Shown: positions 1 through 64,000 of the stretch, one piece after another | Layout of the letters: each line of letters opens with the position of its first letter | Numbering within the stretch: position 1 is the stretch's first letter | Assembly: GCF_029948125.1 (NCBI RefSeq) | Contig: NZ_JASAMB010000002.1 | Location: forward strand, 262,479 to 326,478 | Origin: Catellatospora sp. KI3 | Lineage (GTDB): Bacteria; Actinomycetota; Actinomycetes; Mycobacteriales; Micromonosporaceae | Reading direction: 5' to 3' | Length of the DNA stretch: 64,000 bases | Notes under the pieces: generated by a model | Database searches by the model: none | Told to the model about the DNA's origin: nothing | Seen by the model: the letters and a program-made list of their open reading frames with translations, nothing else | Program-made: the position numbers and the translations under genes

Positions 1-14
1 CCCGAGGATCCGCT

Positions 15-992
15 ATGAGTGACATCAACGCCGCGACCGAGACCGTCGCCGGAGCGCCGACCACGTCGACCGCCCCGGCGCCCGCCAAGGACTCGAACAC
101 CGCCCCCGCCAAGGAGCGCAACGCCAGCCTGTGGTCGGACGCCGGGCGCGAACTCGTCCGCAATCCGGCGTTCATGATCTCCCTCGGGTACATCCTGCTG
201 ATGGTCTCGATGGCGATCGTGCCCTGGTTGTGGACCAGCCGGGACCCTGCGATCTGCGACATCAAGCAGTCCAAGCTCCCGCCGTTCACCGGCGACCACC
301 TGCTCGGCACCAGCGTGAACGGCTGCGACTACTGGTCGCACATCGTGTACGGCGTGCGGCCCTCGCTGCTCATCGCACTGCTGGCGACCATCGGCATCAC
401 CTTCCTGGGCGTGACCCTGGGCGTGCTGTCGGGCTTCTTCGGCGGCTGGGTCGACGCGATCGTCTCCCGTATCGCGGACATGATCTACTCGCTGCCGTAC
501 CTGCTGGGTGCGCTGGTGTTCCTCACCGTGATGCGCAAGAGCGAGCTGATGACCCGTAGCCAGAACAGCCAGGTGGTCGTCATCGCGATCGTGCTGGTGA
601 TCCTCGGCTGGGTCGGCGTCACCCGGATCATGCGCGGCAGCGTGCTGGCCGCCAAGAACCTCGACTTCGTCCACGCGGCGAAGGCGCTGGGTGCGACCAA
701 TTCGCGGATCATGTTCCGGCACATCCTGCCGAACGCGATCGCTCCGGTGATCGTGGTGGCCACCATCGCGCTGGGCTCGTTCATCGCGGCAGAGGCGACG
801 CTGACCTTCCTCGGCGCCGGCCTGCAGGCGCCGGCCGTCTCCTGGGGCGTCATGATCGCGGGGCACATCCAGTACTTCTTCGAGTACCCGTACCTCGTGC
901 TCGTCCCGTGCGGGTTCCTGGTGGGCACGGTGCTCTCGTTCATCCTGATGGGCGACGCGCTCCGCGACGCTCTCGACCCGAAGCTGAGGTGA
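15..992 (+). CDS. Oligopeptide/dipeptide ABC transporter permease (OppC/DppC-type, BPD inner-membrane component)
   Basis: 325-aa ORF with multiple hydrophobic helices. C-terminal half matches the OppC/DppC permease EAA-loop region. Directly followed by two Opp-type ATPase genes. Confidence 0.8.
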   Translation: MSDINAATETVAGAPTTSTAPAPAKDSNTAPAKERNASLWSDAGRELVRNPAFMISLGYILLMVSMAIVPWLWTSRDPAICDIKQSKLPPFTGDHLLGTSVNGCDYWSHIVYGVRPSLLIALLATIGITFLGVTLGVLSGFFGGWVDAIVSRIADMIYSLPYLLGALVFLTVMRKSELMTRSQNSQVVVIAIVLVILGWVGVTRIMRGSVLAAKNLDFVHAAKALGATNSRIMFRHILPNAIAPVIVVATIALGSFIAAEATLTFLGAGLQAPAVSWGVMIAGHIQYFFEYPYLVLVPCGFLVGTVLSFILMGDALRDALDPKLR

Positions 993-996
993 GAAC

Positions 997-2031
997 ATGA
1001 CTGAGGTTTCGGTCGACTTCAGCCCCGCCCTGCGCGGGACCGAGCAGAGCGCGCCGCTGCTGCAGGTGGAGGACCTCCGGGTGGAGTTCCGCACCCGGGT
1101 CGGCGTCGCCAAGGCGATCAACGGAGTGTCGTTCGAGGTCAACTCGGGCGAGACGCTGGCGATCCTGGGCGAGTCCGGCTGCGGCAAGTCAGTGACCGCG
1201 CAGGCGATCATGGGCATCCTGGACAGCCCGCCCGGTTTCATCACCGGCGGCGAGATCCGGTACCGCGGCGTGGACCTGCTCAAGCGCACCGACGAGGAGC
1301 GCCGACTGGTCCGGGCCAACAAGATCGCGATGATCTTCCAGGACGCGCTGTCGGCGCTGAACCCGGTCTTCACGGTCGGGTTCCAGCTGGCGGAGCTGTT
1401 CCGCAAGCACCGCGGCATGTCCCGGGCGGACGCCAAGAAGCGCTCCATCGAGCTGCTGGATCTGGTCAAGATCCCGGCGGCGAGGCAGCGGGTGAACGAC
1501 TTCCCGCACCAGTTCTCGGGCGGTATGCGCCAGCGCGTGATGATCGCGATGGCGCTGGCGCTCGACCCGGAGCTGCTCATCGCCGACGAGCCCACGACCG
1601 CACTGGACGTCACCGTCCAGGCGCAGATCATGGGCCTGCTGGGCGAGCTGCAGCGGGAGCGCAACATGGGCCTGATCCTGATCACCCACGACATGGGTGT
1701 GGTCGCCGACGTGGCGGACCGCATCAACGTCATGTACGCGGGCCGGATCGTGGAGAAGGCGCCGGTGTACGACATCTACGCCAAGCCGTCCCACCCGTAC
1801 ACCAAGGCGCTGCTCGAGTCGATCCCCCGGGTCGACCTCAAGGGGCAGCAGCTGAACGTGATCAAGGGCCTGCCGCCGAACCTGACCCGGATCCCGGCCG
1901 GTTGCGCGTTCAACCCCCGGTGCCGGTACACGCAGGACGTCTGCAAGGCCGACCCGGTGCCGCCGCTGCACCAGATCCAGCCCGGCATCGCCAGTGCCTG
2001 CCACTTCTGGAAGGAGGTCCGCGGTGAGTGA
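997..2031 (+). CDS. Peptide ABC transporter ATP-binding protein (OppD/DppD-like)
   Basis: Walker [12 protein letters not shown] signature FSGGMRQRV, Walker [13 protein letters not shown], and the C-terminal oligopeptide-transporter extension with Cys motif (CAFNPRCRY...CHFW). Confidence 0.9.
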   Translation: MTEVSVDFSPALRGTEQSAPLLQVEDLRVEFRTRVGVAKAINGVSFEVNSGETLAILGESGCGKSVTAQAIMGILDSPPGFITGGEIRYRGVDLLKRTDEERRLVRANKIAMIFQDALSALNPVFTVGFQLAELFRKHRGMSRADAKKRSIELLDLVKIPAARQRVNDFPHQFSGGMRQRVMIAMALALDPELLIADEPTTALDVTVQAQIMGLLGELQRERNMGLILITHDMGVVADVADRINVMYAGRIVEKAPVYDIYAKPSHPYTKALLESIPRVDLKGQQLNVIKGLPPNLTRIPAGCAFNPRCRYTQDVCKADPVPPLHQIQPGIASACHFWKEVRGE

Positions 2032-3034
2032 CGTCGTGCTCGAAACCCGCGACCTGGTCAAGCACTTCCCGTTGACCAGGGGCATCCTCTTCAAGACCAA
2101 GATCGGCGCGGTACGGGCGGTCGACGGGATCAACCTGCAGCTGCACCGGGGCGAGACCCTCGGCGTGGTGGGCGAGTCGGGCTGCGGCAAGTCCACCCTG
2201 GCCAAGCTGCTGGTCGGCCTGGAGAAGCCCACCAGCGGATCCATCGTCGTCCGCGGCCAGGACACCTCGAAGCTCAGCGGCGAGGCGATACGGCGGGCTC
2301 GGCGCAACATCCAGCTCGTGATGCAGGACCCGTACACGTCGCTGAACCCGCGCATGACGGTCGGCGACATCATCGGTGAGCCGTACGAGATCCACACCGA
2401 CGTCGCGCCCAAGGGCGACCGTCGGCGCCGGGTCCAGGAACTGCTCGAACTGGTGGGTCTGAACCCCGAGCACATCAACCGCTACCCGCACCAGTTCTCC
2501 GGCGGCCAGCGCCAGCGCATCGGCATCGCCCGCGCGCTCGCGCTCAAGCCGGAGATCATCCTCTGCGACGAGCCGGTCTCCGCGCTCGACATCTCGATCC
2601 AGGCCCAGGTCATGAACCTGCTGGACGAGCTGCAGAAGGAGATGGGGCTGTCGTACATCTTCATCGCCCATGACCTGTCAGTGGTGCGCCACATCGCCGA
2701 CCGCGTGGCCGTGATGTACCTCGGCAAGGTGGTCGAGTCCGGCACGGACGTGCAGATCTACGACCAGCCGACCCACCCGTACACGCAGGCGCTGCTGTCG
2801 GCGGTGCCGGTGCCGGACCCGACACTGCGCGGGCACCGGGACCAGATCGTGCTGGAGGGCGACGTGCCGTCACCGGCCAACCCGCCCTCGGGCTGCCGCT
2901 TCCGCACCCGGTGCTGGAAGGTGCAGGACATCTGCGCCACCCAGGAGCCGCTGCTGCAGATCTCGGCGAAGTCGGCGCACCCGAGCGCCTGCCACTTCGC
3001 GGAGGTGCGGGACGTGGTCCACGCCACCCAGTGA
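2024..3034 (+). CDS. Peptide ABC transporter ATP-binding protein (OppF/DppF-like)
   Basis: Walker [10 protein letters not shown], signature [15 protein letters not shown], Walker [15 protein letters not shown] start at 2024 overlaps the upstream stop by 8 nt (the ORF track gives 1994). Confidence 0.88.
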   Translation: MSDVVLETRDLVKHFPLTRGILFKTKIGAVRAVDGINLQLHRGETLGVVGESGCGKSTLAKLLVGLEKPTSGSIVVRGQDTSKLSGEAIRRARRNIQLVMQDPYTSLNPRMTVGDIIGEPYEIHTDVAPKGDRRRRVQELLELVGLNPEHINRYPHQFSGGQRQRIGIARALALKPEIILCDEPVSALDISIQAQVMNLLDELQKEMGLSYIFIAHDLSVVRHIADRVAVMYLGKVVESGTDVQIYDQPTHPYTQALLSAVPVPDPTLRGHRDQIVLEGDVPSPANPPSGCRFRTRCWKVQDICATQEPLLQISAKSAHPSACHFAEVRDVVHATQ

Positions 3035-3241
3035 TCCGGGTGGAGTGACTCCCGGTGGCGAACGGTCGGGTTGGTTGAGCCTCCGGCCAGACCGTCCGCC
3101 ACCGGGTCAACATAGAGCAGGGCACCGCACGCGACGCGAGCGGTGCCCTGTGCTTACTTCCCACCCCACCACCTACCCCACCCCGCCACCGCCCCGCGCC
3201 TTCAGCGCTTTCCGTGCCCGCCCCTCCGGGCCTTCCTCGTC

Positions 3242-3350
3242 CGCCGGATTCGCCGGATTCGCCGGGTCCGCCGCGTCCGCCGCGTCCGCCGCGTCCGCCG
3301 CGTCCGCCGCGTCCGCCGCGTCCGCCGGGTCCGCCGCGTCCGGCCTGCGC
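3242..3350. repeat. Tandem 9-bp repeat array (about 12 units; core CGCCGCGTC x6, flanked by CGCCGGATT/CGCCGGGTC variants)
   Basis: Directly visible perfect and near-perfect 9-nt periodicity. It produces spurious RVRRVRR and PRPPRPP ORFs in two frames. Confidence 0.85.
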
Positions 3351-3393
3351 CCGCCGCGTCCGAGCGGGCGGTTTGCGCCTCGCGGGCCCGTGT

Positions 3394-3612
3394 GGGCATG
3401 GGGCGGCGGCGAAAGATTGCGGTCAGCGGTCAGAAGGTCGCGCTTGGCCGGAGCTTCTGACCGCAAGTGATGATCTTCAGCGGGGCTGGCGGGCCTGCGG
3501 GGCCTGGGGGGCATGGGGTGGCGGAAGATCGCGGTTTGCGGTCAGAAGGTGGCCCTGGGGCGGAGCCTCTGACCGTAAGAGCTGATCTTCGGCTGGAGAT
3601 CAGCTCTTACGG
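3394..3612. repeat. Duplicated ~90-bp structured module (unit 1 ~3394-3483, unit 2 ~3508-3595) plus a 3' hairpin
   Basis: Both units begin GGGCATGGGG, then GGCGGA(A)AGAT.GCGGT. Each contains a hairpin GGTCAGAAG(N17)CTTCTGACC (3428-3472; 3540-3573 with one mismatch). They are followed by hairpin AAGAGCTGATCT...AGATCAGCTCTT (3577-3608). Confidence 0.8.
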
Positions 3613-3824
3613 TCACAACCTGGCGTTTTCCGCGAGGGGCGGGCAGGGGACTGACCTGAAGCGGTGATCTTCGAGGCGGGCTGTCCCGCGATGCGGGAGT
3701 AAGCCAGGCATCCCCATGGGTCGATGCACCGAGAGTGACCGCAATCGGCGATCTAGGGCGATCGCGGGTCCGAAATCCGGGAGCGGAGAGCGATTTGGCC
3801 CGGATCCAGCCCGGCCGACACCAG

Positions 3825-3869
3825 CCTACCTGGAGGGCGGATCATCTATGCCCGTCCTCTAGGTAGGCC
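3825..3869. repeat. Dispersed palindromic repeat, family B copy 1 (short form)
   Basis: AGCCTACCTGGAGG-(20 nt)-CCTCTAGGTAGGCC. The 3' half TCCTCTAGGTAGGCCAGTGTCGAT closely matches copies at 27616-27679 and 62938-63003. Confidence 0.6.
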
Positions 3870-4017
3870 AGTGTCGATGCGTCGCGGAAGGCGCGACCGT
3901 GCGGAGTGCGGTAGCCGGCGACGGACGGAGTAGGAGTGCCCCGGCCGGCGACGGACGGAGCGGTGTCGATGGCGGTGGGGTGGGCGGCGGTGGGGTGGGC
4001 CGGGGTGGGGCTGCGGG

Positions 4018-4302
4018 TCAGAGTGGGCCGCGGCCGGCGCGGAGGAGGAGCAGGGCGAGCTGGGCGCCGTCCGTACCGAGCTCGGCGCGGAAACGGTCCA
4101 TGATCTCGCGTTCGCGGCTGAGGACCAGCCGCGTGCCGCCCGAGGCGACCCGGACCCGGCCGACCTGCTGCGAGATCGCGGCGCGCTCCTGCCACAGTGC
4201 GATGAGCGCGGCGTCGATGGCGTCGATGCGCTCCCGCATCGACGTGATCTCGGCGGCGGCCTCCGGCGCTGCGGTGCCGGTCTGCTGGGCGATGGCACTC
4301 AT
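4018..4302 (-). CDS. Chorismate mutase (small AroQ-class, about 94 aa)
   Basis: Size and sequence (ERIDAIDAALIALWQERAAISQQVGRVR...SREREIMDRF) are typical of monofunctional AroQ chorismate mutases. Its position next to uvrD1/pcrA mirrors mycobacterial Rv0948c-Rv0949. Confidence 0.75.
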   Translation of the reverse strand: MSAIAQQTGTAAPEAAAEITSMRERIDAIDAALIALWQERAAISQQVGRVRVASGGTRLVLSREREIMDRFRAELGTDGAQLALLLLRAGRGPL

Positions 4303-4351
4303 GAGTTACTCCTCGGTGGGATCGTCGCTCGTCGGGTGCCCCGGGCAGAAG

Positions 4352-4384
4352 AAAAGCCCCGGGCTCGTCGAGCCCGGGGCTTTT
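4352..4384 (-). terminator. Rho-independent terminator hairpin (GCCCCGGGCTCGTCGAGCCCGGGGC) with A/T-rich flanks
   Basis: Perfect 10-bp stem with 5-nt loop, followed by a T-run on the minus strand. Lies downstream of the minus-strand 5'-nucleotidase gene. Confidence 0.6.
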
Positions 4385-4536
4385 CGTCAGGTCTGCTGCT
4401 CAGTCAGGCGCGACCTACGGCTGCCGGGGCTCCGGAGCCATAGGTAAAGTAGAACGCCTGCTTGATCACGTCGCCAAGTATGCCACGGATGCCCGCCGAC
4501 GCAATCGAGCCGACCATCATGTGAGAGCCGTCCTGC

Positions 4537-6384
4537 TCAGCCGAGCTTGGTGATGCGGTCGGCGGTACCCGGTGCGATCGGGCCGGTCGCCAGGTGCGCG
4601 ACCAGCGCGTCGACGTCGAAGCCGGGCGCGGTGACCCGACCCGTGCCGCCGGTCAGCGCGGTGAAGCCGTCGCCGCCGTTGGCCAGGAAGTCGTTGGTCG
4701 TCACCAGGTATGTCGCGGCCGGGTCGATCGGGGTGCCGTTGAGCGCCAGGTTCGACACCCGCGAGCCGAGCGGCAGCGTGGTGTTGTACGAGTAGGTGAA
4801 GCCCGCCGACACCTGCAGGAACTTGGTCGTCGTCTGCCCGAGGTAGCCGGTGAACTGCTGCTCCAGCACCTCTTTGAGCTGCGCTCCGGTCAGCGACTGG
4901 GTCACCACGAGGTTGTTGAACGGCTGCACCGTGAACGCCTCGCCGTAGGTGACCTGGCCGGGTGCCTCGCCACCGGGGGAGTTGGTGTAGCTCAGCGCGG
5001 CCCGGATGCCGCCGGGGTTCATCAGCGCCAGCTGCGCACCGGCCGAGGAGGTCCAGGCGAGCTGGGCGTCGGCGATGACGTCGCCCAGGGGGCTCTCGCC
5101 ACTGGGCTTGGCGTCGCGGGGGATATCGGCGGTGATGCTGCCGACGACCCGGTTGGCCAGCGGCGCGACCGCGGTGCGGTACTTGTCCGCGATCACCTTG
5201 GCGGCCGGGTCGATCAGGGCGGGGTTGCGCACGTACACGCCCGGGGCGCTGGTCTGCCAGGTGCCGTCGGCGTTGCGTACGCCGTTCTCGACGATCACGT
5301 TGCGCGCCGCGATGGAGCTGAACGTGCGGGTGTGGCGGTCCATCGTCATGGTGATGTCGGTGACCAGGGTGCCGTTGGTGCCCGCGCTGGTGACCACGAC
5401 CGGCTTGCCGGTCGCGTTCGGCAGCGAGCAGGAGTAGAACCGGTGCGTGTGGCCGGAGACCACGACGCCGAACTCGTCGCGCAGCCCGGCCACGATCGGG
5501 GTGATCGCGCCCGCGAACGCCGCGCAGGTGGAGATGTCGCCGGTCGGGCCCTGCAGGCCGCCCTCGTGGATCAGCAGCACCTGGGCCTTGACGCCGAGCA
5601 GGCGCAGGATGCCGCCCCACAGGTTGGCGGTCTGGATCTCGTCCTTGAACTCGACCGAGGTGATGCCTGCCGGGTTGACGATGGTCGGCGTGGCCTCCAG
5701 GGTCATGCCGACGAAGCCGACCGGCACCCCGTCGATGATCTTCACGCTGACCGGGGGCAGCACCGGCAGGTGCGTGCGCTTGTCCACCACGTTGGCGGCC
5801 AGGTACGTGAACTCGGCTCCGTCGAAGCCGTCGCCGTCCACGCAGCCGTCGACGGGGTGGCAGCCGCCGTTCTGCAGCCGCTTGAGCTCGATCACGCCCT
5901 CGTCGAACTCGTGGTTGCCGACCGAGGTGATCTCCAGACCGAGCTCGCTGAGCAGCTCGATCGTGGGCTCGTCGTGGAACGCGGCGCTGACCAGCGGGCT
6001 GGCGCCCACCATGTCGCCCGCGCCGACGGTGACCACGTCGCGTCCGGCGGCGACGTTCTCGGCCCGCAGCTTCTTGACCCAGGTGGCGAGGTACTCGACC
6101 CCGCCGGCCGGGTTGCCGACGACCAGGCCGCCGCTGCCGGTGGGCGGGTCGATGGCGCCGTGGAAGTCGTTGAAGGCCAGCAGTGCGCCGTTGGCGGTAC
6201 GGGTGGCCGCCTGCGGCTCGGTCAGCGTGAGCGAGACCGGGGTGAGGGGGGTCCACGCGGCGGGCGTGGTGTCAGCGCTGGATCCGCCGGTCGGCGAGAT
6301 CGCCGCGACGACGGCCACCGCGAGCGCCGGGGCGGCCAGCACCCGCAGCGCGCTCGTCCAGCCCCGATGGCGGGGGTGACTCAT
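4537..6384 (-). CDS. Secreted bifunctional metallophosphoesterase / 5'-nucleotidase (UshA-like)
   Basis: 615 aa. N-terminal signal peptide (RHRGWTSALRVLAAPALAVAVVAA). Calcineurin-like metallophosphatase motifs including GNHEFD, plus a C-terminal 5'-nucleotidase substrate-binding domain. Confidence 0.8.
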   Translation of the reverse strand: MSHPRHRGWTSALRVLAAPALAVAVVAAISPTGGSSADTTPAAWTPLTPVSLTLTEPQAATRTANGALLAFNDFHGAIDPPTGSGGLVVGNPAGGVEYLATWVKKLRAENVAAGRDVVTVGAGDMVGASPLVSAAFHDEPTIELLSELGLEITSVGNHEFDEGVIELKRLQNGGCHPVDGCVDGDGFDGAEFTYLAANVVDKRTHLPVLPPVSVKIIDGVPVGFVGMTLEATPTIVNPAGITSVEFKDEIQTANLWGGILRLLGVKAQVLLIHEGGLQGPTGDISTCAAFAGAITPIVAGLRDEFGVVVSGHTHRFYSCSLPNATGKPVVVTSAGTNGTLVTDITMTMDRHTRTFSSIAARNVIVENGVRNADGTWQTSAPGVYVRNPALIDPAAKVIADKYRTAVAPLANRVVGSITADIPRDAKPSGESPLGDVIADAQLAWTSSAGAQLALMNPGGIRAALSYTNSPGGEAPGQVTYGEAFTVQPFNNLVVTQSLTGAQLKEVLEQQFTGYLGQTTTKFLQVSAGFTYSYNTTLPLGSRVSNLALNGTPIDPAATYLVTTNDFLANGGDGFTALTGGTGRVTAPGFDVDALVAHLATGPIAPGTADRITKLG

Positions 6385-6543
6385 AAAGAGGCCTCCATTG
6401 TCTGCGTCGCGCTCCTATGCGCGACTGGCTATGCACATCCTGGGGTAGTCCGCGCGCTCGCGCCACCAGTGCCCGGTGATGTTTGGGTGACCGGGCGGTC
6501 AGCGCGAGGTGCTGTCAGCCGGGACGCATAGACTCACGAGACG

Positions 6544-8928
6544 ATGCATGCTCTCTTCGACCTCCCCGATGCCACACCGTCCGCACCCGGGCCGCGTGGC
6601 GGCCTGCCCGCGTCCGAGCAGGGGGCCCGCGGCGGCGACCACGCCCGGGTCGCGAAGCTGCTGGACGGACTCAACGAACCCCAGCGCGCCGCGGTGGTGC
6701 ACGCGGGCGGCCCGCTGCTGATCGTCGCCGGTGCGGGCTCGGGCAAGACCCGGGTGCTGACCCAGCGCATCGCGTACCTGCTGGCCGCCCGGGACGTGCA
6801 CCCGGGCGAGATCCTCGCGATCACGTTCACCAACAAGGCGGCCGGCGAGCTGCGCGAGCGCGTCGCGCACCAGGTCGGCAACCGGGCCCGGATGATGTGG
6901 GTCTCCACCTTCCACTCGGCCTGCCTGCGCATCCTGCGCACCGAGCACGAGCACGCCGGGCTGAAGTCGTCCTTCTCGATCTACGACGCGGACGACTCGC
7001 GGCGGTTGATGCAGCTGGTCTCGCGCGAGCTCGACCTGGATCCGAAGCGCTACCCGCCGCGGAGCCTGGCCGCGCAGGTGTCGAACCTGAAGAACGAGCT
7101 GATCGACCCGGAGGCGTTCGTGGCGAGCGGTCCGGCCCAGCGGGTGCTGGCCGAGGCCTACACGCTCTACCAGCAGCGGCTCCAGCAGGCGCACGCGCTC
7201 GACTTCGACGACATCATCATGCGTACGGTGCACCTGCTCCAGGCCAAGCCGGAGGTCGCCGAGAAGTACCGGCGCCGGTTCAAGCACGTGCTGGTCGACG
7301 AGTACCAGGACACCAACCACGCGCAGTACATGCTGGTCAAGGAGCTGGTGGGGGACACCGGCGAGCTGTGCGTGGTCGGTGACGCGGACCAGTCGATCTA
7401 CGCCTTCCGGGGTGCGACCATCCGCAACATCCTGGAGTTCGAGCGTGACTACCCGCAGGCCACCACGATCCTGCTGGAGCAGAACTACCGCTCCACCCAG
7501 ACCATCCTGAGCGCGGCCAACGCGGTGATCGACCGCAACGCCGACCGCAAGCCCAAGCGGCTCTGGAGCGACCAGGGCGCCGGCGAGCGGATCACCGGTT
7601 ACGTGGCCGACAACGAGCACGCCGAGGCCGACTGGGTGGCCCGCGAGATCGACCGGCTGTGCGACGCGAACGCGGCCCGGCCGGGCGACGTGGCGGTCTT
7701 CTACCGTACGAACGCGCAGTCCCGGGTGTTCGAGGACATCTTCATCCGGCTCGGGCTGCCGTACAAGGTCGTCGGCGGGGTGCGCTTCTACGAGCGCAAG
7801 GAGGTCCGCGACGCGCTGGCCTACCTGCGCGCGATCGCCAACGAGGACGACACCGTCAGCATGCGGCGCGTCCTCAACACCCCCAAGCGCGGCCTGGGCG
7901 ACCGGGCCGAGGCGGTGGTGGAGGCGCTGGCGGCGCGCGAGCGCGTCTCGTTCGGGGCGGCGCTGCGCCGGGCCGCGGAGGCCCCCGGCATCGCCACCCG
8001 CGCGGTCAACTCGATCAACGACTTCCTGGCGATGCTGGACGAGGCGCGCGAGCTGTCCCGCGAGGCGCCGCCGGAAGCCGTGCTGGAGCTGATCCTGTCC
8101 CGGTCGGGCCTGCTGGCCGAGCTGGAGGCGAGCCTGGACCCGCAGGACGAGGGCCGGGTGGAGAACCTGCAGGAGCTCGTCAGCGTCGCCCGGGAGTACG
8201 CCGAGCGCACCGCCGCCGCCGACGAGACCCCGACCCTGGCCGGGTTCCTGGAGCAGGTGGCGCTGGTCGCCGACGCCGACCAGGTTCCGTCCGACGATCC
8301 GGACCACCAGGGCGTGGTCACGATGATGACGCTGCACACCGCCAAGGGGCTGGAGTTCCCGGTGGTGTTCCTGACCGGCCTGGAGGACGGCGTCTTCCCG
8401 CACCTGCGCTCGCTTGGCGAGGTCAAGGAGCTGGAGGAGGAGCGGCGGTTGGCCTATGTCGGCATCACCCGCGCCCGGCACCGGCTCTACCTGTCCCGCG
8501 CGGTGACCCGTTCGGCCTGGGGCCAGCCGCAGTACAACCCGGCGTCGCGGTTCCTGGAGGAGCTGCCGCCGGAGCTGCTCGACTGGAAGCGCACCGCGGA
8601 CTCGGTCAGCTCGTGGGGCGGCGACCGGGGCGGCATCGGCGGCCGCGAGCGCAGCCAGGAGCGGTCTTCGGGCAGCTTCGTCGGCGGCACCAGCCGCGCG
8701 GCGGCGCTGGCCAGCCGGATCGGCGTGGACCCGAGCAAGCTCGCCACCGCCAGCGACCTGGCGTCGGCTCCGGCGCTGTCGGCGGGCGACCGCGTCAACC
8801 ACCAGCGGTACGGCCTGGGCCGGGTGCTCGCGGTGCAGGGGGTCGGCGCGCGGGCGCAGGCGCAGGTCGACTTCGGCGACCAGGTGCTGTGGCTGGTGGT
8901 CCGGCACGCGCCGATCGAGAAGATCTGA
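6544..8928 (+). CDS. pcrA: ATP-dependent DNA helicase PcrA/UvrD (UvrD1-like)
   Basis: 794 aa. Walker A AGAGSGKT, UvrD-family helicase motifs (TFTNKAAGELRERV, VDEYQDTN, TLHTAKGLEF), and a C-terminal extension with a Tudor-like segment. Confidence 0.9.
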   Translation: MHALFDLPDATPSAPGPRGGLPASEQGARGGDHARVAKLLDGLNEPQRAAVVHAGGPLLIVAGAGSGKTRVLTQRIAYLLAARDVHPGEILAITFTNKAAGELRERVAHQVGNRARMMWVSTFHSACLRILRTEHEHAGLKSSFSIYDADDSRRLMQLVSRELDLDPKRYPPRSLAAQVSNLKNELIDPEAFVASGPAQRVLAEAYTLYQQRLQQAHALDFDDIIMRTVHLLQAKPEVAEKYRRRFKHVLVDEYQDTNHAQYMLVKELVGDTGELCVVGDADQSIYAFRGATIRNILEFERDYPQATTILLEQNYRSTQTILSAANAVIDRNADRKPKRLWSDQGAGERITGYVADNEHAEADWVAREIDRLCDANAARPGDVAVFYRTNAQSRVFEDIFIRLGLPYKVVGGVRFYERKEVRDALAYLRAIANEDDTVSMRRVLNTPKRGLGDRAEAVVEALAARERVSFGAALRRAAEAPGIATRAVNSINDFLAMLDEARELSREAPPEAVLELILSRSGLLAELEASLDPQDEGRVENLQELVSVAREYAERTAAADETPTLAGFLEQVALVADADQVPSDDPDHQGVVTMMTLHTAKGLEFPVVFLTGLEDGVFPHLRSLGEVKELEEERRLAYVGITRARHRLYLSRAVTRSAWGQPQYNPASRFLEELPPELLDWKRTADSVSSWGGDRGGIGGRERSQERSSGSFVGGTSRAAALASRIGVDPSKLATASDLASAPALSAGDRVNHQRYGLGRVLAVQGVGARAQAQVDFGDQVLWLVVRHAPIEKI

Positions 8929-8969
8929 CCGCGGCTCTCCACCGCGACGCGAAAGACATGCGGAAAGAC

Positions 8970-9001
8970 GTGTGGCCCGGATCGGGGGATCCGGGCCACA
9001 C
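8970..9001. terminator. Bidirectional terminator hairpin GTGTGGCCCGGATC-GGGG-GATCCGGGCCACAC
   Basis: Perfect 14-bp inverted repeat between convergent pcrA (+) and the M23 peptidase (-). Confidence 0.6.
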
Positions 9002-9050
9002 GTTCTTGGGGGGATGGGGTGGTGCTGGGGATGGGCGGGTCGGTGGGCTG

Positions 9051-9818
9051 TCAGCAGCCGGTGTCGATACCGCGGGCCTTCAGCCACGGGGCGGGGTCGA
9101 CCTGGTTCCACATGCTGCCCTGGTGCACCTCGAAGTGCAGGTGGGGGCCGGTGGAGTCACCGGTGGAGCCCTCGTACCCGAGGATGTCGCCGGCCTTGAC
9201 CGTGTCGCCGACCTGCACCGCCTCGCGGTTCATGTGGGCGTAGTGGGTGTAGTAGCCGTTGCCGTGGTCGACCACGACCGAGATGCCGTACCCGGTGTAG
9301 ACCCAGCCCGCCGCGAAGACGGTGCCGGGGCCGACGGCGCGGATGGCGGTGTTCTCCGGCATGGCGAAGTCGACGCCCTTGTGCATCGTGCCCCAGCGGG
9401 GGCCGAAGCAGGAGCTGACCGGGGAGCCCTGCATGGGGCTGCTCCACATGGCCTTGGCCTTGGGCGCGGCGGCTTTGGCCTTCGCCGGGGCAGCCTGCTT
9501 GGCCTTGGCCGGGGCGGCCTGCTTCGCCTTGCTCTTGGCGGGGGTGCTGCTCTTGGTGCTCTTGGTGCTGCGGGTGGAGCGGTCAGCCCGCTCGGCGACA
9601 GCCTCCCGCTTGGCGGTGGCCTCAGCCGCGACGGTGGTCAGCGACTTGCTGGGGGCGTTGTCGATGTTGGCGGCGACGAAGCCGACCGACGCCACACCTG
9701 CCAGAACCGCGATGGCGGTGACCTCACGGGTGCGGCCCTTCAGCCCGGCCCGGACCCGGTCGCGTACGGCGACCAGCTTCTCGCGGCCGGTCTTGAAGAT
9801 CTCGGTGCTGCTCTGCAC
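9051..9818 (-). CDS. M23 family metallopeptidase (LytM domain), membrane-anchored with Lys/Ala-rich repeat linker
   Basis: C-terminal LytM domain with HxxxD and HxH zinc motifs (HKGVDFA...YAHMNR...GPHLHFEVHQ). N-terminal TM helix. The linker AKSKAKQAAPAKAKQAAPAKAKAAAP is encoded by a DNA tandem repeat near 9450-9560. Confidence 0.85.
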   Translation of the reverse strand: MQSSTEIFKTGREKLVAVRDRVRAGLKGRTREVTAIAVLAGVASVGFVAANIDNAPSKSLTTVAAEATAKREAVAERADRSTRSTKSTKSSTPAKSKAKQAAPAKAKQAAPAKAKAAAPKAKAMWSSPMQGSPVSSCFGPRWGTMHKGVDFAMPENTAIRAVGPGTVFAAGWVYTGYGISVVVDHGNGYYTHYAHMNREAVQVGDTVKAGDILGYEGSTGDSTGPHLHFEVHQGSMWNQVDPAPWLKARGIDTGC

Positions 9819-10063
9819 GAGGGGAACCTCCGTTGGTGTCTCCGTTGACGGGAGCCATGTTGCCTGGTCAGAACGGGGGTCACCAAGCGGGCCATGAGCC
9901 CGATTCGGATACGCGGGCGGTTTTCGGGCGAGTGTTCTGTCCGGTTGTGCGGCCTAGGCGCACGTGGAGTCCCATTTCGACGAAGTGACCTCGGTCACCC
10001 AGAAGGCCCGATTTCGTGACGCGGGGCGGGGGCGTCGTAGCGGTGCGTAATGGCGAATCAGAC

Positions 10064-10096
10064 AAAACCGCCCGCATCAGAATGATGCGGGCGGTT
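10064..10096 (-). terminator. Rho-independent terminator CCGCCCGCATC-AGAAT-GATGCGGGCGG
   Basis: 11-bp perfect stem, with a T-run on the minus strand (plus strand shows AAAA before the stem). Lies just downstream of the second M23 gene. Confidence 0.65.
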
Positions 10097-10109
10097 CGGA
10101 AGAATGGAA

Positions 10110-10898
10110 TCAGCCGACGGAGCCGTCGAAGGCCTGCTCAATTTCGAGTTCGAGATCGACACCGTGCTGTTTGAACCACGGAATCGGGTTCTGGGCCACG
10201 TCGTTCACGTGGATCTCCAGGTGCAGGTGCGAGCCGAAGGAGTGGCCGGTGTTGCCGCCGAGGGCGATGATCTGGCCCGCCTTGACCTTCTGGCCGACCT
10301 TGACCAGCAGCTTGCTGGAGTGGCCGTACACCGTCTTGAGGCCGTTGCCGTGGTCGATGATCACGCAGTAGCCGTAGCCGCCGTTCCAGCCGGCGAGGAT
10401 GACGGTCCCGTCGTGCACCGCCCCGAACGGCGTGCCCTCGCTGAGTGCCAGGTCGACACCCTTGTGCATCTTCCCCCAGCGCATCGCGAACCCGGAGGTG
10501 ATGCGGAAGTTGTGGAAGGGGAGCAGCCAGGCGTTCGGCGCTGCGGTGATCGAGGTGCTGAGCGTGCGGTCGTCGCCGCGGCTGGCCCGGTCGGCGGCCT
10601 CCGCGCGGGCGCTGCTCGACTCGGTGATGGCGGTGGTGTCACCGCTGAGGGCGTCGGTCTTGGCGTCCGAGATGCCGGCTCCGGCACCGAAGGCCACGAT
10701 TCCCGCGCCGACGAACGCGGTGGTGATGACGGCCGCGTACCTGCTGCGGGGCGGCGTGGCCACCCTGCGGCGGCCGCGGTAGCGGTCGCTCTCAGTCGAC
10801 ACCTCTGGCCGGTACTGCACCTGTAACGCCTCCGTCATCGGTGGCGCCGCCGGATCGCGACGCTCTGTCACCCTCTTTTGGATGGCACTGCGGGACAA
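10110..10898 (-). CDS. M23 family metallopeptidase (LytM domain), paralog 2
   Basis: HKGVDLA...YGHSSK...GSHLHLEIHVN motifs and a TM segment. True start may be the internal Met at about 10838. Confidence 0.8.
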   Translation of the reverse strand: MSRSAIQKRVTERRDPAAPPMTEALQVQYRPEVSTESDRYRGRRRVATPPRSRYAAVITTAFVGAGIVAFGAGAGISDAKTDALSGDTTAITESSSARAEAADRASRGDDRTLSTSITAAPNAWLLPFHNFRITSGFAMRWGKMHKGVDLALSEGTPFGAVHDGTVILAGWNGGYGYCVIIDHGNGLKTVYGHSSKLLVKVGQKVKAGQIIALGGNTGHSFGSHLHLEIHVNDVAQNPIPWFKQHGVDLELEIEQAFDGSVG

Positions 10899-11006
10899 CT
10901 TAACGAACCCGTAGGGGTGGGCACAAGCTCCTGTCCGTCATCCCTTAGCTATCAGTGCGACTGTCCGGCCCGAATATCCCGTTTATGTCCCTATTCATCC
11001 AGATTT

Positions 11007-11033
11007 CCAGTGATCACTCTCAGTGATCACTGG
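11007..11033. promoter_or_regulatory. Perfect 27-bp palindrome CCAGTGATCACT-CTC-AGTGATCACTGG in a divergent promoter region
   Basis: Perfect inverted repeat with 12-bp arms, each containing TGATCA. Lies between the M23 peptidase (-) and the B12-binding protein gene (+) at 11148. Confidence 0.5.
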
Positions 11034-11147
11034 TTGGGCAGCGGGTATATACAGGTGTCGCAGTGCGATGTGAGGCGACCGCTGGTGGTGACCGTCGGCG
11101 GGTGGGTTACCGTTCGTTAAGGTCAGTACGGCGAGAGGTGAGCACTG

Positions 11148-11555
11148 ATGGGCACTCGTATTCGCGTGGTCGTGGCCAAGCCCGGCCTCGACGGGCACGA
11201 CCGCGGCGCGAAAGTGGTGGCCAGGGCCCTGCGCGACGCGGGTATGGAGGTCATCTACACCGGCCTGCACCAGACGGCCGAGCAGATCGTGGAGACCGCG
11301 ATCCAGGAGGACGCGGACGCGGTCGGCCTGTCCGTGCTGTCCGGCGCGCACATGACGCTGTTCCCCCGGGTGGTCGAGCTGCTGCGCGAGCGCGGCGCCG
11401 ACGACATGGTGGTGTTCGGCGGCGGCATCATCCCCGAGGCGGACATCCCCGAGCTGGAGCGGCTGGGCGTGGCCAAGGTGTTCACCCCCGGCGCGACGAC
11501 GCACTCGATCGTCGACTGGGTGCGCGCGAACGTGGCGACGTCGCAGCCCGCCTGA
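11148..11555 (+). CDS. Cobalamin-binding domain protein (methylmalonyl-/isobutyryl-CoA mutase small-subunit-like, IcmB-like)
   Basis: 135 aa. B12-binding Rossmann domain with the DxHxxG motif ([11 protein letters not shown]) and a size typical of IcmB. Confidence 0.7.
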
Positions 11556-11567
11556 CCGGCGTACACG

Positions 11568-11605
11568 TATATAGAGGCGCCCGCCGGAGCGGGCGCCTCT
11601 ATATA
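11568..11605 (+). terminator. Rho-independent terminator TATATAGAGGCGCCCGC-CGGA-GCGGGCGCCTCTATATA
   Basis: 17-bp perfect inverted repeat immediately after the stop of the B12-binding gene. Confidence 0.7.
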
Positions 11606-11834
11606 CGGTCAAACGAATAGGGGAGGAGCCGGACGCACCCCTCACACGCCCGGCTCCTCTATGCACGACGCCCCGCCGCCACCCCTCGACCGACAGGGCA
11701 TCGGCCGTTTGTGTCTTCCCGCCTGGCCTTTCGGTTCAGCGCTCCGACATCAGACTCAACGAGGGTTTCCGCGGGGGGTTACGGGCATCCGGCGGGTCAC
11801 CGAAACGGGTGACGGGCTGCTACGTTCCCCCCTC

Positions 11835-12518
11835 ATGACCTCCCCTGACACGGCGGCCGGCCAGCCAGGCACCGCCGACTTCCCCACCCTGCACAAGGCG
11901 ATCCCCGCCGGGCTTCCGTTCGAGGTCCGGCTGACCTCGGGCTGGGGCCACGCGTTGCGTCACCGCCGCGCCGAAATCATCATGTTGTACGTCTTCGGCC
12001 TGCTCTTCCTGGTCGGCGCCCTCTACTTCATCACCGGCCCCGATGAGATCGTGCACAGCAACCGAGGCGACTGGGACTCGCACGTGCTCGGCTGGGTGAC
12101 CCTCGCGATGGCACTGTTCTTCCTGCTCTCGACGCCGGTCACCACCTGGTGGCTGATGCGCAGGCCGGTCCTGCTGGCCGCTGACGCCCATGGCGTGTTC
12201 GTCCGCCCGAACGGCGACAAGGACCGGGCGTTGCACCTGCCCTGGGCCACGATCGAGACCGTGGCCGTGCGGCGGTGGCGTGGGCCGCAGTTGATCGTCA
12301 AGCCGCGAGACGCGCGCATCGAGGACCAGTTCAAGCTCAAGCAGCAGGCACGCGGTGTGGATCAGCGGGCCGGGGTGGCGATCGCGCAGAAGCTGCGCAT
12401 GCGCAAGCTCGGCACCAACGTCCACGTGCCGGTGGGCGGGGTGGCGCAGAGCCCGCAGGAGCTGCTGCTCGGGCTGCAGTACCAGGCGGCGGGCCGCTGC
12501 CCGATCGAGCTGGCATAG
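11835..12518 (+). CDS. Hypothetical membrane protein (two TM helices plus PH-like C-terminal domain); start uncertain (track ORF begins 11661)
   Basis: Hydrophobic stretches LYVFGLLFLVGALYFI and VTLAMALFFLLSTPV, then a soluble basic domain. No recognisable catalytic motifs. Confidence 0.4.
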   Translation: MTSPDTAAGQPGTADFPTLHKAIPAGLPFEVRLTSGWGHALRHRRAEIIMLYVFGLLFLVGALYFITGPDEIVHSNRGDWDSHVLGWVTLAMALFFLLSTPVTTWWLMRRPVLLAADAHGVFVRPNGDKDRALHLPWATIETVAVRRWRGPQLIVKPRDARIEDQFKLKQQARGVDQRAGVAIAQKLRMRKLGTNVHVPVGGVAQSPQELLLGLQYQAAGRCPIELA

Positions 12519-12696
12519 CCGGTGGTCGTCGCCCGGTGTGCAGTTGGGCACACCGGGCGGTCGTGCCGATACCCTGCGCTGAGGGACCGTTAGGCTGCGC
12601 GGAAGGCCCATCCAGCGGAGGATGGGCAATGGTCCCTACGCGTCGTGCCGGGTGTCCCGCCGCCGACGCGGTGGGCTGGACAGCGAAGAGGTATCG

Positions 12697-13875
12697 GTGG
12701 ACCTGTACGAGTACCAGGGGCGCGATGTCTTCGAGAAGCACGGCCTGCCCGTGCTCGCCGGTGGCGTCGCCGAGACCCCTGAGGAGGCCCGCGCCATCGC
12801 CGAGCGGCTCGGCGGCCGTGTGGTGGTCAAGGCGCAGGTGAAGGTCGGCGGCCGCGGCAAGGCCGGCGGCGTGAAGCTGGCCGACGGCGCCGACGAGGCC
12901 TACGCGCGCGCGAACGACATCCTCGGCATGGACATCAAGGGCCACACGGTCCACAAGGTGATGCTGGCCGAGACCGCCGACATCGTCGAGGAGTACTACT
13001 TCTCCTACCTGCTGGACCGGGCGAACCGCACCTTCCTGTGCATCGCCAGCGTGGCCGGCGGCATGGAGATCGAGACCGTCGCCGAGGAGCAGCCGGAGAA
13101 GGTCGCGAAGGTGGCCATCGACGCCAACCGCGGCGTCGACGAGGCCCTGGCCCGCGAGATCGTCACGGCCGGCCACTTCCCGGCCGAGGTCGCCGACCAG
13201 GTCGTCGACATCGCGGTGAAGCTGTGGCAGACGTTCGTCGCCGAGGACGCGACGCTGGTCGAGGTCAACCCGCTGGCGAAGGTGGGCGACGGCCGGGTGC
13301 TGTGCCTGGACGCCAAGGTGACCCTGGACGAGAACGCCGGGTTCCGCCACGCCGACCACGAGGCGCTGGAGGACAAGGCCGCGGTCGACCCGCTGGAGCA
13401 GGCCGCCAAGGCCAAGGACCTCAACTACGTCAAGCTCGACGGCGAGGTCGGCATCATCGGCAACGGCGCGGGCCTGGTCATGTCGACCCTGGACGTGGTC
13501 GCCTACGCCGGTGAGGAGTTCGGCGGGGTCAAGCCCGCGAACTTCCTCGACATCGGCGGCGGCGCGTCGGCCGAGGTGATGGCGAACGGTCTGGAGATCG
13601 TGCTGTCCGACCCGGCCGTGAAGAGCGTCTTCGTCAACGTCTTCGGCGGCATCACCGCCTGCGACGCGGTCGCCAACGGCATCATCCAGGCGCTGGCCAT
13701 GCTGGAGGGCCGGGGCGAGCAGGTCACCAAGCCGCTGGTCGTGCGGCTGGACGGCAACAACGCCGAGGCCGGTCGGGCCATCCTCGACGGCGCCGGCAAC
13801 CCGCTCGTGGAGCGGGTCGACACCATGGACGGCGCCGCCAAGCGCGCCGCCGAGCTCGCTGCGGCTGGGAAGTGA
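12697..13875 (+). CDS. sucC: Succinyl-CoA ligase [ADP-forming] beta subunit
   Basis: GTG start gives [20 protein letters not shown], the classic SucC N-terminus. ATP-grasp and CoA-ligase domains present. Immediately followed by sucD. Confidence 0.92.
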
Positions 13876-13882
13876 CTGAGAC

Positions 13883-14770
13883 ATGGCTATCTGGCTCACC
13901 AAGGACTCGAAGGTCATCGTCCAGGGCGTGACCGGCTCTGAGGGCTCCAAGCACACCCGCCGCATGCTGGCGGCCGGCACGAACATCGTCGGCGGCGTGA
14001 ACCCGCGCAAGGCGGGCACCACCGTCGAGTTCGACGGCCACGAGGTGCCGGTGTTCGGCACGGTCGCCGAGGCGATGGACGCCACCGGTGCCGACGTCAC
14101 CGTCATCTTCGTACCCCCGGCCTTCACCAAGCAGGCGGTCGTCGAGGCGATCGACGCGGGTATCGGCCTGGCCGTCGTGATCACCGAGGGCGTGCCGGTG
14201 CACGACACCGCCGCGTTCTGGGCGCACGCCGTGGCGACCGGCAACAAGACCCGGATCATCGGGCCGAACTGCCCCGGCATCGCCTCGCCGGGTGCCAGCA
14301 ACGCCGGCATCATCCCAGCCGACATCAGCGGCTCGGGCCGCATCGGCCTGGTCTCGAAGTCGGGCACGCTGACCTACCAGCTCATGTACGAGCTGCGCGA
14401 CATCGGCTTCTCCACCGCCGTGGGCATCGGCGGCGACCCGATCATCGGCACCACCCACATCGACGCGCTCGCGGCCTTCCAGGACGACCCGGAGACCGAG
14501 GCCATCGTCATGATCGGTGAGATCGGCGGCGACGCCGAGGAGCGCGCGGCCGAGTTCATCAAGGCCAACGTGACCAAGCCGGTGGTCGGCTACATCGCGG
14601 GCTTCACCGCCCCGCCCGGCAAGACCATGGGCCACGCCGGCGCGATCATCTCCGGCTCGTCCGGCACCGCCGACGCGAAGAAGACGGCGCTGGAGGCGGC
14701 CGGGGTCAAGGTCGGCAAGACGCCGTCGGAGACCGCGCGCCTGATGCGCGAGGTCATGCAGGGCCGCTGA
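13883..14770 (+). CDS. sucD: Succinyl-CoA ligase alpha subunit
   Basis: [21 protein letters not shown]... CoA-binding domain, with the active-site His region GHAGAIISG. Confidence 0.92.
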
Positions 14771-14784
14771 GCCCGGCAGACGAG

Positions 14785-14819
14785 AAAGGGGCGCCACCCG
14801 TGCGGGTGGCGCCCCTTTC
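14785..14819. terminator. Bidirectional terminator AAAGGGGCGCCACCCG-TGC-GGGTGGCGCCCCTTTC
   Basis: 16-bp perfect stem between convergent sucD (+) and a DUF4190-like gene (-). Confidence 0.7.
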
Positions 14820-14831
14820 GTGCGTACGCCG

Positions 14832-15200
14832 TCAGTAGTCGTAGCGGTGGCCGCCCATCATTCCGCCGAGTCCGCCGAGCGCGCAGGCCAGGATCCAGCC
14901 GAGCAGCCACAGCACGGTGAAGGCGATGCCCAGCCAGAAGCCGACCTTGCCGAGGGTCTCCTCCTGGCCGTGCTTGCGGGCCTCCTTCATGGACAGCCAG
15001 CCGAACAGGATGCCCAGCGGCGGGCAGCAGGCGACGGCGGCCACGATGCCGATGATGCCGAACAGCACCGTGTTGTCCTTGCCCGCCGGCGGCGGTCCCA
15101 CCCCGTACGGTGACGGGCCCGGATGCACCGGAGGCGGTGGTGGCGGCGGTGGGGGCACCGGCGGCACCGGCTCGTGCGGCGGCACGGGTTCGTTCGTCAT
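14832..15200 (-). CDS. Proline-rich small membrane protein with C-terminal DUF4190-like domain
   Basis: N-terminal PVPPPPPPPPP tract, then the conserved two-helix module (FGIIGIVAAVACCPPLGILFGWLSMKEARK...). Confidence 0.65.
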   Translation of the reverse strand: MTNEPVPPHEPVPPVPPPPPPPPPVHPGPSPYGVGPPPAGKDNTVLFGIIGIVAAVACCPPLGILFGWLSMKEARKHGQEETLGKVGFWLGIAFTVLWLLGWILACALGGLGGMMGGHRYDY

Positions 15201-15218
15201 CGCTTCCCCCGATCGGGA

Positions 15219-15545
15219 CTACATCTTCTGGTTGCTGAACGGGCCGTAGCGGATCACCCAGACGTCCTTGCAGAGGCCGAGCACGCCGAGCACGATGGCG
15301 ATCCAGCCGAGTACGGCCGAGGTGCCGGTCCGCTTGGCCTCGCGCACCGACAGCGCGCCGAAGATGATGCCGAGCACGCCGGTGCAGCAGATGGCCGTGA
15401 CGATGCCGATGATGCCGAAGATCCTGGCCTTGTCCTGGCCGCCCGGGGCCACCGGATTGGGCGGCAGGTTGGGTGGCGGCGGTGGCGGCACGGGCGGTGG
15501 TGGAGGTGGCGGCGGCACGCTCGGCGGCGGCGGTGTGTAGGTCAC
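15219..15545 (-). CDS. Proline-rich small membrane protein, DUF4190-like paralog
   Basis: PPPPPPPPVPPPPPP tract plus the same conserved membrane module (FGIIGIVTAICCTGVLGIIFGALSVREAKR). Tandem paralog of 14832-15200. Confidence 0.65.
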   Translation of the reverse strand: MTYTPPPPSVPPPPPPPPVPPPPPPNLPPNPVAPGGQDKARIFGIIGIVTAICCTGVLGIIFGALSVREAKRTGTSAVLGWIAIVLGVLGLCKDVWVIRYGPFSNQKM

Positions 15546-15648
15546 GGTGCCTCCCTCGGTAGGGACCTGATCGCAGCGTAACCCTCCTAACTCGCATATC
15601 GGGTCGAAATGGCCACGGGGTAGGGATCGTGGTCATCACGCCTCGTTT

Positions 15649-17382
15649 GTGGTTAGGTATCGCCTGATGGCGGAACATGATGGGCCCCTCGACGAGTCGC
15701 CGGTCCGGCGGCCGGACGAGGCTGGGCGCGTGCCGACCCGACTGCGTCCCGCGGTGCCCGGCGGGCGCGCTCCGGACGCCGACGGCGCATCCGATGCCGA
15801 CGCGGCTGCTGACGGCGTGACGGCTGAGGTGGTGACTGCCGGCAGCCCGATGGCAGACGGCACGCCCGTCGGAGCCGACGTGCCGCGGTCCGACCCGTCC
15901 GAACCCGAGAGCGGCCAGGACGAGCCACCGGCCGGTGCCGCGCCGCGAGCAGGCGCGCCCGAAGCCGCGGCCGAGCCGGCCGCGCAGGAGACCGTGCTGC
16001 TGGAACTGGCCCGCCCCGAGGACGCGCGGCCCGACTCGGACTCCGGGCACGACGTCGCCACGCACGACACCGTGCTGCTGACCCCGGGGCATCTGGCCAC
16101 TCGCGAGACGGTGCTGCTGCCCCCGCGCGACGACCTGGCCCACCGGGAGACCGTGCTGCTCTCGCGCGGGCGGCCGACGGGCGTGCTGCGCCCGAAAGGC
16201 GCTCCGCTGCCGGTCGCCGCACTGGTCAACACCGTCTGGGCCGCGCTGCAGACCGTCCTGCCGCTGCTGCTGCTGACCGTCGGCGCCCGCGCCATGGAGG
16301 GGCCGGTCGCGCTCGGCCTGTCCGCGCGGGTGGCGCTGGCCGGCTGGCTGCTGGGGCACGGCGTGCCGCTGACCGGCCCGCTCAACGAGCACCTGGCCAC
16401 CCTCGACCTGCCGCCGCTGCTGCTCACCGCGGTGGCGCTGTGGCGGCTCAGCCGCGCCGCGGTGCACACCGTACGCGCGCTGGGCGCGCAGGGCAGCGGG
16501 TCGATCCGGCACGCCGCCCTGGCCGCCGGGGCCGTCACCGCCGTGTACTGCGGGCTCGGCGTCGGTGCGGCGGCGCTGGTGGACGGTCCGGGCATCCTGG
16601 TGACGCCCTGGCGGGCGGCGCTGAACTTCGCCGTGCTGGGCCTGGCCGCGGCCGGTCTGGGCGCGGCCCGCAGCGGCGGGGTGGTGCGGCGGCTGGCCCG
16701 GCAGACGCCGCTGCTGCTGCGCGACGGGATCCGGGTCGGCTTGGTCGCGACGCTGCTCGTCATGGGGGTCGGCGCCGGGGCGGTCGGCCTGGCCGTGGCG
16801 GTGAACGGGGCCGAGGCTTCGCACCGGCTCGCGGAGTTCCCGGGCGGCGTGCTCGGGCAGATCGGCGCGGTCCTGCTCTGCCTGGCGTACGGGCCGAACC
16901 TGTCCGCCTGGGCGGCGTCATACCTGCTGGGGCCGGGCTTCGAGGCGGGCACGCTGCCCCGGACCGGGCTGCCGGTGTTCGCCGGGGTGCCGCAGGCACC
17001 GCTGCGTGGGGTCGGCTGGCTGCTGACGGTCCTGCCGCTGCTCGGCGGGGCGCTGGCGATGGTGCTGCTGGCGCACCGGCGGCTGCGTCCCCGGCGTACC
17101 CGCCAGGGCGACGTGGTGCTGCCGCAGCCGAACTGGCTGCGCCTGGCCGGGTCGGCGGCGGTCGGCGGGGTGGTGGCCGGGCTGCTGTGCGCGGCGGTCG
17201 GCTACGCCTCCGGCGGGGTGCTGCGCACCACCAGCGGCGCGCTGCGCTTCGGCCCCGCGATCTGGCCCATGGCCGGCATGGGTGCGCTGGTGGTGACCCT
17301 CGGCAGCCTGCTCGCGGTGGCGGGCGTCTGGGCGTTCACGGCCCGGCCGGGTGCGAAGCGGACCGCTTCCGTCCAGGACTGA
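15649..17382 (+). CDS. Polytopic integral membrane protein, PerM/DUF6350-like (cell-division associated); N-terminal ~125 aa low-complexity, start uncertain
   Basis: At least 10 predicted TM helices in the C-terminal 450 aa. Position between sucCD and purNH, flanked by proline-rich membrane proteins, matches mycobacterial Rv0954-Rv0955(perM). Confidence 0.55.
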   Translation: MVRYRLMAEHDGPLDESPVRRPDEAGRVPTRLRPAVPGGRAPDADGASDADAAADGVTAEVVTAGSPMADGTPVGADVPRSDPSEPESGQDEPPAGAAPRAGAPEAAAEPAAQETVLLELARPEDARPDSDSGHDVATHDTVLLTPGHLATRETVLLPPRDDLAHRETVLLSRGRPTGVLRPKGAPLPVAALVNTVWAALQTVLPLLLLTVGARAMEGPVALGLSARVALAGWLLGHGVPLTGPLNEHLATLDLPPLLLTAVALWRLSRAAVHTVRALGAQGSGSIRHAALAAGAVTAVYCGLGVGAAALVDGPGILVTPWRAALNFAVLGLAAAGLGAARSGGVVRRLARQTPLLLRDGIRVGLVATLLVMGVGAGAVGLAVAVNGAEASHRLAEFPGGVLGQIGAVLLCLAYGPNLSAWAASYLLGPGFEAGTLPRTGLPVFAGVPQAPLRGVGWLLTVLPLLGGALAMVLLAHRRLRPRRTRQGDVVLPQPNWLRLAGSAAVGGVVAGLLCAAVGYASGGVLRTTSGALRFGPAIWPMAGMGALVVTLGSLLAVAGVWAFTARPGAKRTASVQD

Positions 17383-17454
17383 CGGTCCGAGAGTCGTTTC
17401 CAGACCGCGTCTCGAAGACACGGCTGCCGAGCGACACCGGTCGCGTCCCGGCCG

Positions 17455-17733
17455 TCACTCGAAGACGCGGATGCCCAGCTTCACCGCGAGCACGGTGCAG
17501 CACGCGCAGCCGATCGTCCACACCGCCAGGCCGACGAGCACCGCGAGCCGGGACCACGTGCGGGACGTGGCGACCGCGGCCTGCGCCTGTGCGAACTCGC
17601 CCTGCCGCAGCAGCGGATTGACCCGGTTGGCGCTGACCAGTGCCAGCAGCCCCAGCGGGGGGAACAGCAGGATGCCGACGACCGACATCGTCCTGTTGTT
17701 GTCGACCAGCGGTTGCTGCCAGTCGTGGCCCAA
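17455..17733 (-). CDS. Small hypothetical membrane protein (92 aa, two TM helices)
   Basis: Hydrophobic helices SVVGILLFPPLGLLALV and LAVLVGLAVWTIGCACCTVLAV. No motifs. Confidence 0.35.
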   Translation of the reverse strand: MGHDWQQPLVDNNRTMSVVGILLFPPLGLLALVSANRVNPLLRQGEFAQAQAAVATSRTWSRLAVLVGLAVWTIGCACCTVLAVKLGIRVFE

Positions 17734-17874
17734 AGCAGACTCCGAGGGGTCGTCGCGGCGGCCCGTGCCGCCGGGCCGTGTTCGGACCAGCGGAGTCTAT
17801 GGGGCCGCTGAACGGGCCGTGCCCGGTGGGACGGCCCTGTCCGGGCCGGCCCACCGGGCACGCGTCGCGGCGGC

Positions 17875-18822
17875 TCAGCGGTACTGGTCGTAGATCCGGT
17901 CGGTCCAGTGGGTGGTGAGTCCGCAGATGGCGCCGATGATGGCGAGCACGCCCAGCGCGATCGCGACCCAGCCCAGCCAGCTCATCGAGGCCTGGCCCTT
18001 CTTCACCCGGGACAGGTGCAGGTAGCCCAGGATGATGGCCGGGATGCCGCCGATCAGCGGCAGCCCGCTGATCCAGGGGCAGCAGCAGCAACCGCCGCTC
18101 AGCACGCCGCAGACCAGGCCGATCCAGCCGAGCAGGTTGTTCTGGGCCCCGCCCGCGCGCTGGTAGACGGTGCCCTGGCCGGGCCCGAGCGGCGGTGGCG
18201 GCGCCCCGTGGCCGAGCGGCGGCGGTGGCGGCGGCGCCGGGAGGGGCTCGCCGTAGGTGGTGCCGGGGCTGCGGTACGGCTCGGTGACCGGTGGCGGCGG
18301 TGGCGGCACGGCGGGCGGGCCGGGCGGCTCGTACGACGGCGGCCCGCTCGCGTACGGGTTGTCGCCGCTCGGCGCCGACCAGTCCGAGCCGGTCGACGGC
18401 GGCTCGGCCGCGACCGGGCTCGGCGGCGGCTCGGGCACCGACGGCACGGGCGGCGGCGGGGCGGGCGGCTCGGGCGGCGGCGGGGCCGTGGGGTCGCTCA
18501 GCACCGGCGGCGGGTGGTACGGCTCGGCCGCGGGCGGCTCGAACGAGCTCTCCGTCGCGTCATGCAGCGGCGGCCACGGCGGCGGCTCCGGCGTGCCCCC
18601 GGGCGTCTCGGGCGCCTCCGGCACGTCGGGCGTCTGGGGCGGCGGCGGCACGTCGGGCGTCTGGGGCGGCGGCGGCACGTCGGGCGCCTGGGGCGGCGGC
18701 GGCACCGGCTCGCCGGGTGGGGGCGGCACGTCCGGGGAGCCGGGTTGGTCATGCCGCACCGGCGGCTCGTACGGGTGGTGCGGCTCCTCCGGCGTGTCCG
18801 GGGGCGGCGGCGGTTGCGTCAA
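17875..18822 (-). CDS. Cell-surface proline-rich protein with C-terminal DUF4190-like membrane module (Rv0954-like)
   Basis: 315 aa. Repeats PPPPQTPDV x3 (18-nt DNA repeats near 18640-18720). C-terminal module with CCCC plus two TM helices, homologous to the 14832 and 15219 paralogs. Confidence 0.7.
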
Positions 18823-19023
18823 GGTCGGCTCCTCGCGTTCGGCAGCACGCGCCGGTCCGGCACCGCGGTGGTGTCGCAGTGGCTCGGCGCCGGGTTCGAC
18901 GCGCCCTGGAATGCAGTTCTGTCCTCAATATCCGCTTTATCAGTCAGTTAGTCGGGCAAAACGCCGTAAATCAGTGCCATACCCGCCGCGAAGGCGGCTC
19001 CGCCAGCCCGATAGGGTGCTGCT

Positions 19024-19629
19024 GTGACCGCTCGCCTCGTCGTCCTGGTCTCCGGCTCCGGTACGAATCTGCAAGCCCTGCTCGACGCCTGCACCGACCC
19101 CGCGTACGGTGCGACCGTCGTGGCCGTCGGCGCCGACCGGCACGGCATCGCCGGCCTCACCCGCGCCCAGGCCGCCGGAGTCCCCTCATACGTCGCCCGC
19201 GTCCCCGACTTCGCTTCCCGCGACGAGTGGGACGAAACCTTCACCGCGCTCACCGCCGAGCACCGGCCCGACCTCGTGATCGGGGCGGGGTTCCTCAAAC
19301 TGGTCGGCAAGACGTTCCTGGACCGGTTCGAGGGGCGCTACATCAACACCCACAACGCGCTGCTCCCGTCGTTCCCAGGCATCCACGGCCCCCGCGACGC
19401 CCTCGCCTACGGCGTGAAGGTCGCCGGGGCGACCCTCCACTTCGTGGACGGCGGAATGGACACCGGGGCGATCATCGCCCAGGTGGCGGTGCCGGTGCTC
19501 GACGACGACACCGAGGACACCCTCTCCGAGCGCATCAAAGACGCCGAGCGCGCGCAGCTGGTCGACTACGTCGGCCGGATGGCCCGTGCCGGTTGGACCA
19601 TCAACGGCAGAAAGGTGATAGTCGGATGA
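19024..19629 (+). CDS. purN: Phosphoribosylglycinamide formyltransferase
   Basis: [22 protein letters not shown]... and formyl-transferase motifs ([13 protein letters not shown] catalytic residues). Confidence 0.9.
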
Positions 19630-21221
19630 GCGAGCAGGCCGCCGGTGGCGAGCGCAAGCCGATCCGCAGGGCGCTGGTCAGCGTGTACGACAAGACGGGC
19701 CTCGAGTCGCTGGCAGCGGTGCTGCGCCGGCACGGCGTCGAGATCGTGTCGACCGGCTCGACCGCGCAGCGCATCGAGACCATGGGCGCGCCGGTGACCC
19801 GGGTCGAGGAGCTGACCGGCTTCCCGGAGTGCCTGGACGGGCGGGTCAAGACGCTGCACCCGAAGGTGCACGCCGGGCTGCTCGCCGACCTGCGCCTGGA
19901 CAGCCACCGCGACCAGCTCGCCGAGCTCGGCGTCGAGCCCTTCGACCTGCTCATCTCCAACCTGTACCCGTTCTCGCAGACCGTCTCCTCGGGCGCCTCG
20001 CTGGAGGAGTGCGTGGAGCAGATCGACATCGGCGGCCCGGCCATGGTCCGCGCGGCGGCCAAGAACCACGCCAACGTCGCGGTGGTCACCTCCCCGAACG
20101 AGTACGCCCTGATCGCGGCCGCGCTGGAGAAGGGCGGCTTCACCCTCGGCGAGCGCCGGGCGCTGGCCGCGCGGGCCTTCGCCGACATCGCCGACTACGA
20201 CGTGGCCGTGGCCAACTGGTGCGCCCAGGAGCTGGTGGAGCTGGAGTCGCTGGCCCCCGGCGCGCAGTGCTGGCCGGAGTACGCGGGCCTGGGCGTGTGG
20301 CGCAAGGACGTGCTGCGCTACGGCGAGAACCCGCACCAGGCGGCGGCGCTCTACATCGACCCGGCCTCGGCGGCGGGTCTGGCGCGCGCGGAGCAGCTCA
20401 ACGGCAAGGAGATGTCGTACAACAACTACGTCGACACCGACGCCGCCTGGCGCGCGGTGCACGACTTCGACGGCGTGCACGCGGTCGCGGTGATCAAGCA
20501 CGCCAACCCGTGCGGCATCGCGGTCAGCACCGTCTCGGCCGCCGACGCGCACGCCAAGGCGCACGCCTGCGACCCGGTCTCGGCCTTCGGCGGCGTCATC
20601 GCCGTCAACAGCGAGGTCACCGTCGAGCTGGCCCGCCAGATCGCGGAGATCTTCACCGAGGTCGTGGTCGCCCCCGCGTACGCCGAGGGCGCGGTGGAGA
20701 TCCTGGCCGGGCGCAAGAACCTGCGCGTCCTGGTCGCCCCGGCGCACCGGCCGGGCCCGACCGAGATGCGGCAGATCTCGGGCGGCATCCTGGTGCAGAC
20801 CCGGGACAGCTTCAACTCCGAGGGCGACAGCGTCGAGAACTGGACCCTGGTCGCGGGCGAGCCCGCCGCTGCTGACGTGCTCGACGACCTCGAGTTCGCG
20901 TGGGGCGCGGTGCGCGCGGTCAAGTCCAACGCGATCCTGCTGGCCAAGGACGGTGCCAGCGTGGGCGTGGGCATGGGCCAGGTGAACCGGGTCGACTCGT
21001 GCAAGCTGGCGGTCACCCGCGCCGGGGACCGGGCCAAGGGCTCGGTGGCCGCGTCGGACGCGTTCTTCCCGTTCGCCGACGGCCTGCAGGTGCTGCTCGA
21101 CGCGGGCGTCACCGCCGTGGTCGAGCCGGGCGGCTCGGTCCGCGACCAGGAGGTCATCGACGCCGCCAAGGCGGCCGGCATCTCCCTCTACTTCACCGGC
21201 TCCCGCCACTTCGCCCACTGA
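19626..21221 (+). CDS. purH: Bifunctional AICAR transformylase / IMP cyclohydrolase
   Basis: Start MSEQAAG...[13 protein letters not shown] (MGS-like domain), overlapping the purN stop (ATGA). C-terminal AICARFT domain. The ORF-track N-terminal extension to 18291 is a reading-frame artefact. Confidence 0.9.
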
Positions 21222-21230
21222 CAGTTCCGA

Positions 21231-21294
21231 CAGTTTCGGGGAGAGTGCTGGAATCCAGGTCGTGATTCCAGCACTCTCCCCGAAAGTGCACGAA
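21231..21294. repeat. Dispersed palindromic repeat family A, copy 1 (variant with inner hairpin)
   Basis: CAGTTTCGGGGAGAGTGCTGGAATC-caggtcgt-GATTCCAGCACTCTCCCCGAAAGTGCACGAA. Shares the CAGTTTCGGGGA...CCCCGAAAGTGCACGAA framework with the copies at 34571, 41943 and 58681. Confidence 0.7.
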
Positions 21295-21370
21295 CAAAGA
21301 TCGGCGCCCCCGCTCAGGACCCCACCTCACAGGGGTTCCGGGCGGGGGCGCCGATCGCTTTCGGCGGCCG

Positions 21371-22414
21371 TCAGGCGACCGGGTTGCGCAGCTCCGCGAA
21401 GTGGCAGGCACTCGGGTGCGGGTCGACCGCGCGGCGGATGAGCAGCGGCTCCTCCACCGAGCAGCGCTCCTGCGCCTTCCAGCAGCGGGTGCGGAAGCGG
21501 CAGCCCGACGGCGGGTTGGCCGGCGACGGTACGTCGCCGGTGAGCCGGATGACGTCGCGGTGGGCGCGGGCGTCCGGGTCCGGCACCGGCACCGCCGACA
21601 GCAGCGCCTGGGTGTACGGGTGCGTCGGCCGCTCGTAGATCTCCGCGTCCGAGCCGATCTCCACCATCTTGCCCAGGTACATCACGCCGACCCGGTCGGA
21701 GATGTGCCGCACCACGGACAGGTCGTGCGCGATGAAGATGTAGGACAGGTTCAGCTCCCGCTGCAGGCCCTCCAGCAGGTTGATGACCTGCGCCTGGATC
21801 GACACGTCCAGCGCCGACACCGGCTCGTCGCAGACGATGACCTCGGGCTTGAGCGCGAGCGCGCGGGCGATGCCGATGCGCTGGCGCTGGCCGCCGGAGA
21901 ACTGGTGCGGGTAGCGGTTGACGTGCTCGGGGTTGAGGCCCACGAGCTCCAGCAGCTCCTGTACGCGGCGCTGCCGGTCGCCCTTGGGGGCCACGTCGCT
22001 GTGGATCTCGTACGGCTCGCCGATGATGTCGCCGACGGTCATCCGCGGGTTCAGCGAGGTGTACGGGTCCTGCATCACCATCTGCACGTTGCGGCGCAGG
22101 CGGCGCAGCTCGCCGCCGCCCATCTTGAAGATGTCCTTGCCGTTGAGCAGGGCCCGGCCGCCGGTCGGCGTCTCAAGCCGCATCAGCAGCTTGGCCAGCG
22201 TCGACTTGCCGCAGCCGGACTCGCCGACGATGCCCAGCGTCTCGCCGCGGTGCAGCTCGAAGCTGACCCCGTCGACCGCCTTGACGGCGCCGATCTTCTT
22301 CTTGAAGAGGATGCCCTGGGTGATCGGGAAGTGCTTGACCAGGTTCTCGACCCGCAGGATCGGCTCACCGGCCGGGCGCGCCGCCGGGGTGATGTTCTCA
22401 ACGGAGTGTGCCAT
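21371..22414 (-). CDS. Peptide ABC transporter ATP-binding protein (OppF-like), operon 2
   Basis: Walker [10 protein letters not shown], signature [15 protein letters not shown], Walker [11 protein letters not shown]. Close paralog of 2024-3034. Confidence 0.9.
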
Positions 22415-23426
22415 CGAGCATCTCCTTAGCGAAGTGGCAGGCGCTGGTACGGCCGTTGCCGAGGTTCAGCGAGGCGGGCACGTCGGTGCGGCACACGTCC
22501 TTGGCGTACCGGCACCGGGGGTGGAACGCGCAGCCGGTCGGCGGACGCAGCAGGTTCGGCGGCAGGCCCTTGATCGTGGCGAGCTCGGTGCCCTTGGAGT
22601 CCAGCCGCGGGATCGAGTCGAGCAGGCCCTCGGTGTACGGGTGCGCCGGGTGCTTGTAGAGCTCGTGCACGTTGGCGTGCTCGACGATCCGGCCGGCGTA
22701 CATGACCGCGATCCGGTCCGCGACGTCGGCGACCACGCCCAGGTCGTGCGTGATCAGGATCATGCCCATGTTGAGGTCGCGGCGCAGGTCGCCGAGCAGG
22801 TCCATGATCTGGGCCTGCACGGTGACGTCCAGCGCGGTGGTGGGCTCGTCGGCGATGAGCACCTTCGGGTCCATCGCCAGCGCCATCGCGATCATGACGC
22901 GCTGGCGCATGCCGCCGGAGAACTGGTGCGGGTAGTCCTTGATCCGGGCCTTGGCGGCCGGGATCTTGACCAGGTCCATCAGCTCGACCGCGCGGGCCAG
23001 GGCGTCCTTCTTCGACATGCCCGCGCGGGTGCGCAGGGTCTCCGAGATCTGCCAGCCGACCGGGAACACCGGGTTCAGGGCCGAGAGCGCGTCCTGGAAG
23101 ATCATCGAGATCTCCTTGCCGCGCACCTGGCGACGCTTCTCCTCCGACATGGTGAGCAGGTTCTCGCCCTTGTAGAGGATCTCGCCGCCGGGGATCTTCG
23201 CGGGTGGCATGTCGAGGATGCCCATGATCGCCTGCGCGGTCACCGACTTGCCCGAGCCCGACTCGCCCAGCACCGCCAGCGTCTCACCGGGGTTCAGGTG
23301 GTACGACACCCCGTTGATGACCCGGGCGACGCCGTCGCGGGTGTGGAACTCGACGAAGAGGTTCTTGACCTCGAGCAGAGCGTGCCCGGTGGGCACGTGG
23401 CCCGGCTGTACCTGGATGTCAGTCAT
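22398..23426 (-). CDS. Peptide ABC transporter ATP-binding protein (OppD-like), operon 2
   Basis: MTDIQVQPG... Walker A GESGSGKS, signature [10 protein letters not shown]-terminal Cys motif. Overlaps the downstream ATPase by 17 nt. The track fuses it in-frame with upstream sequence. Confidence 0.88.
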
Positions 23427-23431
23427 GTGGA

Positions 23432-24415
23432 TCACCGCAGCTTCGGGTCGAACGCTTCGCGGATCTTGTCGCCGAGGATGATGAAGGCGAGCACCGTGAG
23501 CGCGAGGAAGGTGGACGGGACGATCAGCGGGATCGGGTTCGTGCGGACCCGGCCGATCGCTGACGCCTGCGAGATCTGCTGGCCCCAGGACTGCGCCGGG
23601 GGCTTGAGCCCGACGCCGAGGAAGGACAGCGATGCCTCGGCCGCGATGAACGAGCCCAGCGCGATCGTGATGACCACGAGGAACGGCGCCAGCGCGTTGG
23701 GCAGGATGTGCCGCCACATGATGCGGCTGTTGCCCGCGCCCAGCATCCGGGCCGCCTGGACGTAGTCCTGCTGCTTGGCCGAGATGACCGAGGAGCGCAC
23801 CACGCGGGCGGCGGTGGTCCAGCCCAGGCCGCCCAGGATGAGCACGAACGCGATGATGCGGGCGGTGTTGTCGCCGCCGGCGTTGTCGACCCGCTTCATG
23901 ATCACGAGGCCGGCCAGGATCAGCGGCAGGCCCAGCACGATGTCGGTGACGCGGGAGACGACCGCGTCGATCCAGCCGCCGAAGAAGCCGGAGGTCAGAC
24001 CGGCGATGACGGCCAGCACCCCGGCGAACAGGGCGGCGAAGAAGCCGATCACCAGCGAGTTGCGGGCGCCGTACACGGCCTGGGTGTAGACGTCGCAGCC
24101 CTGGAAGTCGTACCCGAAGATGGCCTGGCCGCTGGCGCCGGCGTTCTGGCGCGACAGCGCGCAGAAGTCCCGCGCGGTGGGGTCGCTGCTGGTGAACAGC
24201 GACGGGAAGCACGCCATCACCAGGGCCACCAGGCCGATCAGCACGGCGATCCAGAACAGCGGGCGGCGGCTCAGGTCGTGCCACGCGTCGGCGGTGGCGC
24301 TGCGCGCCTTGCTGGTCTCGAGGGTCTTCGGCTGGCCGGGGGCGCCGGGCTCACCGGCCGGGCCGGGGGTGGCGGTGTGCAGCTCGGTGGCTGCCACGTT
24401 CTCGAACTCACTCAT
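23432..24415 (-). CDS. Peptide ABC transporter permease (OppC-like), operon 2
   Basis: 327 aa, 6 TM helices, C-terminal DPKLR as in the operon-1 OppC. Confidence 0.85.
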   Translation of the reverse strand: MSEFENVAATELHTATPGPAGEPGAPGQPKTLETSKARSATADAWHDLSRRPLFWIAVLIGLVALVMACFPSLFTSSDPTARDFCALSRQNAGASGQAIFGYDFQGCDVYTQAVYGARNSLVIGFFAALFAGVLAVIAGLTSGFFGGWIDAVVSRVTDIVLGLPLILAGLVIMKRVDNAGGDNTARIIAFVLILGGLGWTTAARVVRSSVISAKQQDYVQAARMLGAGNSRIMWRHILPNALAPFLVVITIALGSFIAAEASLSFLGVGLKPPAQSWGQQISQASAIGRVRTNPIPLIVPSTFLALTVLAFIILGDKIREAFDPKLR

Positions 24416-24425
24416 TGTCTTCCGC

Positions 24426-25355
24426 CTACTCGTACCGGATCCGCGGATCGAGCACCGCGTACAGCAGGTCCACGATCAGGTTGGCGATGAGGAACACCAC
24501 GACCAGCACGCTCACGGTGCCCACGACGACCGGGGCGTCGCCCAGGCTGAGGCTCTTGTAGAGCAGGTTGCCGATGCCGGTGATGTTGAAGATGCGCTCG
24601 GTGATGATCGCGCCGCCCATCAGCGAGCCGAGCTCGACACCGATGAAGGTGACGATCGGGATGAGCGAGTTGCGCAGCACGTGCACGCCGATCACGCGGC
24701 GGCGCGGGATGCCCTTGGACCGCGCGGTCCGGACGAAGTCGGCGCGCAGGTTCTCGCTGACCGAGGCACGGGTGAGCCGCATCGCCGTGGCGACGGACAG
24801 CATGCCCAGGATGATGCCGGGCAGCAGCAGCTCGTACCACGTGGCGGGGTTGTTGGCGGTGGCCGGGAAGATCGGCCACTTGATGCCGAACAGCAGCTGG
24901 CCGATGGGGGCGAGCACCACGGTGGGGATACCGATGATGATCAGGGTGACCACCAGCGTGATGTTGTCGAAGATGCCGCCGCGGCGGATGCCCGCGATCA
25001 CGCCGGCGGTGATGCCGAACACGATGGTCACCAGGATCGCGATGCTGGCCAGCATGAGCGTGGTCGGGAACCGCTCCGTGATCAGGTCCCACACCGGGCG
25101 GCCGGTCAGCGAGGTGCCCAGGTCCAGGTTGAGCAGATCGGTCAGGTAGTGCCAGTAGCGCGTGAGGAACGGATCGTTGAAGTGGAACTGCTGTTCGAGC
25201 TGGGCGCGCTGGATCGCGCTGACGGGGCGCTCGCCGGCCAGGTTCTGGATCGGGTCGCCTTCACCGCCCGCGAACATCAGGGTGAAGACGATGAAGGTGG
25301 TCCCGATGAAGACCAGGATCATCTGTAGCAGGCGCCGCACTATGTAGCGGAACAT
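24426..25355 (-). CDS. Peptide ABC transporter permease (OppB-like), operon 2
   Basis: Start MFRYIVRRLLQMILVFIGTTFIVF, the canonical OppB/DppB N-terminus. Polytopic. Confidence 0.85.
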   Translation of the reverse strand: MFRYIVRRLLQMILVFIGTTFIVFTLMFAGGEGDPIQNLAGERPVSAIQRAQLEQQFHFNDPFLTRYWHYLTDLLNLDLGTSLTGRPVWDLITERFPTTLMLASIAILVTIVFGITAGVIAGIRRGGIFDNITLVVTLIIIGIPTVVLAPIGQLLFGIKWPIFPATANNPATWYELLLPGIILGMLSVATAMRLTRASVSENLRADFVRTARSKGIPRRRVIGVHVLRNSLIPIVTFIGVELGSLMGGAIITERIFNITGIGNLLYKSLSLGDAPVVVGTVSVLVVVFLIANLIVDLLYAVLDPRIRYE

Positions 25356-25503
25356 CGTCGTTCTTCTCTCACCGGGCAGCACAATTCGGTACGAATAGTC
25401 GCATTGTTCGTACCACGGGGCTGCGATCGACGTGGGGGTTTCAGCGTTGGGGGTGGTGCCGATCCCTCCGGATCGGCACCACCCCCAAGGTCAATCGCTG
25501 ACG

Positions 25504-27132
25504 TCAGCCGACGTACTGGATCTTGTTCAGGTCGACCCGGTTGAACAGGTCGATCGAAACGTCCTTGACCTTGGTCGAGTGACCGAAGCTGTTCTGGCCG
25601 AAGCGCAGCGGCAGCACCGGCAGGTCCTGCGCGAGCAGGTCCTCGGCGGCCTGGTACTTCTTGATCGCCTCGTCCTGGGTCGCCGCGGCCGAGCCCTCCT
25701 TCAGCAGGTTGTCGAAGGTGGGGTTGCTGTAGCCGTAGTAGTTCGACGAGCCGTTGGTCGAGTACAGCGGGCCGAGGTAGTTCTCCATGGACGGGTAGTC
25801 CATGACCCAGCCCATGCGGAACATGCCGACGTCCTTCTTCGCCTTGGCCTTGGTGAGCAGGTCGGCGAACTTCGGCTCCGGGGTGCCGACGCAGTCGACG
25901 CCCAGGTTGGTCTTCAGCTGGTTGCAGGTCGCGTCGACCCACGCCTGGTGACCGCCGTCAGCGTTGTACGTGATGTTCAGCGACTTGGGGCCGCCGGCAG
26001 CCTCGTACTGCTTCTTGGCCTCGGTCGGGTTGAACTCGCAGGCCGCACCGCAGGTCTTGTCGCGGTAGCCCGCGACGACCGGCGACACGAACGAGTACGC
26101 GGCCCGCTGCGAGCCCTGGAACACCTTGTTGACGATCTCCTCGCGGTCGATCGCCATCGAGATGGCCTTGCGGACCTCGGCCTTGCTGAAGCGCGGGTCG
26201 AAGGTCGGGAACGCCAGCACCTGCAGGGTCGAGGCCGGGCTGGTCTGGTAGCGGTCGCCCAGGTCGCCCTGGACGGTCGGCAGGCTGTCGGTCGGGATCT
26301 GCTTGATCACGTCCAGGTTGTTGGCCTGCAGGTCCGCGTACTCGGCGGCGTCGTTCTGGTAGATCTTGAAGTTCGCGCCGCCGATGCTCGGCTTGGTGCC
26401 GGCGAAGGCGTCGTACTTCTCGACCTCGATGCCCGAGTCGTGGTTCCAGGCACCCTTGATCTTGAAGGGGCCGTTGCCGACGGGGGCCTGCTCGAAGTCC
26501 TTGTTGAGGACCAGCGGGCTGGCGGCGACGTCGGTGAACGCGGCCTTCGGCAGGGGGTAGAACGCGGTGTAGCCCAGCAGCGACTTGAACTCGCTGAACG
26601 GCGCGTTCAGGGTCACCGTGAACGTCTTGTCGTCGACCTTCTTGAGGCCGGACAGGGTCGACGCGGCGGGGGTGGTCGTCGCGTCCGCCGGGTTCAGCGC
26701 CGCGTAGCCCTCGATCTTGTCGAAGAAGTAGTTGTTGTCCTGGGCGTTCGGGGCGTAGGCGCCGTAGTTCCAGGCGTTGATGTAGTTGTCGGCGGTGACC
26801 GGCTCGCCGTTGTGGAACGTCCAGCCGTCCTTCAGCTTGATCGTCCAGGTCTTGTTGTCAGTCGTGCTGATCTCCTGCGCGGCGACCTCGTACGGCTTGT
26901 TGGCCTCGTCGAAGTCCACCAGGGGAGCGAACAGCGCCGCCAGCACCTGGGAGCCACTCGTCTCCGCGGTGTTGGTGGGGATCAGGTGCTTCGGTTCGGC
27001 GATTCCGACCGACACGACACCGTTGGGGTTGGTGCTACCCGTGTCGCTGCCACCGCTCTTGCCACAGGCCGTCAGGCCCAGAGTGACAGCGAGCGGGAGA
27101 GCGGCCCAGGCCGCGAGCCTACGGACCTGCAT
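25504..27132 (-). CDS. Peptide ABC transporter substrate-binding lipoprotein (family 5 SBP, OppA/DppA-like)
   Basis: 542 aa. Lipoprotein signal with lipobox LTAC-G, followed by an SBP_bac_5 fold. Confidence 0.85.
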   Translation of the reverse strand: MQVRRLAAWAALPLAVTLGLTACGKSGGSDTGSTNPNGVVSVGIAEPKHLIPTNTAETSGSQVLAALFAPLVDFDEANKPYEVAAQEISTTDNKTWTIKLKDGWTFHNGEPVTADNYINAWNYGAYAPNAQDNNYFFDKIEGYAALNPADATTTPAASTLSGLKKVDDKTFTVTLNAPFSEFKSLLGYTAFYPLPKAAFTDVAASPLVLNKDFEQAPVGNGPFKIKGAWNHDSGIEVEKYDAFAGTKPSIGGANFKIYQNDAAEYADLQANNLDVIKQIPTDSLPTVQGDLGDRYQTSPASTLQVLAFPTFDPRFSKAEVRKAISMAIDREEIVNKVFQGSQRAAYSFVSPVVAGYRDKTCGAACEFNPTEAKKQYEAAGGPKSLNITYNADGGHQAWVDATCNQLKTNLGVDCVGTPEPKFADLLTKAKAKKDVGMFRMGWVMDYPSMENYLGPLYSTNGSSNYYGYSNPTFDNLLKEGSAAATQDEAIKKYQAAEDLLAQDLPVLPLRFGQNSFGHSTKVKDVSIDLFNRVDLNKIQYVG

Positions 27133-27615
27133 TGAGCCTCCTCATCTCCTACGTCCCACATGCATCGACGGCAGGCTGACCTGCCGTTGTCACGCAGTGC
27201 AACGTCCGGCAAAGGTAGGACGAAGCTCGGCCCGGCACCAAACCCGCGGGTTGCAGATTCGCAACAGTCTACGAGTGGACCACTTGCGGATCTGCCTGCT
27301 GATTTGGTATTAGGAGACGGCCTGCCAAATGTAGTGTTATCGGGGATTATGCCCGATCTGGGACGTGACCGGGGCGACAGACTGCGGTCACATGGTGGAC
27401 ACGATCACTGCCCGGTTTGCCCTCGAAAGTCGTCCCAGATGATGGAAGATCCTGCCACCAAGGCCACAGGGTGATCTATCACACTGTTACCCACGGTTAT
27501 ATGACCAGGTCAACTGGCATTTCATAGATCAACTTCAGCGCCGGTTTTCGCCGTACCGCTGCCCGCTTCTCGCCTTTGCCCACCTTGCCGGGGTCGTCAC
27601 GCCCTGCCTGCCTTC

Positions 27616-27679
27616 GACGGTGGCCTATCTAGAGCACGAGAATCCGGAAACGGTCCTCTGGATAGGCCAGCGTCAATTC
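27616..27679. repeat. Dispersed palindromic repeat family B, copy 2
   Basis: GACGGTGGCCTATCTAGAGCACGA-gaatccggaaacgg-TCCTCTGGATAGGCCAGCGTCAATTC, about 80 nt upstream of the folD start. Present in inverted orientation at 62938-63003. Confidence 0.7.
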
Positions 27680-27758
27680 GAGGGCGGGCGGCGGGCGAGG
27701 GAGCGTGAGTGGGCATGTCCCGGTTCGGGGGGATCGGGGAGGTGGGAGGATCGGCGGT

Positions 27759-28622
27759 ATGACGGCGACGATCCTCAACGGCACCGAGACCGCGGCGGCG
27801 ATCAAGGCCGACCTGAAAGAACGGGTCGCGAAGCTGGCGGCGCGGGGCGTCGTCCCCGGCCTGGGCACCGTGCTGGTCGGCGACGATCCGGGCTCGCACT
27901 GGTACGTCAACGGCAAGCACCGCGACTGCGCCGAGGTGGGCATCGCCTCGCTGCGCCGCGACCTGCCCGCCGACGCGACCCAGTCCGATGTCGAGCGCGC
28001 CGTCGCCGAGCTCAACGCCGACCCGGCCTGCACCGGCTACATCGTCCAGTTGCCCCTGCCCAGGGGCCTGGACGAGCAGCGGGTGCTGGAGCTGATCGAC
28101 CCGGACAAGGACGCCGACGGCCTGCACCCGGTCAACCTGGGCCGCCTGGTGCTGGGCGTGCCGGCGCCGCTGCCGTGCACGCCGCGCGGCATCATCGAGC
28201 TGCTGCGCCGCTACCACGTGCCGATCGCCGGGGCCGAGGTCGTCGTGATCGGTCGCGGCGTCACCGTGGGCCGCCCGATGGGCCTGCTGCTGACCCGGCG
28301 CACCGAGAACGCCACCGCGACGCTGTGCCACACCGGCACCAAGGACCTGGCCGGGCACGTACGCCGGGCCGACATCGTCATCGCGGCGGCCGGGGTGCCC
28401 GGCATCGTCACCGCCGACATGGTCAAGCCGGGCGCGGCCGTGCTCGACGTGGGCGTGTCGCGGGTCGAGGGCGCCGACGGGAAGAAGCACATCGTGGGTG
28501 ACGTACACCCGGACGTGGCCGGGGTGGCCGGGTTCGTGTCGCCCAACCCCGGCGGCGTCGGGCCCATGACCAGGGCGATGCTGCTGACCAACGTGGTCGA
28601 GCGGGCCGAGGCGGCGCGCTAG
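27759..28622 (+). CDS. folD: Bifunctional methylenetetrahydrofolate dehydrogenase / methenyl-THF cyclohydrolase
   Basis: [23 protein letters not shown]..., plus the [17 protein letters not shown] and [11 protein letters not shown] motifs. Confidence 0.9.
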
Positions 28623-28741
28623 GCCACACCCGCCGCACCCAGCAGGCTTCGCATAGACGCCTCGGGCTATGGTGCGGAATCGTTACACCTTCGTCACAGG
28701 ACCGCGCTGGTCACCACCAGACGTCCACCAGCAGGGAGTAT

Positions 28742-29698
28742 GTGCCAATGGGCAAGAAGGTCACCGTCGTCGGCGCCGGTTTCTACGGCTCGACCACCGC
28801 GCAGCGGCTCGCCGAGTACGACGTCTTCGAGACCGTCGTGCTGACCGACATCATCGAGGGCAAGCCGGAGGGCCTGGCCCTGGACCTCAACCAGTCGCGG
28901 TCCATCGAGGGCTTCGAGACCAAGGTGATCGGTGCCACCACCGGCGTCGACGGCTCGGGCTACGAGGCGATCGCGGGCTCTGACATCGTCGTGATCACCG
29001 CTGGCCTGCCGCGCAAGCCGGGCATGAGCCGCATGGACCTGCTCGAGGTCAACGCCAAGATCGTGCGCGGGGTGGCCGAGCAGGTCGCCAAGCACGCGCC
29101 GAACGCCATCGTCATCGTGGTGTCCAACCCGCTGGACGAGATGACCGCGCTGGCCCAGCTGGCCACCCAGTTCCCGAAGAACCGGGTCATCGGCCAGGCC
29201 GGCATGCTCGACACCGCGCGCTTCACCCACTTCGTGGCCGAGGAGCTGAAGGTTCCGGTCGGCTCGGTAAAGACGCTGACCCTGGGCTCGCACGGCGACA
29301 CCATGGTGCCGGTCCCGTCGCGCTGCACCGTCGACGGCAAGCCGCTGTCCGACCTGCTGCCCGCCGAGAAGATCGAGGAGCTGGTCACCCGTACCCGCAA
29401 CGGTGGTGCCGAGGTCGTGGCGCTGCTCAAGACGGGTTCGGCGTACTACGCGCCGTCGGCGGCCGCCGCCCGCATGGCCAAGGCCGTGGCGGAGGACTCC
29501 GGCGAGGTCATGCCGGTCTGCGCCTGGGTCGACGGCGAGTACGGCATCTCCGGCGTCTACCTGGGTGTCGAGGCCGCGATCGGCGCCACCGGCGCCAAGA
29601 ACATCGTGCTGACCGACCTCAGCGAGTCGGAGCTGGCCGGTCTGAAGGAGGCCGCCGAGGCCGTCCGCGCCAAGCAGGCCGACGTAGCCGGGCTCTGA
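28742..29698 (+). CDS. mdh: Malate dehydrogenase (LDH-like MDH family)
   Basis: KVTVVGAGFYGSTTA NAD-binding motif and ITAGLPRKPGMSRMDL catalytic region. Confidence 0.9.
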   Translation: MPMGKKVTVVGAGFYGSTTAQRLAEYDVFETVVLTDIIEGKPEGLALDLNQSRSIEGFETKVIGATTGVDGSGYEAIAGSDIVVITAGLPRKPGMSRMDLLEVNAKIVRGVAEQVAKHAPNAIVIVVSNPLDEMTALAQLATQFPKNRVIGQAGMLDTARFTHFVAEELKVPVGSVKTLTLGSHGDTMVPVPSRCTVDGKPLSDLLPAEKIEELVTRTRNGGAEVVALLKTGSAYYAPSAAAARMAKAVAEDSGEVMPVCAWVDGEYGISGVYLGVEAAIGATGAKNIVLTDLSESELAGLKEAAEAVRAKQADVAGL

Positions 29699-29706
29699 CC
29701 CGCACC

Positions 29707-29738
29707 GAAAGGTCCCGCCCGCTCGGGCGGGACCTTTC
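29707..29738. terminator. Bidirectional terminator GAAAGGTCCCGCCCG-CTC-GGGCGGGACCTTTC
   Basis: Perfect inverted repeat between convergent mdh (+) and the 29744-30271 (-) gene. Confidence 0.7.
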
Positions 29739-29743
29739 GCGTC

Positions 29744-30271
29744 TCAGGCGCGATCGGAGGCGGGCCATATGTAGGGCAGGTCGTCCGGCTGGTCGCCGAA
29801 GAGCGGGCGGTAGAACTCCGGGTCCTTGCGCAGCAGCGCGGCGCGGTGACTCGCGTGGAAGGCCGGATCGCCCAGCCAGGGCGGCAGTTCACCCGCGGCG
29901 GCGAGCGTGTCCTGGTCGCGTACCGCGCGGATGCCGCGGGCGGCGGCCAGGTCGGTGCCCAGGGTCGCGGCGCAGGTGTCGGCGCGGTCGGTGGCGCGCC
30001 AACTGCCGCAGATCTCCAGTCCGTACCGGACCAGCGCCTCCTCGTACCCGGTCCACATCTTCACGGCCGGGTGGTGGCGCCAGCCGTAGCCGGGCACGAC
30101 CAGGCCGCGCAGCACCTGGATCGTCTCGACCCGCTGCTTGCCCAGCCGCCTGGGGTCCAGCGCCGCCGCACTGGCCGCGAAGTCCGGGTACGGCAGGAAC
30201 GTCTGCACGCCGTGCGATACCCGGTACGGCGGGCGGGCAAACGCCCGCAGGGGCTGCGGTGGACGTGTCAC
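29744..30271 (-). CDS. Conserved hypothetical protein (MSMEG_6728-like family; possibly pyrimidine-dimer DNA glycosylase-like)
   Basis: 175 aa. VQTFLPYPDFAASAAALDPRRLGKQRVETIQVLRGL... resembles a conserved actinobacterial family. Adjacent to ung. Confidence 0.45.
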   Translation of the reverse strand: MTRPPQPLRAFARPPYRVSHGVQTFLPYPDFAASAAALDPRRLGKQRVETIQVLRGLVVPGYGWRHHPAVKMWTGYEEALVRYGLEICGSWRATDRADTCAATLGTDLAAARGIRAVRDQDTLAAAGELPPWLGDPAFHASHRAALLRKDPEFYRPLFGDQPDDLPYIWPASDRA

Positions 30272-30969
30272 ACCAGGGCACTAGGGTGACCGGCATGGCA
30301 TTGGACCTGCTCGAACTGTTGCCCGCCGAGTGGCGCGACGTGATGAAGCCGCATCTGGACCTCGACGCCACCGCGAAGCTCTCCGCCTTCGTCGAGGCCG
30401 AGTACGCCGCCGGCCCGGTCTTCCCGCCCGTCGAGGACCTGTTCACCGCGTTCCGGCTGACCTCCCCGGCGCACACCCGGGTGCTGATCCTGGGGCAGGA
30501 CCCCTACTTCAAGCCCGGCCAGGCGCACGGGCTGAGCTTCAGCGTCCGCCCCGGCGTGCCGGTGCCGCCGAGCCTGCGCAACGTCTACAAGGAGCTCAAG
30601 GACGACCTGGGCGTGAACCCGCCGTCCAACGGCGACCTGACCGGCTGGGCGGCGCAGGGCGTGCTCCTGCTCAACGCGGTCATGACCGTCCGCTCAGGCA
30701 CCCCTGCCACCCACGCCAACCAGGGCTGGGAGCAGTTCACCGACGCCGCGATCAAGGCCGTCAACGACTCGCCGTACCGGGTGGTGTTCGTGCTCTGGGG
30801 GTCGTACGCGCGTAAGAAGGCGGCGCTGGTGCGCAACCCGCAGCACACGGTGCTGGAGGCCGGTCACCCGAGCCCGATGAACCAGAAGGGGTTCCTGGGC
30901 AGCAAGCCGTTCTCGCAGATCAAGACCGCCCTGGCCGAGGCCGGGCGGGGCGAGATCAACTGGGGCTGA
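30259..30969 (+). CDS. ung: Uracil-DNA glycosylase (family 1)
   Basis: GQDPYF water-activating loop, the HPSPMNQ minor-groove intercalation motif, and LLLNAV. Start may be the internal Met at 30295. Confidence 0.85.
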   Translation: MDVSHQGTRVTGMALDLLELLPAEWRDVMKPHLDLDATAKLSAFVEAEYAAGPVFPPVEDLFTAFRLTSPAHTRVLILGQDPYFKPGQAHGLSFSVRPGVPVPPSLRNVYKELKDDLGVNPPSNGDLTGWAAQGVLLLNAVMTVRSGTPATHANQGWEQFTDAAIKAVNDSPYRVVFVLWGSYARKKAALVRNPQHTVLEAGHPSPMNQKGFLGSKPFSQIKTALAEAGRGEINWG

Positions 30970-30974
30970 CGATG

Positions 30975-31008
30975 GCGGGGGCGGCCCAGCGGACCGCCCC
31001 CGCCTCGG
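30975..31008. terminator. Bidirectional terminator GGCGGGGGCGGCC-CAGC-GGACCGCCCCCGCC
   Basis: GC-rich inverted repeat between convergent ung (+) and the flotillin-like gene (-). Confidence 0.5.
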
Positions 31009-31009
31009 T

Positions 31010-32992
31010 TCACTCCGGCTCGGTCCGCTGGAGCGGGATCCTGCCGTCGTGCAGGGCCCGCATCAGCGTGGCGGCCAGGCCGTCGAGGCTGGAGCCGCCG
31101 GTGACCAGTACCTCCGGCATGATGTTGATCTTTCCTTCGGCGATGGCGTTGGCCAGCGCGACCAGCGCGGTCGGCAGCTCGCCGATGGCGTCGCGCTGCG
31201 CCTGGAAACCGGCCGCGCGGGCCAGCCCCAGCGCCTCGGTCGCCTTCGCCTCGGCCAGGCCGACCGCCTGGGCCCGGTCGGCCTCGGCCTGGCCGGTGAG
31301 CCGCACGTACGCGGCCTGACCGCCCGCCTCCGCCTCTCGGGCCTTCGCCTTGTTGCCGCTGATCTCCACCGAGACCGCCGCCGAGGCGAGCTCGGCCTGC
31401 ATGTCGGCGGTGCCCCGGGCCTTCTCCATCTGCACGCGCACCGTCTCGGCCCGCTGCTGCTCCTCGTAGGTGGCCCGCTGCTGGTTGGCGATCTCGCGGT
31501 GCGTCAGCACCTCGACCAGCTCCGGCGGGAACACCACGTCCTGGATGTAGACGCCCCGGGTCTCCACGTCGTACCCGGCCAGGTACTGCGTGATCGCCGC
31601 GTACGCGGCCTGCTGCACCTCGTGCCGGGTCTCGATGAACTTGATCGCCTCCAGGGCCTGCAGCGTGTTGCGGAAGTGGTTGCCCACCGCCGACTGCAGC
31701 ACCTCGTTCACCAGGTTCAGCATCGTGCCGACCATGGAGATGACCCGCGGCGCGCGGCCGTCGGAGACATGGATCTGCACCTGCAGGTCGATCCGGAACA
31801 CGAACCCCTCGCGGCTCTTGCCGATGATCGGCTCCAGCCGCGCGTCGAGGTCGTGCGCGGTCGACATGTGGTGCGCCCAGTTCAGCGTCAGGATGAAGGT
31901 CGGCACCAGCTCGGCGGCGTAGATGCGCGGGTTGATCGCGTACTTGCCGGTGCGCAGCGGCTCCTGCCAGATGCCCCGGTGGCCCGGCCGCACGATGCTG
32001 CCGAACTTGAAGTCGGTGCCGGAGGTGTCCAGCGTGGGCAGGCCCACGAACCCCTTGACCACGGCCACCTGGCCCTGGTTGACCACCAGCATCGGCACCA
32101 TCTCGACCAGCACCAGGAACGGGTTGAGCAGGTACGCGCCGTACAGCAGCGGATCGTGCTGCAGGCCGATCCGGCCGCCCGCGTCCAGGAACGCCTGGAA
32201 GTCCTGGTAGTTGTTGTGCACCTCGTTCTTCGAGCCCAGCAGCACGTCCATGATCTCGGCGTCGCTGGTCTCCGGGTGCTCCTCCATGGCGGCGATGTCA
32301 TGGAACCCGCCCAGGCGGCTGGCCAGGTCACCGGAGGGCAGCGGCTCGCCCTCCAGCACCGTGACCAGGCCGATCATGTCCTTGTCGCCGTGCGGCGAGA
32401 TCACCACCACCTTCAACCGCTCGGCCGTAAGCCCGAACGCGGCGGGGGTCAGCTTCTTGCTCGCGGCCAGGGCCTGCAACTCCGGCGCCACCGGTACGCC
32501 GAACACCGAGCGGGCCGTGATGACCAGGAAGGCGACCGGGTGGATCGGGACCAGGGTGCCGGGCGGCAGCACCGGCCGCTGCACACCCTTCTCGCCGCCG
32601 GCGGTGACGAACCCGCGCAGGCCGGAGAAGTTGCCGAACTCGGGACGGTAGCGGGCGCTCTTAGCGCCGATCGGCAGCGCCGCGCCGACCTGGGCGATCA
32701 CCACGCCGATCTCCCCGGCGGGCACCTGCACCCAGGGGAACTTGGTGACCGAGTAGACCGGCCACAGCTTGAAGCGCTGGCCGGGCATGAGCAGGTCGGC
32801 CTGGTAGCCGGCCTCCCCGGCGAACGCGACCGGGTTGTCGTCGGCGAGCTTGCGGCCGACCCGCTTGGTGACCAGGCCGACCTCGGTGGGCCCGATCCTG
32901 TGGGTGGACTTGAGCATGACGATGAGCAGCAGTACGCCGACGATCACCAGGGTGGTGAGCGCCGGCAGGAATGGCAGCGGGTCGCTGTCCAT
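31010..32992 (-). CDS. SPFH/band-7 (flotillin-like, YqiK-type) membrane protein
   Basis: Start [27 protein letters not shown] (TM). SPFH domain and a long C-terminal Ala/Glu/Gln-rich coiled coil (flotillin repeats). The track ORF extends to 33262 upstream of the probable start. Confidence 0.8.
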
Positions 32993-33197
32993 GTCCTCAT
33001 CTCCTCGGATGAGTCGGGCTCGGGTCGGCCGGAGCGTAGACCCCGGCGGCAAGGCGCCGAACCGGACATCGGTGAGGCGTGGGCCACCCCGGGGTTGCGG
33101 CAGGTCGGTACGGCAGTACGCTCGTACTGCTAAGTCGTGCGACCGCCGCCCGGCGCCCTGCCGCCGGACGCCCGAAGGTAAGAGGAGCGCCTGCGAG

Positions 33198-34415
33198 ATG
33201 GCGAAGATCAAGGTAAACAACCCCGTCGTCGAGCTCGACGGCGACGAGATGACCCGGATCATCTGGAAGCAGATCCGCGAGCAGCTGATCCTGCCCTACC
33301 TCGACGTGGAGCTGGAGTACTACGACCTCGGCATGGAGCACCGCGACGCCACCGACGACCAGGTGACGATCGACGCGGCGAACGCGATCAAGCGGCACGG
33401 CGTGGGCGTCAAGTGCGCCACCATCACCCCGGACGAGGCCCGGGTCGCCGAGTTCGGCCTGAAGAAGATGTGGAAGTCGCCCAACGGCACCATCCGCAAC
33501 ATCCTCGGCGGCGTCATCTTCCGCGAGCCGATCATCATGAGCAACGTGCCGCGGCTCGTGCCGGGCTGGACCAAGCCGATCGTCGTCGGCCGCCACGCCC
33601 ACGGTGACCAGTACAAGGCCACCGACTTCGTGGTGCCCGGCCCCGGCAAGGTGACCGTCACCTACACCCCGGCCGACGGCAGCGAGCCGATGGAGTTCAA
33701 CATCGCCGACTTCCCCGGCGGTGGCGTGGCCATGGGCATGTACAACTACGACGACTCGATCCGCGACTTCGCGCGGGCGTCGTTCAGCTACGGCCTGCTG
33801 CGCGAGTACCCGGTCTACCTGTCGACCAAGAACACGATCCTCAAGGCGTACGACGGCCGGTTCAAGGACATCTTCGCCGAGATCTTCGAGTCCGAGTTCA
33901 AGGCGGAGTTCGAGGCCAAGGGCCTGACCTACGAGCACCGGCTGATCGACGACATGGTCGCCGCCGCGCTCAAGTGGGAGGGCGGGTACGTCTGGGCCTG
34001 CAAGAACTACGACGGTGACGTGCAGTCCGACATCGTGGCGCAGGGCTTCGGCTCGCTGGGCCTGATGACCTCCGTGCTGATGACGCCCGACGGCCGTACC
34101 GTCGAGGCCGAGGCCGCGCACGGCACGGTCACCCGGCACTATCGCCAGTGGCAGAAGGGCGAGAAGACGTCGACCAACCCGATCGCGTCGATCTTCGCCT
34201 GGACCCGGGGCCTGGCCCACCGCGGCAAGCTGGACGGCACCCCGGCGGTGACCGACTTCGCGAACACGCTGGAGCAGGTCATCATCGAGACCGTCGAGGG
34301 CGGCGCGATGACCAAGGACCTCTCGCTGCTGATCTCGCGCGACGCGCCGTGGCAGACCACCGAGGAGTTCATGAACACCCTGGACACGGCGCTGGCCCGC
34401 AAGCTCGCGGCCTGA
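33198..34415 (+). CDS. icd: NADP-dependent isocitrate dehydrogenase (homodimeric eukaryotic-type)
   Basis: [23 protein letters not shown]... and [24 protein letters not shown] upstream. Confidence 0.9.
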
Positions 34416-34570
34416 TCAGGCGTTTCCTGCCCTGTCTGGCGTCGTTGGACAGGGCATAAAACGGAATAATCCCGCCTGAAAGTCCCTTCCCAAAGACCAG
34501 ACCCGCGCCCGTGCGGGTCTGGTCTTTTTCATACGGGCGCCCATCTGCCGCGCGCGCCCCGCCACGACCA

Positions 34571-34632
34571 TGCAGTTTCGGGGAAAGTGCACGAATCTTG
34601 GCCCCGTTTCGTGCACTTTCCCCGAAACTGCA
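34571..34632. repeat. Dispersed palindromic repeat family A, copy 2 (perfect 26-bp arms)
   Basis: TGCAGTTTCGGGGAAAGTGCACGAA-tcttggcccc-gTTTCGTGCACTTTCCCCGAAACTGCA. Located between convergent icd and the 34697 gene. Confidence 0.8.
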
Positions 34633-34696
34633 CCAACGCGCGCCGCCCCCGCCCCCGCGGCGCGGCGGCGCGGCGCGGCGCGGCGCGCGGGGCGGG

Positions 34697-36019
34697 TCAG
34701 GAGGGTGGGAGCCAGACGGGGCCGTCGGGGGTGTCGCGGACCTCGATGCGGGCGGCGGCGAGGGCGTCGCGGACCTGGTCGGCGGCGGGCCAGTCGCGGC
34801 GTTCGCGGGCGGATCGGCGTACCGCGAGCAGGGCGTCGACCAGCGGGGTGAGCAGCGAAGTCGGGTCGGCGCTGCCCGCCAGCTGGCCCAGCCGCACCAC
34901 CATGCCGCGCAGCAGGCCGCGCGCGTGGTCGCCGTCGGCGGAGACGTTGGTGTCAGCCGTCCAGTCGGTGATCACCTGCTCCAGTTCGAGGGCCGCCGCG
35001 ACGCAGCCGTCCACGTCCCGGGCGGCCAGCGCCGCCCCGAACCGCACGTCCACCTCGTCGGCCGCCTCCCGCAGGCTCGTCGGCGTGTGCCGCGCACCGC
35101 GTTGACCGCCCCCGTCACCACCCGCCGACCCGCCGACCTCCCCCGCCTGCCCCACTTCCCCCGCCTGCCCCGCCTGCCCCGCCGCTCCAGCGGATTCGGC
35201 GTTAAGAAGGGTCCCTTCTGCTACGGGAAGCGATAAGAAGGGGCCCTTCCTTTCTTCGGGGAAGGGGAGGGGGAGGGTGGTGCCGGAGGGGTAGGTGGTG
35301 CTTTCGCCGCGGCGGCGCAGGGTCAGCCGGCCGTTGCCGGTGACGGTGGCGGTGCGCTGGTCGAGGTCGCAGATCAGGGCGGTGTGCTCGTCGACCCCGA
35401 CGATCACGTGGTCGTCGGGCAGTTCGCGTTCGAGCAGGCGCAGGCGGGGCTCGCCGAGGTAGCAGTAGCGGGTGTCGTGGTGGCCGCCCTCGGCGTTGTC
35501 GTAGTGCGGGATGACGACCGCTGGCACGCCGGTGAGCTGCTGGAACAGGTTCAGGCCGGGGAGCCAGTGGGGTTCGGCGCCGGCTTTGTAGATCTCGTAC
35601 ACGGGGATGGTGTGCGAGCCGAGGGTGAGCGCGGCGGCGCTGGCGAAGACGAGCACGTCGGCTCGGGGCAGCACCGCGGGCAGGTCGGTGTCGCGCCACT
35701 GGCGCAGGGCGTACGAGGGCGAGCCCGGCCCGGCGAAGATCCAGCTCGCGCCGCGCAGGTCGGTGAGGGCGCGTTCCCGGTCGAGTCCGGGCTCGGGGGT
35801 GCGGCGCCAGGTGACGACCTCGACGGTCTGCCCGACGCTCTGCGCGAAGTAGCCGACCGCGCGGGCGCTGATCTCGTCGGCGTTGAGCTGGAACCCGTAC
35901 GGCGTGTCGAGCAGGACGGCCCGGCCGTCCGGCGGCAGTGCGGCGAACAGGGCGCGGTGCGGTTTGATCATCGTGGGGGTGGTCTCGCCGGAGCCCATGA
36001 CCACCAGCAGCCGGGTCAT
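34697..36019 (-). CDS. Two-domain protein: N-terminal class-I glutamine-amidotransferase-like/peptidase S51-like domain fused via a Gly/Ala/Gln low-complexity linker to a cysteinyl-tRNA-synthetase C-terminal-like domain
   Basis: MTRLLVVMGSGETTP... N-terminus. Linker GQAGQAGEVGQAGEVGG. C-terminus ADQVRDALAAARIEVRDTPDGPVWLP resembles the CysRS C-terminal anticodon-binding module. The track fuses it with upstream sequence to 36742. Confidence 0.45.
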   Translation of the reverse strand: MTRLLVVMGSGETTPTMIKPHRALFAALPPDGRAVLLDTPYGFQLNADEISARAVGYFAQSVGQTVEVVTWRRTPEPGLDRERALTDLRGASWIFAGPGSPSYALRQWRDTDLPAVLPRADVLVFASAAALTLGSHTIPVYEIYKAGAEPHWLPGLNLFQQLTGVPAVVIPHYDNAEGGHHDTRYCYLGEPRLRLLERELPDDHVIVGVDEHTALICDLDQRTATVTGNGRLTLRRRGESTTYPSGTTLPLPFPEERKGPFLSLPVAEGTLLNAESAGAAGQAGQAGEVGQAGEVGGSAGGDGGGQRGARHTPTSLREAADEVDVRFGAALAARDVDGCVAAALELEQVITDWTADTNVSADGDHARGLLRGMVVRLGQLAGSADPTSLLTPLVDALLAVRRSARERRDWPAADQVRDALAAARIEVRDTPDGPVWLPPS

Positions 36020-36855
36020 GCCGCCGCCTCCGCGCCGGGGACCAGGGTGAGCAGGTCGGCGGCGACCCGGGCCGGGTGCTGGGCGTGCAGGTCGTGGTCG
36101 GAGTCGGGGTACCAGCTGATGCGGGCGTGGGGCAGGGCGGCGGCGGCCGAGCGGATCTGGTCGGCGCGCTCGTCGTCGGGGCCGCGCGCGGGCAGCAGCA
36201 GCGCGGGGACGGTGACCAGGGGCAGGTCGGCGCCGGCGGGCTCGTCCCACATCGAGCGCAGGATGCGCAGGTGGTGCGGGATGGTCAGGCGCCGCCACAT
36301 GGTGCCGTCGGCCTCGACGCGCAGGTTGGCCAGGGTGGCCGCCTTCGCGGTGGCCGACCAGTCCGGGTGGCTCGACTCCAGCCAGCCGCGCAGGTCGGCG
36401 GCGGGGCGGCCGTCGATGTCGCCGGGGCGCAGGGCCGCCTCGCAGGCCGCCCAGTCGGGGAACATCGCGGGCAGGTCGATCCAGCCGCCGTCGACCAGGC
36501 CGAGCGAGCCCGGCAGGTGCGGGTGCTTGGCGGCCAGGCGCACCACCACGTTGCCGCCCCAGGACTGTCCGACGACGACGGGCCGGGCCAGCCCGAGCGC
36601 CGCGATGATCGCGGCGAGGTCGTCGGCGGCGGTGCCGGTGTCGTATCCGTGCTCGGGCGCGTCGGACTCGCCGTGCCCGCGCAGATCCACCGACCAGCTC
36701 GGATGCCCGGCCGCGGCGAGGTGGCCGGCCACCTCGTCCCACAGCCGGGCGTTGGAGGACAGCCCGTGTACCAGTAGAAACGGCTCACCGGAGCCGTCTC
36801 GGTGGCGCAGCCGCAGCACTACGCCGGGTTCGACCTCGACCTCGATGTCGTTCAC
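36016..36855 (-). CDS. Alpha/beta-fold hydrolase
   Basis: HGLSSN oxyanion region, GQSWGG nucleophile elbow, C-terminal His. Overlaps the downstream gene by 4 nt. Confidence 0.75.
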   Translation of the reverse strand: MNDIEVEVEPGVVLRLRHRDGSGEPFLLVHGLSSNARLWDEVAGHLAAAGHPSWSVDLRGHGESDAPEHGYDTGTAADDLAAIIAALGLARPVVVGQSWGGNVVVRLAAKHPHLPGSLGLVDGGWIDLPAMFPDWAACEAALRPGDIDGRPAADLRGWLESSHPDWSATAKAATLANLRVEADGTMWRRLTIPHHLRILRSMWDEPAGADLPLVTVPALLLPARGPDDERADQIRSAAAALPHARISWYPDSDHDLHAQHPARVAADLLTLVPGAEAAA

Positions 36856-36865
36856 ATGTACGAAT

Positions 36866-37897
36866 CTAGAGGTTCACAGCCCGTAGCGCAGCAGCCGCCT
36901 GCTCCGGCGCGATGTCGTTCACCCACGCGCCCATCGAGGACTCGGACCCGGCCAGGTATTTCAGCTTGCCGGGGGCGCGGCGGCTGCTGAAGATGCGCAG
37001 GTGCAGGTAGCCCAGCTCGCGGTCGGTCCGCACGGGCGCCTGGTGCCAGCCCGCGACGTACGGCATGGGCAGGTCGAACAGGCCGTCCAGGCGGCGGGCC
37101 ACCTCGGACCACAGGGGCGCGCCCGCGTCGAGTTCGGTCTCGGTGAGCGCGGCGAGGTCGGGCACCTGGCGGTTCGGCGCGATGTGGATCTCGTACGGCC
37201 AGCGGGCGGCGTACGGGACGAAGGCGGTCCAGAACTCGTTGGCCGCCACCACCCGCTCGCCGGAGGAGCGTTCGGCGGCCAGGAGGTCGGCGTAGAGGTT
37301 GGTGCCGGTGCCCAGGTCCCGGTGGCGGCGGGCGGCGTCGAGGTACCGTCTGGTCACCGGGGTGACGTACGGGTAGCCGTAGATCTGGCCGTGCGGGTGG
37401 TGCAGCGTCACGCCGATCTCGACGCCCCGGTTCTCGAAGCAGAACACCTGCTCGACCCCGCCCAGGGCGGACAGCTCGGCGGTGCGGTCGGCCAGCACGC
37501 TGAGCAGGGTGCGTACGCGGGAGACGGGCAGTTCGCGGAAGGACGCGTCGTGGTCGGGGGAGAAGCAGACGACCTCGCAGCGGCCGGACTCGCCGGAGAA
37601 GGAGGGGAACCGGTTCTCGAACACCACCACGTCGTAGTCGTCGGCGGGCACCTCGGTCTGGAACTGCTCGGTCGACGGGCACAGCGGGCACTCGGCGGTC
37701 GAGGGCAGCAGCGGCCGCCCCTGCCGGTGCGCGGCGACGGCGACCCACTCGTCGGTCAGCGCGTCGAAGCGCAGCTGGGCCGGGGGTGGCGGCGGGGGCA
37801 GTTCGCGCTGGTCGACGGTGGCGCGGACCGCGTCGTCGCGCTCGTCGAAGTAGATGAGTTCACGGCCGTCGGCCATGGTGACGGAGGTTCGCTTCAC
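36866..37897 (-). CDS. galT: Galactose-1-phosphate uridylyltransferase (HIT-family, GalT)
   Basis: CPLCP zinc motif and HPHGQI active-site HxHxQ motif. Confidence 0.8.
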   Translation of the reverse strand: MKRTSVTMADGRELIYFDERDDAVRATVDQRELPPPPPPAQLRFDALTDEWVAVAAHRQGRPLLPSTAECPLCPSTEQFQTEVPADDYDVVVFENRFPSFSGESGRCEVVCFSPDHDASFRELPVSRVRTLLSVLADRTAELSALGGVEQVFCFENRGVEIGVTLHHPHGQIYGYPYVTPVTRRYLDAARRHRDLGTGTNLYADLLAAERSSGERVVAANEFWTAFVPYAARWPYEIHIAPNRQVPDLAALTETELDAGAPLWSEVARRLDGLFDLPMPYVAGWHQAPVRTDRELGYLHLRIFSSRRAPGKLKYLAGSESSMGAWVNDIAPEQAAAALRAVNL

Positions 37898-37907
37898 GGC
37901 TCTCTCA

Positions 37908-38666
37908 CTACTGGTCGGTCAGTTCGACGGCGCACAGCTCCCGTACCCCCTCGGGGGGTTCGGCGTCGGTGATGAGCAGGTGCGCCGCGGGCAGTGACGC
38001 GATCGAGGCGATGCCGAGGGTGTCCCACTTGGTGTGGTCGGCCACCACGATCAGGCGGCGGGTGGCGCGGATCAGCGCCCGGTCGGTCTCTGCTTCGAGC
38101 AGGTTCGGGGTGGTCAGCCCGGCCTCGACGCTCATTCCGTGCACCCCGAGGAACAGCTGGTCGACGTGCAGGTCGTGCAGCGCGGCGATGGCGATCGGGC
38201 CGACCAGGGCATCGGAGGGGGTACGGGTGCCGCCGGTGAGCACCACCGTCTGGTCTGGACGGCCGGAGCGGTAGAACACGTCGGCGACCGGGATCGAGTT
38301 GGTGACCACGGTCAGCCCCGGCACGTCGACCAGGCGCTGGGCGATGCGCACCGTGGTGGTGCCCGCCGACAGCGCGACGGCGCTGCCGGGCTGCACGTGC
38401 GCGGCGGCGGCCTCGGCCAGGGCGGCCTTCTCCGCGCGCTGGCGCTCGGCCTTGGCGGCGAAGCCGGGCTCGTCGGCGACGCCGGACGGGGGCGCGGTCG
38501 CCCCGCCGTGCACCTTGAGCACCAGGCCGCGCTCGGCCAGGACCTCCAGGTCGCGGCGGATGGTCATGTCGGAGACGCCGAGCTCGGCGACGAGGTCGGC
38601 CACGCGTACGCCGCCGGCCCGGCGGACCTGCGCGAGGATCGCCTGCTGGCGCTGCGGCGCGAGCAC
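37908..38666 (-). CDS. DeoR-family transcriptional regulator
   Basis: N-terminal HTH (RQQAILAQVRRAGGVRVADLVAELGVSDMTIRRDLEVL) and C-terminal DeoR sugar-binding domain. GTG start with GGAGG RBS. The track ORF begins at 38735. Confidence 0.75.
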   Translation of the reverse strand: MLAPQRQQAILAQVRRAGGVRVADLVAELGVSDMTIRRDLEVLAERGLVLKVHGGATAPPSGVADEPGFAAKAERQRAEKAALAEAAAAHVQPGSAVALSAGTTTVRIAQRLVDVPGLTVVTNSIPVADVFYRSGRPDQTVVLTGGTRTPSDALVGPIAIAALHDLHVDQLFLGVHGMSVEAGLTTPNLLEAETDRALIRATRRLIVVADHTKWDTLGIASIASLPAAHLLITDAEPPEGVRELCAVELTDQ

Positions 38667-38748
38667 TCTGCCTCCCGAATTCACCAACTTCCAACAAGGT
38701 TCAACACCGTATCGTACGTCAGTGCGCACGGGCAATGGTGAGCGGTGC

Positions 38749-39768
38749 TCAGATGCCGTGCCCCCGGCGGTGCAGCGCGGTCAGCACCGTCTCCACCTTC
38801 ACCGCACCCGCGATGGCGGCCAGCGCGATCGCGGCGCGCGGCTCGCGCCAGTTGTTGCGCACCGTCTCGCGGGTCCAGCGCCAGGCCTGCTTGCGGTCGC
38901 CCGCCGCCGCCGACCAGCACGCCAGCTGCCCGTAGACCCGGGCGGCCCCCGGCCGGCAGCCGGAGATCTCCGGGTGGCGCGCCATCATCCAGCGCAGCGA
39001 GGAGATCTTCGTCGTGTACTCGTACGCGTAGAAGCTGCTGCGTCCCCACAGCACCCGCACCAGCGGCTCGTCCACGTGCACGATCGGGTGCCGCCGGGCG
39101 GCCCGCAGCAGCAGGTCCCAGTCCTCGTTCTGGCTGCCCGGGGCGTCCTCGGCGACCTGGCCGATCACCCCGTCCTCCAGCAGCGCCTCGCGCAGCGCCA
39201 GGAAGCCCGACGAGTGCAGCATCGACATGCGCGAGCGGGACAGCTGCTCGACGGTGACCGAGTCGGTCCCGGCCAGGCGGGGGTGCACCTGCTGCTCGAA
39301 CTCGACCTCCACGGCGCACGTCGCGAACTCCGCCCCGGGCGTACGCACCAGCGCGTCGACCTGCCGCCGCAGCTTCGACGGGTGCCACACGTCGTCGTCG
39401 TCGCAGAACGCGACCAGCTCGGTGTCCAGCGCCATGATGCCGGTGTTGCGCGCCCCGGCCAGGCCGGGCTGGCGCCAGTTGGCCAGCACCATCACCGGGT
39501 GGTCGGCGTCGTCGGCCAGCCGCCAGTCGGGCTCGGCCTGGTCGAACACCACGATGACGCGCAGCCGGCCCGGGTAGTCCTGCGCGCGTACCGCGGCCAG
39601 GGTGCGGCGCAGCAGCTCGGGGCGGTCGCGGGTCGGGATGACCACGCCGACCGTGGGCCAGTCGCGCGGGATCGGGGTCTGCTGCGGCACCGGCGCCCAG
39701 CCCGGTGCGGCGCCCGGGGCGGCCGGCCTGGTGTCGCGGAACCGTCCGGCGTTGGCCTTCGTCTTCAT
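38749..39768 (-). CDS. Family-2 glycosyltransferase
   Basis: VGVVIPTRDRPELLRRTLAAVRAQ...FCDDDD (DxD) GT-A fold signatures. Confidence 0.75.
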   Translation of the reverse strand: MKTKANAGRFRDTRPAAPGAAPGWAPVPQQTPIPRDWPTVGVVIPTRDRPELLRRTLAAVRAQDYPGRLRVIVVFDQAEPDWRLADDADHPVMVLANWRQPGLAGARNTGIMALDTELVAFCDDDDVWHPSKLRRQVDALVRTPGAEFATCAVEVEFEQQVHPRLAGTDSVTVEQLSRSRMSMLHSSGFLALREALLEDGVIGQVAEDAPGSQNEDWDLLLRAARRHPIVHVDEPLVRVLWGRSSFYAYEYTTKISSLRWMMARHPEISGCRPGAARVYGQLACWSAAAGDRKQAWRWTRETVRNNWREPRAAIALAAIAGAVKVETVLTALHRRGHGI

Positions 39769-40763
39769 CGTCGCGCTCCTGTGCTGGTGTATTCGGAGTT
39801 GCCACGGCGCGCGCCCGGCAGCGGCGCGCTGCCCAGGGGGTAGCCGTACGCCTTGAGCAGCGGGGCGCAGACCGCGCCGACCAGGGCCCGCTGCCGGGGC
39901 AGCAGGCTGTCGCGCCAGGCGTCGTCGCGCCGCAGCAGCACCCGGCCGGTGGTGAACCGCATCGGGTTGCCCGCCGCGCTGTGCGCGCTGGTCAGCTCTA
40001 CCGATTCGTGGTCCAGGAAGCTCAGGTCCATCACCGACGGATCGAGCCCGGCGAACGCGGCCACCCGGCGCACGCTGCCGACGGGGTCGGCCAGGAAGTC
40101 CTCGTACCGCAGCCGCCGCACCGCGACCCCGCGCCGCCGCAGCAGCCCGAACGCGGCGTTGTGCGCGTTCCACAGCAGGGCGCTGCGCGCCGGGGCGTAG
40201 CGGGTCATGTCGTCGGTGCCGTCGGCCTCCGGCCGCGCCACCTTCTTGGTCCACGAGTACGCCACCCCGCGCGCGTCCCGCACCACGTGCAGCACCCGCA
40301 GGTCCACCTCGTCGCAGTGGCGCAGGCAGTGCGCCAGCGCGCTGTGCTTGGACGAGTCGATCACGATGTTGGCGCCGGAGACCCGGGCCGCGGCGGCGTA
40401 GATCTTCGCGTAGTAGCCCGCGTACTCGGCGACCAGCGTGGTGAACTCCCCGGCGAACCGGCTCGACCCGGCCAGCCGCGGGATGTGCCGGGTCCGCTCG
40501 ACCAGGTCGCGCAGCGCGAGGATGCGGTGCACGTCGACGCGGTGCCAGCCGCCGAAGGCGGAGATGCCCACGCGCTGCCAGAAGTCGCAGCCGGAGAAGC
40601 GCTGCCCGCAGCCGCAGCGCTCGTCGTCGCGCAGGTCGCGCTGCCACAGGTGGACGATCTCGCCCAGCGCGCAGACCCCGGGCAGTTCACCGAGCACCCG
40701 CTCGATCAGCGTCGTACCGCTGCGGCCGAGTCCGCCTAGGAAGAGCACCCTGGTCGTCGTCAT
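39765..40763 (-). CDS. Sulfotransferase family protein (PAPS-dependent)
   Basis: 5'-PSB P-loop-like motif FLGGLGRSGTTL near the N-terminus, and an RxxxS 3'-PB-like region. Start overlaps the downstream GT2 stop by 4 nt. Confidence 0.7.
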   Translation of the reverse strand: MTTTRVLFLGGLGRSGTTLIERVLGELPGVCALGEIVHLWQRDLRDDERCGCGQRFSGCDFWQRVGISAFGGWHRVDVHRILALRDLVERTRHIPRLAGSSRFAGEFTTLVAEYAGYYAKIYAAAARVSGANIVIDSSKHSALAHCLRHCDEVDLRVLHVVRDARGVAYSWTKKVARPEADGTDDMTRYAPARSALLWNAHNAAFGLLRRRGVAVRRLRYEDFLADPVGSVRRVAAFAGLDPSVMDLSFLDHESVELTSAHSAAGNPMRFTTGRVLLRRDDAWRDSLLPRQRALVGAVCAPLLKAYGYPLGSAPLPGARRGNSEYTSTGARR

Positions 40764-40851
40764 CCGTCCCCCACTGGCCGCGTCGCCGGGTCGCGACGCG
40801 CTCACGGGGCATAACGAGGCAACTACGGTGTAGGTCTGTATTGTCCATTTC

Positions 40852-41661
40852 GTGGCTTTTACGGGGACTGTCTATGGCCGCCGCGTGCACCTCGCCGGGA
40901 CCTGGTTCGACGCCGTGACCGAGGAGGCCGTCGCCGACCGCGTACTGGCAGCACTCGAACGCGGCGAAGGCGGCCGCATCATCACGCCGAACGTCGACAT
41001 CATGCGCCTGGCCACCGGCCGCGGCCTGCGCGCCGCCGAGGTGCGGGGCTTCCTCGACGACGCCAGCATCATCGTCGCCGACGGCATGCCCCTGGTCTGG
41101 GCCAGCAGGATCGGCCGCAGCCCGCTACCCGAACGGGTGACCGGCTCCGGCCTCATCTGGAGCCTGTCGGCGGCCCTCGGCCGCGCCGGACGCTCCGTGT
41201 ACGTGCTCGGCGGCTCCCCGCCCCGCTCCGACGGCGGCATGGACGGCGCGGTGAAGGCCGCCTCGGTGCTCGCTTCCGCCTGCCCCGGGCTTCGGATCGC
41301 GGGGCACGTCGCGCCGCCGTTCGGATTCGACCTGGACCCGGACGGCTGCGCGCGGGTGTACACCGACGTCATCGAGGCCAAGCCGGACCTGGTGTTCGTG
41401 GGGCTCGGGTTCCCGAAGCAGGAGCGGGTGATCGCGGATCTGCGGGCGGAGCTGCCCTTCACCTGGTTCCTCGGGTGCGGGGCGGCGGTCGGGTTCGTGG
41501 CGGGGGAGCTGCACCGGGCGCCGGGGTGGATGCAGCGCAGCGGCCTGGAGTGGGCCCACCGGCTCGCCCAGGAGCCGGGCCGGCTGGCCGGCCGCTACCT
41601 GGTCCGCGACATGCCCTACGCCGTACGCCTCCTCGCCGGCGCCGCCCTGCGCCGCCGGTAA
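40852..41661 (+). CDS. WecB/TagA/CpsF-family glycosyltransferase
   Basis: ITPNVDIMRL...ADGMPLVWASR motifs typical of the N-acetylmannosaminyltransferase (GT26) family. Confidence 0.8.
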   Translation: MAFTGTVYGRRVHLAGTWFDAVTEEAVADRVLAALERGEGGRIITPNVDIMRLATGRGLRAAEVRGFLDDASIIVADGMPLVWASRIGRSPLPERVTGSGLIWSLSAALGRAGRSVYVLGGSPPRSDGGMDGAVKAASVLASACPGLRIAGHVAPPFGFDLDPDGCARVYTDVIEAKPDLVFVGLGFPKQERVIADLRAELPFTWFLGCGAAVGFVAGELHRAPGWMQRSGLEWAHRLAQEPGRLAGRYLVRDMPYAVRLLAGAALRRR

Positions 41662-41942
41662 CCGATCCGCCCGCCGCGCCGCAGGCGGGCCCCTCGGGGC
41701 GCGCTTCCAGTCCAAGATCGCTATTCGCGGCCGCTTCCAGCGGAAGATCACTGTCTGGTGTCACTGTGCGCGCTTCAAGCCGACGTTATGACCCGAAGCG
41801 CTGATCTCCTGCGGAAGATCGGTGGTTCCGGTCGCGGTTGGGGCCCTCGCTCGGCCGCCGCGCCGCGCCGCACGCCACCGAGCAGCTCCCTGCCCGCCCG
41901 TCAGCCCGCCCGCCCGCCCGCCCGCGGGGCGGTGGCGTGGCG

Positions 41943-42004
41943 GCAGTTTCGGGGAAAGTGCACGAAATACGGCCAAGATTCCCGCAGTTTCCCCGAAACT
42001 GCAC
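41943..42004. repeat. Dispersed palindromic repeat family A, copy 3 (right arm degraded)
   Basis: GCAGTTTCGGGGAAAGTGCACGAA-atacggccaagattccc-GCAGTTTCCCCGAAACTGCAC. Confidence 0.7.
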
Positions 42005-42111
42005 GGTGCACGACGGGGATGTGTCGATCGGAGATCCTTGTCGCGTGCCCCGAACGGGGGAATCGCCAGCGGTCAGGTGCCTTCGTCCTTGGCGCGTCTT
42101 ATCCTGCGGTG

Positions 42112-42345
42112 GTGAGCAACGTCGATGCCAGCTGGGCCGATGGCGGCCGCAGCGATGCAGGTGGCGGGCAGTGTGTGGAGGTCCTGTTCGGGGCTGACAC
42201 GGTTGCCGTGCGCGATTCCGGCAACCCCGACGGCCCGATGCTGGCCTTCTCCCGCGACTCCTGGCAGTCCTTCCTCGACGCCGTGAAATCGGGCGACCTC
42301 GACCTGATCGCACAACGCGGCGACCGCGTCTCCGCCGACGCCTGA
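42112..42345 (+). CDS. DUF397 domain protein (orphan)
   Basis: 77 aa. GGQCVEV...VAVRDSGNPDGPMLAFSRDSWQSFLDAVKSGDLD matches the Streptomyces-type DUF397 signature. No adjacent XRE/DUF5753 partner. Confidence 0.6.
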   Translation: MSNVDASWADGGRSDAGGGQCVEVLFGADTVAVRDSGNPDGPMLAFSRDSWQSFLDAVKSGDLDLIAQRGDRVSADA

Positions 42346-42531
42346 CGCCACCCGTCAACCGCAAAGGCCCCGCCGTACCCCCGGCGATCATTCACGCTGC
42401 CCATGCGCCCACACCGCCGCCGTCGAGCCGCGCCGCCCGCCGCGCCGCCACTGCCACTGCCACTGCCGCCCGCTAGGTGATCACGGTGCCAGGGTGGGGA
42501 CACGCCGTCGGGCACGTCCATAGGTTCATGA

Positions 42532-43476
42532 TCAACGGGACATGGACTGGCGGAGGGCGGTGAGGGGGAGGGGGTCGTGGCGGAGGGAGAACTGGCCGGT
42601 GGGTTGGCGGTCGTCGGGGTCGGACTCGAAGTACAGGGTGGCGCGGATCTGGGGGTTGGCGGTGAAGACTGCCGCTGCCTCGGTGAGCCAGGTGGCGCGT
42701 TGGGTGGGGGACCAGGCGCGGGCTACGCCGTACTCGCCGATCATGATGGGTCTCGGGTGGGCGGCGGCCCAGCGGAGGAAGGGTTCGAGGAGGTCGGCCA
42801 TGGGGGTCAGGGCGGTGCCGGCGTAGGCGTCGACGCAGGTCCAGTCGACCTGGTCGTCGCCGGGGTAGTAGGCGGGGGCGCGGCCGGAGGCGAAGCCCTC
42901 GACGGTCGGGCACCAGACCCAGGCGGCGTTGGTGACGCCCTCGGCGGCGAACAGCTCCCGGGTGCGGCGCCAGGCGGCGACGAACTCGTGCGGCGAGCCG
43001 ACCTCGACGACCAGGTTGGGGCGGTCCATCTCCCAGCGCAGCCGCAGCAGCACCGGGGCGTCGAGGTCGCGGACCTGGCGGGCCCGCTCGCGGATCGCCG
43101 CGTCGTGCTGCCCGGTCAGCACCTCGGCGCTGTCGGCGCCGGTCCAGCTCAGCATCAGGGTGGCCCCGGCGTCGCGGAACCGCCGGTCCGAGACGGTCCC
43201 GATCTCCTCGTGCATGCGCCGGTACGTGTTGACGATGTCCAGCCGTCGGCCGAGCTGCTGCTCGAAGTCCTGCACGGCCGCGAAGCGGCCCGCCTGGGTG
43301 AGGCTGTCGGGGCGTACCCAGGCGCCCACCAGCGCGCCGCCGCGCGGGACCGGCACGGGGCCGGTGGCGAGGCCGGTGTCCGTCGCGATGCGCGGCGGGA
43401 CCGGGGTGGTCGTGCCGCAGGTGGCGAGGGTCAGCGCGGCCGCGATCGCGGCGGCGGCGCGCAGCAGGCGGAGCAT
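42532..43476 (-). CDS. GH26-like glycoside hydrolase (clan GH-A) lipoprotein
   Basis: Lipobox LATCG. Region IMIGEYGV with a putative nucleophile Glu, plus conserved segments shared with the C-terminal domain of 51437-54031. Start overlaps the upstream stop (TGATG). Confidence 0.6.
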   Translation of the reverse strand: MLRLLRAAAAIAAALTLATCGTTTPVPPRIATDTGLATGPVPVPRGGALVGAWVRPDSLTQAGRFAAVQDFEQQLGRRLDIVNTYRRMHEEIGTVSDRRFRDAGATLMLSWTGADSAEVLTGQHDAAIRERARQVRDLDAPVLLRLRWEMDRPNLVVEVGSPHEFVAAWRRTRELFAAEGVTNAAWVWCPTVEGFASGRAPAYYPGDDQVDWTCVDAYAGTALTPMADLLEPFLRWAAAHPRPIMIGEYGVARAWSPTQRATWLTEAAAVFTANPQIRATLYFESDPDDRQPTGQFSLRHDPLPLTALRQSMSR

Positions 43477-44228
43477 CAGTCGTGCGCCCGGGTGCGACGG
43501 GCGACGTACAGCACGTTCACCGCCCAGCGGCCGCCCCAGCCGGTGCGGGCGCACACGTCGTCGAGGACGCGGGCCAGGCCGCGCAGCCACGGGCGGCCGT
43601 ACCAGCCCTGGGTGAACAGGGCGAAGCCGCGCCGCTCGACGACGGTGAAGCCGTGCCGGTCCAGCAGTTCGGCGACCTCGGTGTGGTCGAGTTCGGCGAA
43701 CCAGGGCGAGCCGGCGTGGCGGTGGTGGCGCAGGTGCCGCAGCGAGTGCCGGTTGCCGTGGTTCTCCACCACGAGCAGGCCCGCGTCGTAGTTGGGCAGC
43801 ACCTTGGCCGAGAACGCGATGGCCCGCTCGCGCACCTCGGGCTCGACGTTGAGCAGCAGCCGGAAGATGGTGACCAGCGCGGGGGCCTCGGTGGGCTGCG
43901 GGTCGGGCACCTCGCCGGCGGACTCGACCAGGTGCAGCTCCGCGTACGAGCCGACCTCCTCGGCCTTGGCCAGCATCGCCGCCGAGGTGTCGTACCCGTG
44001 GGCGCCGCGGACCAGGCCGTGCAGGATGCGGATGGCGCGGCCGGTGCCGCAGGCGAAGTCGTGCTGCACCGGGCGCCGGTAGGGGAACGCGCGTTTGGCG
44101 AGTCTGCGCAGGTAGGCGCGTTGGCGTCGATTGATCGCCGAGGCGTAGCTGTCCGGGGCGTATACGACGTGCTCGTACTTCTCGACCGTCGCCTCGTCCT
44201 GGAAGATCTCGGTGTAGTCGGCGCGCAT
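43476..44228 (-). CDS. Class I SAM-dependent methyltransferase
   Basis: Motif I DFACGTGR, in Rossmann-fold methyltransferase arrangement. Confidence 0.7.
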   Translation of the reverse strand: MRADYTEIFQDEATVEKYEHVVYAPDSYASAINRRQRAYLRRLAKRAFPYRRPVQHDFACGTGRAIRILHGLVRGAHGYDTSAAMLAKAEEVGSYAELHLVESAGEVPDPQPTEAPALVTIFRLLLNVEPEVRERAIAFSAKVLPNYDAGLLVVENHGNRHSLRHLRHHRHAGSPWFAELDHTEVAELLDRHGFTVVERRGFALFTQGWYGRPWLRGLARVLDDVCARTGWGGRWAVNVLYVARRTRAHD

Positions 44229-44247
44229 GCGGTGCGGGTCCTATCTT

Positions 44248-45831
44248 CTAGCGGGTTGGCTGGCCCCGGCGCTTGCCGGGGGTGGTCGTGGGCCGGGCGG
44301 CCTTGAGCAGGGCGGCGAGCCCCAGCCGGTCCCGGAAGGTGCGCAGGCCGCCGACGTACACACCGGTGGCCAGGGCCAGCGTCGCGCCGGTGCCCAGCGC
44401 GGTGGCGGGCAGCGCCAGCCGGGCCAGCCAGGGCAGCAGGCCGAAGCTGGCCAGGGCCAGCCCCATCGCGGTGCGGGTGGCGCCACCGAACGGGTGCAGG
44501 CCCAGGGCGCCCGCGAGCTGCGCCAGCGGCACCAGGTTGTTGACCGCCACCGCGGCGGCCAGGCCGTAGGCGGCGCCGAGCACGCCGAGCCGGGGGATGG
44601 TGTACAGGTCGATGGCGACCATGACGGCCAGCGCCAGCAGTACGTTGGCGAGGTTCCAGGTGGTCCGCCCGGCCATCGACAGCACCATGTCGACCATGCC
44701 GCAGCCGGTGCCGATCAGCATCGCCACCGCGAGCACCCGCACCGCCGGAGCGGCCGAGACGTACGAGCCGCCGAAGACGCTCAGGTAGACGTCGGCGTAG
44801 TCCCACACCAGCAGGTGCAGCGGCCAGCAGATGAGCACCAGCCACGCCGTCGCGGTCTGGTAGAGCCGCTTGGCCCCGGCCCGGTCGCCGACGGACAGGG
44901 TCTCGGCCAGCCTCGGCTGCACCGCCTGCGCGATCGAGCCGTTGGCCAGCTGCCCGAGCACGATGAACCGCCCGGCCACCGCGTACGCCGCGGCGGGTGC
45001 CAGCCCGGCCAGCCCGGCGACCATCAGCACGTCCACCCGCTGCAGCGCGGTCTGCGCCGAGTTGGCCAGCGCGCGGGGCGCCGTGTAGCGCCAGAACGCC
45101 GAGGTTACGCTGCGCCCCTCGATCCGGGCGGCCAGCCGCTCGCGCCGGTCCAGCAGCGGTTCGCGCTGCCAGCGCCGCCACACCAGGTACGCCGCGAGCA
45201 GCACCACCGGCGCGTACGGCAGCACCCAGGCCAGCGCCCAGGTGGAGGTGGACAGCACCGCCCCGCCGGACACCGCGAGCACGGCCAGCGCGCCGACGCC
45301 GCACAGCTGCATCGCCGGGCGCAGGATCTTGTCGAGCAGCACCGTCGGCCGCATCTCGCGGTAGCCGCGGGTGGCCGCCAGCAGCGCGTCGGTCAGCGCC
45401 GCCAGCGGCATGAACACGGCCAGCGCCGAGAGCGGGGCGGCGTACTCGGGGACGAAGTGCGCGGCGGTCAGCCATACCCCCGCCGCCAGGATCGTGCCCA
45501 GCACGGCGACCGGCACCAGCCCGGCGCGCAGGCACGCGCCGATCAGCTCGGGCCGCCCCTGGGCCCGCAGCCGGGCCGGCCAGTAGACCAGCGCGGTCGA
45601 GGTGCCGAGCCGGGCCACCCCGCCGACCAGCACGAACGCCGACGTGGCGGCGAAGAACGAGCCGGCCGAGTCGGGGCCGAGGCCCCGCGCGACCAGCCAG
45701 GTCACGCCGACCCCGGCGACCCCGGCCAGCGCCGCCCCGGCCAGGTTGGCCAGGCCGCCCCGGGCGACGCCGGAGACCCCGGCGGGCTCCGGCGCCGTGG
45801 TGGGCGCGGGAGCCAGCAGCTGGCCGGTCAC
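44248..45831 (-). CDS. Polysaccharide biosynthesis protein / Wzx-type flippase (MOP superfamily)
   Basis: About 528 aa with at least 12 TM helices. GTG start overlapping the upstream sulfotransferase stop (GTGA). Confidence 0.7.
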   Translation of the reverse strand: MTGQLLAPAPTTAPEPAGVSGVARGGLANLAGAALAGVAGVGVTWLVARGLGPDSAGSFFAATSAFVLVGGVARLGTSTALVYWPARLRAQGRPELIGACLRAGLVPVAVLGTILAAGVWLTAAHFVPEYAAPLSALAVFMPLAALTDALLAATRGYREMRPTVLLDKILRPAMQLCGVGALAVLAVSGGAVLSTSTWALAWVLPYAPVVLLAAYLVWRRWQREPLLDRRERLAARIEGRSVTSAFWRYTAPRALANSAQTALQRVDVLMVAGLAGLAPAAAYAVAGRFIVLGQLANGSIAQAVQPRLAETLSVGDRAGAKRLYQTATAWLVLICWPLHLLVWDYADVYLSVFGGSYVSAAPAVRVLAVAMLIGTGCGMVDMVLSMAGRTTWNLANVLLALAVMVAIDLYTIPRLGVLGAAYGLAAAVAVNNLVPLAQLAGALGLHPFGGATRTAMGLALASFGLLPWLARLALPATALGTGATLALATGVYVGGLRTFRDRLGLAALLKAARPTTTPGKRRGQPTR

Positions 45832-46700
45832 TCGCGCCAGCTCGGGGTGTGGCCCAGCCACTGCGCCAGCTCGGCGTCGTGCGGGGCGTAGTGGGCGCGC
45901 AGTTCGGTACGCAGCCGGGCGGGCATCGGCGCCGTGCGCGGCCGGGCGTTGTGCTGCCCGAAGTCGGGGTAGCCCAGCAGCGGCAGCCCGAGGAAGTCGA
46001 GCACCTGGTCGTACGCGGCGGCCGGGTCGGTGAAGAACCGCTCGCTCTCCAGCACCAGGATCCGCTCGCGCGGCACCTCCCGCACGAGCCGCCGCAGGTA
46101 GACGGCGTACTCGCCGCGGGCGCGGTAGCCGTGGTGCTGGTGCGAGAACGAGTACGCGTGCTGGTCGGCGAGCATCCGCTCGCGCTGCCCGCGCAGCCGC
46201 GCGGGCTCCAGGTCCAGCGCGGCGGCGAAGTCGGCCGTGGTCTCGAAGCCGCGGGCCAGCTCGTGCGCGTGCTGGGAGTAGGCGCGCTCGACCGGGTCGC
46301 GGACCAGCACGATCAGCTTCACACCGGGCAGGTCGCGGGCGATGCGCCCGGCCGCGTGCGGGTGGTACAGGTAGTACGGGCTGGACTCGAAGGTCTGCAC
46401 CGGCACGCCCAGCTCGCGCTCCACCCGGGTGGCGGTGCGCCGCAGCGGGAAGTGCCCCTGGTACCAGGCCAGCCCCCGGTGGTAGCTGGTGTCGAAGTAG
46501 TGCACGCCCTTGTGCAGCACCGCCTTGAGCACGGCCGGGTGGGCGGCCATGGCGCGGTACAGCGAGGTGGTGCCGCAGCGCTGGCCGCCGCAGATCAGGA
46601 ACGAGGGCAGCATCCGCGCGCCCGAGGTCAGCCACCCGACCGACCGGGAGCCGAGGTGGACGACCTTCTTCACCGACTCCGGCACGTGCGTCGACTTCAC
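45828..46700 (-). CDS. Sulfotransferase family protein (second copy)
   Basis: P-loop-like PSB motif ICGGQRCGTTSL, and LVRDPVERAYSQ (3'-PB region). Confidence 0.7.
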   Translation of the reverse strand: MKSTHVPESVKKVVHLGSRSVGWLTSGARMLPSFLICGGQRCGTTSLYRAMAAHPAVLKAVLHKGVHYFDTSYHRGLAWYQGHFPLRRTATRVERELGVPVQTFESSPYYLYHPHAAGRIARDLPGVKLIVLVRDPVERAYSQHAHELARGFETTADFAAALDLEPARLRGQRERMLADQHAYSFSHQHHGYRARGEYAVYLRRLVREVPRERILVLESERFFTDPAAAYDQVLDFLGLPLLGYPDFGQHNARPRTAPMPARLRTELRAHYAPHDAELAQWLGHTPSWRE

Positions 46701-46731
46701 TGCTGCCTCCTCGGGCGGTCCAGGCGACGGG

Positions 46732-47988
46732 TCACAGGTGGGCGACCTTGCGGATGAGTACGGGCAGCAGCCACGTCCCCAGCACCCCCAGCCGGGCGCC
46801 CGCCTCGGCCTGCCGGTCGCTGAGGTACCGGGTGGCCAGGTCGGCCAGGTACAGCAGGGCCACCACCTCGGCGCTGCCGGGCACCACCTCGAACGGCTCC
46901 AGCAGGGCGGGCGCGCGGCGTACCGTGCCCTCGACCGCGGTCTGCGGGTCGGTCCCGTCCTGGAGCTGCCGCTGCAGGTCGTAGTGGACGGCGTCGAAGC
47001 CCAGCGGCACCCCGGGGGTGAACCGCTCCCAGTCCCAGACCAGCAGCGAGTCGTTGAGGTTGGCCATGTTCCACGGCGCCCAGTCGCCGTGCCAGGCGCC
47101 GTAGCGCAGGCTCAGCTCGGAGCAGCGCTCGACCAGGAAGCGGGCCGCCTGCGACAGCTGGGCCACCTCCGGGGCGGCCCGGTCGGCGGCGGCGGTGTCG
47201 GCCTCCAGCTGGCACAGCCGGTTGCGCAGGTCCGCCCAGTACGGGCTGGTGGCCAGCCAGCCCTGGGTCAACCCGCACGCGGCGGCGACCTCGGCCATCG
47301 CCCGCTGCAGCCGGGCCGGGGTGAGCACGGCGCGCGGCTGCCACACCGGCAGCGCCGACTGCACCAGCACCTGGGTGCCGCGCCACTGCCCGGCGTGCAG
47401 GATGCTCGGCACGGTCACCTCGGACAGCTGCACGTGCGACAGCGCGGACAGCGCGGCGGTCTCGGCGCGCACCAGCCGCCGGGTGAGCGGGCCGACGCCG
47501 AGCTTGGCGAAGCCGATAGTCTGCCCGTCCGGGCTGATCAGCTGCAGCACCGGCTTGCGGTTGGCCCGCGCGGGTCCGATGTGGATGCTGACGCGTACGT
47601 CGGTGCCCAGCGCCTGGCGCAGGAACGCGTCGATGGTGTCGCCGCCCCCGGCCGGGCTGGTCAGCCGGACCCGGTCGCGCAGCACCGCGGGCCAGGCACC
47701 GGACTGCAGCGCCATGGCGACGGCGTCGCGCTTGAACTTGGCCAGGCGGCTCTGCGGCTCGGCGAAGCGGCGCACCGCGGCGGCCGCGACGCGGCGCGAG
47801 CCCAGCGGCACCAGCAGCTTGGGCCGGCGCGCGTCGGGGATCACGACGTACTCCGCGACGCGGGTGCCGGGGGCGCCGGTGCTGGAGCACTGCGGGTAGA
47901 GCAGCTGCAGCACCTCGCGCAGGAACTGCCCGCGCAGCTGCGCGTCGGACCGGGTGAGCTGGGCCGGGGCGGTGCTGATCGGGCTCAT
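46732..47988 (-). CDS. Protein-kinase-like fold phosphotransferase (APH/CotH-like)
   Basis: Catalytic-loop-like HGDWAPWN followed by DWE. Sits inside the glycan gene cluster. Start MSPISTAPAQ with RBS GAGGT. The track begins at 48060. Confidence 0.5.
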   Translation of the reverse strand: MSPISTAPAQLTRSDAQLRGQFLREVLQLLYPQCSSTGAPGTRVAEYVVIPDARRPKLLVPLGSRRVAAAAVRRFAEPQSRLAKFKRDAVAMALQSGAWPAVLRDRVRLTSPAGGGDTIDAFLRQALGTDVRVSIHIGPARANRKPVLQLISPDGQTIGFAKLGVGPLTRRLVRAETAALSALSHVQLSEVTVPSILHAGQWRGTQVLVQSALPVWQPRAVLTPARLQRAMAEVAAACGLTQGWLATSPYWADLRNRLCQLEADTAAADRAAPEVAQLSQAARFLVERCSELSLRYGAWHGDWAPWNMANLNDSLLVWDWERFTPGVPLGFDAVHYDLQRQLQDGTDPQTAVEGTVRRAPALLEPFEVVPGSAEVVALLYLADLATRYLSDRQAEAGARLGVLGTWLLPVLIRKVAHL

Positions 47989-48114
47989 GCGGCCGACCTC
48001 AGGTTCTGCTCGCCCACGCCGAATCCTCCCGATTTTGTCCGTTATGTCCTCCGGGCTCAACGGAGGAGCCCGGGGATCGGTGCGGGGAATCGGGGCGCGA
48101 AAAGGACGGCCGGG

Positions 48115-49494
48115 TCAGGCGGCCGAGCGGGTCTGCTCGTTGCGCCACAGCAGCACGTACCCGAGGAAGGTGAACGCCAGCGGCGTGACCAGGGAGTTGT
48201 ACCAGAGCGCGGCCACGAACGAGCCGGTGATCGCGGCCGTGGCCGCCAACCCGATCGGGGACCGGTCGCGCCGGAACCGCCACAGCGCGAACCCGAAGAA
48301 CCCGAAGTAGGTGACCGTGCCCGCCAGCCCGTGCGCGAACAGCAGCTGCCACAGCTGGCCGTTGCCGCCCACGGTGAAGTTGCCGCAGCGCTCGCACGCC
48401 GCTGACTCGCCGACGGTGATCGAGTTGCGGCCGCCCACGGTGTTGCGGGTCGAGCCGAAGCCGAGCACCGGCGACTCGGCGAACCCGGCCAGCGCCCGCT
48501 CGGTGAGGAACATGCGGACGCCGTTGGACTTGCCGTTGTCCATCCGCCGCTCGACCACGCCGCCCAGCGGGGTGGCGGCCAGCGCCACCACCAGCCCGGC
48601 GCCGACTACGCCCAGCGCCACGAGCGCGCGGACGCGTCCGGCCAGCGCCTGGCGGACCGCGACGAACACCGCCGCGACGCCCAGACCGATCCACAGGCCG
48701 CGGTTGAGCGAGTGGACCACCGGGATGACCGACAGCACCAGCGTGGCCACCGCCAGCACCCGGGTGCGCACCGAGGTCCGGTACGCGAACACGGCCACCA
48801 CGAACCACACCACCAGCAGGCAGAAGTTGTTGCCCCAGGTGTTGGTGTAGCCCCACGGCGCGGCCGGGCGGGGCAGCGGGTCGCCGACCAGGTCCATGAT
48901 CTGCGCCGCGTACGGGTGGACCAGCGACTTCACGAAGCTCTTGCCGCGTACGCCGTCGGGCAGCAGCAGCTCGAACGGCGAGGTGAACTCGAACGACCCC
49001 GCGAACGTGCCCAGCAGCCCGCCCGCGACGGTCACCGCGAACAGCCAGCCCAGCAGGTTCACCAGCCGCCGCTGGGTCAGCACGGCGGTGGACAGGTTCC
49101 CGGCGTAGACCAGCAGGACGGTCAGGGCGGCGTACTGGATCAGGCGGAACGCCACCGCGGTGATCCGGTCGCCGAACCCGGCGACGACGGTCCCCTCCGG
49201 ATCGACGTCCAGCACCGCCAGCCCGGCCACGACCGTCGCGCAGAACGACAGCCACAGCCAGAAGCCGGGCGGCAGCCGCACCGGTCGGCCCGAGGTGTGG
49301 CGGCGCCACAGCTGCACCGCCATCGGTACGGCGGCCATCGGGAAGATCAGCACGCCCAGGCCCAGCGCCCACCACAGCGGATACAGCGCCAGCAGCAGCG
49401 TGAGCGGCCAGCCGGGCCCCAGCAGCGACCGGAACCCGGTGCGCGCGGGCGGGGGACCGGCGGGCAGTGCGGTGACCGGGGCCAGGGCGGTCAC
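48115..49494 (-). CDS. O-antigen ligase / polymerase-like (Wzy_C family) integral membrane protein
   Basis: About 460 aa, 10-12 TM helices with a large periplasmic loop. GTG start overlaps the upstream wzc stop (GTGA). Confidence 0.6.
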   Translation of the reverse strand: MTALAPVTALPAGPPPARTGFRSLLGPGWPLTLLLALYPLWWALGLGVLIFPMAAVPMAVQLWRRHTSGRPVRLPPGFWLWLSFCATVVAGLAVLDVDPEGTVVAGFGDRITAVAFRLIQYAALTVLLVYAGNLSTAVLTQRRLVNLLGWLFAVTVAGGLLGTFAGSFEFTSPFELLLPDGVRGKSFVKSLVHPYAAQIMDLVGDPLPRPAAPWGYTNTWGNNFCLLVVWFVVAVFAYRTSVRTRVLAVATLVLSVIPVVHSLNRGLWIGLGVAAVFVAVRQALAGRVRALVALGVVGAGLVVALAATPLGGVVERRMDNGKSNGVRMFLTERALAGFAESPVLGFGSTRNTVGGRNSITVGESAACERCGNFTVGGNGQLWQLLFAHGLAGTVTYFGFFGFALWRFRRDRSPIGLAATAAITGSFVAALWYNSLVTPLAFTFLGYVLLWRNEQTRSAA

Positions 49495-51131
49495 CGGGGG
49501 TGCGCCTCGTCCAGCTCGGCCAGCTCGGAGGCGTCGACCGGGGCGAGCATGATGGTCTGGTCCTCGCCGCGCGGCTTGTGGCCGTTGGTGTGCGGGTCCG
49601 GCTCGGGCGCGGCGGTCTCGACCAGCGCGGGCTCGGGCGTGGCGGCGGGCTTGCGGCGGGCGCGGTGCGCCAGCTTCGGCATGACCACGCCGCCCAGCAG
49701 CACCGTGCCGACCCGGCGCAGCTGCTCGGCCGCGTCGGACAGCTGCGGGCGGCGGGTGCGCCGCAGCTCGACCGCGACGATCGCCGCGTCGGCGAGGCTG
49801 GCCAGGCTCTGCGCGTCGGCGCTGGCCGCGGTCGACGGGGCCTCGATGACCAGGTAGTCGGCGTGGGCCCGCAGCGTCGCCACGATGTCGCGCAGGGCGT
49901 GCGACTGCAGCATGCCCGCGGCGGTGGCGGTGCCGCCGGTGGTGATGACGTGCAGCGAGGGGGTACGCGCCGCGCGCTGCGTCGCCTCGGCCAGGTTGAC
50001 CCGGCCCGCGAGCAGGTCGGACAGGCCCGGCGTCGGGGCGACCCCGAGCAGCTGCGCCAGCGGCGCGCTCTCGGCCAGCGTGTCGGGCACCTGCGCTCCG
50101 ATCAGTACCACCTCGGCCCCCGTCCGCGACAGCGCCGCGGCCAGGTTCGCCGCCACCAGCGTCGCGGCCGGGCCGCGGCTGGCCCCGGTCACCACCACGA
50201 CCTGCTCGCCCGGCTTGAGCGCGGCGACCACCTCGTTGCGCAGCCGGTTGAAGGCCCGCCCGCCGGGGCTGAACGGGGTGAACACCTCGGTGCAGCTCTT
50301 GCCCTTGCCCGACACCGTGCCCAGCACGTCGATCCCGGCCCGGACCAGGTCGCGGCCGCCGTGCACGCGCCGGTCCAGCCGCTGGCGCAGCGCGGCCAGG
50401 CCCAGCCCGGCGAGCAGCCCCAGCAGGGCGCCCGCGGCGTAGTTGACGGCCGGGTTCGGCTTGACCGGGCGGCTGGGCACCCGCGCCTCCTGGATGATCA
50501 CGCCCGCGTTGACCGTCTCGGTGGCCAGCGCGTTGACCCTGTTGTTGAGCTGGTTGATCTGGTTCACCGTGGTGTCGCGCTGGCTGTCCAGCGAGGCGTA
50601 CGCGCTGCTGTTGGAGTGCAGCCCGCTCAGCTTGCCGTTGATGTCGGTGAGGTCGTCGCTCAGCTCCTTGAGCTTGGCCCGCAGCGCGTCGGCCTGCCGG
50701 GTCAGCTCGGCCTTGGCGTTGCCCTCCCGGTTGGCCAGGTAGGACTGCGCGAACGCGTGGGCACCCGCCTGCGCCTCCAGCGGGTCGCCCGCGGTGTACT
50801 CGACCTGCAGCACCGACGTGTTCGGCGGCACCTCGACCGAGACCGACGCGCCGAGCACGTCGACGTCCTGGCGGTTCAGCAGCTTGGCTGCCCCGGCCAC
50901 GACCGGCGTCGAGCGCAGCAGCTGCGCCTCGGTGTCCAGGTTGATCTCGTCGCGGGTACGGCCGCCGGAGACGTTGGCGTCCAGCCCGGCGGGCCGGACC
51001 AGCACCGAGGCGGCCGACACGTACTCGCGCGGCAGCGACTGGTTGTAGGCGGCGCCCGCGGCCACCCCCAGCGCGGTGAGCACCACCGCGATCCACCAGT
51101 GGCGGCGCAGCAGGCCGAGGTAGTCGCTCAT
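49491..51131 (-). CDS. Polysaccharide co-polymerase / tyrosine autokinase (Wzc-like)
   Basis: N-terminal Wzz-type TM plus coiled-coil periplasmic domain. C-terminal CpsD/CapB-type P-loop ATPase (VVVVTGASRGPAATLVAANLAAAL; ITTGG). Confidence 0.7.
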   Translation of the reverse strand: MSDYLGLLRRHWWIAVVLTALGVAAGAAYNQSLPREYVSAASVLVRPAGLDANVSGGRTRDEINLDTEAQLLRSTPVVAGAAKLLNRQDVDVLGASVSVEVPPNTSVLQVEYTAGDPLEAQAGAHAFAQSYLANREGNAKAELTRQADALRAKLKELSDDLTDINGKLSGLHSNSSAYASLDSQRDTTVNQINQLNNRVNALATETVNAGVIIQEARVPSRPVKPNPAVNYAAGALLGLLAGLGLAALRQRLDRRVHGGRDLVRAGIDVLGTVSGKGKSCTEVFTPFSPGGRAFNRLRNEVVAALKPGEQVVVVTGASRGPAATLVAANLAAALSRTGAEVVLIGAQVPDTLAESAPLAQLLGVAPTPGLSDLLAGRVNLAEATQRAARTPSLHVITTGGTATAAGMLQSHALRDIVATLRAHADYLVIEAPSTAASADAQSLASLADAAIVAVELRRTRRPQLSDAAEQLRRVGTVLLGGVVMPKLAHRARRKPAATPEPALVETAAPEPDPHTNGHKPRGEDQTIMLAPVDASELAELDEAHPR

Positions 51132-51173
51132 GTCGTACGACGAGGGGGGTGACCCGGCGTAAGTCGCTTCCAC

Positions 51174-51436
51174 GGCGTGGGCCCTTCTGGCGGCGGTATG
51201 ACGTCCGGTGGGGTCAACGGTCCGGGTGCAGCGACGTAACTGCGCACAAGGTCCGATAAACTGACAAACATGCGTTATCGCAGCTAGAACGCTATATAGG
51301 GATGAAATATCTCAGCGCTGCTTTGACGCCAAAAAGCTCCCAAACCTTCCTAAACGGATATGATGCCCTCGAGGATACGCACAACTGGACATAAATCCAG
51401 CTCGCGTACCGGGGGCTTCGGGGGAAGGGGCGAGCG
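51174..51436. promoter_or_regulatory. AT-rich divergent promoter region between wzc (-) and the secreted GH26-like gene (+)
   Basis: Local drop in GC (e.g. ATAAACTGACAAACATGCGTTATCGCAGCTAGAACGCTATATAGGGATGAAATATCTCAG) in an otherwise >70% GC genome. Intergenic between two divergent transcription units. Confidence 0.4.
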
Positions 51437-54031
51437 ATGAGCAAGACCCGCGTCGGCATCGCGATCACCGTCAGCATGTCGGTTCTGGCTTCGGCGGTCC
51501 TGCTCGGACTGCTGGGCGGGGCGCTGACCCCGCCGCCTGCCCGCGTCTCGGTCACCGAGGACGCGTACACCCTGAGCACCGCGCCCACCGCCGGTGCCGG
51601 CCGCCAGGTCTACCTCACCGCGGGCGGCTACAAGGGCGGAGCGGCGGTCAGCTACCTGAAGTTCCACGTGCAGCTGCCCGAGGGGCGGCGCCCCGACCGG
51701 ATCTGGCTGTGGCTCGGCCGCCACAGCGGCACGCTGCCGCGCGTGGTCGAGCTGACCCAGGTGCCCGACACCCGGTGGCGCCAGAGCACGCTCACCGCCG
51801 CCACCGCGCCGCGCCTGGGCAACGTCGTCTCCTCGGTCACGCCCGGCCGCTACGACCGCGCCGTCGCCTTCGACATCACCCGGGTCGTCAACGGCTCCGG
51901 CTGGTACGCCTTCGCGGTGACCGCGCCGACCGGCAACCAGCTGGCCTACTTCGTCGCGGCGGAGGCAGGTGCCACCAGCACCGGCCCGCCCACGATCACC
52001 TTCGAGTGGAACGCCCTGCCCAGCACGGGCAGCACGCTGCCCGGGGTACCGTCGCCCACGGCGACCGCTTCCGCCACGGCCGCCGCGAGCGCGCAGCCCG
52101 GCGGCACCGCCACGACGACACCGGCCGCCGATCCGATCGGGACGCCCACCCTGACGCCGGACCCGGCCGACCCGTCGCCGGCCGACCCGTCGCCGAGCGA
52201 CGATCAGACCAGCAGCAGCGAACCGGTCCCGGGCAGCCCGGAGCCGAGCGAGTCGCCCGAGGGGCCCGCGCAGGAGCCGGAGCCCAGCCCGGCCGTCTCG
52301 ACCGAGCCGAGCGCCGGCACCTGGCCCGCGCCGTCCGATTCGGCCGAGCCCAGCCCGGAGCCGAGCCCCCTTCCCGACCCGTCCACCTCGGTCGGCCCGG
52401 TCGACCTGCCCGAGCCGTCGACCGCGCCCAGCGTCACCCCGTGGCCGGACTCGTCCTACTCGCCCAGCGAGCAGCCCTGGCCGTCCGCCTCGCCCAGCGC
52501 CGACCCGTGGCCGTCCGCCTCGCCCAGCGTGGACCCGTGGCCGTCCGCGTCGCCGGTGGTCGACCCGTGGCCGACGGACGAGCCGACGACCGGCGAGGAG
52601 CCCTCCTCGGGCCCCAGCCCGACCGACCTGCCCTCGCCGGCCGACCCCGGCACGGACCCGTCCGCCGAGCCCCTGCCCAGCGTCGACCCCGTGCCGAGTG
52701 TCGACCCCGTGCCGAGCATCGAACCTCAGCCCAGCACCGAGCCCGCGCCGAGCACCGAGCCTGAGCCGAGCATCGAACCTGAGCCGAGCATCGAGCCTGC
52801 GCCTAGCGTCGAACCTCAGCCGAGCGTCGAACCTCAGCCGAGCGCCGAGCCCAGTCCGGATCCCACCCTCGACCCGCAGCCCAGCGCCGAGCCGAGCACC
52901 GACCCCGGCACTGAGCCGGGTCCCGAGCCCAGCGTCGAGCCCGAGCCGAGCACCGCGCCCGAGCCCAGCGCGGAACCGAGCGCCGAGCCGCAGCCGAGTG
53001 CTGAGCCGAGCGCCGGACCCAGCACCGGGCCGAGCACCGGGCCCAGCCCGTCGACCGGGCCGGAACTGCCGGCGGACTGCGTGATCGGGGCGAACCTGGT
53101 GCCCACCTGCGGCGCGCTGTGGGGGGTCGCCGCCGGCGCCCACACCCGGCAGAACCGCATCGAGGCCCTGTACGAGTTCGAGCGCCGCACCGACCGCCGC
53201 CAGGTCATCTACCACGCGTACCACCGGGGCACCGAGCTGTTCCCGACCGCGGAGGAGCTGTCCATCACCAAGGACCCGCAGCAGCGGCGGATCCTGTTCC
53301 TCAACTGGAAGCCGCAGCAGGCGAACTGGGCCCAGATCGCCGCGGGCGACCGGGGCACCGAGGCCTACCTCGACCGGCTTGCCGCCCACATCAAGAGCTC
53401 GCTGACCGAGCCGTTCTTCTTCACGATGAACCACGAGCCCGAGAACGACGTGGTCAACCGGCCCGGGTCGGGCATGACCGCCCTGGACTACGCCGCCGCG
53501 TTCCGGCAGGTGGTGACCGGTCTGCGCCAGCGCGGCGTGTCCAACCTGGTCTCGGTGATGTGCTACATGGCCTTCGTGCCGTGGAACGTGAAGGGCTGGT
53601 TCGAGCAGCTGTACCCCGGCGACGACGTGGTCGACTGGGTGGCCTGGGACACCTACGCCTACAGCGAGCCCGGCTACGGCTACGGCGACTTCGCCGAGAT
53701 GATGAACCGGGTCTCCGGCAGCCGCAAGGACTGGCCCGGCTTCTACAACTGGGCCGCGACGTCCTTCCCGGACAAGCCGCTGATGCTGGGCGAGTGGGGG
53801 GTGTGGCACTCCGCCCGCAACCCGCTGCACCAGTCGGAGTTCTTCGACTCGGCCCGGCTGCAGCTGGAGTCGTTCCCGCGGCTGAAGGCGCTGGTCTACT
53901 TCGAGTCGCCCAGCGCCGAGGGGCGCAGCTCGATGATCGACGACACCCCGGCCGGGCTGGCCTCGTTCCAGCGGTTCAGCCAGCACCCGGCCTTCGACAT
54001 CGACACCCTCCCGCTGGGCCGCCGGCGCTAG
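51437..54031 (+). CDS. Secreted multidomain protein: signal peptide + N-terminal beta-sandwich (putative carbohydrate-binding) domain + ~300-aa Pro/Glu/Ser/Thr-rich repeat linker + C-terminal GH26-like hydrolase domain
   Basis: 864 aa. Signal and TM MSKTRVGIAITVSMSVLASAVLLGLL. Linker repeats EPxPSxEP, encoded by DNA tandem repeats at about 52200-53060. C-terminal HEPEND, LMLGEWGVWH and VYFESP segments parallel the 42532-43476 protein. Confidence 0.65.
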   Translation: MSKTRVGIAITVSMSVLASAVLLGLLGGALTPPPARVSVTEDAYTLSTAPTAGAGRQVYLTAGGYKGGAAVSYLKFHVQLPEGRRPDRIWLWLGRHSGTLPRVVELTQVPDTRWRQSTLTAATAPRLGNVVSSVTPGRYDRAVAFDITRVVNGSGWYAFAVTAPTGNQLAYFVAAEAGATSTGPPTITFEWNALPSTGSTLPGVPSPTATASATAAASAQPGGTATTTPAADPIGTPTLTPDPADPSPADPSPSDDQTSSSEPVPGSPEPSESPEGPAQEPEPSPAVSTEPSAGTWPAPSDSAEPSPEPSPLPDPSTSVGPVDLPEPSTAPSVTPWPDSSYSPSEQPWPSASPSADPWPSASPSVDPWPSASPVVDPWPTDEPTTGEEPSSGPSPTDLPSPADPGTDPSAEPLPSVDPVPSVDPVPSIEPQPSTEPAPSTEPEPSIEPEPSIEPAPSVEPQPSVEPQPSAEPSPDPTLDPQPSAEPSTDPGTEPGPEPSVEPEPSTAPEPSAEPSAEPQPSAEPSAGPSTGPSTGPSPSTGPELPADCVIGANLVPTCGALWGVAAGAHTRQNRIEALYEFERRTDRRQVIYHAYHRGTELFPTAEELSITKDPQQRRILFLNWKPQQANWAQIAAGDRGTEAYLDRLAAHIKSSLTEPFFFTMNHEPENDVVNRPGSGMTALDYAAAFRQVVTGLRQRGVSNLVSVMCYMAFVPWNVKGWFEQLYPGDDVVDWVAWDTYAYSEPGYGYGDFAEMMNRVSGSRKDWPGFYNWAATSFPDKPLMLGEWGVWHSARNPLHQSEFFDSARLQLESFPRLKALVYFESPSAEGRSSMIDDTPAGLASFQRFSQHPAFDIDTLPLGRRR

Positions 54032-55641
54032 CGGGGATTGATCCAGCCTTCGTCGGCGAGGTACGCGAGTACCTCGCCGACGGCGTCTTCGATGGTGCCG
54101 GCCGAGGTGTCGAGGACCAGTTCGGCGTCGGTCGGCACCTCGTACGGGTCGTCGATGCCGGTCATGCCGGTGAGCTGCCCGGCGCGGGCGCGGGCGTAGA
54201 GGCCCTTGCGGTCGCGCTGCTCGCACACCTCCAGCGGGGTGGCGACGTAGACCAGCACGAAGTCGGCCCCGGCGGCCACCGCCATCCTCCGCACCGTGGC
54301 GCGGGCGCTGGCGTACGGCGCGATCGGGCAGGCCACGGCCAGGCCGCCGTGCCGGGCCACCTCGGCGGCGACCCAGCCGATGCGGCGGATGTTCAGGTCG
54401 CGGTCGGCCTTGCTGAATCCCAGCCCGGCCGACAGTTCGCGGCGCACCACGTCGCCGTCGAGCACGGTGAGGCTGCGCTCGCCCGTCTCCAGCAGCGCGT
54501 CGGCGACCCCGCGCGCCACCGTGGACTTGCCGGAGCCGCTGAAGCCGGTGAAGAACAGGACCAGGCCCCGCTGGCGGCGCGGCGGCCGGGAGCGGGTCAG
54601 CTCGCGGGCGACCGCGGGCGGGGTGTGCCACTCCGGCAGCGGCAGGCCGTCGTCGAGCAGGCCGGCGATCTCCTCGTCGGTGAGCGCGATCCGCTCGAAC
54701 CGCTCGGGCACCTCGTCGCGGTCGCGCCACTGGCCGTCGCGGCTGTCGTACACCAGCTCGCGCGGGATGAGCACGCGCGGGCCGGCGCCGGTCATCGCAC
54801 CGGGCGTGCCGAGCAGGTGGGTCACCCCGTACGCCGCGGCGACCTTGGCGCGGACCAGGGCGTCGGTGATCTCGTTGCCCCGGTCGACCAGGGGCACGGC
54901 CACGATGATCGGGTCGTGCATCCGGTCCCGGGCGGCCAGCACGCAGCGCACCAGCGCCTCGGCGGTCAGCCCGTCCGGGCCGGGCGCGCCGACCGGGACC
55001 AGCACCAGCAGCTGCGCGTTGAGCTGCCGGGCGGCGTGGTTGAGCTGGGCCAGCTGCGGGCGGTGCAGCGGGCGGTCGGCGAAGAAGCCGAGCACGCGCG
55101 GGGCGGTGATCAGCCCGTGCACCCGCTCGGTGGGCACGCGCAGGCGCGCGAACGGGGCACGGCCGCCGTCACCGGTGCGGGTGACCGGCCCGGCCACCCC
55201 GACCCAGCCCTCGCGGGCGGGCCACACCTCCGTCACGTCCAGGCGCGCCACCGGGGCGCCCTCGGGGTCGGTCAGCAGCAGCGGGGGCCGGTCGGCGACG
55301 TCGATGCCGTCGAGCATGCCCGCGGGCACCTCCAGCTTGACCGGCAGCGGCCAGGGCCGCCCGTCGCCCAGGCGCGCCGTAGCCGCCACCGAACGCAGGT
55401 CGTCGCGGCCGAGGAACCCGCCCAGCGGCGCGTACGCCCCGCTGAGCAGCAGCTCCAGATCGGACAGCTCCGTCGGGTTCGGGGTCCACGACGGTGCGCC
55501 CCGCAACGCCTCGTCGCTCACCACTCGCTCGCTCCGCTCGCTCACGATCGCTCCTGCCTCCCCGACTTCCGGCCGGTCCACTCCTTCGCGCCACTCGCGT
55601 CGTCGCGAGACTAGCGCCCCTCCGTGACCGACAGGTGACAA
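54028..55641 (-). CDS. cysC: Adenylyl-sulfate (APS) kinase with N-terminal ATP-sulfurylase-like (probably catalytically degenerate) domain
   Basis: C-terminal APS kinase P-loop FFTGFSGSGKSTVA. N-terminal segment LSDLELLLSGAYAPLGGFL matches the ATP-sulfurylase N-domain. The canonical QTRN/HRAH motif is replaced (FADRPLHRPQL). True start may be internal. Confidence 0.7.
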   Translation of the reverse strand: MSPVGHGGALVSRRREWREGVDRPEVGEAGAIVSERSERVVSDEALRGAPSWTPNPTELSDLELLLSGAYAPLGGFLGRDDLRSVAATARLGDGRPWPLPVKLEVPAGMLDGIDVADRPPLLLTDPEGAPVARLDVTEVWPAREGWVGVAGPVTRTGDGGRAPFARLRVPTERVHGLITAPRVLGFFADRPLHRPQLAQLNHAARQLNAQLLVLVPVGAPGPDGLTAEALVRCVLAARDRMHDPIIVAVPLVDRGNEITDALVRAKVAAAYGVTHLLGTPGAMTGAGPRVLIPRELVYDSRDGQWRDRDEVPERFERIALTDEEIAGLLDDGLPLPEWHTPPAVARELTRSRPPRRQRGLVLFFTGFSGSGKSTVARGVADALLETGERSLTVLDGDVVRRELSAGLGFSKADRDLNIRRIGWVAAEVARHGGLAVACPIAPYASARATVRRMAVAAGADFVLVYVATPLEVCEQRDRKGLYARARAGQLTGMTGIDDPYEVPTDAELVLDTSAGTIEDAVGEVLAYLADEGWINPR

Positions 55642-55722
55642 GTGTGGCAGCAGGACGCACCCCGGTCGAGTGCACCCGCTGGGAGAACCGTGTGAGTCGC
55701 CTGAGCGGACTCAAAACGCAGG

Positions 55723-58533
<2,811 letters not shown>

Positions 58534-58680
58534 CGCTGGTCCTTCCGCGTCATGTCCCTCTTCGTGCAGTGAAGGACGACGCTGTCCGACCTGAACTCTA
58601 GCCCGCAGCGGCCCTGATCGGCGCTGTGACGCGGACCATCCCACATTCCGCGATCACGCCTCGTGAGGCCACGCGCTTCG

Positions 58681-58743
58681 TGCAGTTTCCGGGAAAGTGC
58701 ACGAATACCGGCCTCGATACCTGCAGTTTCTCCGAAACCGCAC
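58681..58743. repeat. Dispersed palindromic repeat family A, copy 4
   Basis: TGCAGTTTCCGGGAAAGTGCACGAA-taccggcctcgatacc-TGCAGTTTCTCCGAAACCGCAC, in the divergent ppc/mfd intergenic region. Confidence 0.7.
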
Positions 58744-58859
58744 CAAAGCTGCGGGTGGCGCGCGGGTAGGAAAGGGAAGGAGGGGGACGAGGGGGCGGAG
58801 TAGGGTGGGCGCAGGACCCCGCACCTTTCTGGCTGCGGGGCGATTCGGCGTGGCCGAAC

Positions 58860-62443
<3,584 letters not shown>

Positions 62444-62447
<4 letters not shown>

Positions 62448-62926
62448 CCGTGCGCTGGACCGTGGTGGACACGCCGATCGGCCCGCTGAGCTGCGCGGTC
62501 GACGACCTCGGGCTGTGCGCGCTGCAGTTCGGCAAGCTGGACGTGGTCGTGGACGCCGACCGGCGGCTGGACGCGGTCGCCGGGCAGCTGCACGCGTACT
62601 TCGCCGGGGAGCTGGTCGAGTTCACGCTGCCGGTGTCGGTCCGGCGCGGCAGCGACTTCGAACGGGCGGTGTGGGCGCAGCTGTCGCGCATCCCGTACGG
62701 CGAGACGCTGACGTACGGGGAGGTGGCCCGCGCGATCGGGGAGCCGGACGCGGCGCGGGCGGTCGGCGTGGCCTGCAACCGCAACCCGGTCGCGGTGGTG
62801 GTGCCGTGCCACCGGGTGGTCGGCGCGGGCGGCAAGCTGGTCGGCTTCGGCGGGGGCCTGCCCCGCAAGCGCCAGCTCCTGGAACTCGAAGCCCGCGTCC
62901 GCATGGAGCACGACTGGCTCGCCTGA
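62444..62926 (+). CDS. ogt: Methylated-DNA--protein-cysteine methyltransferase
   Basis: PCHRVV active-site motif and a YGE(V/T)xTYGE-type DNA-binding helix. ATG overlaps the mfd stop (ATGA). Confidence 0.85.
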
Positions 62927-62937
62927 CCCCCGTTCTT

Positions 62938-63003
62938 GAATTGACGCTGGCCTATCCAGAGGACGAAATCGCGAGAATCGTGCTCTAGATAGGCCACCGT
63001 CAA
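62938..63003. repeat. Dispersed palindromic repeat family B, copy 3 (inverted relative to copy 2)
   Basis: GAATTGACGCTGGCCTATCCAGAGGA-cgaaatcgcgagaatcg-TGCTCTAGATAGGCCACCGTCAATG. Confidence 0.7.
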
Positions 63004-63142
63004 TGCTAAGTCGGCGCCGTCGAGGGCCTGGGGGCGCCTCGGGGGACTCGGGCGCGGTGGGTGAGGTCGGGGCGCTGTCGGTGGAGACGGCGATGGCCGC
63101 CGTCCCGGGCGGGGCGGCGGCCATCGCGGCGTGGCGAAGCGG

Positions 63143-63994
63143 TCAGGCGGTGTGGCGGGGGCGGGTGGCCAGGGCGAGGACGGCCCACCCGGCGGCCAGG
63201 ACGAGGCCGCCCCAGACGAAGGCCGGGTAGTCGATCGGCGGGGCGCCGATGAAGAAGTCCTGCAGCCAGGCCGCGCCCGCCAGCGACGCGGTGGCCAGCG
63301 CCGCGCCGAACACGGCGACCAGCAGCGCGCGGCCGGTGCCCGGGGCGGTGGCCGGGCGGGCGGTCACCACGCCGTCCAGTGGGGTGACGACCGGGGCGGC
63401 GGTGGTGGGCAGGGCCAGGAACACCACGTCGATGGCGATCGCGCCCGCGAGCAGCAGCAGCGGCGGGATCGACTTCGGGAAGCCGGTGCCGGCCAGCAGC
63501 ATCCAGGCGAACAGGCGGTAGCCGAGGTAGCCTGCGGCGATGGCGGTCGCGGTCCAGCGGGCGCCGACGAACAGCCGGGCCGCGACCAGGGTCAGCAGCG
63601 CCGCCCCGGCCAGCCAGGACGGGTACACCCAGGAGTCGACCGGCAGCGCGAAGCCCTGCACGGCGATGTGGTCGACGGCGCGCCCGATCTGGCCCGCCGC
63701 GAACTCGAGCAGGCTCGGCTCGGCGGTCGGCGTGCCCGCTTCCCAGGACTGCAGCGACAGCACGCCGTACTCCTGGTGCTGGTTCGGGAACAGGACGTTC
63801 TCCAGGAAGAAGCCCCAGAGCACGGCGCTGACGACGATGCGCGCGCGGCTGGGAGGGGTGGAGATCCAGTAGCCGCGGGCGGCGCCGAGCAGCATGAACG
63901 CCGTGCCGATGTACAGCAGCGCGTGGCTGGCGCTCCAGGCGGTGATGTCCAGGCCGTTGATGCGGTGGTTGAGGATGTCGATGGGGATGGCCAC
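63143..63994 (-). CDS. Hypothetical polytopic membrane protein (probably truncated by window edge)
   Basis: Hydrophobic ORF with at least 7 predicted helices. No motifs. The first Met is at 63994, only 6 nt from the window end, so the N-terminus may lie outside the window. Confidence 0.35.
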   Translation of the reverse strand: MAIPIDILNHRINGLDITAWSASHALLYIGTAFMLLGAARGYWISTPPSRARIVVSAVLWGFFLENVLFPNQHQEYGVLSLQSWEAGTPTAEPSLLEFAAGQIGRAVDHIAVQGFALPVDSWVYPSWLAGAALLTLVAARLFVGARWTATAIAAGYLGYRLFAWMLLAGTGFPKSIPPLLLLAGAIAIDVVFLALPTTAAPVVTPLDGVVTARPATAPGTGRALLVAVFGAALATASLAGAAWLQDFFIGAPPIDYPAFVWGGLVLAAGWAVLALATRPRHTA

Positions 63995-64000
63995 CAGGAA

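Follow-up and report, generated by a model that had tools for sequence, protein, structure and literature searches.

We analysed a 64-kb window of the genome of Catellatospora sp. KI3 (the whole stretch of DNA under study, numbered from its first nucleotide), whose G+C content of 71.7% is that of high-G+C actinomycete DNA. Two genes converge in it, oppF and a gene for a small AroQ chorismate mutase, leaving between them a gene-free gap of about 1 kb that holds two 3′ ends. Because the genes converge, no promoter is required in the gap. The genes nearby are those for opp, chorismate mutase, 5′-nucleotidase and PcrA. The features of the locus, and of one related locus elsewhere in the window, are as follows.

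1994-3034, plus strand: OppF/DppF-type ABC ATPase gene (Pfam ABC_tran and oligo_HPY), the last in an oppC/D/F run
3045-3158, plus strand: conserved two-hairpin element of 115 nt, just past the oppF stop codon
3051-3070 and 3087-3106, plus strand: arms of hairpin 1 of the oppF-proximal element (inverted repeat)
3118-3133 and 3135-3150, plus strand: arms of hairpin 2 of the oppF-proximal element (inverted repeat)
3160-3237, plus strand: C-rich low-complexity tract of the CCCACC/CCCCA type (Tandem Repeats Finder, TRF, rows 3160-3184 and 3161-3190)
3238-3362, no strand: 9-nt tandem array in the CGTCCGCCG / CGCCGCGTC register, with degenerate units at both ends
3382-3493, no strand: module 1, a G-rich leader (3382-3409) and then a family-C palindromic element (3409-3482)
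3497-3594, no strand: module 2, a G-rich leader (3497-3524) and then a family-C palindromic element (3521-3594)
3570-3615, no strand: perfect hairpin with 19-nt arms (3570-3588 and 3597-3615), 100% complementary, and an 8-nt loop
3652-3754, plus strand: two family-C half units standing alone, TGACCTGAAGCGGTGATCT (3652-3670) and TGACCGCAATCGGCGATCT (3736-3754)
3816-3876, no strand: family-B palindrome of the GGCCTAYC...GRTAGGCC type, arms 3816-3840 and 3852-3876
3903-4010, no strand: G-rich repeats beside the chorismate mutase stop codon
3903-3960, no strand: 28-nt repeat at 30-nt spacing, holding CCGGCGACGGACGGAG at 3915 and 3945
3971-4010, no strand: GGCGGTGGGGTGGGC array (15-nt unit), 2.7 copies by TRF, with copies at 3971 and 3986
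4018-4302, minus strand: small AroQ chorismate mutase gene (Pfam CM_2)
41715-41834, no strand: second family-C locus, downstream of a WecG/TagA-type glycosyltransferase gene (77.5 bits with covariance model R1, whose training set includes this copy)

Open reading frames of 43-182 aa are found in all frames of the gap, as expected at such a G+C content. Their GC3 of 0.66-0.89 and GC2 of 0.60-0.86 differ from the values of the true neighbouring genes (0.92-0.96 and 0.42-0.55, respectively), a Pfam search of these ORFs gave no match, and no residual codon-position GC pattern was seen in the gap. A minus-strand (DAA)n ORF at 3173-3514 was rejected as a candidate gene because its codon pattern is due only to the 9-mer, with a GC3 of 0.72 outside the array. 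Lacking both the codon signature of the genome and Pfam matches, the ORFs bear out the original prediction that none of them is credible, and annotators should not call high-G+C ORFs in the oppF-chorismate mutase gap as genes. Searches for RNA genes were likewise negative. A permissive Rfam search (E up to 1) returned only chance microRNA- or snoRNA-type matches to the hairpins, far below gathering scores, and a tRNA/tmRNA search of the region found none. A consensus scan of the region gave no sigma-70-like promoter; its single terminator-like site, at 4354-4366, falls beyond the region, within which no such site with a T tract was seen.

The repeats that fill the list had in part been described from the letters of the DNA, and all of those described are present, far above chance, some of them with adjusted boundaries. 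The 9-mer array, previously placed at 3242-3350 with about 12 copies, spans 3238-3362 according to Tandem Repeats Finder (period 9, 13.7 copies, 88% matches, score 169, consensus CGTCCGCCG) and includes eight exact CGCCGCGTC copies. The two direct modules are present with a period of 112-115 nt rather than about 90, and each carries, as claimed, a hairpin with an N17 loop; the two lie at 3426-3463 and 3538-3575, with one mismatch in the second. The perfect hairpin reported at 3577-3608 is real, this interval being the inner part only of 3570-3615, and the family-B copy given as 3825-3869 extends over 3816-3876. Both direct-repeat pairs near chorismate mutase are where they had been seen (CCGGCGACGGACGGAG at 3915/3945 and GGCGGTGGGGTGGGC at 3971/3986). 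The statement that the region is not a CRISPR array was also correct. A CRISPR array consists of regular 23-47-nt repeats with unique spacers of similar length; the units here are either 9 nt without spacers or, for family C, irregularly spaced and in both orientations.

To place the gap in an evolutionary context, we used an OppF genome scan that yielded 80 Micromonosporaceae loci, the best of which was that of Catellatospora tritici (L001), with 98% OppF protein identity. The chorismate mutase of the window is 100% identical to the one recorded for Catellatospora sp. KI3, the single member of its protein cluster, and the species comparison is one between a single Catellatospora sp. KI3 genome and a single sister species. 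Over 13.7 kb the KI3 window runs collinear with C. tritici, at an identity of 95.1% for 2-3159 and 92.9% for 4017-13691. The sole break in this collinearity is 3160-4016, where 857 nt in KI3 face 209 nt in C. tritici. Inside the break, alignment is confined to the family-B palindrome with a few bases on its flanks; C. tritici has nothing that corresponds to the 9-nt array, to either module or to the solo units, nor to about 42 nt of the G-rich array. Neither the 9-nt array nor the modules are found at this position in any of the 80 related loci. Homology to C. tritici ends at 3159, the left edge of the C-rich tract, and a similar C-rich tract also follows the terminator in another locus of the set (L050). 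The C-rich 3160-3200 and G-rich 3957-4010 tracts are 75-78% complementary. That the two might be terminal inverted repeats of one large insert was rejected on three grounds: they are low-complexity sequence, the C-rich tract already exists in L050, and there is no other copy.

Convergent oppF/chorismate mutase synteny is kept at 56 of the 80 loci. Among these 56 genomes the median gap is 186 nt and 52 gaps measure 60-377 nt, so that the KI3 gap has about five times the Micromonosporaceae median length. The four long gaps belong to other genera (L002, L003, L004 and L046), which are the next-closest genomes by OppF identity (86-88%), and they contain unrelated genes: a 1001-aa BTAD/NB-ARC/TPR regulator in L002, ORFs of 483 and 448 aa in L003 and L004 that are distantly related to each other, and a 243-aa ORF in L046. 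As other genera carry unrelated genes in the gap, the junction is one at which sequence has repeatedly been gained and lost. The suggestion of a recombination or variation hotspot thus gains support from the sole break in 13.7 kb against C. tritici, from a gap about five times the median, and from the unrelated genes found elsewhere.

The presence of genes in the gap of four related genera also raises the question of whether a gene formerly separated oppF from chorismate mutase and decayed into the present KI3 sequence. A tblastx comparison of the KI3 gap with these four loci gave nothing at 35 bits or more, and no similarity was seen past 3160. With very permissive tblastn, the bodies of the four gap proteins showed no similarity to the region; every low-scoring match was to the L003 ORF's non-coding leader in translation, conserved terminator DNA included. 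Since such searches returned only low-complexity matches and shared terminator DNA, since the gap has neither a codon-position GC pattern nor a Pfam match, and since much of the region consists of repeats, we consider a gene remnant, which the original prediction had put forward, to be very improbable. A blastn search of 3360-3900 against plasmid and phage collections likewise gave no match.

By contrast with the variable remainder, the oppF-proximal 115 nt or so are the only conserved part of the gap. This element (3045-3158) was absent from the earlier feature list. Its mean column identity is 94% in nine genomes of Catellatospora type with OppF protein identities of only 77-98%, and the DNA flanking it cannot be aligned across those nine genomes. 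The RNA fold of 3045-3158 has a predicted energy of -77 kcal/mol (z -7.8). Its sequence hardly varies, and for this reason compensatory changes are seen in none of the 42 predicted pairs. A covariance model of the element (R2) gave strong matches at this position only, along with weak hairpin matches in the same place in other genera, and an Rfam search gave no match. The element is probably the terminator of the opp operon or a structure that forms or stabilises its 3′ end.

Its position recalls OppZ of Vibrio cholerae, a small RNA released by cleavage from the 3′ end of the oppABCDF mRNA. The likeness is one of position only, in that a strongly conserved structured element directly follows oppF; the KI3 element differs in having neither a sequence relation to OppZ nor a conserved target. 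Scans of short segments for OppZ-like pairing with the opp operon gave differing best sites in all seven species, none of them conserved, and whole-element duplex energies against the operon were uninformative in such G+C-rich DNA. OppZ-like autoregulation was rejected because no complementary site is conserved across the seven species.

Next, we examined the two hairpin modules. Module 1 has an inner stem GCGGTCAGAAG...CTTCTGACCGC and outer ends GATT/GATC, and it scores 76.7 bits with covariance model R1. Module 2 is a tandem copy of module 1 with about 81% identity (78.6 bits), the repeat pairs being 3405-3484 / 3517-3596 (80 nt, 81%) and 3382-3409 / 3497-3524 (28 nt, 82%). The hairpin of module 1 reads GCGGTCAGAAG-N17-CTTCTGACCG, and the mismatch in that of module 2 lies in CCTCTGACC. 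A GGTCAGAAG...CTTCTGACC hairpin was found in both modules and in none of the shuffled sequences. The unit CTTCTGACCGnAAGnGnTGATCTTC occurs seven times in 3414-3754, in both orientations, and two to four times more at 41715-41834. In the gap, the units start at 3414(-), 3458(+), 3526(-), 3570(+), 3597(-), 3652(+) and 3736(+), at irregular start-to-start distances of 44, 68, 44, 27, 55 and 84 nt.

The left arm of the perfect hairpin is at the same time the right arm of module 2; a third family-C unit, inverted, supplies the hairpin's right arm (3597-3615). Because the left arm serves twice, two mutually exclusive pairings are possible, 3521-3594 or 3570-3615; minimum free energy folds use the 3570-3615 hairpin. 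This three-arm arrangement, in which a central arm pairs with either neighbour, recurs at 41740-41833, with 65% identity over 94 nt.

A search with nhmmer, using a profile built from three family-C copies, and with covariance model R1 found family C at window positions 3409-3482, 3521-3594 and 41740-41813. The two family-C loci of the window align over 94-195 nt (E 4e-10 and 5e-8). Four other Catellatospora species (L054, L047, L050 and L039) have further relatives of it just downstream of pcrA, and the shortened copy in L039, which is outside the training set, was recovered by R1 with an E value of 8e-10. The same pcrA-downstream site is without family C in the KI3 window (8928-8965) and in C. 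tritici. When filled (L054, L047, L050) and empty (window, L001) sites were compared by eye, the flanks were too diverged to place the boundaries, and no target-site duplication was recognised. Family C is accordingly represented by two loci in the 64 kb and by a third locus type in four congeners. An alignment of six copies gives a 26-pair hairpin with arms of about 25-27 nt and conserved GATC ends; the positions conserved in it are GATC, at either end of the hairpin, and TGAC/GTCA, within it, and 10 of the 26 stem pairs show compensatory changes. Judged by these alignments and profile matches, the hairpin module belongs to a dispersed palindromic repeat family of about 74 nt bounded by GATC, an affiliation that the original prediction had not made. 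A metagenome scan for GCGGTCAGAAG-N12-22-CYTCTGACCG gave 13 matches, all of them unrelated hairpins without GATCTTC flanks. We also asked whether GATC itself is clustered, as nine sites fall within 460 nt of the region, and rejected this as notable because GATC is common in the genome (6.8/kb) and other 460-nt windows are denser, with up to 11.

These properties bear on whether the duplicated modules are genes for structured small RNAs, one or several. On both strands, the folding energy of the modules is well under that of shuffled controls (z -5.7 and -6.8), the family-C hairpin has been kept through compensatory changes in 10 of its 26 pairs, and the central arm has two alternative pairings (3521-3594 or 3570-3615). 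However, palindromic DNA repeats yield equal fold statistics without being RNA genes, and compensatory change is also expected of mobile palindromes whose DNA has to form a hairpin. Modules 1 and 2 differ by mismatches that lack strand coherence, A-C and G-T occurring on both strands, and the modules are missing at this locus in C. tritici and in the 80 related loci. Together with the lack of an Rfam match and of a promoter-like site, these considerations make small RNA genes improbable, and the earlier proposal of structured sRNA(s) finds no support as a conserved function, there being neither a match in Rfam nor a sigma-70-like promoter, and C. tritici lacking the modules.

Two further palindrome families are present in the window. 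The family-B arms at 3816-3876 are 25 nt long and 84% complementary, and the minus-strand fold of this palindrome has an energy of -49.3 kcal/mol (z -4.6). Further copies at 27600-27690 and 62940-63004 bring the number in the 64-kb window to three, and a homologous but diverged copy exists in C. tritici (L001 11222-11287). Family A, another palindrome, has three to four copies in the window (21224, 34571 and 41943). Within the window, families A and B are located mostly in convergent gaps and mostly just past 3′ ends. The family-B palindrome at 3816-3876 may form the hairpin at which transcripts of chorismate mutase end.

Such a location invites the reading that the whole gap is a functional two-way termination or insulation zone that would guard opp and chorismate mutase against collision and antisense transcription between them. 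In this scheme, C-rich RNA (from the plus strand at 3100-3350 and from the minus strand at 3350-3650 and 3900-4050) would load Rho, and stacked family-C and family-B hairpins would block read-through and 3′ exonucleases. GC skew is indeed negative at 3100-3350 (to -0.51) and positive at 3350-3650 and 3900-4050 (to +0.53), with values of -0.36 to -0.51 in the C-rich tract 3160-3237 and +0.45 to +0.53 in the G-rich repeats 3903-4010; given these opposite skews, each transcript would, beyond its stop codon, be rich in C and poor in G. On either strand the hairpins are very stable, family-A and family-B palindromes lie mostly just past 3′ ends, and REP/SPRITE-like repeats have documented effects on mRNA ends (PMC3184786). 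On the other hand, 52 of the 56 relatives manage with 60-377 nt and C. tritici lacks array and modules, implying that the extra 650 nt or so are not needed. Taken over 34 gene ends in the window, downstream sequence shows no general bias to C (mean skew -0.03), and the region contains no terminator-like site with a T tract. We regard a dedicated termination zone as unlikely.

We then compared the palindromes with described repeat families. REPs recognised by REP-associated tyrosine transposases carry a conserved GTAG-type 5′ tetranucleotide. The end motif of family C is GATC, with no GTAG in the alignment, so that by its end motif family C falls outside the REPs in the strict sense. It differs from REPs also in that its hairpin, at about 74 nt and 26 pairs, is about twice the REP length, and its host is an actinomycete whereas REP/BIME elements are those of enterobacteria and pseudomonads. 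The likeness to REP/BIME lies in short, G+C-rich, imperfect palindromes outside genes (3409-3482, 3521-3594, 3570-3615 and 3816-3876) and in an occurrence either singly or in clusters of alternating orientation, here - + - + - + +. REP/BIME elements, of which a genome has tens to hundreds of dispersed copies, are also frequent between convergent genes and variable between related genomes, and a bias to convergent gene ends is known for REP elements and for terminator-like repeats such as SPRITE (PMC3184786). The KI3 elements are likewise near the 3′ ends of genes that converge, as in SPRITE. Family C resembles MITE-like elements (Correia, ERIC, RUP, SPRITE) in its length, about 70-115 nt, in its inverted arms, some 27 nt long, and in a presence or absence that varies between species at the orthologous pcrA-downstream site. 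We know of no parent insertion sequence with ends matching family C, and a literature search for short palindromic repeat families of Catellatospora brought up none. From presence and absence at this one other locus, family C may be mobile.

The tandem repeats resemble mycobacterial interspersed repetitive units (MIRU) and other VNTR loci of actinobacteria, being intergenic, in a high-G+C actinobacterium, and missing from the homologous region of a related species (PMC3184786). Their head-to-tail units comprise 13.7 of 9 nt, 2.7 of 15 nt, and two each of 30 nt and about 112 nt. MIRU units, in contrast, are 40-100 bp long and lie inside operons, where they are co-transcribed, whereas the KI3 array has 9-nt units between convergent 3′ ends. 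A diversity-generating retroelement has two repeats of about 100 nt that differ mainly at adenines, beside a reverse transcriptase. Modules 1 and 2 (3405-3484 against 3517-3596) show 15 differences involving all four bases, and their neighbours are the opp, chorismate mutase, 5′-nucleotidase and PcrA genes; this possibility was rejected.

A bolder reading is that family C, perhaps with families A and B, is an undescribed actinomycete counterpart of REP, mobilised as single-stranded DNA by a hairpin-recognising transposase, that its clusters act as two-way transcription barriers between convergent operons, and that its active unit is the three-arm form (3521-3615 and 41740-41833). We offer it as speculation, to which we give little credence. 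As a separate observation, the opposite GC skews and the occurrence of the three-arm form at two loci might reflect function rather than drift.

The reading that we consider probable is that of a permissive convergent gap that gathered slippage arrays and REP/MITE-like palindromes, with template switching making the perfect hairpin. We are fairly confident that this is an ordinary variable spacer and not a new gene or RNA, and that the pile-up is recent and lineage-specific. Its history may be pictured as follows: 1) the first 115 nt or so, which are conserved, would most likely end or stabilise the opp transcript; 2) the remaining 860 nt or so would be lineage-specific, having arisen after, or been lost since, the split from C. 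tritici, at a site that is presumably tolerant, with changes close to neutral, as insertions would disrupt neither promoter nor coding sequence; 3) replication slippage would have expanded the 9-nt unit, the 15-nt G-rich unit and the 30-nt unit; 4) the family-C element of about 74 nt would have been inserted or duplicated, leaving two complete copies in tandem together with an inverted third arm and a pair of solo half-units; 5) the family-B palindrome would be an older interspersed element, probably the hairpin ending chorismate mutase transcripts; and 6) recent template switching between inverted units would best explain the perfect 19-bp hairpin. For the modules, a simple recent local duplication fits poorly, because they have diverged by about 19% whereas the two species have diverged by about 6%. 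Either the copies were already diverged when inserted, or an older segment was deleted in C. tritici.

With families A, B and C, the KI3 window documents three short palindromic repeat families in Catellatospora. Experimental work on the gap would be best spent on the almost unvarying 115-nt structure that follows oppF and not on the repeats. The significance of the locus for biology at large is small; as a fast-evolving locus, it could serve as a strain-typing marker in Catellatospora.

Directly 3′ of oppF lies a 115-nt two-hairpin element (3045-3158) almost without variation. Its mean column identity among nine Catellatospora-type genomes reaches 94%, exceeding that of the adjoining coding sequence. 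No match was found in Rfam, and the element could have a role beyond simple termination. A separate hairpin accompanies the neighboring genes:

4348-4388, 20-bp hairpin with A/T runs flanking both sides, between the 5′-nucleotidase gene (4537-6384, minus strand) and chorismate mutase

This hairpin is 83-94% conserved across most Micromonosporaceae loci and looks like a candidate two-way intrinsic terminator; its weak Rfam matches to F6 and NsiR1 fit a terminator-like shape only.

Family C, the GATC-bounded palindrome present as two tandem copies in the gap, was also found at the 3′ end of pcrA in four other Catellatospora species:

L054, 16300-16373
L047, 16379-16450
L050, 16311-16384
L039, 1-63

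In all four, it follows the pcrA stop codon and precedes the terminator hairpin of that gene. Both the window (8917-8935) and C. tritici have an empty site at the corresponding position. The 3′ end of pcrA, GAGAAGATCTGACC, is conserved and itself resembles both outer ends of one family-C unit, joined together.

Two other palindrome families are dispersed in the window. Family A consists of GCAGTTTCGGGGAAAGTGCACGAA and its complement, with three to four copies in 64 kb:

21224-21295, family A
34571-34632, family A
41943-42002, family A
58677-58705, possibly family A

No family-A palindrome was found among the 80 related loci. Because the family-A core, GTTTCGGG...AAAGTGC, is similar to the arms of the L054 and L039 family-C copies, families A and C may be related. 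At 34640-34690 and 41890-41930, family-A palindromes are adjoined by simple repeats rich in G+C, with runs of the GCGGCGCGG and CCCG types. The 9-mer array adjoins the family-C elements in the same layout; the combination of repeat and palindrome thus recurs in gene-free gaps of this genome.

Family B is of the type GACGSTGGCCTATC...GATAGGCCASCGTC:

27600-27690, family B
62940-63004, family B
C. tritici locus (L001), 11222-11287, family B
related locus L049, about 9425-9490, family B

Of the copies at 27600-27690 and 62940-63004, each is the reverse complement of the other, with identical arm asymmetries. This pattern suggests either that they were recently copied from a single source or that they are recognized in double-stranded form. 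A further palindrome, CCGCAACTCTTAAAGAGTCGCGGC...GCCGCGTCTCTTTAAGAGTTGCGG, occupies the oppF/chorismate-mutase gap of Catellatospora vulcania (L050, 11208-11275) and bears no relation to any of the three families.

The same junction carries genes in four related genera:

L002, 11126-14131, BTAD/NB-ARC/TPR regulator
L003, 11163-12614, ORF of 483 aa
L004, 1158-2504, ORF of 448 aa
L046, 8242-8973, ORF of 243 aa

The 483-aa and 448-aa ORFs share 26% identity. As the inserted genes differ among the four genera, the oppF/chorismate-mutase junction is a site of repeated insertion throughout the family.

Follow-up and report, generated by a model that had tools for sequence, protein, structure and literature searches.

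What is assembled by the genes between positions 38,749 and 55,641 of a 64-kb stretch of Catellatospora sp. KI3 DNA (the window), and does the product carry sulfate? The first-pass annotation had counted fourteen genes and assigned them to an accessory cluster for a sulfated surface polysaccharide. Our recount with a third-position GC frame plot and Pfam/NCBIfam scans gave 12 conserved genes and one non-conserved DUF397 ORF (Table 1). We consider it likely that the locus is the ortholog of Actinoplanes missouriensis wps-1 together with the adjoining APS-kinase gene, inherited vertically throughout the Micromonosporaceae, and that it directs the synthesis of a Wzx/Wzy-dependent, decorated, and very probably sulfated glycan.

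Table 1. Features of the Catellatospora locus (positions in the window)
Feature	Position	Strand	Evidence
GT2 glycosyltransferase (WpsA ortholog)	38749-39768	-	Pfam Glycos_transf_2, E = 5.6e-19
Sulfotransferase ST1 (WpsB ortholog), Sulfotransfer_3 type	39765-40763	-	Sulfotransfer_3, 50.1 bits (cut-off 27)
GT26 WecG/TagA/CpsF-family glycosyltransferase (WpsC ortholog)	40852-41661	+	Pfam Glyco_tran_WecG, E = 2.3e-48
Variable-slot ORF, C-terminal DUF397, weakly coding	41758-42345	+	DUF397, E = 5e-16; weak third-position GC signal
GH26-like glycoside hydrolase, predicted lipoprotein (WpsE ortholog)	42532-43476	-	Pfam GH26, 21.9 bits (cut-off 20.2)
SAM-dependent methyltransferase (WpsF ortholog)	43476-44228	-	Weak Methyltransf_25/23/11 Pfam matches
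MOP-family Wzx-type flippase (WpsG ortholog)	44248-45831	-	Pfam MatE, 36.1 bits (cut-off 24.9)
Sulfotransferase ST2 (WpsH ortholog), heparan-sulfate-sulfotransferase-like	45828-46700	-	Sulfotransfer_1, 54.1 bits (cut-off 22)
APH/choline-kinase-fold small-molecule kinase (WpsI ortholog)	46732-47988	-	
Wzy-type polymerase (WpsJ ortholog)	48115-49494	-	Wzy_C, E = 4e-7, 30.3 bits, slightly below cut-off 31.7
PCP/Wzz-type co-polymerase (WpsK ortholog), degenerate pseudokinase P-loop domain	49491-51131	-	Weak Wzz and GNVR matches
Divergent intergenic region, lowest GC of the cluster	51132-51436	.	Conserved motif on minus strand
Secreted/anchored CBM96 + GH26-like protein	51437-54031	+	CBM96, E = 5e-12
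Two-domain APS kinase (AMIS_7390 ortholog): PUA_2 + degenerate ATP-sulfurylase-like + APS kinase	54028-55641	-	APS_kinase, E = 1.3e-54

Gene content, boundaries, and conservation

The wps-1 locus (wpsA-wpsK, AMIS_7280-7380) belongs to A. missouriensis 431 (Tezuka and Ohnishi, Appl Environ Microbiol 2026; PMC13390465), and its dissection by knock-outs, published in June 2026, has overtaken the earlier statement that such polysaccharides are essentially uncharacterised in actinomycetes. The A. missouriensis locus (AP012319.1:776294-797562) has its genes in the same order and orientation as the window and with the same Pfam domains, as far as DeoR and GalT on the flank and the neighbouring Sat/APS-kinase and GH26 genes, and all 12 window proteins are 51-73% identical to their counterparts there (73% for the GT2 gene product and 68% for ST1).

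The cluster lies among the housekeeping genes galT, ppc, and mfd, and the flanks do not differ from it in GC content (0.72-0.76) or in third-position GC. A relative of ST2, the marker sulfotransferase, was present in at least 570 species genomes. The best 80 of these loci, from 22 genera, were inspected and contained nearly all 12 genes at 50-75% identity and in the same order, with no splitting into unrelated contexts. A reduced version adjoins mfd in Spirillospora, a member of another actinomycete order. Since the flanks are housekeeping genes and content and order are kept across the 80 inspected Micromonosporaceae loci, we dropped the label ‘accessory’. A strain- or lineage-specific island, acquired horizontally and carrying a genuine Wzc tyrosine-kinase regulator, would suit the unusual gene mix and the variable slot, where the DUF397 ORF has a weaker codon-position GC signal. 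It is nevertheless very improbable in view of the base composition and the housekeeping flanks, the retention of content, order, and flanks in 80/80 loci and partly in the other order, and the absence of the Walker A Lys, the Walker A' DxD, and the Tyr cluster from 74-77 of the 77 co-polymerase orthologs.

The DUF397 ORF was found in only three of the 80 loci and is outside the conserved cluster. The same slot holds a DUF4262 gene in A. italicus and A. missouriensis, and this gene, wpsD, is dispensable in Actinoplanes (PMC13390465). The translational overlaps described in the first-pass annotation were verified as 4-bp and 1-bp overlaps (ATGA, TGATG, GTGA, and GTGA); ATGA joins the start of the GT2 gene to the stop of the ST1 gene, and TGATG links the methyltransferase gene with the gene downstream. 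The GT26 gene is divergent from that of ST1. Upstream of the co-polymerase gene, the intergenic region contains the motif AGTTACGT-N15-17-CGTTGACC, the 8-mer of which (51234-51241) has a single occurrence in the 64-kb window. Of 76 related loci, 28 contain this 8-mer, each of them once and each at a distance of 54-166 nt upstream of the co-polymerase gene.

Catellatospora spores sit directly on substrate hyphae and not in spore vesicles (PMC6113628), and many other carriers of the cluster likewise have no sporangia. The role of the polymer must therefore be more general, and it is most likely to be in the spore or hyphal envelope.

Probable sulfation and the other decoration enzymes

The functional motifs of ST1 and ST2, of the APS and APH-like kinases, and of the methyltransferase and the GH26-like lipoprotein were all found to be intact and conserved. 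The two proteins previously proposed to be PAPS-type sulfotransferases with a 5'-PSB motif exceeded the cut-offs of their HMMs, and each contains a 5'-PSB and a 3'-PB that are invariant across orthologs. In ST1, these are GRSGTT and VRDxRGVAxS (66 orthologs), and comparison with PDB gave a weak match to the CurM sulfotransferase domain of a polyketide synthase (E = 3e-4). ST2 matched heparan sulfate 3-O-sulfotransferase 3A1 (E = 1.4e-19) with QRCGTT (5'-PSB), FESSPYY, and RDPVERAYS (3'-PB) aligned, and these residues were invariant in 14 homologs spanning genera. The ST2 gene overlaps the Wzx gene by 4 bp.

The presence of a dedicated APS kinase beside the cluster was supported by the NCBIfam apsK model (183 bits; cut-off 138.7), while the sopT score was below its cut-off (57 vs 323). 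The same gene encodes a degenerate ATP-sulfurylase-like N-terminal domain that the earlier reading had missed. Ortholog alignments start at residues 36-40 of the longest ORF, and the true start is probably the GTG at 55545. The best PDB match, extending across both domains, was 3cr8 (E = 2.3e-86), the two-domain APS kinase of Thiobacillus denitrificans, which is alike in both domains and in having a non-canonical RNP-loop motif. The motif is more degenerate in Catellatospora (ADRPLHRPQ vs ARQPMHRAQ); ADRPLHRPQ occupies this position in 64 of 66 orthologs and ADRPMHRPQ in one more. To our knowledge, the sulfurylase-like domain of 3cr8 has no ATP sulfurylase activity. The corresponding Catellatospora domain is predicted from its motifs to be inactive, and the APS-kinase domain, which retains GxSGSGKST, LDGD, and NxRRI, appears to be active. 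Unlike the T. denitrificans gene, that of Catellatospora is dedicated to a polysaccharide cluster, with which it is syntenic family-wide and in Spirillospora.

The methyltransferase and the kinase-fold enzyme were also supported, the former by its Pfam matches and by a motif I (DFACGTGR) that is invariant in 61 orthologs. The APH-fold kinase may be coupled to ST2, since there is a natural kinase-sulfotransferase fusion of 705 aa, the C-terminal half of which is 52% identical to ST2. As the sulfotransferases, the kinase, and the methyltransferase have no hydrophobic segments, decoration would take place in the cytoplasm.

One could also suppose that the glycan is unsulfated, the sulfotransferase-like proteins being inactive or acting on a lipid, peptide, or small-molecule acceptor and the APS kinase serving general sulfur metabolism. 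Such a situation would agree with the weak similarity of ST1 to solved sulfotransferases, the best of which is a polyketide-synthase domain, and with the mild, nearly normal phenotype of the wpsB (ST1) knock-out, and polymer sulfate is without chemical proof in any actinomycete, as the 2026 authors themselves say (PMC13390465). However, the wpsH and AMIS_7390 knock-outs phenocopy those of the glycosyltransferase, Wzx, and Wzy genes (PMC13390465), the closest solved relatives of ST2 are carbohydrate (heparan sulfate) sulfotransferases, and the PAPS-binding motifs are invariant across genera. Moreover, the ST2 and ST1 genes overlap those of Wzx and GT2, respectively, and the APS kinase is linked to the cluster even in Spirillospora. 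We thus regard an unsulfated product as improbable.

Proposed priming, assembly, and remodelling of the glycan

Both glycosyltransferases recognized earlier, one GT2 and one of the WecB/TagA type, were backed by Pfam. The GT26 protein exceeded the cut-off of the NCBIfam superfamily model TIGR00696 (100.5 bits vs 69), and it passed none of the equivalog models (TarA, 78 vs 350; WecG, 60 vs 323). The first-pass annotation had seen no priming enzyme in the cluster, and our Pfam/NCBIfam scans found no WecA- or WbaP-type primer gene in the whole 64-kb window. A WecA-type primer is plausible because the well-known GT26 enzymes (TagA/TarA and WecG) extend Und-PP-GlcNAc. WpsC was grouped with a glucosyltransferase in the tree of the 2026 paper (PMC13390465), and an acceptor other than GlcNAc is therefore possible.

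Wzx, Wzy, and the co-polymerase were assigned from weak HMM scores together with topology. There are 11 hydrophobic segments in Wzx and nine in Wzy; the Spirillospora relative of Wzx matches Polysacc_synt, and the A. missouriensis ortholog of Wzy carries PF04932. The three components named previously thus stand, but the designation of the third as a Wzc tyrosine kinase does not. The co-polymerase is homologous to BceF, Wzc, VpsO, and CapAB (E = 7e-11 to 1e-8) and shares with these BY kinases/PCP-2 proteins two TM segments, an extracytoplasmic coiled coil, and a cytoplasmic P-loop domain. Unlike them, it has no Lys in Walker A (GASRGPAAT), no DxD in Walker A', and no C-terminal Tyr cluster, and its scores with the NCBIfam tyrosine-autokinase models were all under the cut-off. 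The tyrosine kinase reading was rejected on these grounds and, since the kinase motifs are missing in a conserved manner, we treat the protein as a pseudokinase co-polymerase.

The two hydrolases were supported as GH26-like by Pfam and PDB matches in one case and by similarity to the first in the other. The best PDB match of the lipoprotein was the GH26 module of C. thermocellum CelH (E = 1.5e-16), and the alignment pairs the two catalytic Glu residues; WEMDRPN and GE[YF]G are conserved in 75 orthologs, and the N-terminal LTLATC is lipobox-like. The second protein consists of a signal/anchor, CBM96, a Pro/Ser/Glu-rich linker of ~400 aa, and a C-terminal GH26-like domain. It gave no direct GH26 match in the Pfam scan, but its last 309 aa share 28% identity with the lipoprotein (E = 2e-16) and keep HEPEN and GEWG. 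It is 52% identical to a 430-aa A. missouriensis protein with a weak GH26 match, encoded next to AMIS_7390.

The product could be anchored to the wall as a secondary glycopolymer, or it could be a lipid-linked glycan resembling ECA, built on a linkage unit that contains GlcNAc and attached by an LCP ligase encoded elsewhere; this would be a variant of our explanation and not an alternative to sulfation. Apart from GT2, the one transferase present is of the WecG/TagA/CpsF family, whose best-known members serve the synthesis of enterobacterial common antigen and of the wall teichoic acid linkage unit, and the cluster has no primer gene. The Alg13/Alg14-like transferases of the Spirillospora version point in the same direction, as does the core-like, family-wide character of the locus, expected of an envelope component. 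Against this, no LCP (LytR-CpsA-Psr) gene was present in the 64-kb window, and the cluster has two hydrolases of its own, one of them with a carbohydrate-binding module, which suggests that the polymer is extracellular and undergoes trimming or remodelling. Furthermore, the A. missouriensis genes are switched on at sporangium formation, growth of the mutants is normal, and a matrix polysaccharide is the reading preferred by the authors (PMC13390465). A wall- or lipid-linked product is thus possible but rather unlikely.

For the sulfated Wzx/Wzy-dependent glycan that we favour, the two-domain APS kinase would convert APS, supplied by a sulfurylase encoded elsewhere, to PAPS. Undecaprenyl phosphate would be primed by a phosphoglycosyltransferase encoded outside the cluster, plausibly of the WecA type, and a short repeat unit would be finished by GT26 and GT2. 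The unit may then receive sulfate from the two signal-less sulfotransferases, phosphate from the APH-fold kinase acting jointly with ST2, and methyl from the SAM methyltransferase, all in the cytoplasm. Wzx would flip the decorated unit, Wzy would polymerise it, and the pseudokinase co-polymerase would set assembly or chain length, after which the membrane-anchored lipoprotein and the secreted CBM96/GH26-like enzyme may trim, release, or remodel the polymer.

Comparison with known systems

In the ECA (WecA, WecG, WecF, WzxE, WzyE, and WzzE) and teichoic linkage (TagO/TagA) pathways, the primer is shared with other pathways or encoded elsewhere, and the lipid-PP-sugar that it makes is extended by a GT26 enzyme, as proposed for Catellatospora; the ECA type is further alike in passing a short repeat unit to Wzx, Wzy, and Wzz. 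We know of no enzymes in these pathways for the sulfate, phosphate, and methyl decoration seen in the Catellatospora cluster.

Among bacterial clusters for sulfated exopolysaccharides, only xss (synechan) of Synechocystis sp. PCC 6803 (Maeda et al., eLife 2021; PMC8205485) is backed by chemistry as well as genetics; it likewise combines Wzx, Wzy, and PCP with two sulfotransferases of different subfamilies. It differs in being plasmid-borne, in having eight glycosyltransferases including its own primer XssP, and in belonging to a Gram-negative host that needs an outer-membrane OPX export protein; its sulfate content was measured (PMC8205485), whereas the Catellatospora cluster is known from its genes. 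An APS kinase, a kinase-fold enzyme, a methyltransferase, and a GH26 protein are all missing from xss, and the two clusters are not orthologous.

For wps-1 and AMIS_7390, the published domain list agrees gene for gene with the Catellatospora cluster (PMC13390465), the common order being GT2, sulfotransferase, GT26, variable slot, GH26, methyltransferase, Wzx, sulfotransferase, kinase-like, Wzy, and co-polymerase. Normal sporangia and spore release require AMIS_7390 and all wps-1 genes except wpsD, and AMIS_7260 and AMIS_7270, at the GalT and DeoR positions, are dispensable (PMC13390465). In contrast to A. missouriensis, Catellatospora has no sporangia, and its variable slot holds the DUF397 ORF instead of DUF4262. 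Its CBM96/GH26-like gene separates the co-polymerase gene from that of the APS kinase and is not past the latter as in Actinoplanes; the protein has 864 aa, including CBM96 and a long linker, as opposed to 430 aa in A. missouriensis. The link of AMIS_7390 to PAPS, the conservation, the pseudokinase, and the primer go beyond the points discussed in PMC13390465. New here are the presence of the cluster in sporangium-free genera, its reduced Spirillospora version, the kinase-sulfotransferase fusions, and the conserved motif upstream of the operon.

Gene map and genome setting

Because the window is high in GC (0.65–0.76), the raw ORF lists were crowded with shadow frames, and the frame of each stretch was chosen from a plot of third-position GC (GC3) and by inspection of start codons. 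The gene coordinates of the first-pass annotation were reproduced in this way, and the translational overlaps that it had described could all be read in the sequence: ATGA between the sulfotransferase gene ST1 and GT2, TGATG between the methyltransferase and GH26 genes, and GTGA both between the second sulfotransferase gene (ST2) and Wzx and between the co-polymerase gene and Wzy. The stop codons of the convergent genes for the 864-aa protein and the APS kinase overlap by 4 bp (54028–54031), too tightly for a terminator to fit between the two genes.

Genes of the cluster and the intervening gap, as delimited from the GC frame plot and start codons
Feature	Position	Strand
GT2	38749–39768	-
ST1 sulfotransferase	39765–40763	-
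GT26/WecG	40852–41661	+
Gap, weakly coding	41662–42531	
GH26-like lipoprotein	42532–43476	-
Methyltransferase	43476–44228	-
Wzx	44248–45831	-
ST2 sulfotransferase	45828–46700	-
Kinase-like protein	46732–47988	-
Wzy	48115–49494	-
Co-polymerase	49491–51131	-
864-aa secreted protein	51437–54031	+
PUA_2/sulfurylase-like/APS-kinase protein	54028–55641	-

Elsewhere, the window carries housekeeping genes (opp transporters, pcrA, sucCD, purN/purH, folD, mdh, icd, ppc, and mfd). Downstream of pcrA, two neighbouring paralogous genes encode M23 peptidases (9051–9818 and 10110–10898, minus strand; E = 2e-32 and 3e-33). The stretch of about 1 kb (17875–18951) that separates a CD225-family gene from purN contains two overlapping long ORFs, one on each strand, with no Pfam match and no clear coding frame. 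The coding statistics are also good for a protein of 440 aa at 34697–36019 (minus strand). Its sole detectable similarity is in the last ~45 residues, which resemble the tail with which cysteinyl-tRNA synthetase binds the anticodon (Pfam CysS_C, 5e-8; PDB 3tqo/1li5, E ~3e-3), and no match to the catalytic domain of that enzyme was found.

The intergenic region 51132–51436, upstream of the co-polymerase gene, which is the first of a seven-gene operon, contains on the minus strand the conserved motif AGTTACGT-N15-17-CGTTGACC (8-mer at 51234–51241), the 3' part of which can be written CGTT[GT]ACC (AGTTACGT-N15-17-CGTT[GT]ACC). The 8-mer is present as a single copy in the 64-kb window and in 28 of 76 related loci, with one copy per locus and always 54–166 nt upstream of the co-polymerase gene; the relaxed pattern was found in 35 of the 76, and Actinoplanes missouriensis has kept only the 3' half. 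The motif is a candidate promoter or regulator site.

Predicted enzymes of sulfation, assembly, and processing

Both predicted sulfotransferases scored above the Pfam gathering thresholds, ST1 with Sulfotransfer_3 (50.1 bits, cut-off 27) and ST2 with Sulfotransfer_1 (54.1 bits, cut-off 22) and Sulfotransfer_3 (49.2 bits, cut-off 27). The P-loop 5'-PSB motifs noticed at first reading were present in both (GRSGTT in ST1, QRCGTTS in ST2) together with 3'-PB motifs (VRDARGVAYS and VRDPVERAYS, respectively), and all are invariant or nearly so in the orthologs. ST2 could be aligned with the heparan sulfate 3-O-sulfotransferases (3-OSTs) and N-sulfotransferase at E = 1e-19 to 1e-13. In this alignment a Glu in FESSPYY of ST2 faces EKTPSY, the 3-OST segment that contains the catalytic base. 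A homolog search showed ST2 to be 100% identical to a Catellatospora sp. KI3 protein. ST1 was more remote from solved structures, with the CurM sulfotransferase domain as the best match (E = 3e-4).

The protein annotated as an APS kinase passed the kinase model TIGR00455 (183.2 bits, cut-off 138.7), and its motifs GFSGSGKST, LDGDVVRRELS, and DRDLNIRRIG are conserved, but the label was incomplete, as this is a two-domain protein with a degenerate sulfurylase-like domain. In the latter, the RNP/QxRNPxHxxH loop reads ADRPLHRPQ, as in 64 of 66 orthologs (ADRPMHRPQ in one further ortholog), and the GRD position reads LGTPG. The NCBIfam scores for ATP sulfurylase (TIGR00339, 57 bits vs 323) and for the bifunctional model (399 vs 669) were under the cut-offs, and a bifunctional sulfurylase/APS kinase was rejected on these cut-offs and motifs. 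The closest PDB relative was 3cr8, the two-domain APS kinase of Thiobacillus denitrificans, whose sulfurylase-like domain is presumably inactive. In the syntenic loci inspected, the gene remains with the cluster across the family.

The proposed WecB/TagA-family glycosyltransferase gave a strong GT26 match (2e-48), with the superfamily model alone passing in NCBIfam. The Wzx flippase assignment agreed with a MatE score above the cut-off (36.1 vs 24.9 bits) and 11 hydrophobic segments, and a relative of this protein in a Spirillospora locus matched Polysacc_synt. The Wzy candidate, with nine hydrophobic segments, scored slightly below the Wzy_C cut-off (30.3 vs 31.7 bits); its A. missouriensis ortholog is recorded with PF04932.

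The co-polymerase had been described as a Wzc-type tyrosine kinase. The polysaccharide co-polymerase part of this description stood: the PCP topology is present, and the protein is homologous to the BY-kinases BceF, Wzc, VpsO, and CapAB (E ~1e-10 for Wzc/BceF), with Wzz and GNVR under the cut-off. The tyrosine kinase part, on the other hand, failed both on motifs and on models. Whereas a BY-kinase is recognized by Walker A (GxxxxGK[ST]), Walker A' (hhhhDxDxR), Walker B, and a C-terminal tyrosine cluster, the corresponding segments here read GASRGPAAT, VLIGAQVPD, and VIEAPS; the DxD of Walker A' and the tyrosine cluster are missing, with no Tyr in the last 40 residues. All NCBIfam tyrosine-autokinase models were under the cut-off (TIGR01007, 68.5 bits vs 108). 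The degenerate motifs were also seen in 77 orthologs; in 74 of them the C-terminal 40 residues likewise lack Tyr. Judged by these motifs, the co-polymerase is a conserved pseudokinase, and it is predicted to act without regulation by tyrosine phosphorylation.

A kinase-fold phosphotransferase had also been suggested, and the kinase-like protein displayed the bilobal fold, the HxDxxxxN catalytic loop, and the D-x-E/D metal site of the APH/choline-kinase group. Its family comprises 1020 representatives at 50% identity (E <= 1e-30) and extends to Spirillospora (Thermomonosporaceae) and an Acidothermales MAG. Natural fusions of this kinase with an ST2-like sulfotransferase (P0479/P0346; 663–705 aa, eight cluster members, ~15 contigs) were found in metagenomes; their domain order is that of the adjacent genes at 45828–47988, and in the C-terminal half they share 52% identity with ST2 (E = 4e-93). 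Since the fusions join both enzymes, the kinase and ST2 are predicted to work as a pair. Among other members of the family, P0357 has a tandemly duplicated kinase domain, and in P0451 (903 aa) an ATPase named Mrp/MinD-type in the source precedes the kinase domain.

As for the two hydrolases called GH26-like, the assignment held on HMM score and catalytic residues for the lipoprotein (Pfam, 21.9 vs 20.2 bits). It matched the GH26 module of Clostridium thermocellum CelH, presumably the lichenase CtLic26A, with E = 1.5e-16, and both catalytic Glu residues are aligned and conserved. The 864-aa protein carries an N-terminal CBM96 module, and its C-terminal 309 residues matched no Pfam family and gave an insignificant PDB sequence match; this domain is called GH26-like because it is paralogous to the lipoprotein (28% identity, E = 2e-16), with HEPEN and GEWG kept.

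A search of all genes in the window with a confident coding call gave no WecA/WbaP-type primer and no LCP ligase; it covered the sequence outside 3034–4537 and 62447–63143, where 4018–4302 is the only long ORF with coding-type GC3. The first-pass annotation had seen no priming phosphoglycosyltransferase in the cluster, and in agreement with this none of the scanned genes of the 64-kb window matched Bac_transf or Glycos_transf_4. The gene calls for the corresponding loci of A. missouriensis and Spirillospora include no primer gene either, and the primer must be encoded elsewhere.

Conservation in Micromonosporaceae and beyond

A scan with the ST2 alignment as query and one genome per species found an ST2 relative in at least 570 genomes. 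The best 80 of these, in which typical Micromonospora and Salinispora genomes were not directly covered, all belong to Micromonosporaceae (22 named genera). When 17 window proteins were compared with these 80 loci by tblastn, the 12 cluster genes were found in nearly all, at 50–75% identity. Order and orientation were the same, and GalT/DeoR and PEP carboxylase often border the cluster at its two ends, so that in these 80 loci, out of at least 570, the cluster is syntenic and not split.

The cluster had been regarded as accessory. This view did not hold, because the composition equals that of the flanks, the surroundings are housekeeping genes, and synteny is kept in the 80 loci inspected; a horizontally acquired island was rejected on the same composition and synteny. 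The sole variable position in the 80 loci is the gap at which the GT26 and GH26 genes converge; in the window it holds a weakly coding ORF with a C-terminal DUF397 domain. This ORF was ruled out as a cluster member, since its coding signal is weak and it was seen in only 3 of the 80 loci. The same slot, which ranges from ~0.2 to 4.4 kb among genera, is occupied in Actinoplanes by a DUF4262 gene (wpsD, dispensable), to which A. italicus adds a glyoxalase-like gene.

A related, rearranged cluster directly adjoins mfd in Spirillospora sp. NBC_00431 (CP107927.1:6310270–6331553), a member of another actinomycete order. The identities were 50% for the Sat-like/APS kinase, 36% for the co-polymerase, 42% for Wzy, 46% for the kinase, 42% for the GH26-like protein, 56% for the ST2-like protein, 43% for Wzx, and 47% for GT2. 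Neither ST1 nor GT26 was found in this cluster, which additionally encodes a TauE-family permease, a PKD-repeat protein, a PAP2 phosphatase, Alg14, and an Alg13-like/GT2 fusion. Since a related cluster is present in Spirillospora, the eight-gene core, by this comparison, predates the family Micromonosporaceae.

The predicted polymer and the wps-1 cluster

The wps-1 cluster of A. missouriensis (WpsA–K, AMIS_7280–7380), with identical domain order, was described by Tezuka and Ohnishi (Appl Environ Microbiol 2026; PMC13390465). Its induction occurs in early sporangium formation, and normal sporangia and spore release depend on all wps-1 genes except wpsD (DUF4262), as well as, "unexpectedly", on the adjoining AMIS_7390 (sulfate adenylyltransferase/APS kinase family); AMIS_7260 and AMIS_7270 are dispensable (PMC13390465). 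That work covered one species and treated the product as a feature of the sporangium matrix; the authors propose a sulfated polysaccharide, verification of which is awaited, and the text is silent on PAPS, conservation in other genera, and the primer (PMC13390465). The view that such polymers are essentially uncharacterised in actinomycetes has thus been overtaken by this study. Our literature search gave nothing relevant on other Micromonosporaceae sulfotransferases, and a review of marine exopolysaccharides had nothing usable to say about sulfation as it occurs naturally in bacteria.

The A. missouriensis ortholog was reached by a homolog search seeded with the kinase-like gene of A. italicus. 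AP012319.1:776294–797562 matches the cluster in both gene content and gene order, and all 12 proteins are 51–73% identical over near-full length. The shared order and orientation is GT2, ST, GT26, slot, GH26, MT, Wzx, ST, kinase-like, Wzy, PCP, and the flanks also agree, with DeoR/GalT on one side and the Sat-like/APS kinase and GH26-like genes on the other. The phenotype of the AMIS_7390 knock-out is most simply explained by a lost PAPS supply, because its APS-kinase product would feed PAPS to both sulfotransferases.

[quoted passage not shown] Several further cluster-bearing genera presumably also have no sporangia. Family-wide conservation of the cluster, such genera included, and the presence of its core in another order make it likely that the polymer is a general component of the envelope or the spore.

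The first reading of the locus, as a cluster for a sulfated and multiply decorated Wzx/Wzy-dependent surface polysaccharide, was right in its core and went wrong on "accessory" and "tyrosine kinase". In the most likely mechanism, the dedicated APS kinase would supply PAPS, priming would be performed by an enzyme encoded elsewhere, and GT26 and GT2 would make a repeat of two or three sugars. The unit would be sulfated, phosphorylated, and methylated in the cytoplasm, and the polymer, on which sulfate is predicted from the gene content, would be assembled by Wzx, Wzy, and the pseudokinase co-polymerase. Outside the cell, it would be processed by the two GH26-like enzymes; the main alternative here concerns whether the polymer is wall-anchored or released. 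A more far-reaching reading is tentative, at slightly under an even chance: a vertically inherited locus next to ppc and mfd, common to essentially all Micromonosporaceae and present in reduced form in other orders (APS kinase, co-polymerase, Wzy, APH-fold kinase, GH26, ST2-type sulfotransferase, Wzx, and GT2), would make a sulfated, phosphorylated, methylated glycan of the spore or hyphal envelope and not a sporangium speciality.

If this is true, Gram-positive bacteria would have their first sulfated polysaccharide, together with a dedicated PAPS supply, a pseudokinase co-polymerase, and a kinase and a sulfotransferase that function as one unit. Any of hundreds of culturable strains could serve for isolating the polymer. 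There is a chance to settle bacterial polysaccharide sulfation in an easily grown Gram-positive bacterium, and enzymes that sulfate defined bacterial glycans are of practical interest for heparin-like materials.

Animals and algae are well-known sources of sulfated polysaccharides. To our knowledge, a bacterial one has been tied to a gene cluster by both chemistry and genetics in cyanobacteria only. The wps-1 work made an actinomycete case plausible; to this, the present analysis adds the conservation of the cluster as a family-wide trait, the link to PAPS, the predicted pairing of the kinase with ST2, and a co-polymerase predicted to lack regulation by tyrosine phosphorylation.

What the first reader, a model, noticed from the sequence alone, without database searches (positions are those of the whole stretch)
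54028..55641. APS kinase fused to an ATP-sulfurylase-like domain whose catalytic motifs are replaced
The C-terminal half has an intact APS-kinase P-loop (GFSGSGKST). The N-terminal half aligns to the ATP sulfurylase fold (LSDLELLLSGAYAPLGGFL), but the canonical QTRNP-HRAH and GRD motifs are substituted (FADRPLHRPQL; LLVLVPVGAPGPDG). This resembles the two-domain APS kinase of Thiobacillus denitrificans, in which the sulfurylase-like domain is inactive and structural. If so, APS must be supplied by a separate CysDN/Sat encoded elsewhere. This gene sits at the edge of the sulfotransferase cluster and is the likely PAPS source for glycan sulfation.
Basis: partly seen in the sequence, partly recalled or inferred. 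Interest (0 to 1): 0.55.

Follow-up and report, generated by a model that had tools for sequence, protein, structure and literature searches.

The report
APS kinase with dead sulfurylase domain
This gene encodes an enzyme that makes the sulfate donor PAPS; its kinase half is intact, its N-terminal half is a catalytically dead copy of ATP sulfurylase, and it most likely feeds the neighbouring gene cluster that builds a sulfated polysaccharide.

Summary
The ORF at 54028-55641 (-) is real. Its likely start is the GTG at 55545, giving 505 aa. The C-terminal half is a complete APS kinase. The N-terminal half has the ATP sulfurylase fold, but QxRN, the second His of HxxH, the GxxKxxD loop, VGRDHAG and the SGTxxR Arg are all replaced, and about 25 residues after the GRD loop are missing. 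The best solved match is the Thiobacillus denitrificans two-domain APS kinase (3CR8), and Entamoeba EhAPSK (23VK) has the same design. The protein is conserved across Micromonosporaceae. In 42 of 84 loci it lies directly next to a Wzx/Wzy cluster with sulfotransferases. That cluster matches by gene content and order wps-1 of Actinoplanes missouriensis, where deleting the adjacent gene AMIS_7390 "unexpectedly" wrecked sporangium formation. PAPS supply would explain that phenotype. About 30 Micromonospora and Plantactinospora loci keep the gene but lack the cluster. No cysDN or sat lies in the window or in any fetched locus, so the APS source is untested.

The parts
54028..55545 (-). Most likely CDS of the two-domain APS kinase (505 aa, GTG start). 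The maximal ORF extends to the TTG at 55641.
   Evidence: ORF and GC3. Start inferred from AGGAG plus a 5-nt spacer and from homologue starts.
55551..55555 (-). Shine-Dalgarno-like AGGAG, 5 nt upstream of the GTG start
   Evidence: Read from the sequence. Function is inferred.
55213..55542 (-). PUA-like N-terminal domain (residues 34-143 of the long ORF), equivalent to domain I of ATP sulfurylases
   Evidence: Pfam PUA_2 4e-18. Aligns to domain I of 3cr8, 1m8p, 2gks and 1g8f.
54772..55212 (-). Degenerate ATP-sulfurylase catalytic-like (Rossmann-like) domain, residues 144-290
   Evidence: Pfam PF01747 partial match, profile 20-118/212. TIGR00339 scores 57.8 bits against a cutoff of 322.95. The AF2 model (pLDDT 86.9) matches ATP sulfurylase structures.
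55054..55083 (-). FADRPLHRPQ, in the place of QTRNPMHRAH (QxRN plus HxxH): Q->F, T->A, R->D, N->R, second H->Q
   Evidence: RPLHRPQ is present in 117 of the 120 closest homologues.
54970..54990 (-). GAPGPDG, in the place of the GxxKxxD mobile loop (Lys->Gly, Asp->Gly).
   Evidence: The loop is defined in PMC3779200.
54790..54810 (-). GTPGAMT, in the place of VGRDHAG (GRD loop), followed by a deletion of about 25 residues relative to active enzymes and to 3cr8
   Evidence: The spacing from His275 to Pro336 is 61 residues, against 82-87 in canonical representatives, 86 in 1m8p and 87 in 3cr8. The model has no helix between strands 243-245 and 257-259.
54577..54771 (-). Domain III/linker (residues 291-355). 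It keeps the PFR arginine (IPR) and LPEWHTPP, but SGTxxR is replaced by TDEEIA.
   Evidence: This is the most conserved segment in the family.
54028..54576 (-). APS kinase domain (residues 356-537) with an intact P-loop, LDGD, DRxxNxRR and KGLY motifs
   Evidence: PF01583 1-152/152 at 1e-54. TIGR00455 scores 183 bits, above the 138.7 cutoff. Foldseek to 5cb8 gives TMt 0.94-0.95, rmsd 1.4 A, 46% identity.
54520..54546 (-). Kinase P-loop GFSGSGKST
38749..51173 (-). Adjacent wps-1-like Wzx/Wzy polysaccharide cluster. It holds GT2 (38749-39828), sulfotransferase (39765-40805), WecG GT (40852-41661, + strand), GH26-like (42532-43491), methyltransferase (43476-44228), MatE/Wzx-like (44248-45867), sulfotransferase (45828-46700), a WpsI-like protein with no Pfam match (46732-48060), Wzy_C (48115-49494) and Wzz/GNVR (49491-51173). 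These are the presumed PAPS consumers.
   Evidence: Pfam scans. The same gene order follows the kinase gene in other genera. The gene set matches wpsA-K of A. missouriensis.

Best explanation
The gene encodes a two-domain APS kinase of the 'sulfurylase-like domain + kinase domain' (SLD-KD) type. The C-terminal domain phosphorylates APS to PAPS. The N-terminal two-thirds keep the PUA-like plus Rossmann-like fold of ATP sulfurylase but have lost the residues that bind sulfate, the alpha-phosphate and pyrophosphate, so this part does not make APS. Instead it most likely serves as an oligomerisation and stabilising module that may also stimulate the kinase. APS is therefore made by a separate enzyme encoded elsewhere, most plausibly CysDN. 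The PAPS is used chiefly by the two sulfotransferases of the neighbouring wps-1-like Wzx/Wzy cluster to sulfate an extracellular polysaccharide. Shown here: the domain architecture, the motif loss, the intact kinase motifs, the fold, and the conserved synteny. Inferred: the lack of sulfurylase activity, the role of the dead domain, the APS source, and the sulfated product.
For: Kinase half: it matches the full Pfam and TIGR models above their cutoffs, the P-loop, LDGD, DRxxNxRR and KGLY motifs are present, and the model superposes on APS kinases at 1.4 A. Dead sulfurylase half: QxRN becomes FADR, HRAH becomes HRPQ, GxxKxxD becomes GAPGPDG, VGRDHAG becomes GTPGAMT and SGTELR becomes TDEEIA, in three concordant alignments, and a segment of about 25 residues after the GRD loop is missing. 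TIGR00339 scores 57.8 against 322.95 and the bifunctional model NF004040 scores 400 against 669. In the literature, alanine substitution of the HxxH His or Arg or of VGRDHAG residues abolishes or strongly reduces sulfurylase activity (PMC6607087). The best structural and sequence relative is the inactive-SLD enzyme 3cr8, which keeps more canonical residues (QARQ, HRAQ) than this protein. EhAPSK (23VK) is a second precedent: its SLD has no activity but raises kinase kcat about 100-fold and prevents aggregation. The SLD is under purifying selection, with mean column conservation of 0.83 against 0.85 for the kinase across 121 sequences. Link to sulfation: a WpsK/J/I/H (sulfotransferase)/G block directly follows the gene in 38-42 of 84 loci from at least 12 named genera. 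In A. missouriensis, deleting AMIS_7390, the 'sulfate adenylyltransferase/APS kinase family' gene next to wpsK, gives a severe sporangium defect and the same drop to 10^2-10^6 released spores as the wpsA, C, F-K deletions, while growth looks normal. An actinomycete precedent exists for a cluster-linked CysC that relies on APS made elsewhere: Sam35 (PMC13291958).
Against: No enzyme assay exists for any member of this clade. No cysD, cysN or sat was found, but only the window and +-10 kb of 84 related loci could be searched, so the APS source is unproven. About 30 Micromonospora and Plantactinospora loci keep the gene although the wps block is absent between it and DeoR-GalT-IsoDH, so it must have another use or another consumer there. 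AMIS_7390 is not co-induced with wps-1 at day 3. Orthology of AMIS_7390 rests on position and the paper's description, because its sequence was not compared here. The replaced RNP/HxxH stretch is almost invariant in the family (0.95), which a purely structural role does not obviously require.
Confidence: 0.77

Rival explanations
1. It is a genuine bifunctional PAPS synthase, like Aquifex aeolicus Sat/CysC. The N-terminal domain would still adenylylate sulfate using non-canonical residues, so no separate CysDN or Sat is needed.
For: The whole-chain architecture and fold equal those of 2gks (TM 0.73/0.71). Some sources name homologues 'bifunctional sulfate adenylyltransferase/adenylylsulfate kinase' or 'sulfate adenylyltransferase'. 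His193, Arg194 and the PFR arginine are retained, and the FADRPLHRPQ stretch is nearly invariant. No cysDN or sat was seen nearby.
Against: All sulfate- and phosphate-binding motif residues are replaced and a segment is deleted. NF004040 and TIGR00339 score far below their cutoffs. Single substitutions in these motifs kill activity in characterised enzymes. The less degenerate T. denitrificans and Entamoeba proteins are described as lacking sulfurylase activity.
Confidence: 0.04
2. It is simply the housekeeping CysC of Micromonosporaceae, supplying PAPS for general needs or for assimilatory reduction through a PAPS reductase. Its position beside the sulfotransferase cluster would then be incidental.
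For: The gene sits in a conserved housekeeping neighbourhood (ppc, mfd, icd). It is retained in about 30 loci that lack the wps block. AMIS_7390 is under different transcriptional control from wps-1.
Against: [quoted passage not shown] Characterised actinobacteria assimilate sulfate through APS reductase, which needs no PAPS (my own knowledge of M. tuberculosis CysH, not tested here). In wps-positive genomes the gene abuts wpsK on the same strand, about 100-150 bp apart, in most loci.
Confidence: 0.12
3. The degenerate domain is decaying and has no function; only the kinase domain matters.
For: Its catalytic motifs are gone. Among related representatives the region after the GRD loop varies from 12 to 96 residues, which looks like erosion.
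Against: Within Micromonosporaceae the SLD is as conserved as the kinase domain (0.83 against 0.85; 61-62% against 77% identity across genera). No frameshifts or truncations were seen in 120 homologues. The domain folds confidently (pLDDT 86.9). Removing the SLD from EhAPSK causes aggregation and a drop in kcat of about 100-fold.
Confidence: 0.05

Closest known systems
Thiobacillus denitrificans two-domain APS kinase (Tbd_0210, UniProt Q3SM86, PDB 3CR8; Gay, Segel & Fisher 2009)
   Same: Same order of domains: PUA-like, sulfurylase-like, linker, active APS kinase. It is the best PDB match by sequence and a full-length structural match with TM 0.74/0.76. In both proteins HRAH has become HRxQ and the GRD loop is lost.
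   Different: T. denitrificans keeps Q and R of QxRN (QARQ) and the canonical 87-residue spacing after the GRD strand. The window protein has FADR and is about 26 residues shorter. The host is a chemolithotrophic betaproteobacterium, and no link to a polysaccharide cluster is known to me. The hexameric state could not be tested here.
Entamoeba histolytica APS kinase EhAPSK (PDB 23VK/23VL; PMC13213808, 2026)
   Same: An inactive sulfurylase-like domain fused to an active kinase. A substrate-binding loop is lost and the segment leading into the kinase domain is shorter than in active enzymes. PAPS is used for sulfation (sulfolipids), not for cysteine synthesis.
   Different: It is eukaryotic (mitosomal) and dimeric. 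Only the PUA-like part of its SLD aligns by sequence (28 bits). Whether its regulatory contact residues E90 and Y133 have equivalents here was not examined.
AMIS_7390 of Actinoplanes missouriensis, adjacent to the wps-1 cluster (PMC13390465, 2026)
   Same: Same genomic position (next to wpsK/Wzz) and same family description. The wps-1 gene set (GT2, 2 sulfotransferases, WecG, GH26, MTase, Wzx, kinase-like, Wzy, Wzz) matches window 38749-51173.
   Different: The authors treated it as a sulfate adenylyltransferase/APS kinase of amino-acid biosynthesis and called the phenotype unexpected. The dead sulfurylase domain and the PAPS-supply logic are not discussed there. Catellatospora has an extra convergent CBM96/GH26-like gene between the kinase gene and wpsK. 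Sequence identity to AMIS_7390 was not measured.
Bifunctional Sat/CysC of Aquifex aeolicus (PDB 2GKS; NCBIfam NF004040)
   Same: Same domain order and overall fold.
   Different: 2GKS has intact QTRNPMHR and GRDHAG motifs. The window protein scores 400 bits against the NF004040 cutoff of 669.
Penicillium chrysogenum ATP sulfurylase (PDB 1I2D/1M8P)
   Same: Same three-part architecture, TM 0.79/0.71.
   Different: It is the mirror image: the sulfurylase is active and the C-terminal kinase-like domain is the degenerate one (P-loop GYMNSGKD), serving as an allosteric PAPS site.
Sam35, the cluster-encoded CysC of the saccharomicin pathway in Saccharothrix espanaensis (PMC13291958)
   Same: An actinomycete APS kinase linked to a sulfotransferase pathway, with no CysD or CysN in the cluster. 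It boosts PAPS supply.
   Different: The paper reports Sam35 only as a CysC homologue (43.2% identity to E. coli CysC). It serves a secondary-metabolite cluster rather than a Wzx/Wzy polysaccharide cluster.

Membership tests
APS kinase (CysC, EC 2.7.1.25; PF01583 / TIGR00455) | Full-length match to the family models above the curated cutoffs | tested here: met
   PF01583 at 184.8 bits over profile 1-152/152. TIGR00455 at 183 bits against a 138.7 cutoff.
APS kinase (CysC, EC 2.7.1.25; PF01583 / TIGR00455) | P-loop GxxGxGKS/T together with the LDGD, DRxxNxRR and KGLY motifs | tested here: met
   GFSGSGKST, LDGDVVRR, DRDLNIRRIG and DRKGLYARARAG all align to active 3cr8 and 2gks kinase domains and are invariant in the family.
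APS kinase (CysC, EC 2.7.1.25; PF01583 / TIGR00455) | Kinase fold | tested here: met
   Foldseek TMt 0.94-0.95 and rmsd 1.4 A to Synechocystis APSK 5cb8, using a model with pLDDT 86.9.
APS kinase (CysC, EC 2.7.1.25; PF01583 / TIGR00455) | APS + ATP -> PAPS activity | not testable with these tools
   Requires an enzyme assay.
ATP sulfurylase (Sat, EC 2.7.7.4; PF01747 / TIGR00339) | QxRN (RNP loop) binding sulfate and the alpha-phosphate | tested here: not met
   FADR replaces QTRN. The motif is defined in PMC3779200 and PMC6607087.
ATP sulfurylase (Sat, EC 2.7.7.4; PF01747 / TIGR00339) | HxxH motif | tested here: not met
   HRPQ: the first His and the Arg are kept, the second His is Gln.
ATP sulfurylase (Sat, EC 2.7.7.4; PF01747 / TIGR00339) | VGRDHAG (GRD loop) | tested here: not met
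   GTPGAMT occupies this position and is followed by a deletion of about 25 residues.
ATP sulfurylase (Sat, EC 2.7.7.4; PF01747 / TIGR00339) | GxxKxxD mobile loop and the SGTxxR arginine | tested here: not met
   GAPGPDG and TDEEIA occupy these positions.
ATP sulfurylase (Sat, EC 2.7.7.4; PF01747 / TIGR00339) | Family model scores above curated cutoffs over the whole catalytic domain | tested here: not met
   TIGR00339 at 57.8 against 322.95 and NF003166 at 53.2 against 387, both matching only the PUA part. PF01747 exceeds its cutoff (46.8 against 24.3) but covers only profile positions 20-118 of 212.
ATP sulfurylase (Sat, EC 2.7.7.4; PF01747 / TIGR00339) | PUA-like plus Rossmann-like fold | tested here: met
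   Foldseek TMt 0.61-0.66 to stand-alone ATP sulfurylases (1r6x, 8a8g, 1jhd, 1v47, 4dnx, 7fh3).
Two-domain SLD-KD APS kinases (T. denitrificans 3CR8 / E. histolytica 23VK type) | N-terminal sulfurylase-like domain lacking catalytic motifs, fused to an intact C-terminal APS kinase | tested here: met
   The same pattern holds in 49 of the 69 nearest full-length 50%-identity representatives.
Two-domain SLD-KD APS kinases (T. denitrificans 3CR8 / E. histolytica 23VK type) | Absence of ATP sulfurylase activity in the purified protein | not testable with these tools
   Requires an assay. It is inferred from the motif loss.
Two-domain SLD-KD APS kinases (T. denitrificans 3CR8 / E. histolytica 23VK type) | A separate, functional ATP sulfurylase encoded elsewhere in the genome | tested here: inconclusive
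   tblastn with E. coli CysD and CysN and with canonical Sat representatives found nothing in the 64-kb window or in 84 loci of about 21 kb. Whole genomes could not be searched.
Bifunctional Sat/CysC (NCBIfam NF004040 equivalog) | Score at or above the curated cutoff | tested here: not met
   400.1 bits against a cutoff of 669.
wps-1-type Wzx/Wzy sulfated-polysaccharide locus (A. missouriensis AMIS_7280-7380 plus AMIS_7390) | Kinase gene adjacent to wpsK (Wzz), followed by Wzy, a WpsI-like gene, sulfotransferase, Wzx, MTase, GH26, WecG, a second sulfotransferase and GT2 | tested here: met
   The window genes carry the same set of domains. The order is conserved in 38-42 of 84 loci. The gene list comes from PMC13390465. 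One difference is that Catellatospora has a convergent CBM96/GH26-like gene inserted between the kinase gene and wpsK.
wps-1-type Wzx/Wzy sulfated-polysaccharide locus (A. missouriensis AMIS_7280-7380 plus AMIS_7390) | A sulfated polysaccharide product | not testable with these tools
   Not yet shown even in A. missouriensis; the paper says it 'awaits experimental verification'.

The most novel reading that the evidence does not exclude
The dead sulfurylase domain in this actinobacterial clade is a conserved regulatory or docking module rather than mere scaffolding. The remodelled pocket (the invariant RPLHRPQLA stretch, the GDGG loop, ARDRM) would sense APS, PAPS or sulfate, or would dock the kinase onto CysDN or the Wps sulfotransferases. 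PAPS supply for developmental polysaccharide sulfation would then be gated or channelled at the protein level. This would account for the SLD being as conserved as the kinase domain, for the gene surviving in genomes without the wps block, and for its transcription being uncoupled from wps-1.
Probability: 0.15. Interest if true: 0.55.

Novelty: new member of a known kind. Interest (0 to 1): 0.35.

Why it matters
There are three practical consequences. First, annotation: JGI names this family 'sulfate adenylyltransferase' and some NCBI records name it 'bifunctional Sat/CysC', but the sequence supports only the kinase, so pathway reconstructions that count it as a sulfate-activating enzyme are wrong. 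Second, it gives a simple and testable explanation for a published puzzle. Deleting AMIS_7390 next to wps-1 in Actinoplanes missouriensis 'unexpectedly' abolished normal sporangia. If the gene is the PAPS supplier for WpsB and WpsH, its loss should mimic loss of sulfation. That would strengthen the still unverified claim that actinomycetes make sulfated exopolysaccharides. Third, the nearest 50%-identity representatives show many lineages with the same 'dead sulfurylase + live kinase' design and very different degrees of erosion. That set is useful for asking what the retained domain does. None of this is a new kind of system.

Tried and rejected
1. The first AlphaFold run on a 15-sequence alignment gave pLDDT 61.8 and pTM 0.39. 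Its Foldseek result was used only as a rough check. It was superseded by the 121-sequence run, with pLDDT 86.9.

2. I searched for the APS source. No CysD, CysN or second Sat turned up in Pfam scans of about 47 ORFs across the window. tblastn with E. coli CysD and CysN (fetched) and with canonical Sat representatives against the window plus 84 loci also found nothing.

3. A literature search for cysDN in Micromonosporaceae found nothing useful. Searches for 'sulfurylase-like' with 'APS kinase' returned no papers.

4. Gay et al. 2009 (PMC2756168) is not held. Statements about the T. denitrificans enzyme therefore come from papers citing it and from the 3cr8 sequence alignment.

5. I tested whether the former active-site elements are more conserved than the rest of the SLD, as a hint of a retained ligand site. 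They are not (entropy 0.77 against 0.67, Mann-Whitney p = 0.78), although the RNP/HxxH-equivalent and PFR-equivalent stretches are nearly invariant.

6. I considered whether the gene is cluster-specific. This was rejected, because Micromonospora and Plantactinospora keep it without the wps block.

7. I looked for A. missouriensis among the named cluster members. It was not among the 15 members listed.

8. The promoter and terminator scan of 53800-55900 found nothing informative.

Full report
**What is in the sequence**

The window is high-GC DNA (0.65-0.76). It carries an ORF at 54028..55641 on the minus strand with the codon-position GC pattern of a real gene (0.79/0.53/0.94). The first in-frame start is a TTG at 55641. 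Two observations point instead to the GTG at 55545-55543, which gives 505 aa. First, the close Catellatospora homologue P0002 (87% identical) is annotated from the equivalent MSERSER, while homologues from other genera begin a few residues further downstream. Second, AGGAG lies 5 nt upstream of that GTG. Residue numbers below follow the long 537-aa ORF. The closest database protein is 95% identical and comes from Catellatospora sp. TT07R-123, so the window is from a Catellatospora-like member of the Micromonosporaceae.

**Domain anatomy**

- Pfam finds a PUA-like domain at 34-143 and an ATP-sulfurylase match at 181-277 that covers only profile positions 20-118 of 212. It finds a complete APS kinase at 358-511, covering profile 1-152/152 with E 1e-54.
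- NCBIfam agrees. The apsK domain model passes its cutoff (183 against 138.7). The sulfate adenylyltransferase models (57.8 against 322.95; 53.2 against 387) and the bifunctional Sat/CysC equivalog (400 against 669) all fail theirs.
- The kinase motifs are all present and align to active kinase domains: GFSGSGKST, LDGDVVRR, DRDLNIRRIG, PIAPY and DRKGLYARARAG.

**The sulfurylase motifs**

The literature defines the ATP sulfurylase site by QxRN, HxxH, VGRDHAG and PFR (PMC6607087), plus the GxxKxxD mobile loop and SGTxxR (PMC3779200). Three independent alignments give the same register. These are phmmer against PDB, a family profile against PDB, and MAFFT with canonical representatives such as P0220.

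| Canonical | Window protein |
|---|---|
| GFQTRNPMHRAHV | GFFADRPLHRPQL |
| VVGKTKPGD | VPVGAPGPDG |
| PLAMRMAGPKEAL | PLVDRGNEITDAL |
| HFIVGRDHAGPG | HLLGTPGAMTGA |
| VPFR | LIPR |
| ISGTELRR | LTDEEIAG |

- Gln, Arg and Asn of QxRN are gone, as are the second His of HxxH, the loop Lys and Asp, the whole GRD loop and the SGTxxR Arg. Only His193, Arg194 and the PFR Arg remain.
- The stretch between the conserved His before the GRD loop and the PEW motif is 61 residues. It is 82-87 residues in canonical representatives, 86 in P. chrysogenum and 87 in T. denitrificans.
- The confident structure model shows no helix in that interval.
The GRD assignment is out of register, because LLVLVPVGAPGPDG is the mobile-loop equivalent. 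The conclusion that the motif is lost still holds.
- Alanine substitutions in HxxH or VGRDHAG are reported to abolish or strongly reduce sulfurylase activity. I infer from this that the domain is catalytically dead.

**Fold**

A 15-sequence alignment gave a poor model (pLDDT 61.8). A 121-sequence alignment gave pLDDT 86.9 and pTM 0.78. Foldseek aligns the whole chain to these entries:

- T. denitrificans APS kinase 3cr8, TM 0.74/0.76
- P. chrysogenum ATP sulfurylase 1i2d, TM 0.79/0.71
- Aquifex Sat/CysC 2gks, TM 0.73/0.71

The N-terminal part aligns to stand-alone sulfurylases with TMt 0.61-0.66. The kinase part aligns to APS kinases with TMt 0.94-0.95 at 1.4 A. The fold is therefore kept while the active site is not.

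**Closest known systems**

By sequence the best solved relative is 3cr8, with E 1.8e-86 for the single sequence and 1.9e-115 for the profile. Its sulfurylase-like domain alone scores 97 bits, against 42+20 bits for the active fungal enzyme. [quoted passage not shown] It shares the HRxQ change but keeps QARQ and the full-length segment after the GRD strand, so the window protein is more eroded.

A second characterised case is Entamoeba EhAPSK (23VK/23VL). Its sulfurylase-like domain has lost a substrate-binding loop. Deleting the domain causes aggregation and a drop in kcat of about 100-fold.

P. chrysogenum ATP sulfurylase is the mirror image, with an active sulfurylase and a degenerate kinase-like domain.

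**How common this design is**

An exhaustive search with residues 34-300 against 1.84 billion cluster representatives gave 1685 hits at E<=1e-3, 328 at E<=1e-10 and 14 at E<=1e-30. Among the 69 listed representatives of 400 aa or more:

- 49 combine an intact kinase P-loop and LDGD with no QxRNxxHxxH and no GRDHxG.
- Only 5 carry the canonical QxRNxxHxxH.
- The replacement residues and the length of the post-GRD segment (12-96 residues) differ widely.

'Dead sulfurylase + live kinase' is therefore a widespread and variably eroded design, not a peculiarity of this genome.

Within Micromonosporaceae, none of the 120 closest homologues (66-95% identity) has the canonical motifs, and 117 have RPLHRPQ. 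NCBI mostly names them 'adenylyl-sulfate kinase', a few are named 'bifunctional', and JGI names them 'sulfate adenylyltransferase'.

**Is the dead domain under selection?**

Yes. Across 121 sequences its mean column conservation is 0.83, against 0.85 for the kinase domain. Between genera, identity is 61-62% for the dead domain and 77% for the kinase. The former active-site elements as a set are not more conserved than the rest of the domain (p = 0.78), so there is no specific evidence for a retained ligand site. The RNP/HxxH-equivalent stretch is, however, nearly invariant.

**Genomic context**

The window is mostly housekeeping: oligopeptide ABC transporters, uvrD/pcrA-like helicase, sucCD, purN, folD, mdh, icd, ppc and mfd. 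Between the kinase gene and a DeoR-GalT pair lies a Wzx/Wzy polysaccharide cluster at 38749-51173. Its genes are:

- GT2
- sulfotransferase
- WecG-type glycosyltransferase
- GH26-like protein
- methyltransferase
- MatE/Wzx-like transporter
- a second sulfotransferase
- a 442-aa protein with no Pfam match
- Wzy
- Wzz

A secreted CBM96/GH26-like protein at 51437-54031 (+) is convergent with the kinase gene.

I fetched 84 related loci, 4 by exact protein look-up and 80 from a scan of species-representative genomes. I then searched them with the window's proteins.

- A Wzz homologue follows the kinase gene in 42 loci. Wzy, the WpsI-like gene and the sulfotransferase follow in 39, Wzx in 38, and the MTase and GH26 genes in 32.
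- These genes are usually on the same strand and start about 100-150 bp after the kinase gene.
- The genera include Actinoplanes, Paractinoplanes, Catellatospora, Krasilnikovia, Mangrovihabitans, Jidongwangia, Pseudosporangium, Phytohabitans, Nucisporomicrobium, Asanoa, Pilimelia and one Micromonospora.
- About 30 loci, nearly all Micromonospora or Plantactinospora, keep the kinase gene but run straight into DeoR-GalT-IsoDH.

The cluster is therefore a presence/absence block, and the kinase gene belongs to the family backbone.

**Published genetics**

The cluster matches wps-1 of Actinoplanes missouriensis (AMIS_7280-7380, WpsA-K) gene for gene (PMC13390465).

- That study predicts a sulfated exopolysaccharide and finds most wps genes necessary for normal sporangia.
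- It reports that deleting the adjacent AMIS_7390 'unexpectedly' causes a severe sporangium defect, with 10^2-10^6 spores released. [quoted passage not shown]
- No macroscopic growth differences were seen on YBNM or HAT agar, and AMIS_7390 is not co-induced with wps-1.
- The authors link the enzyme to amino-acid biosynthesis and offer no explanation for the phenotype.

In every Actinoplanes locus with a wpsK homologue that I examined, the adjacent gene is the SLD-KD kinase. From this I infer that AMIS_7390 is the orthologue, although I did not compare the sequence directly. I further infer that its phenotype reflects loss of PAPS for WpsB and WpsH. A parallel exists in another actinomycete: Sam35, a CysC encoded in the saccharomicin cluster without CysDN, boosts PAPS for a sulfotransferase.

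**The APS source**

Neither the Pfam scans of the window nor tblastn with E. coli CysD and CysN and canonical Sat sequences found any candidate in the window or the 84 loci. This is consistent with 'encoded elsewhere' but does not prove it.

**Verdict**

The protein is a new, more eroded actinobacterial member of the known SLD-KD class of APS kinases. It is already present in databases, often under a misleading name. The useful increment is the connection to the wps-1 sulfation cluster and to the unexplained AMIS_7390 phenotype. Interest is modest, at 0.35.

Noticed in passing
window 38749-51173 (mostly - strand): A complete wps-1-like Wzx/Wzy cluster with two sulfotransferases from different families, a methyltransferase and a GH26-like gene. 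It matches the cluster just described in Actinoplanes missouriensis as needed for sporangium formation. To my own knowledge Catellatospora does not form sporangia, so the polysaccharide probably has a role beyond the sporangium matrix.
   Followed up: partly
window 38749-54031, compared with L002, L077, L082 and L025: The whole wps block is a presence/absence polymorphism in the family. In about 30 Micromonospora and Plantactinospora loci the kinase gene is followed directly by the DeoR regulator, GalT and IsoDH that flank the far side of the cluster in the window (36866-38735 and 32835-34415).
   Followed up: yes
window 51437-54031 (+): An 864-aa secreted-looking protein with an N-terminal CBM96, a long Pro/Ser/Glu-rich linker encoded by imperfect tandem repeats (52163-53047; periods 12-54) and a weak GH26-like C-terminus. 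Its stop overlaps the kinase gene's stop by 4 nt, and the two genes converge. In Actinoplanes-type loci its homologue (46-52% identity) lies upstream of the kinase gene on the opposite strand instead.
   Followed up: partly
window 46732-48060 (-): A 442-aa protein with no Pfam match, conserved at 56-67% identity (93% in the close Catellatospora relative L001) in the same cluster position in 39 loci. It corresponds by position to WpsI, which is 'protein kinase-like' by InterPro and required for normal sporangia in A. missouriensis. Its function is unknown.
   Followed up: no
window 41758-42345 (+): A weakly coding-looking ORF with a DUF397 domain lies between the WecG and GH26-like genes. A. 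missouriensis and L003 have a DUF4262 gene (WpsD, dispensable) in the same part of the cluster.
   Followed up: no
representatives P0121-P0270: There is a graded series of decay in the sulfurylase motifs across lineages. Examples are P0184 GFQARSPLHRAHH plus GRDHGG, P0208 AFQTRSPIHKAQL, P0166 AFQTTRPIHRAEH and P0225 AFQAHQPLHRVQY. P0231 is the opposite case, with canonical Sat motifs but no kinase P-loop. This suggests repeated or progressive loss rather than a single event. No tree was built.
   Followed up: partly
homologue annotations: The same 90%-identity clusters carry three different names: 'adenylyl-sulfate kinase' (NCBI), 'bifunctional sulfate adenylyltransferase/adenylylsulfate kinase' (some NCBI records) and 'sulfate adenylyltransferase' (JGI). 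Only the first is supported by the motifs.
   Followed up: yes
L002-L004, L077 (upstream of the kinase gene): In Micromonospora, Actinoplanes and Krasilnikovia a four-gene ABC-transporter block (two ABC_tran genes, an ABC2 membrane protein and an unknown) lies between ppc and the kinase gene. In M. chalcea a TarS-like GT2 is there as well. Catellatospora lacks this block, and ppc abuts the kinase gene.
   Followed up: no
window 34697-35176 (-): A short ORF (about 159 aa) matches only the C-terminal anticodon-binding domain of cysteinyl-tRNA ligase (PF23493, 3e-8). It may be a fragment or part of a mis-delimited gene in the poorly resolved stretch 34415-36016.
   Followed up: no
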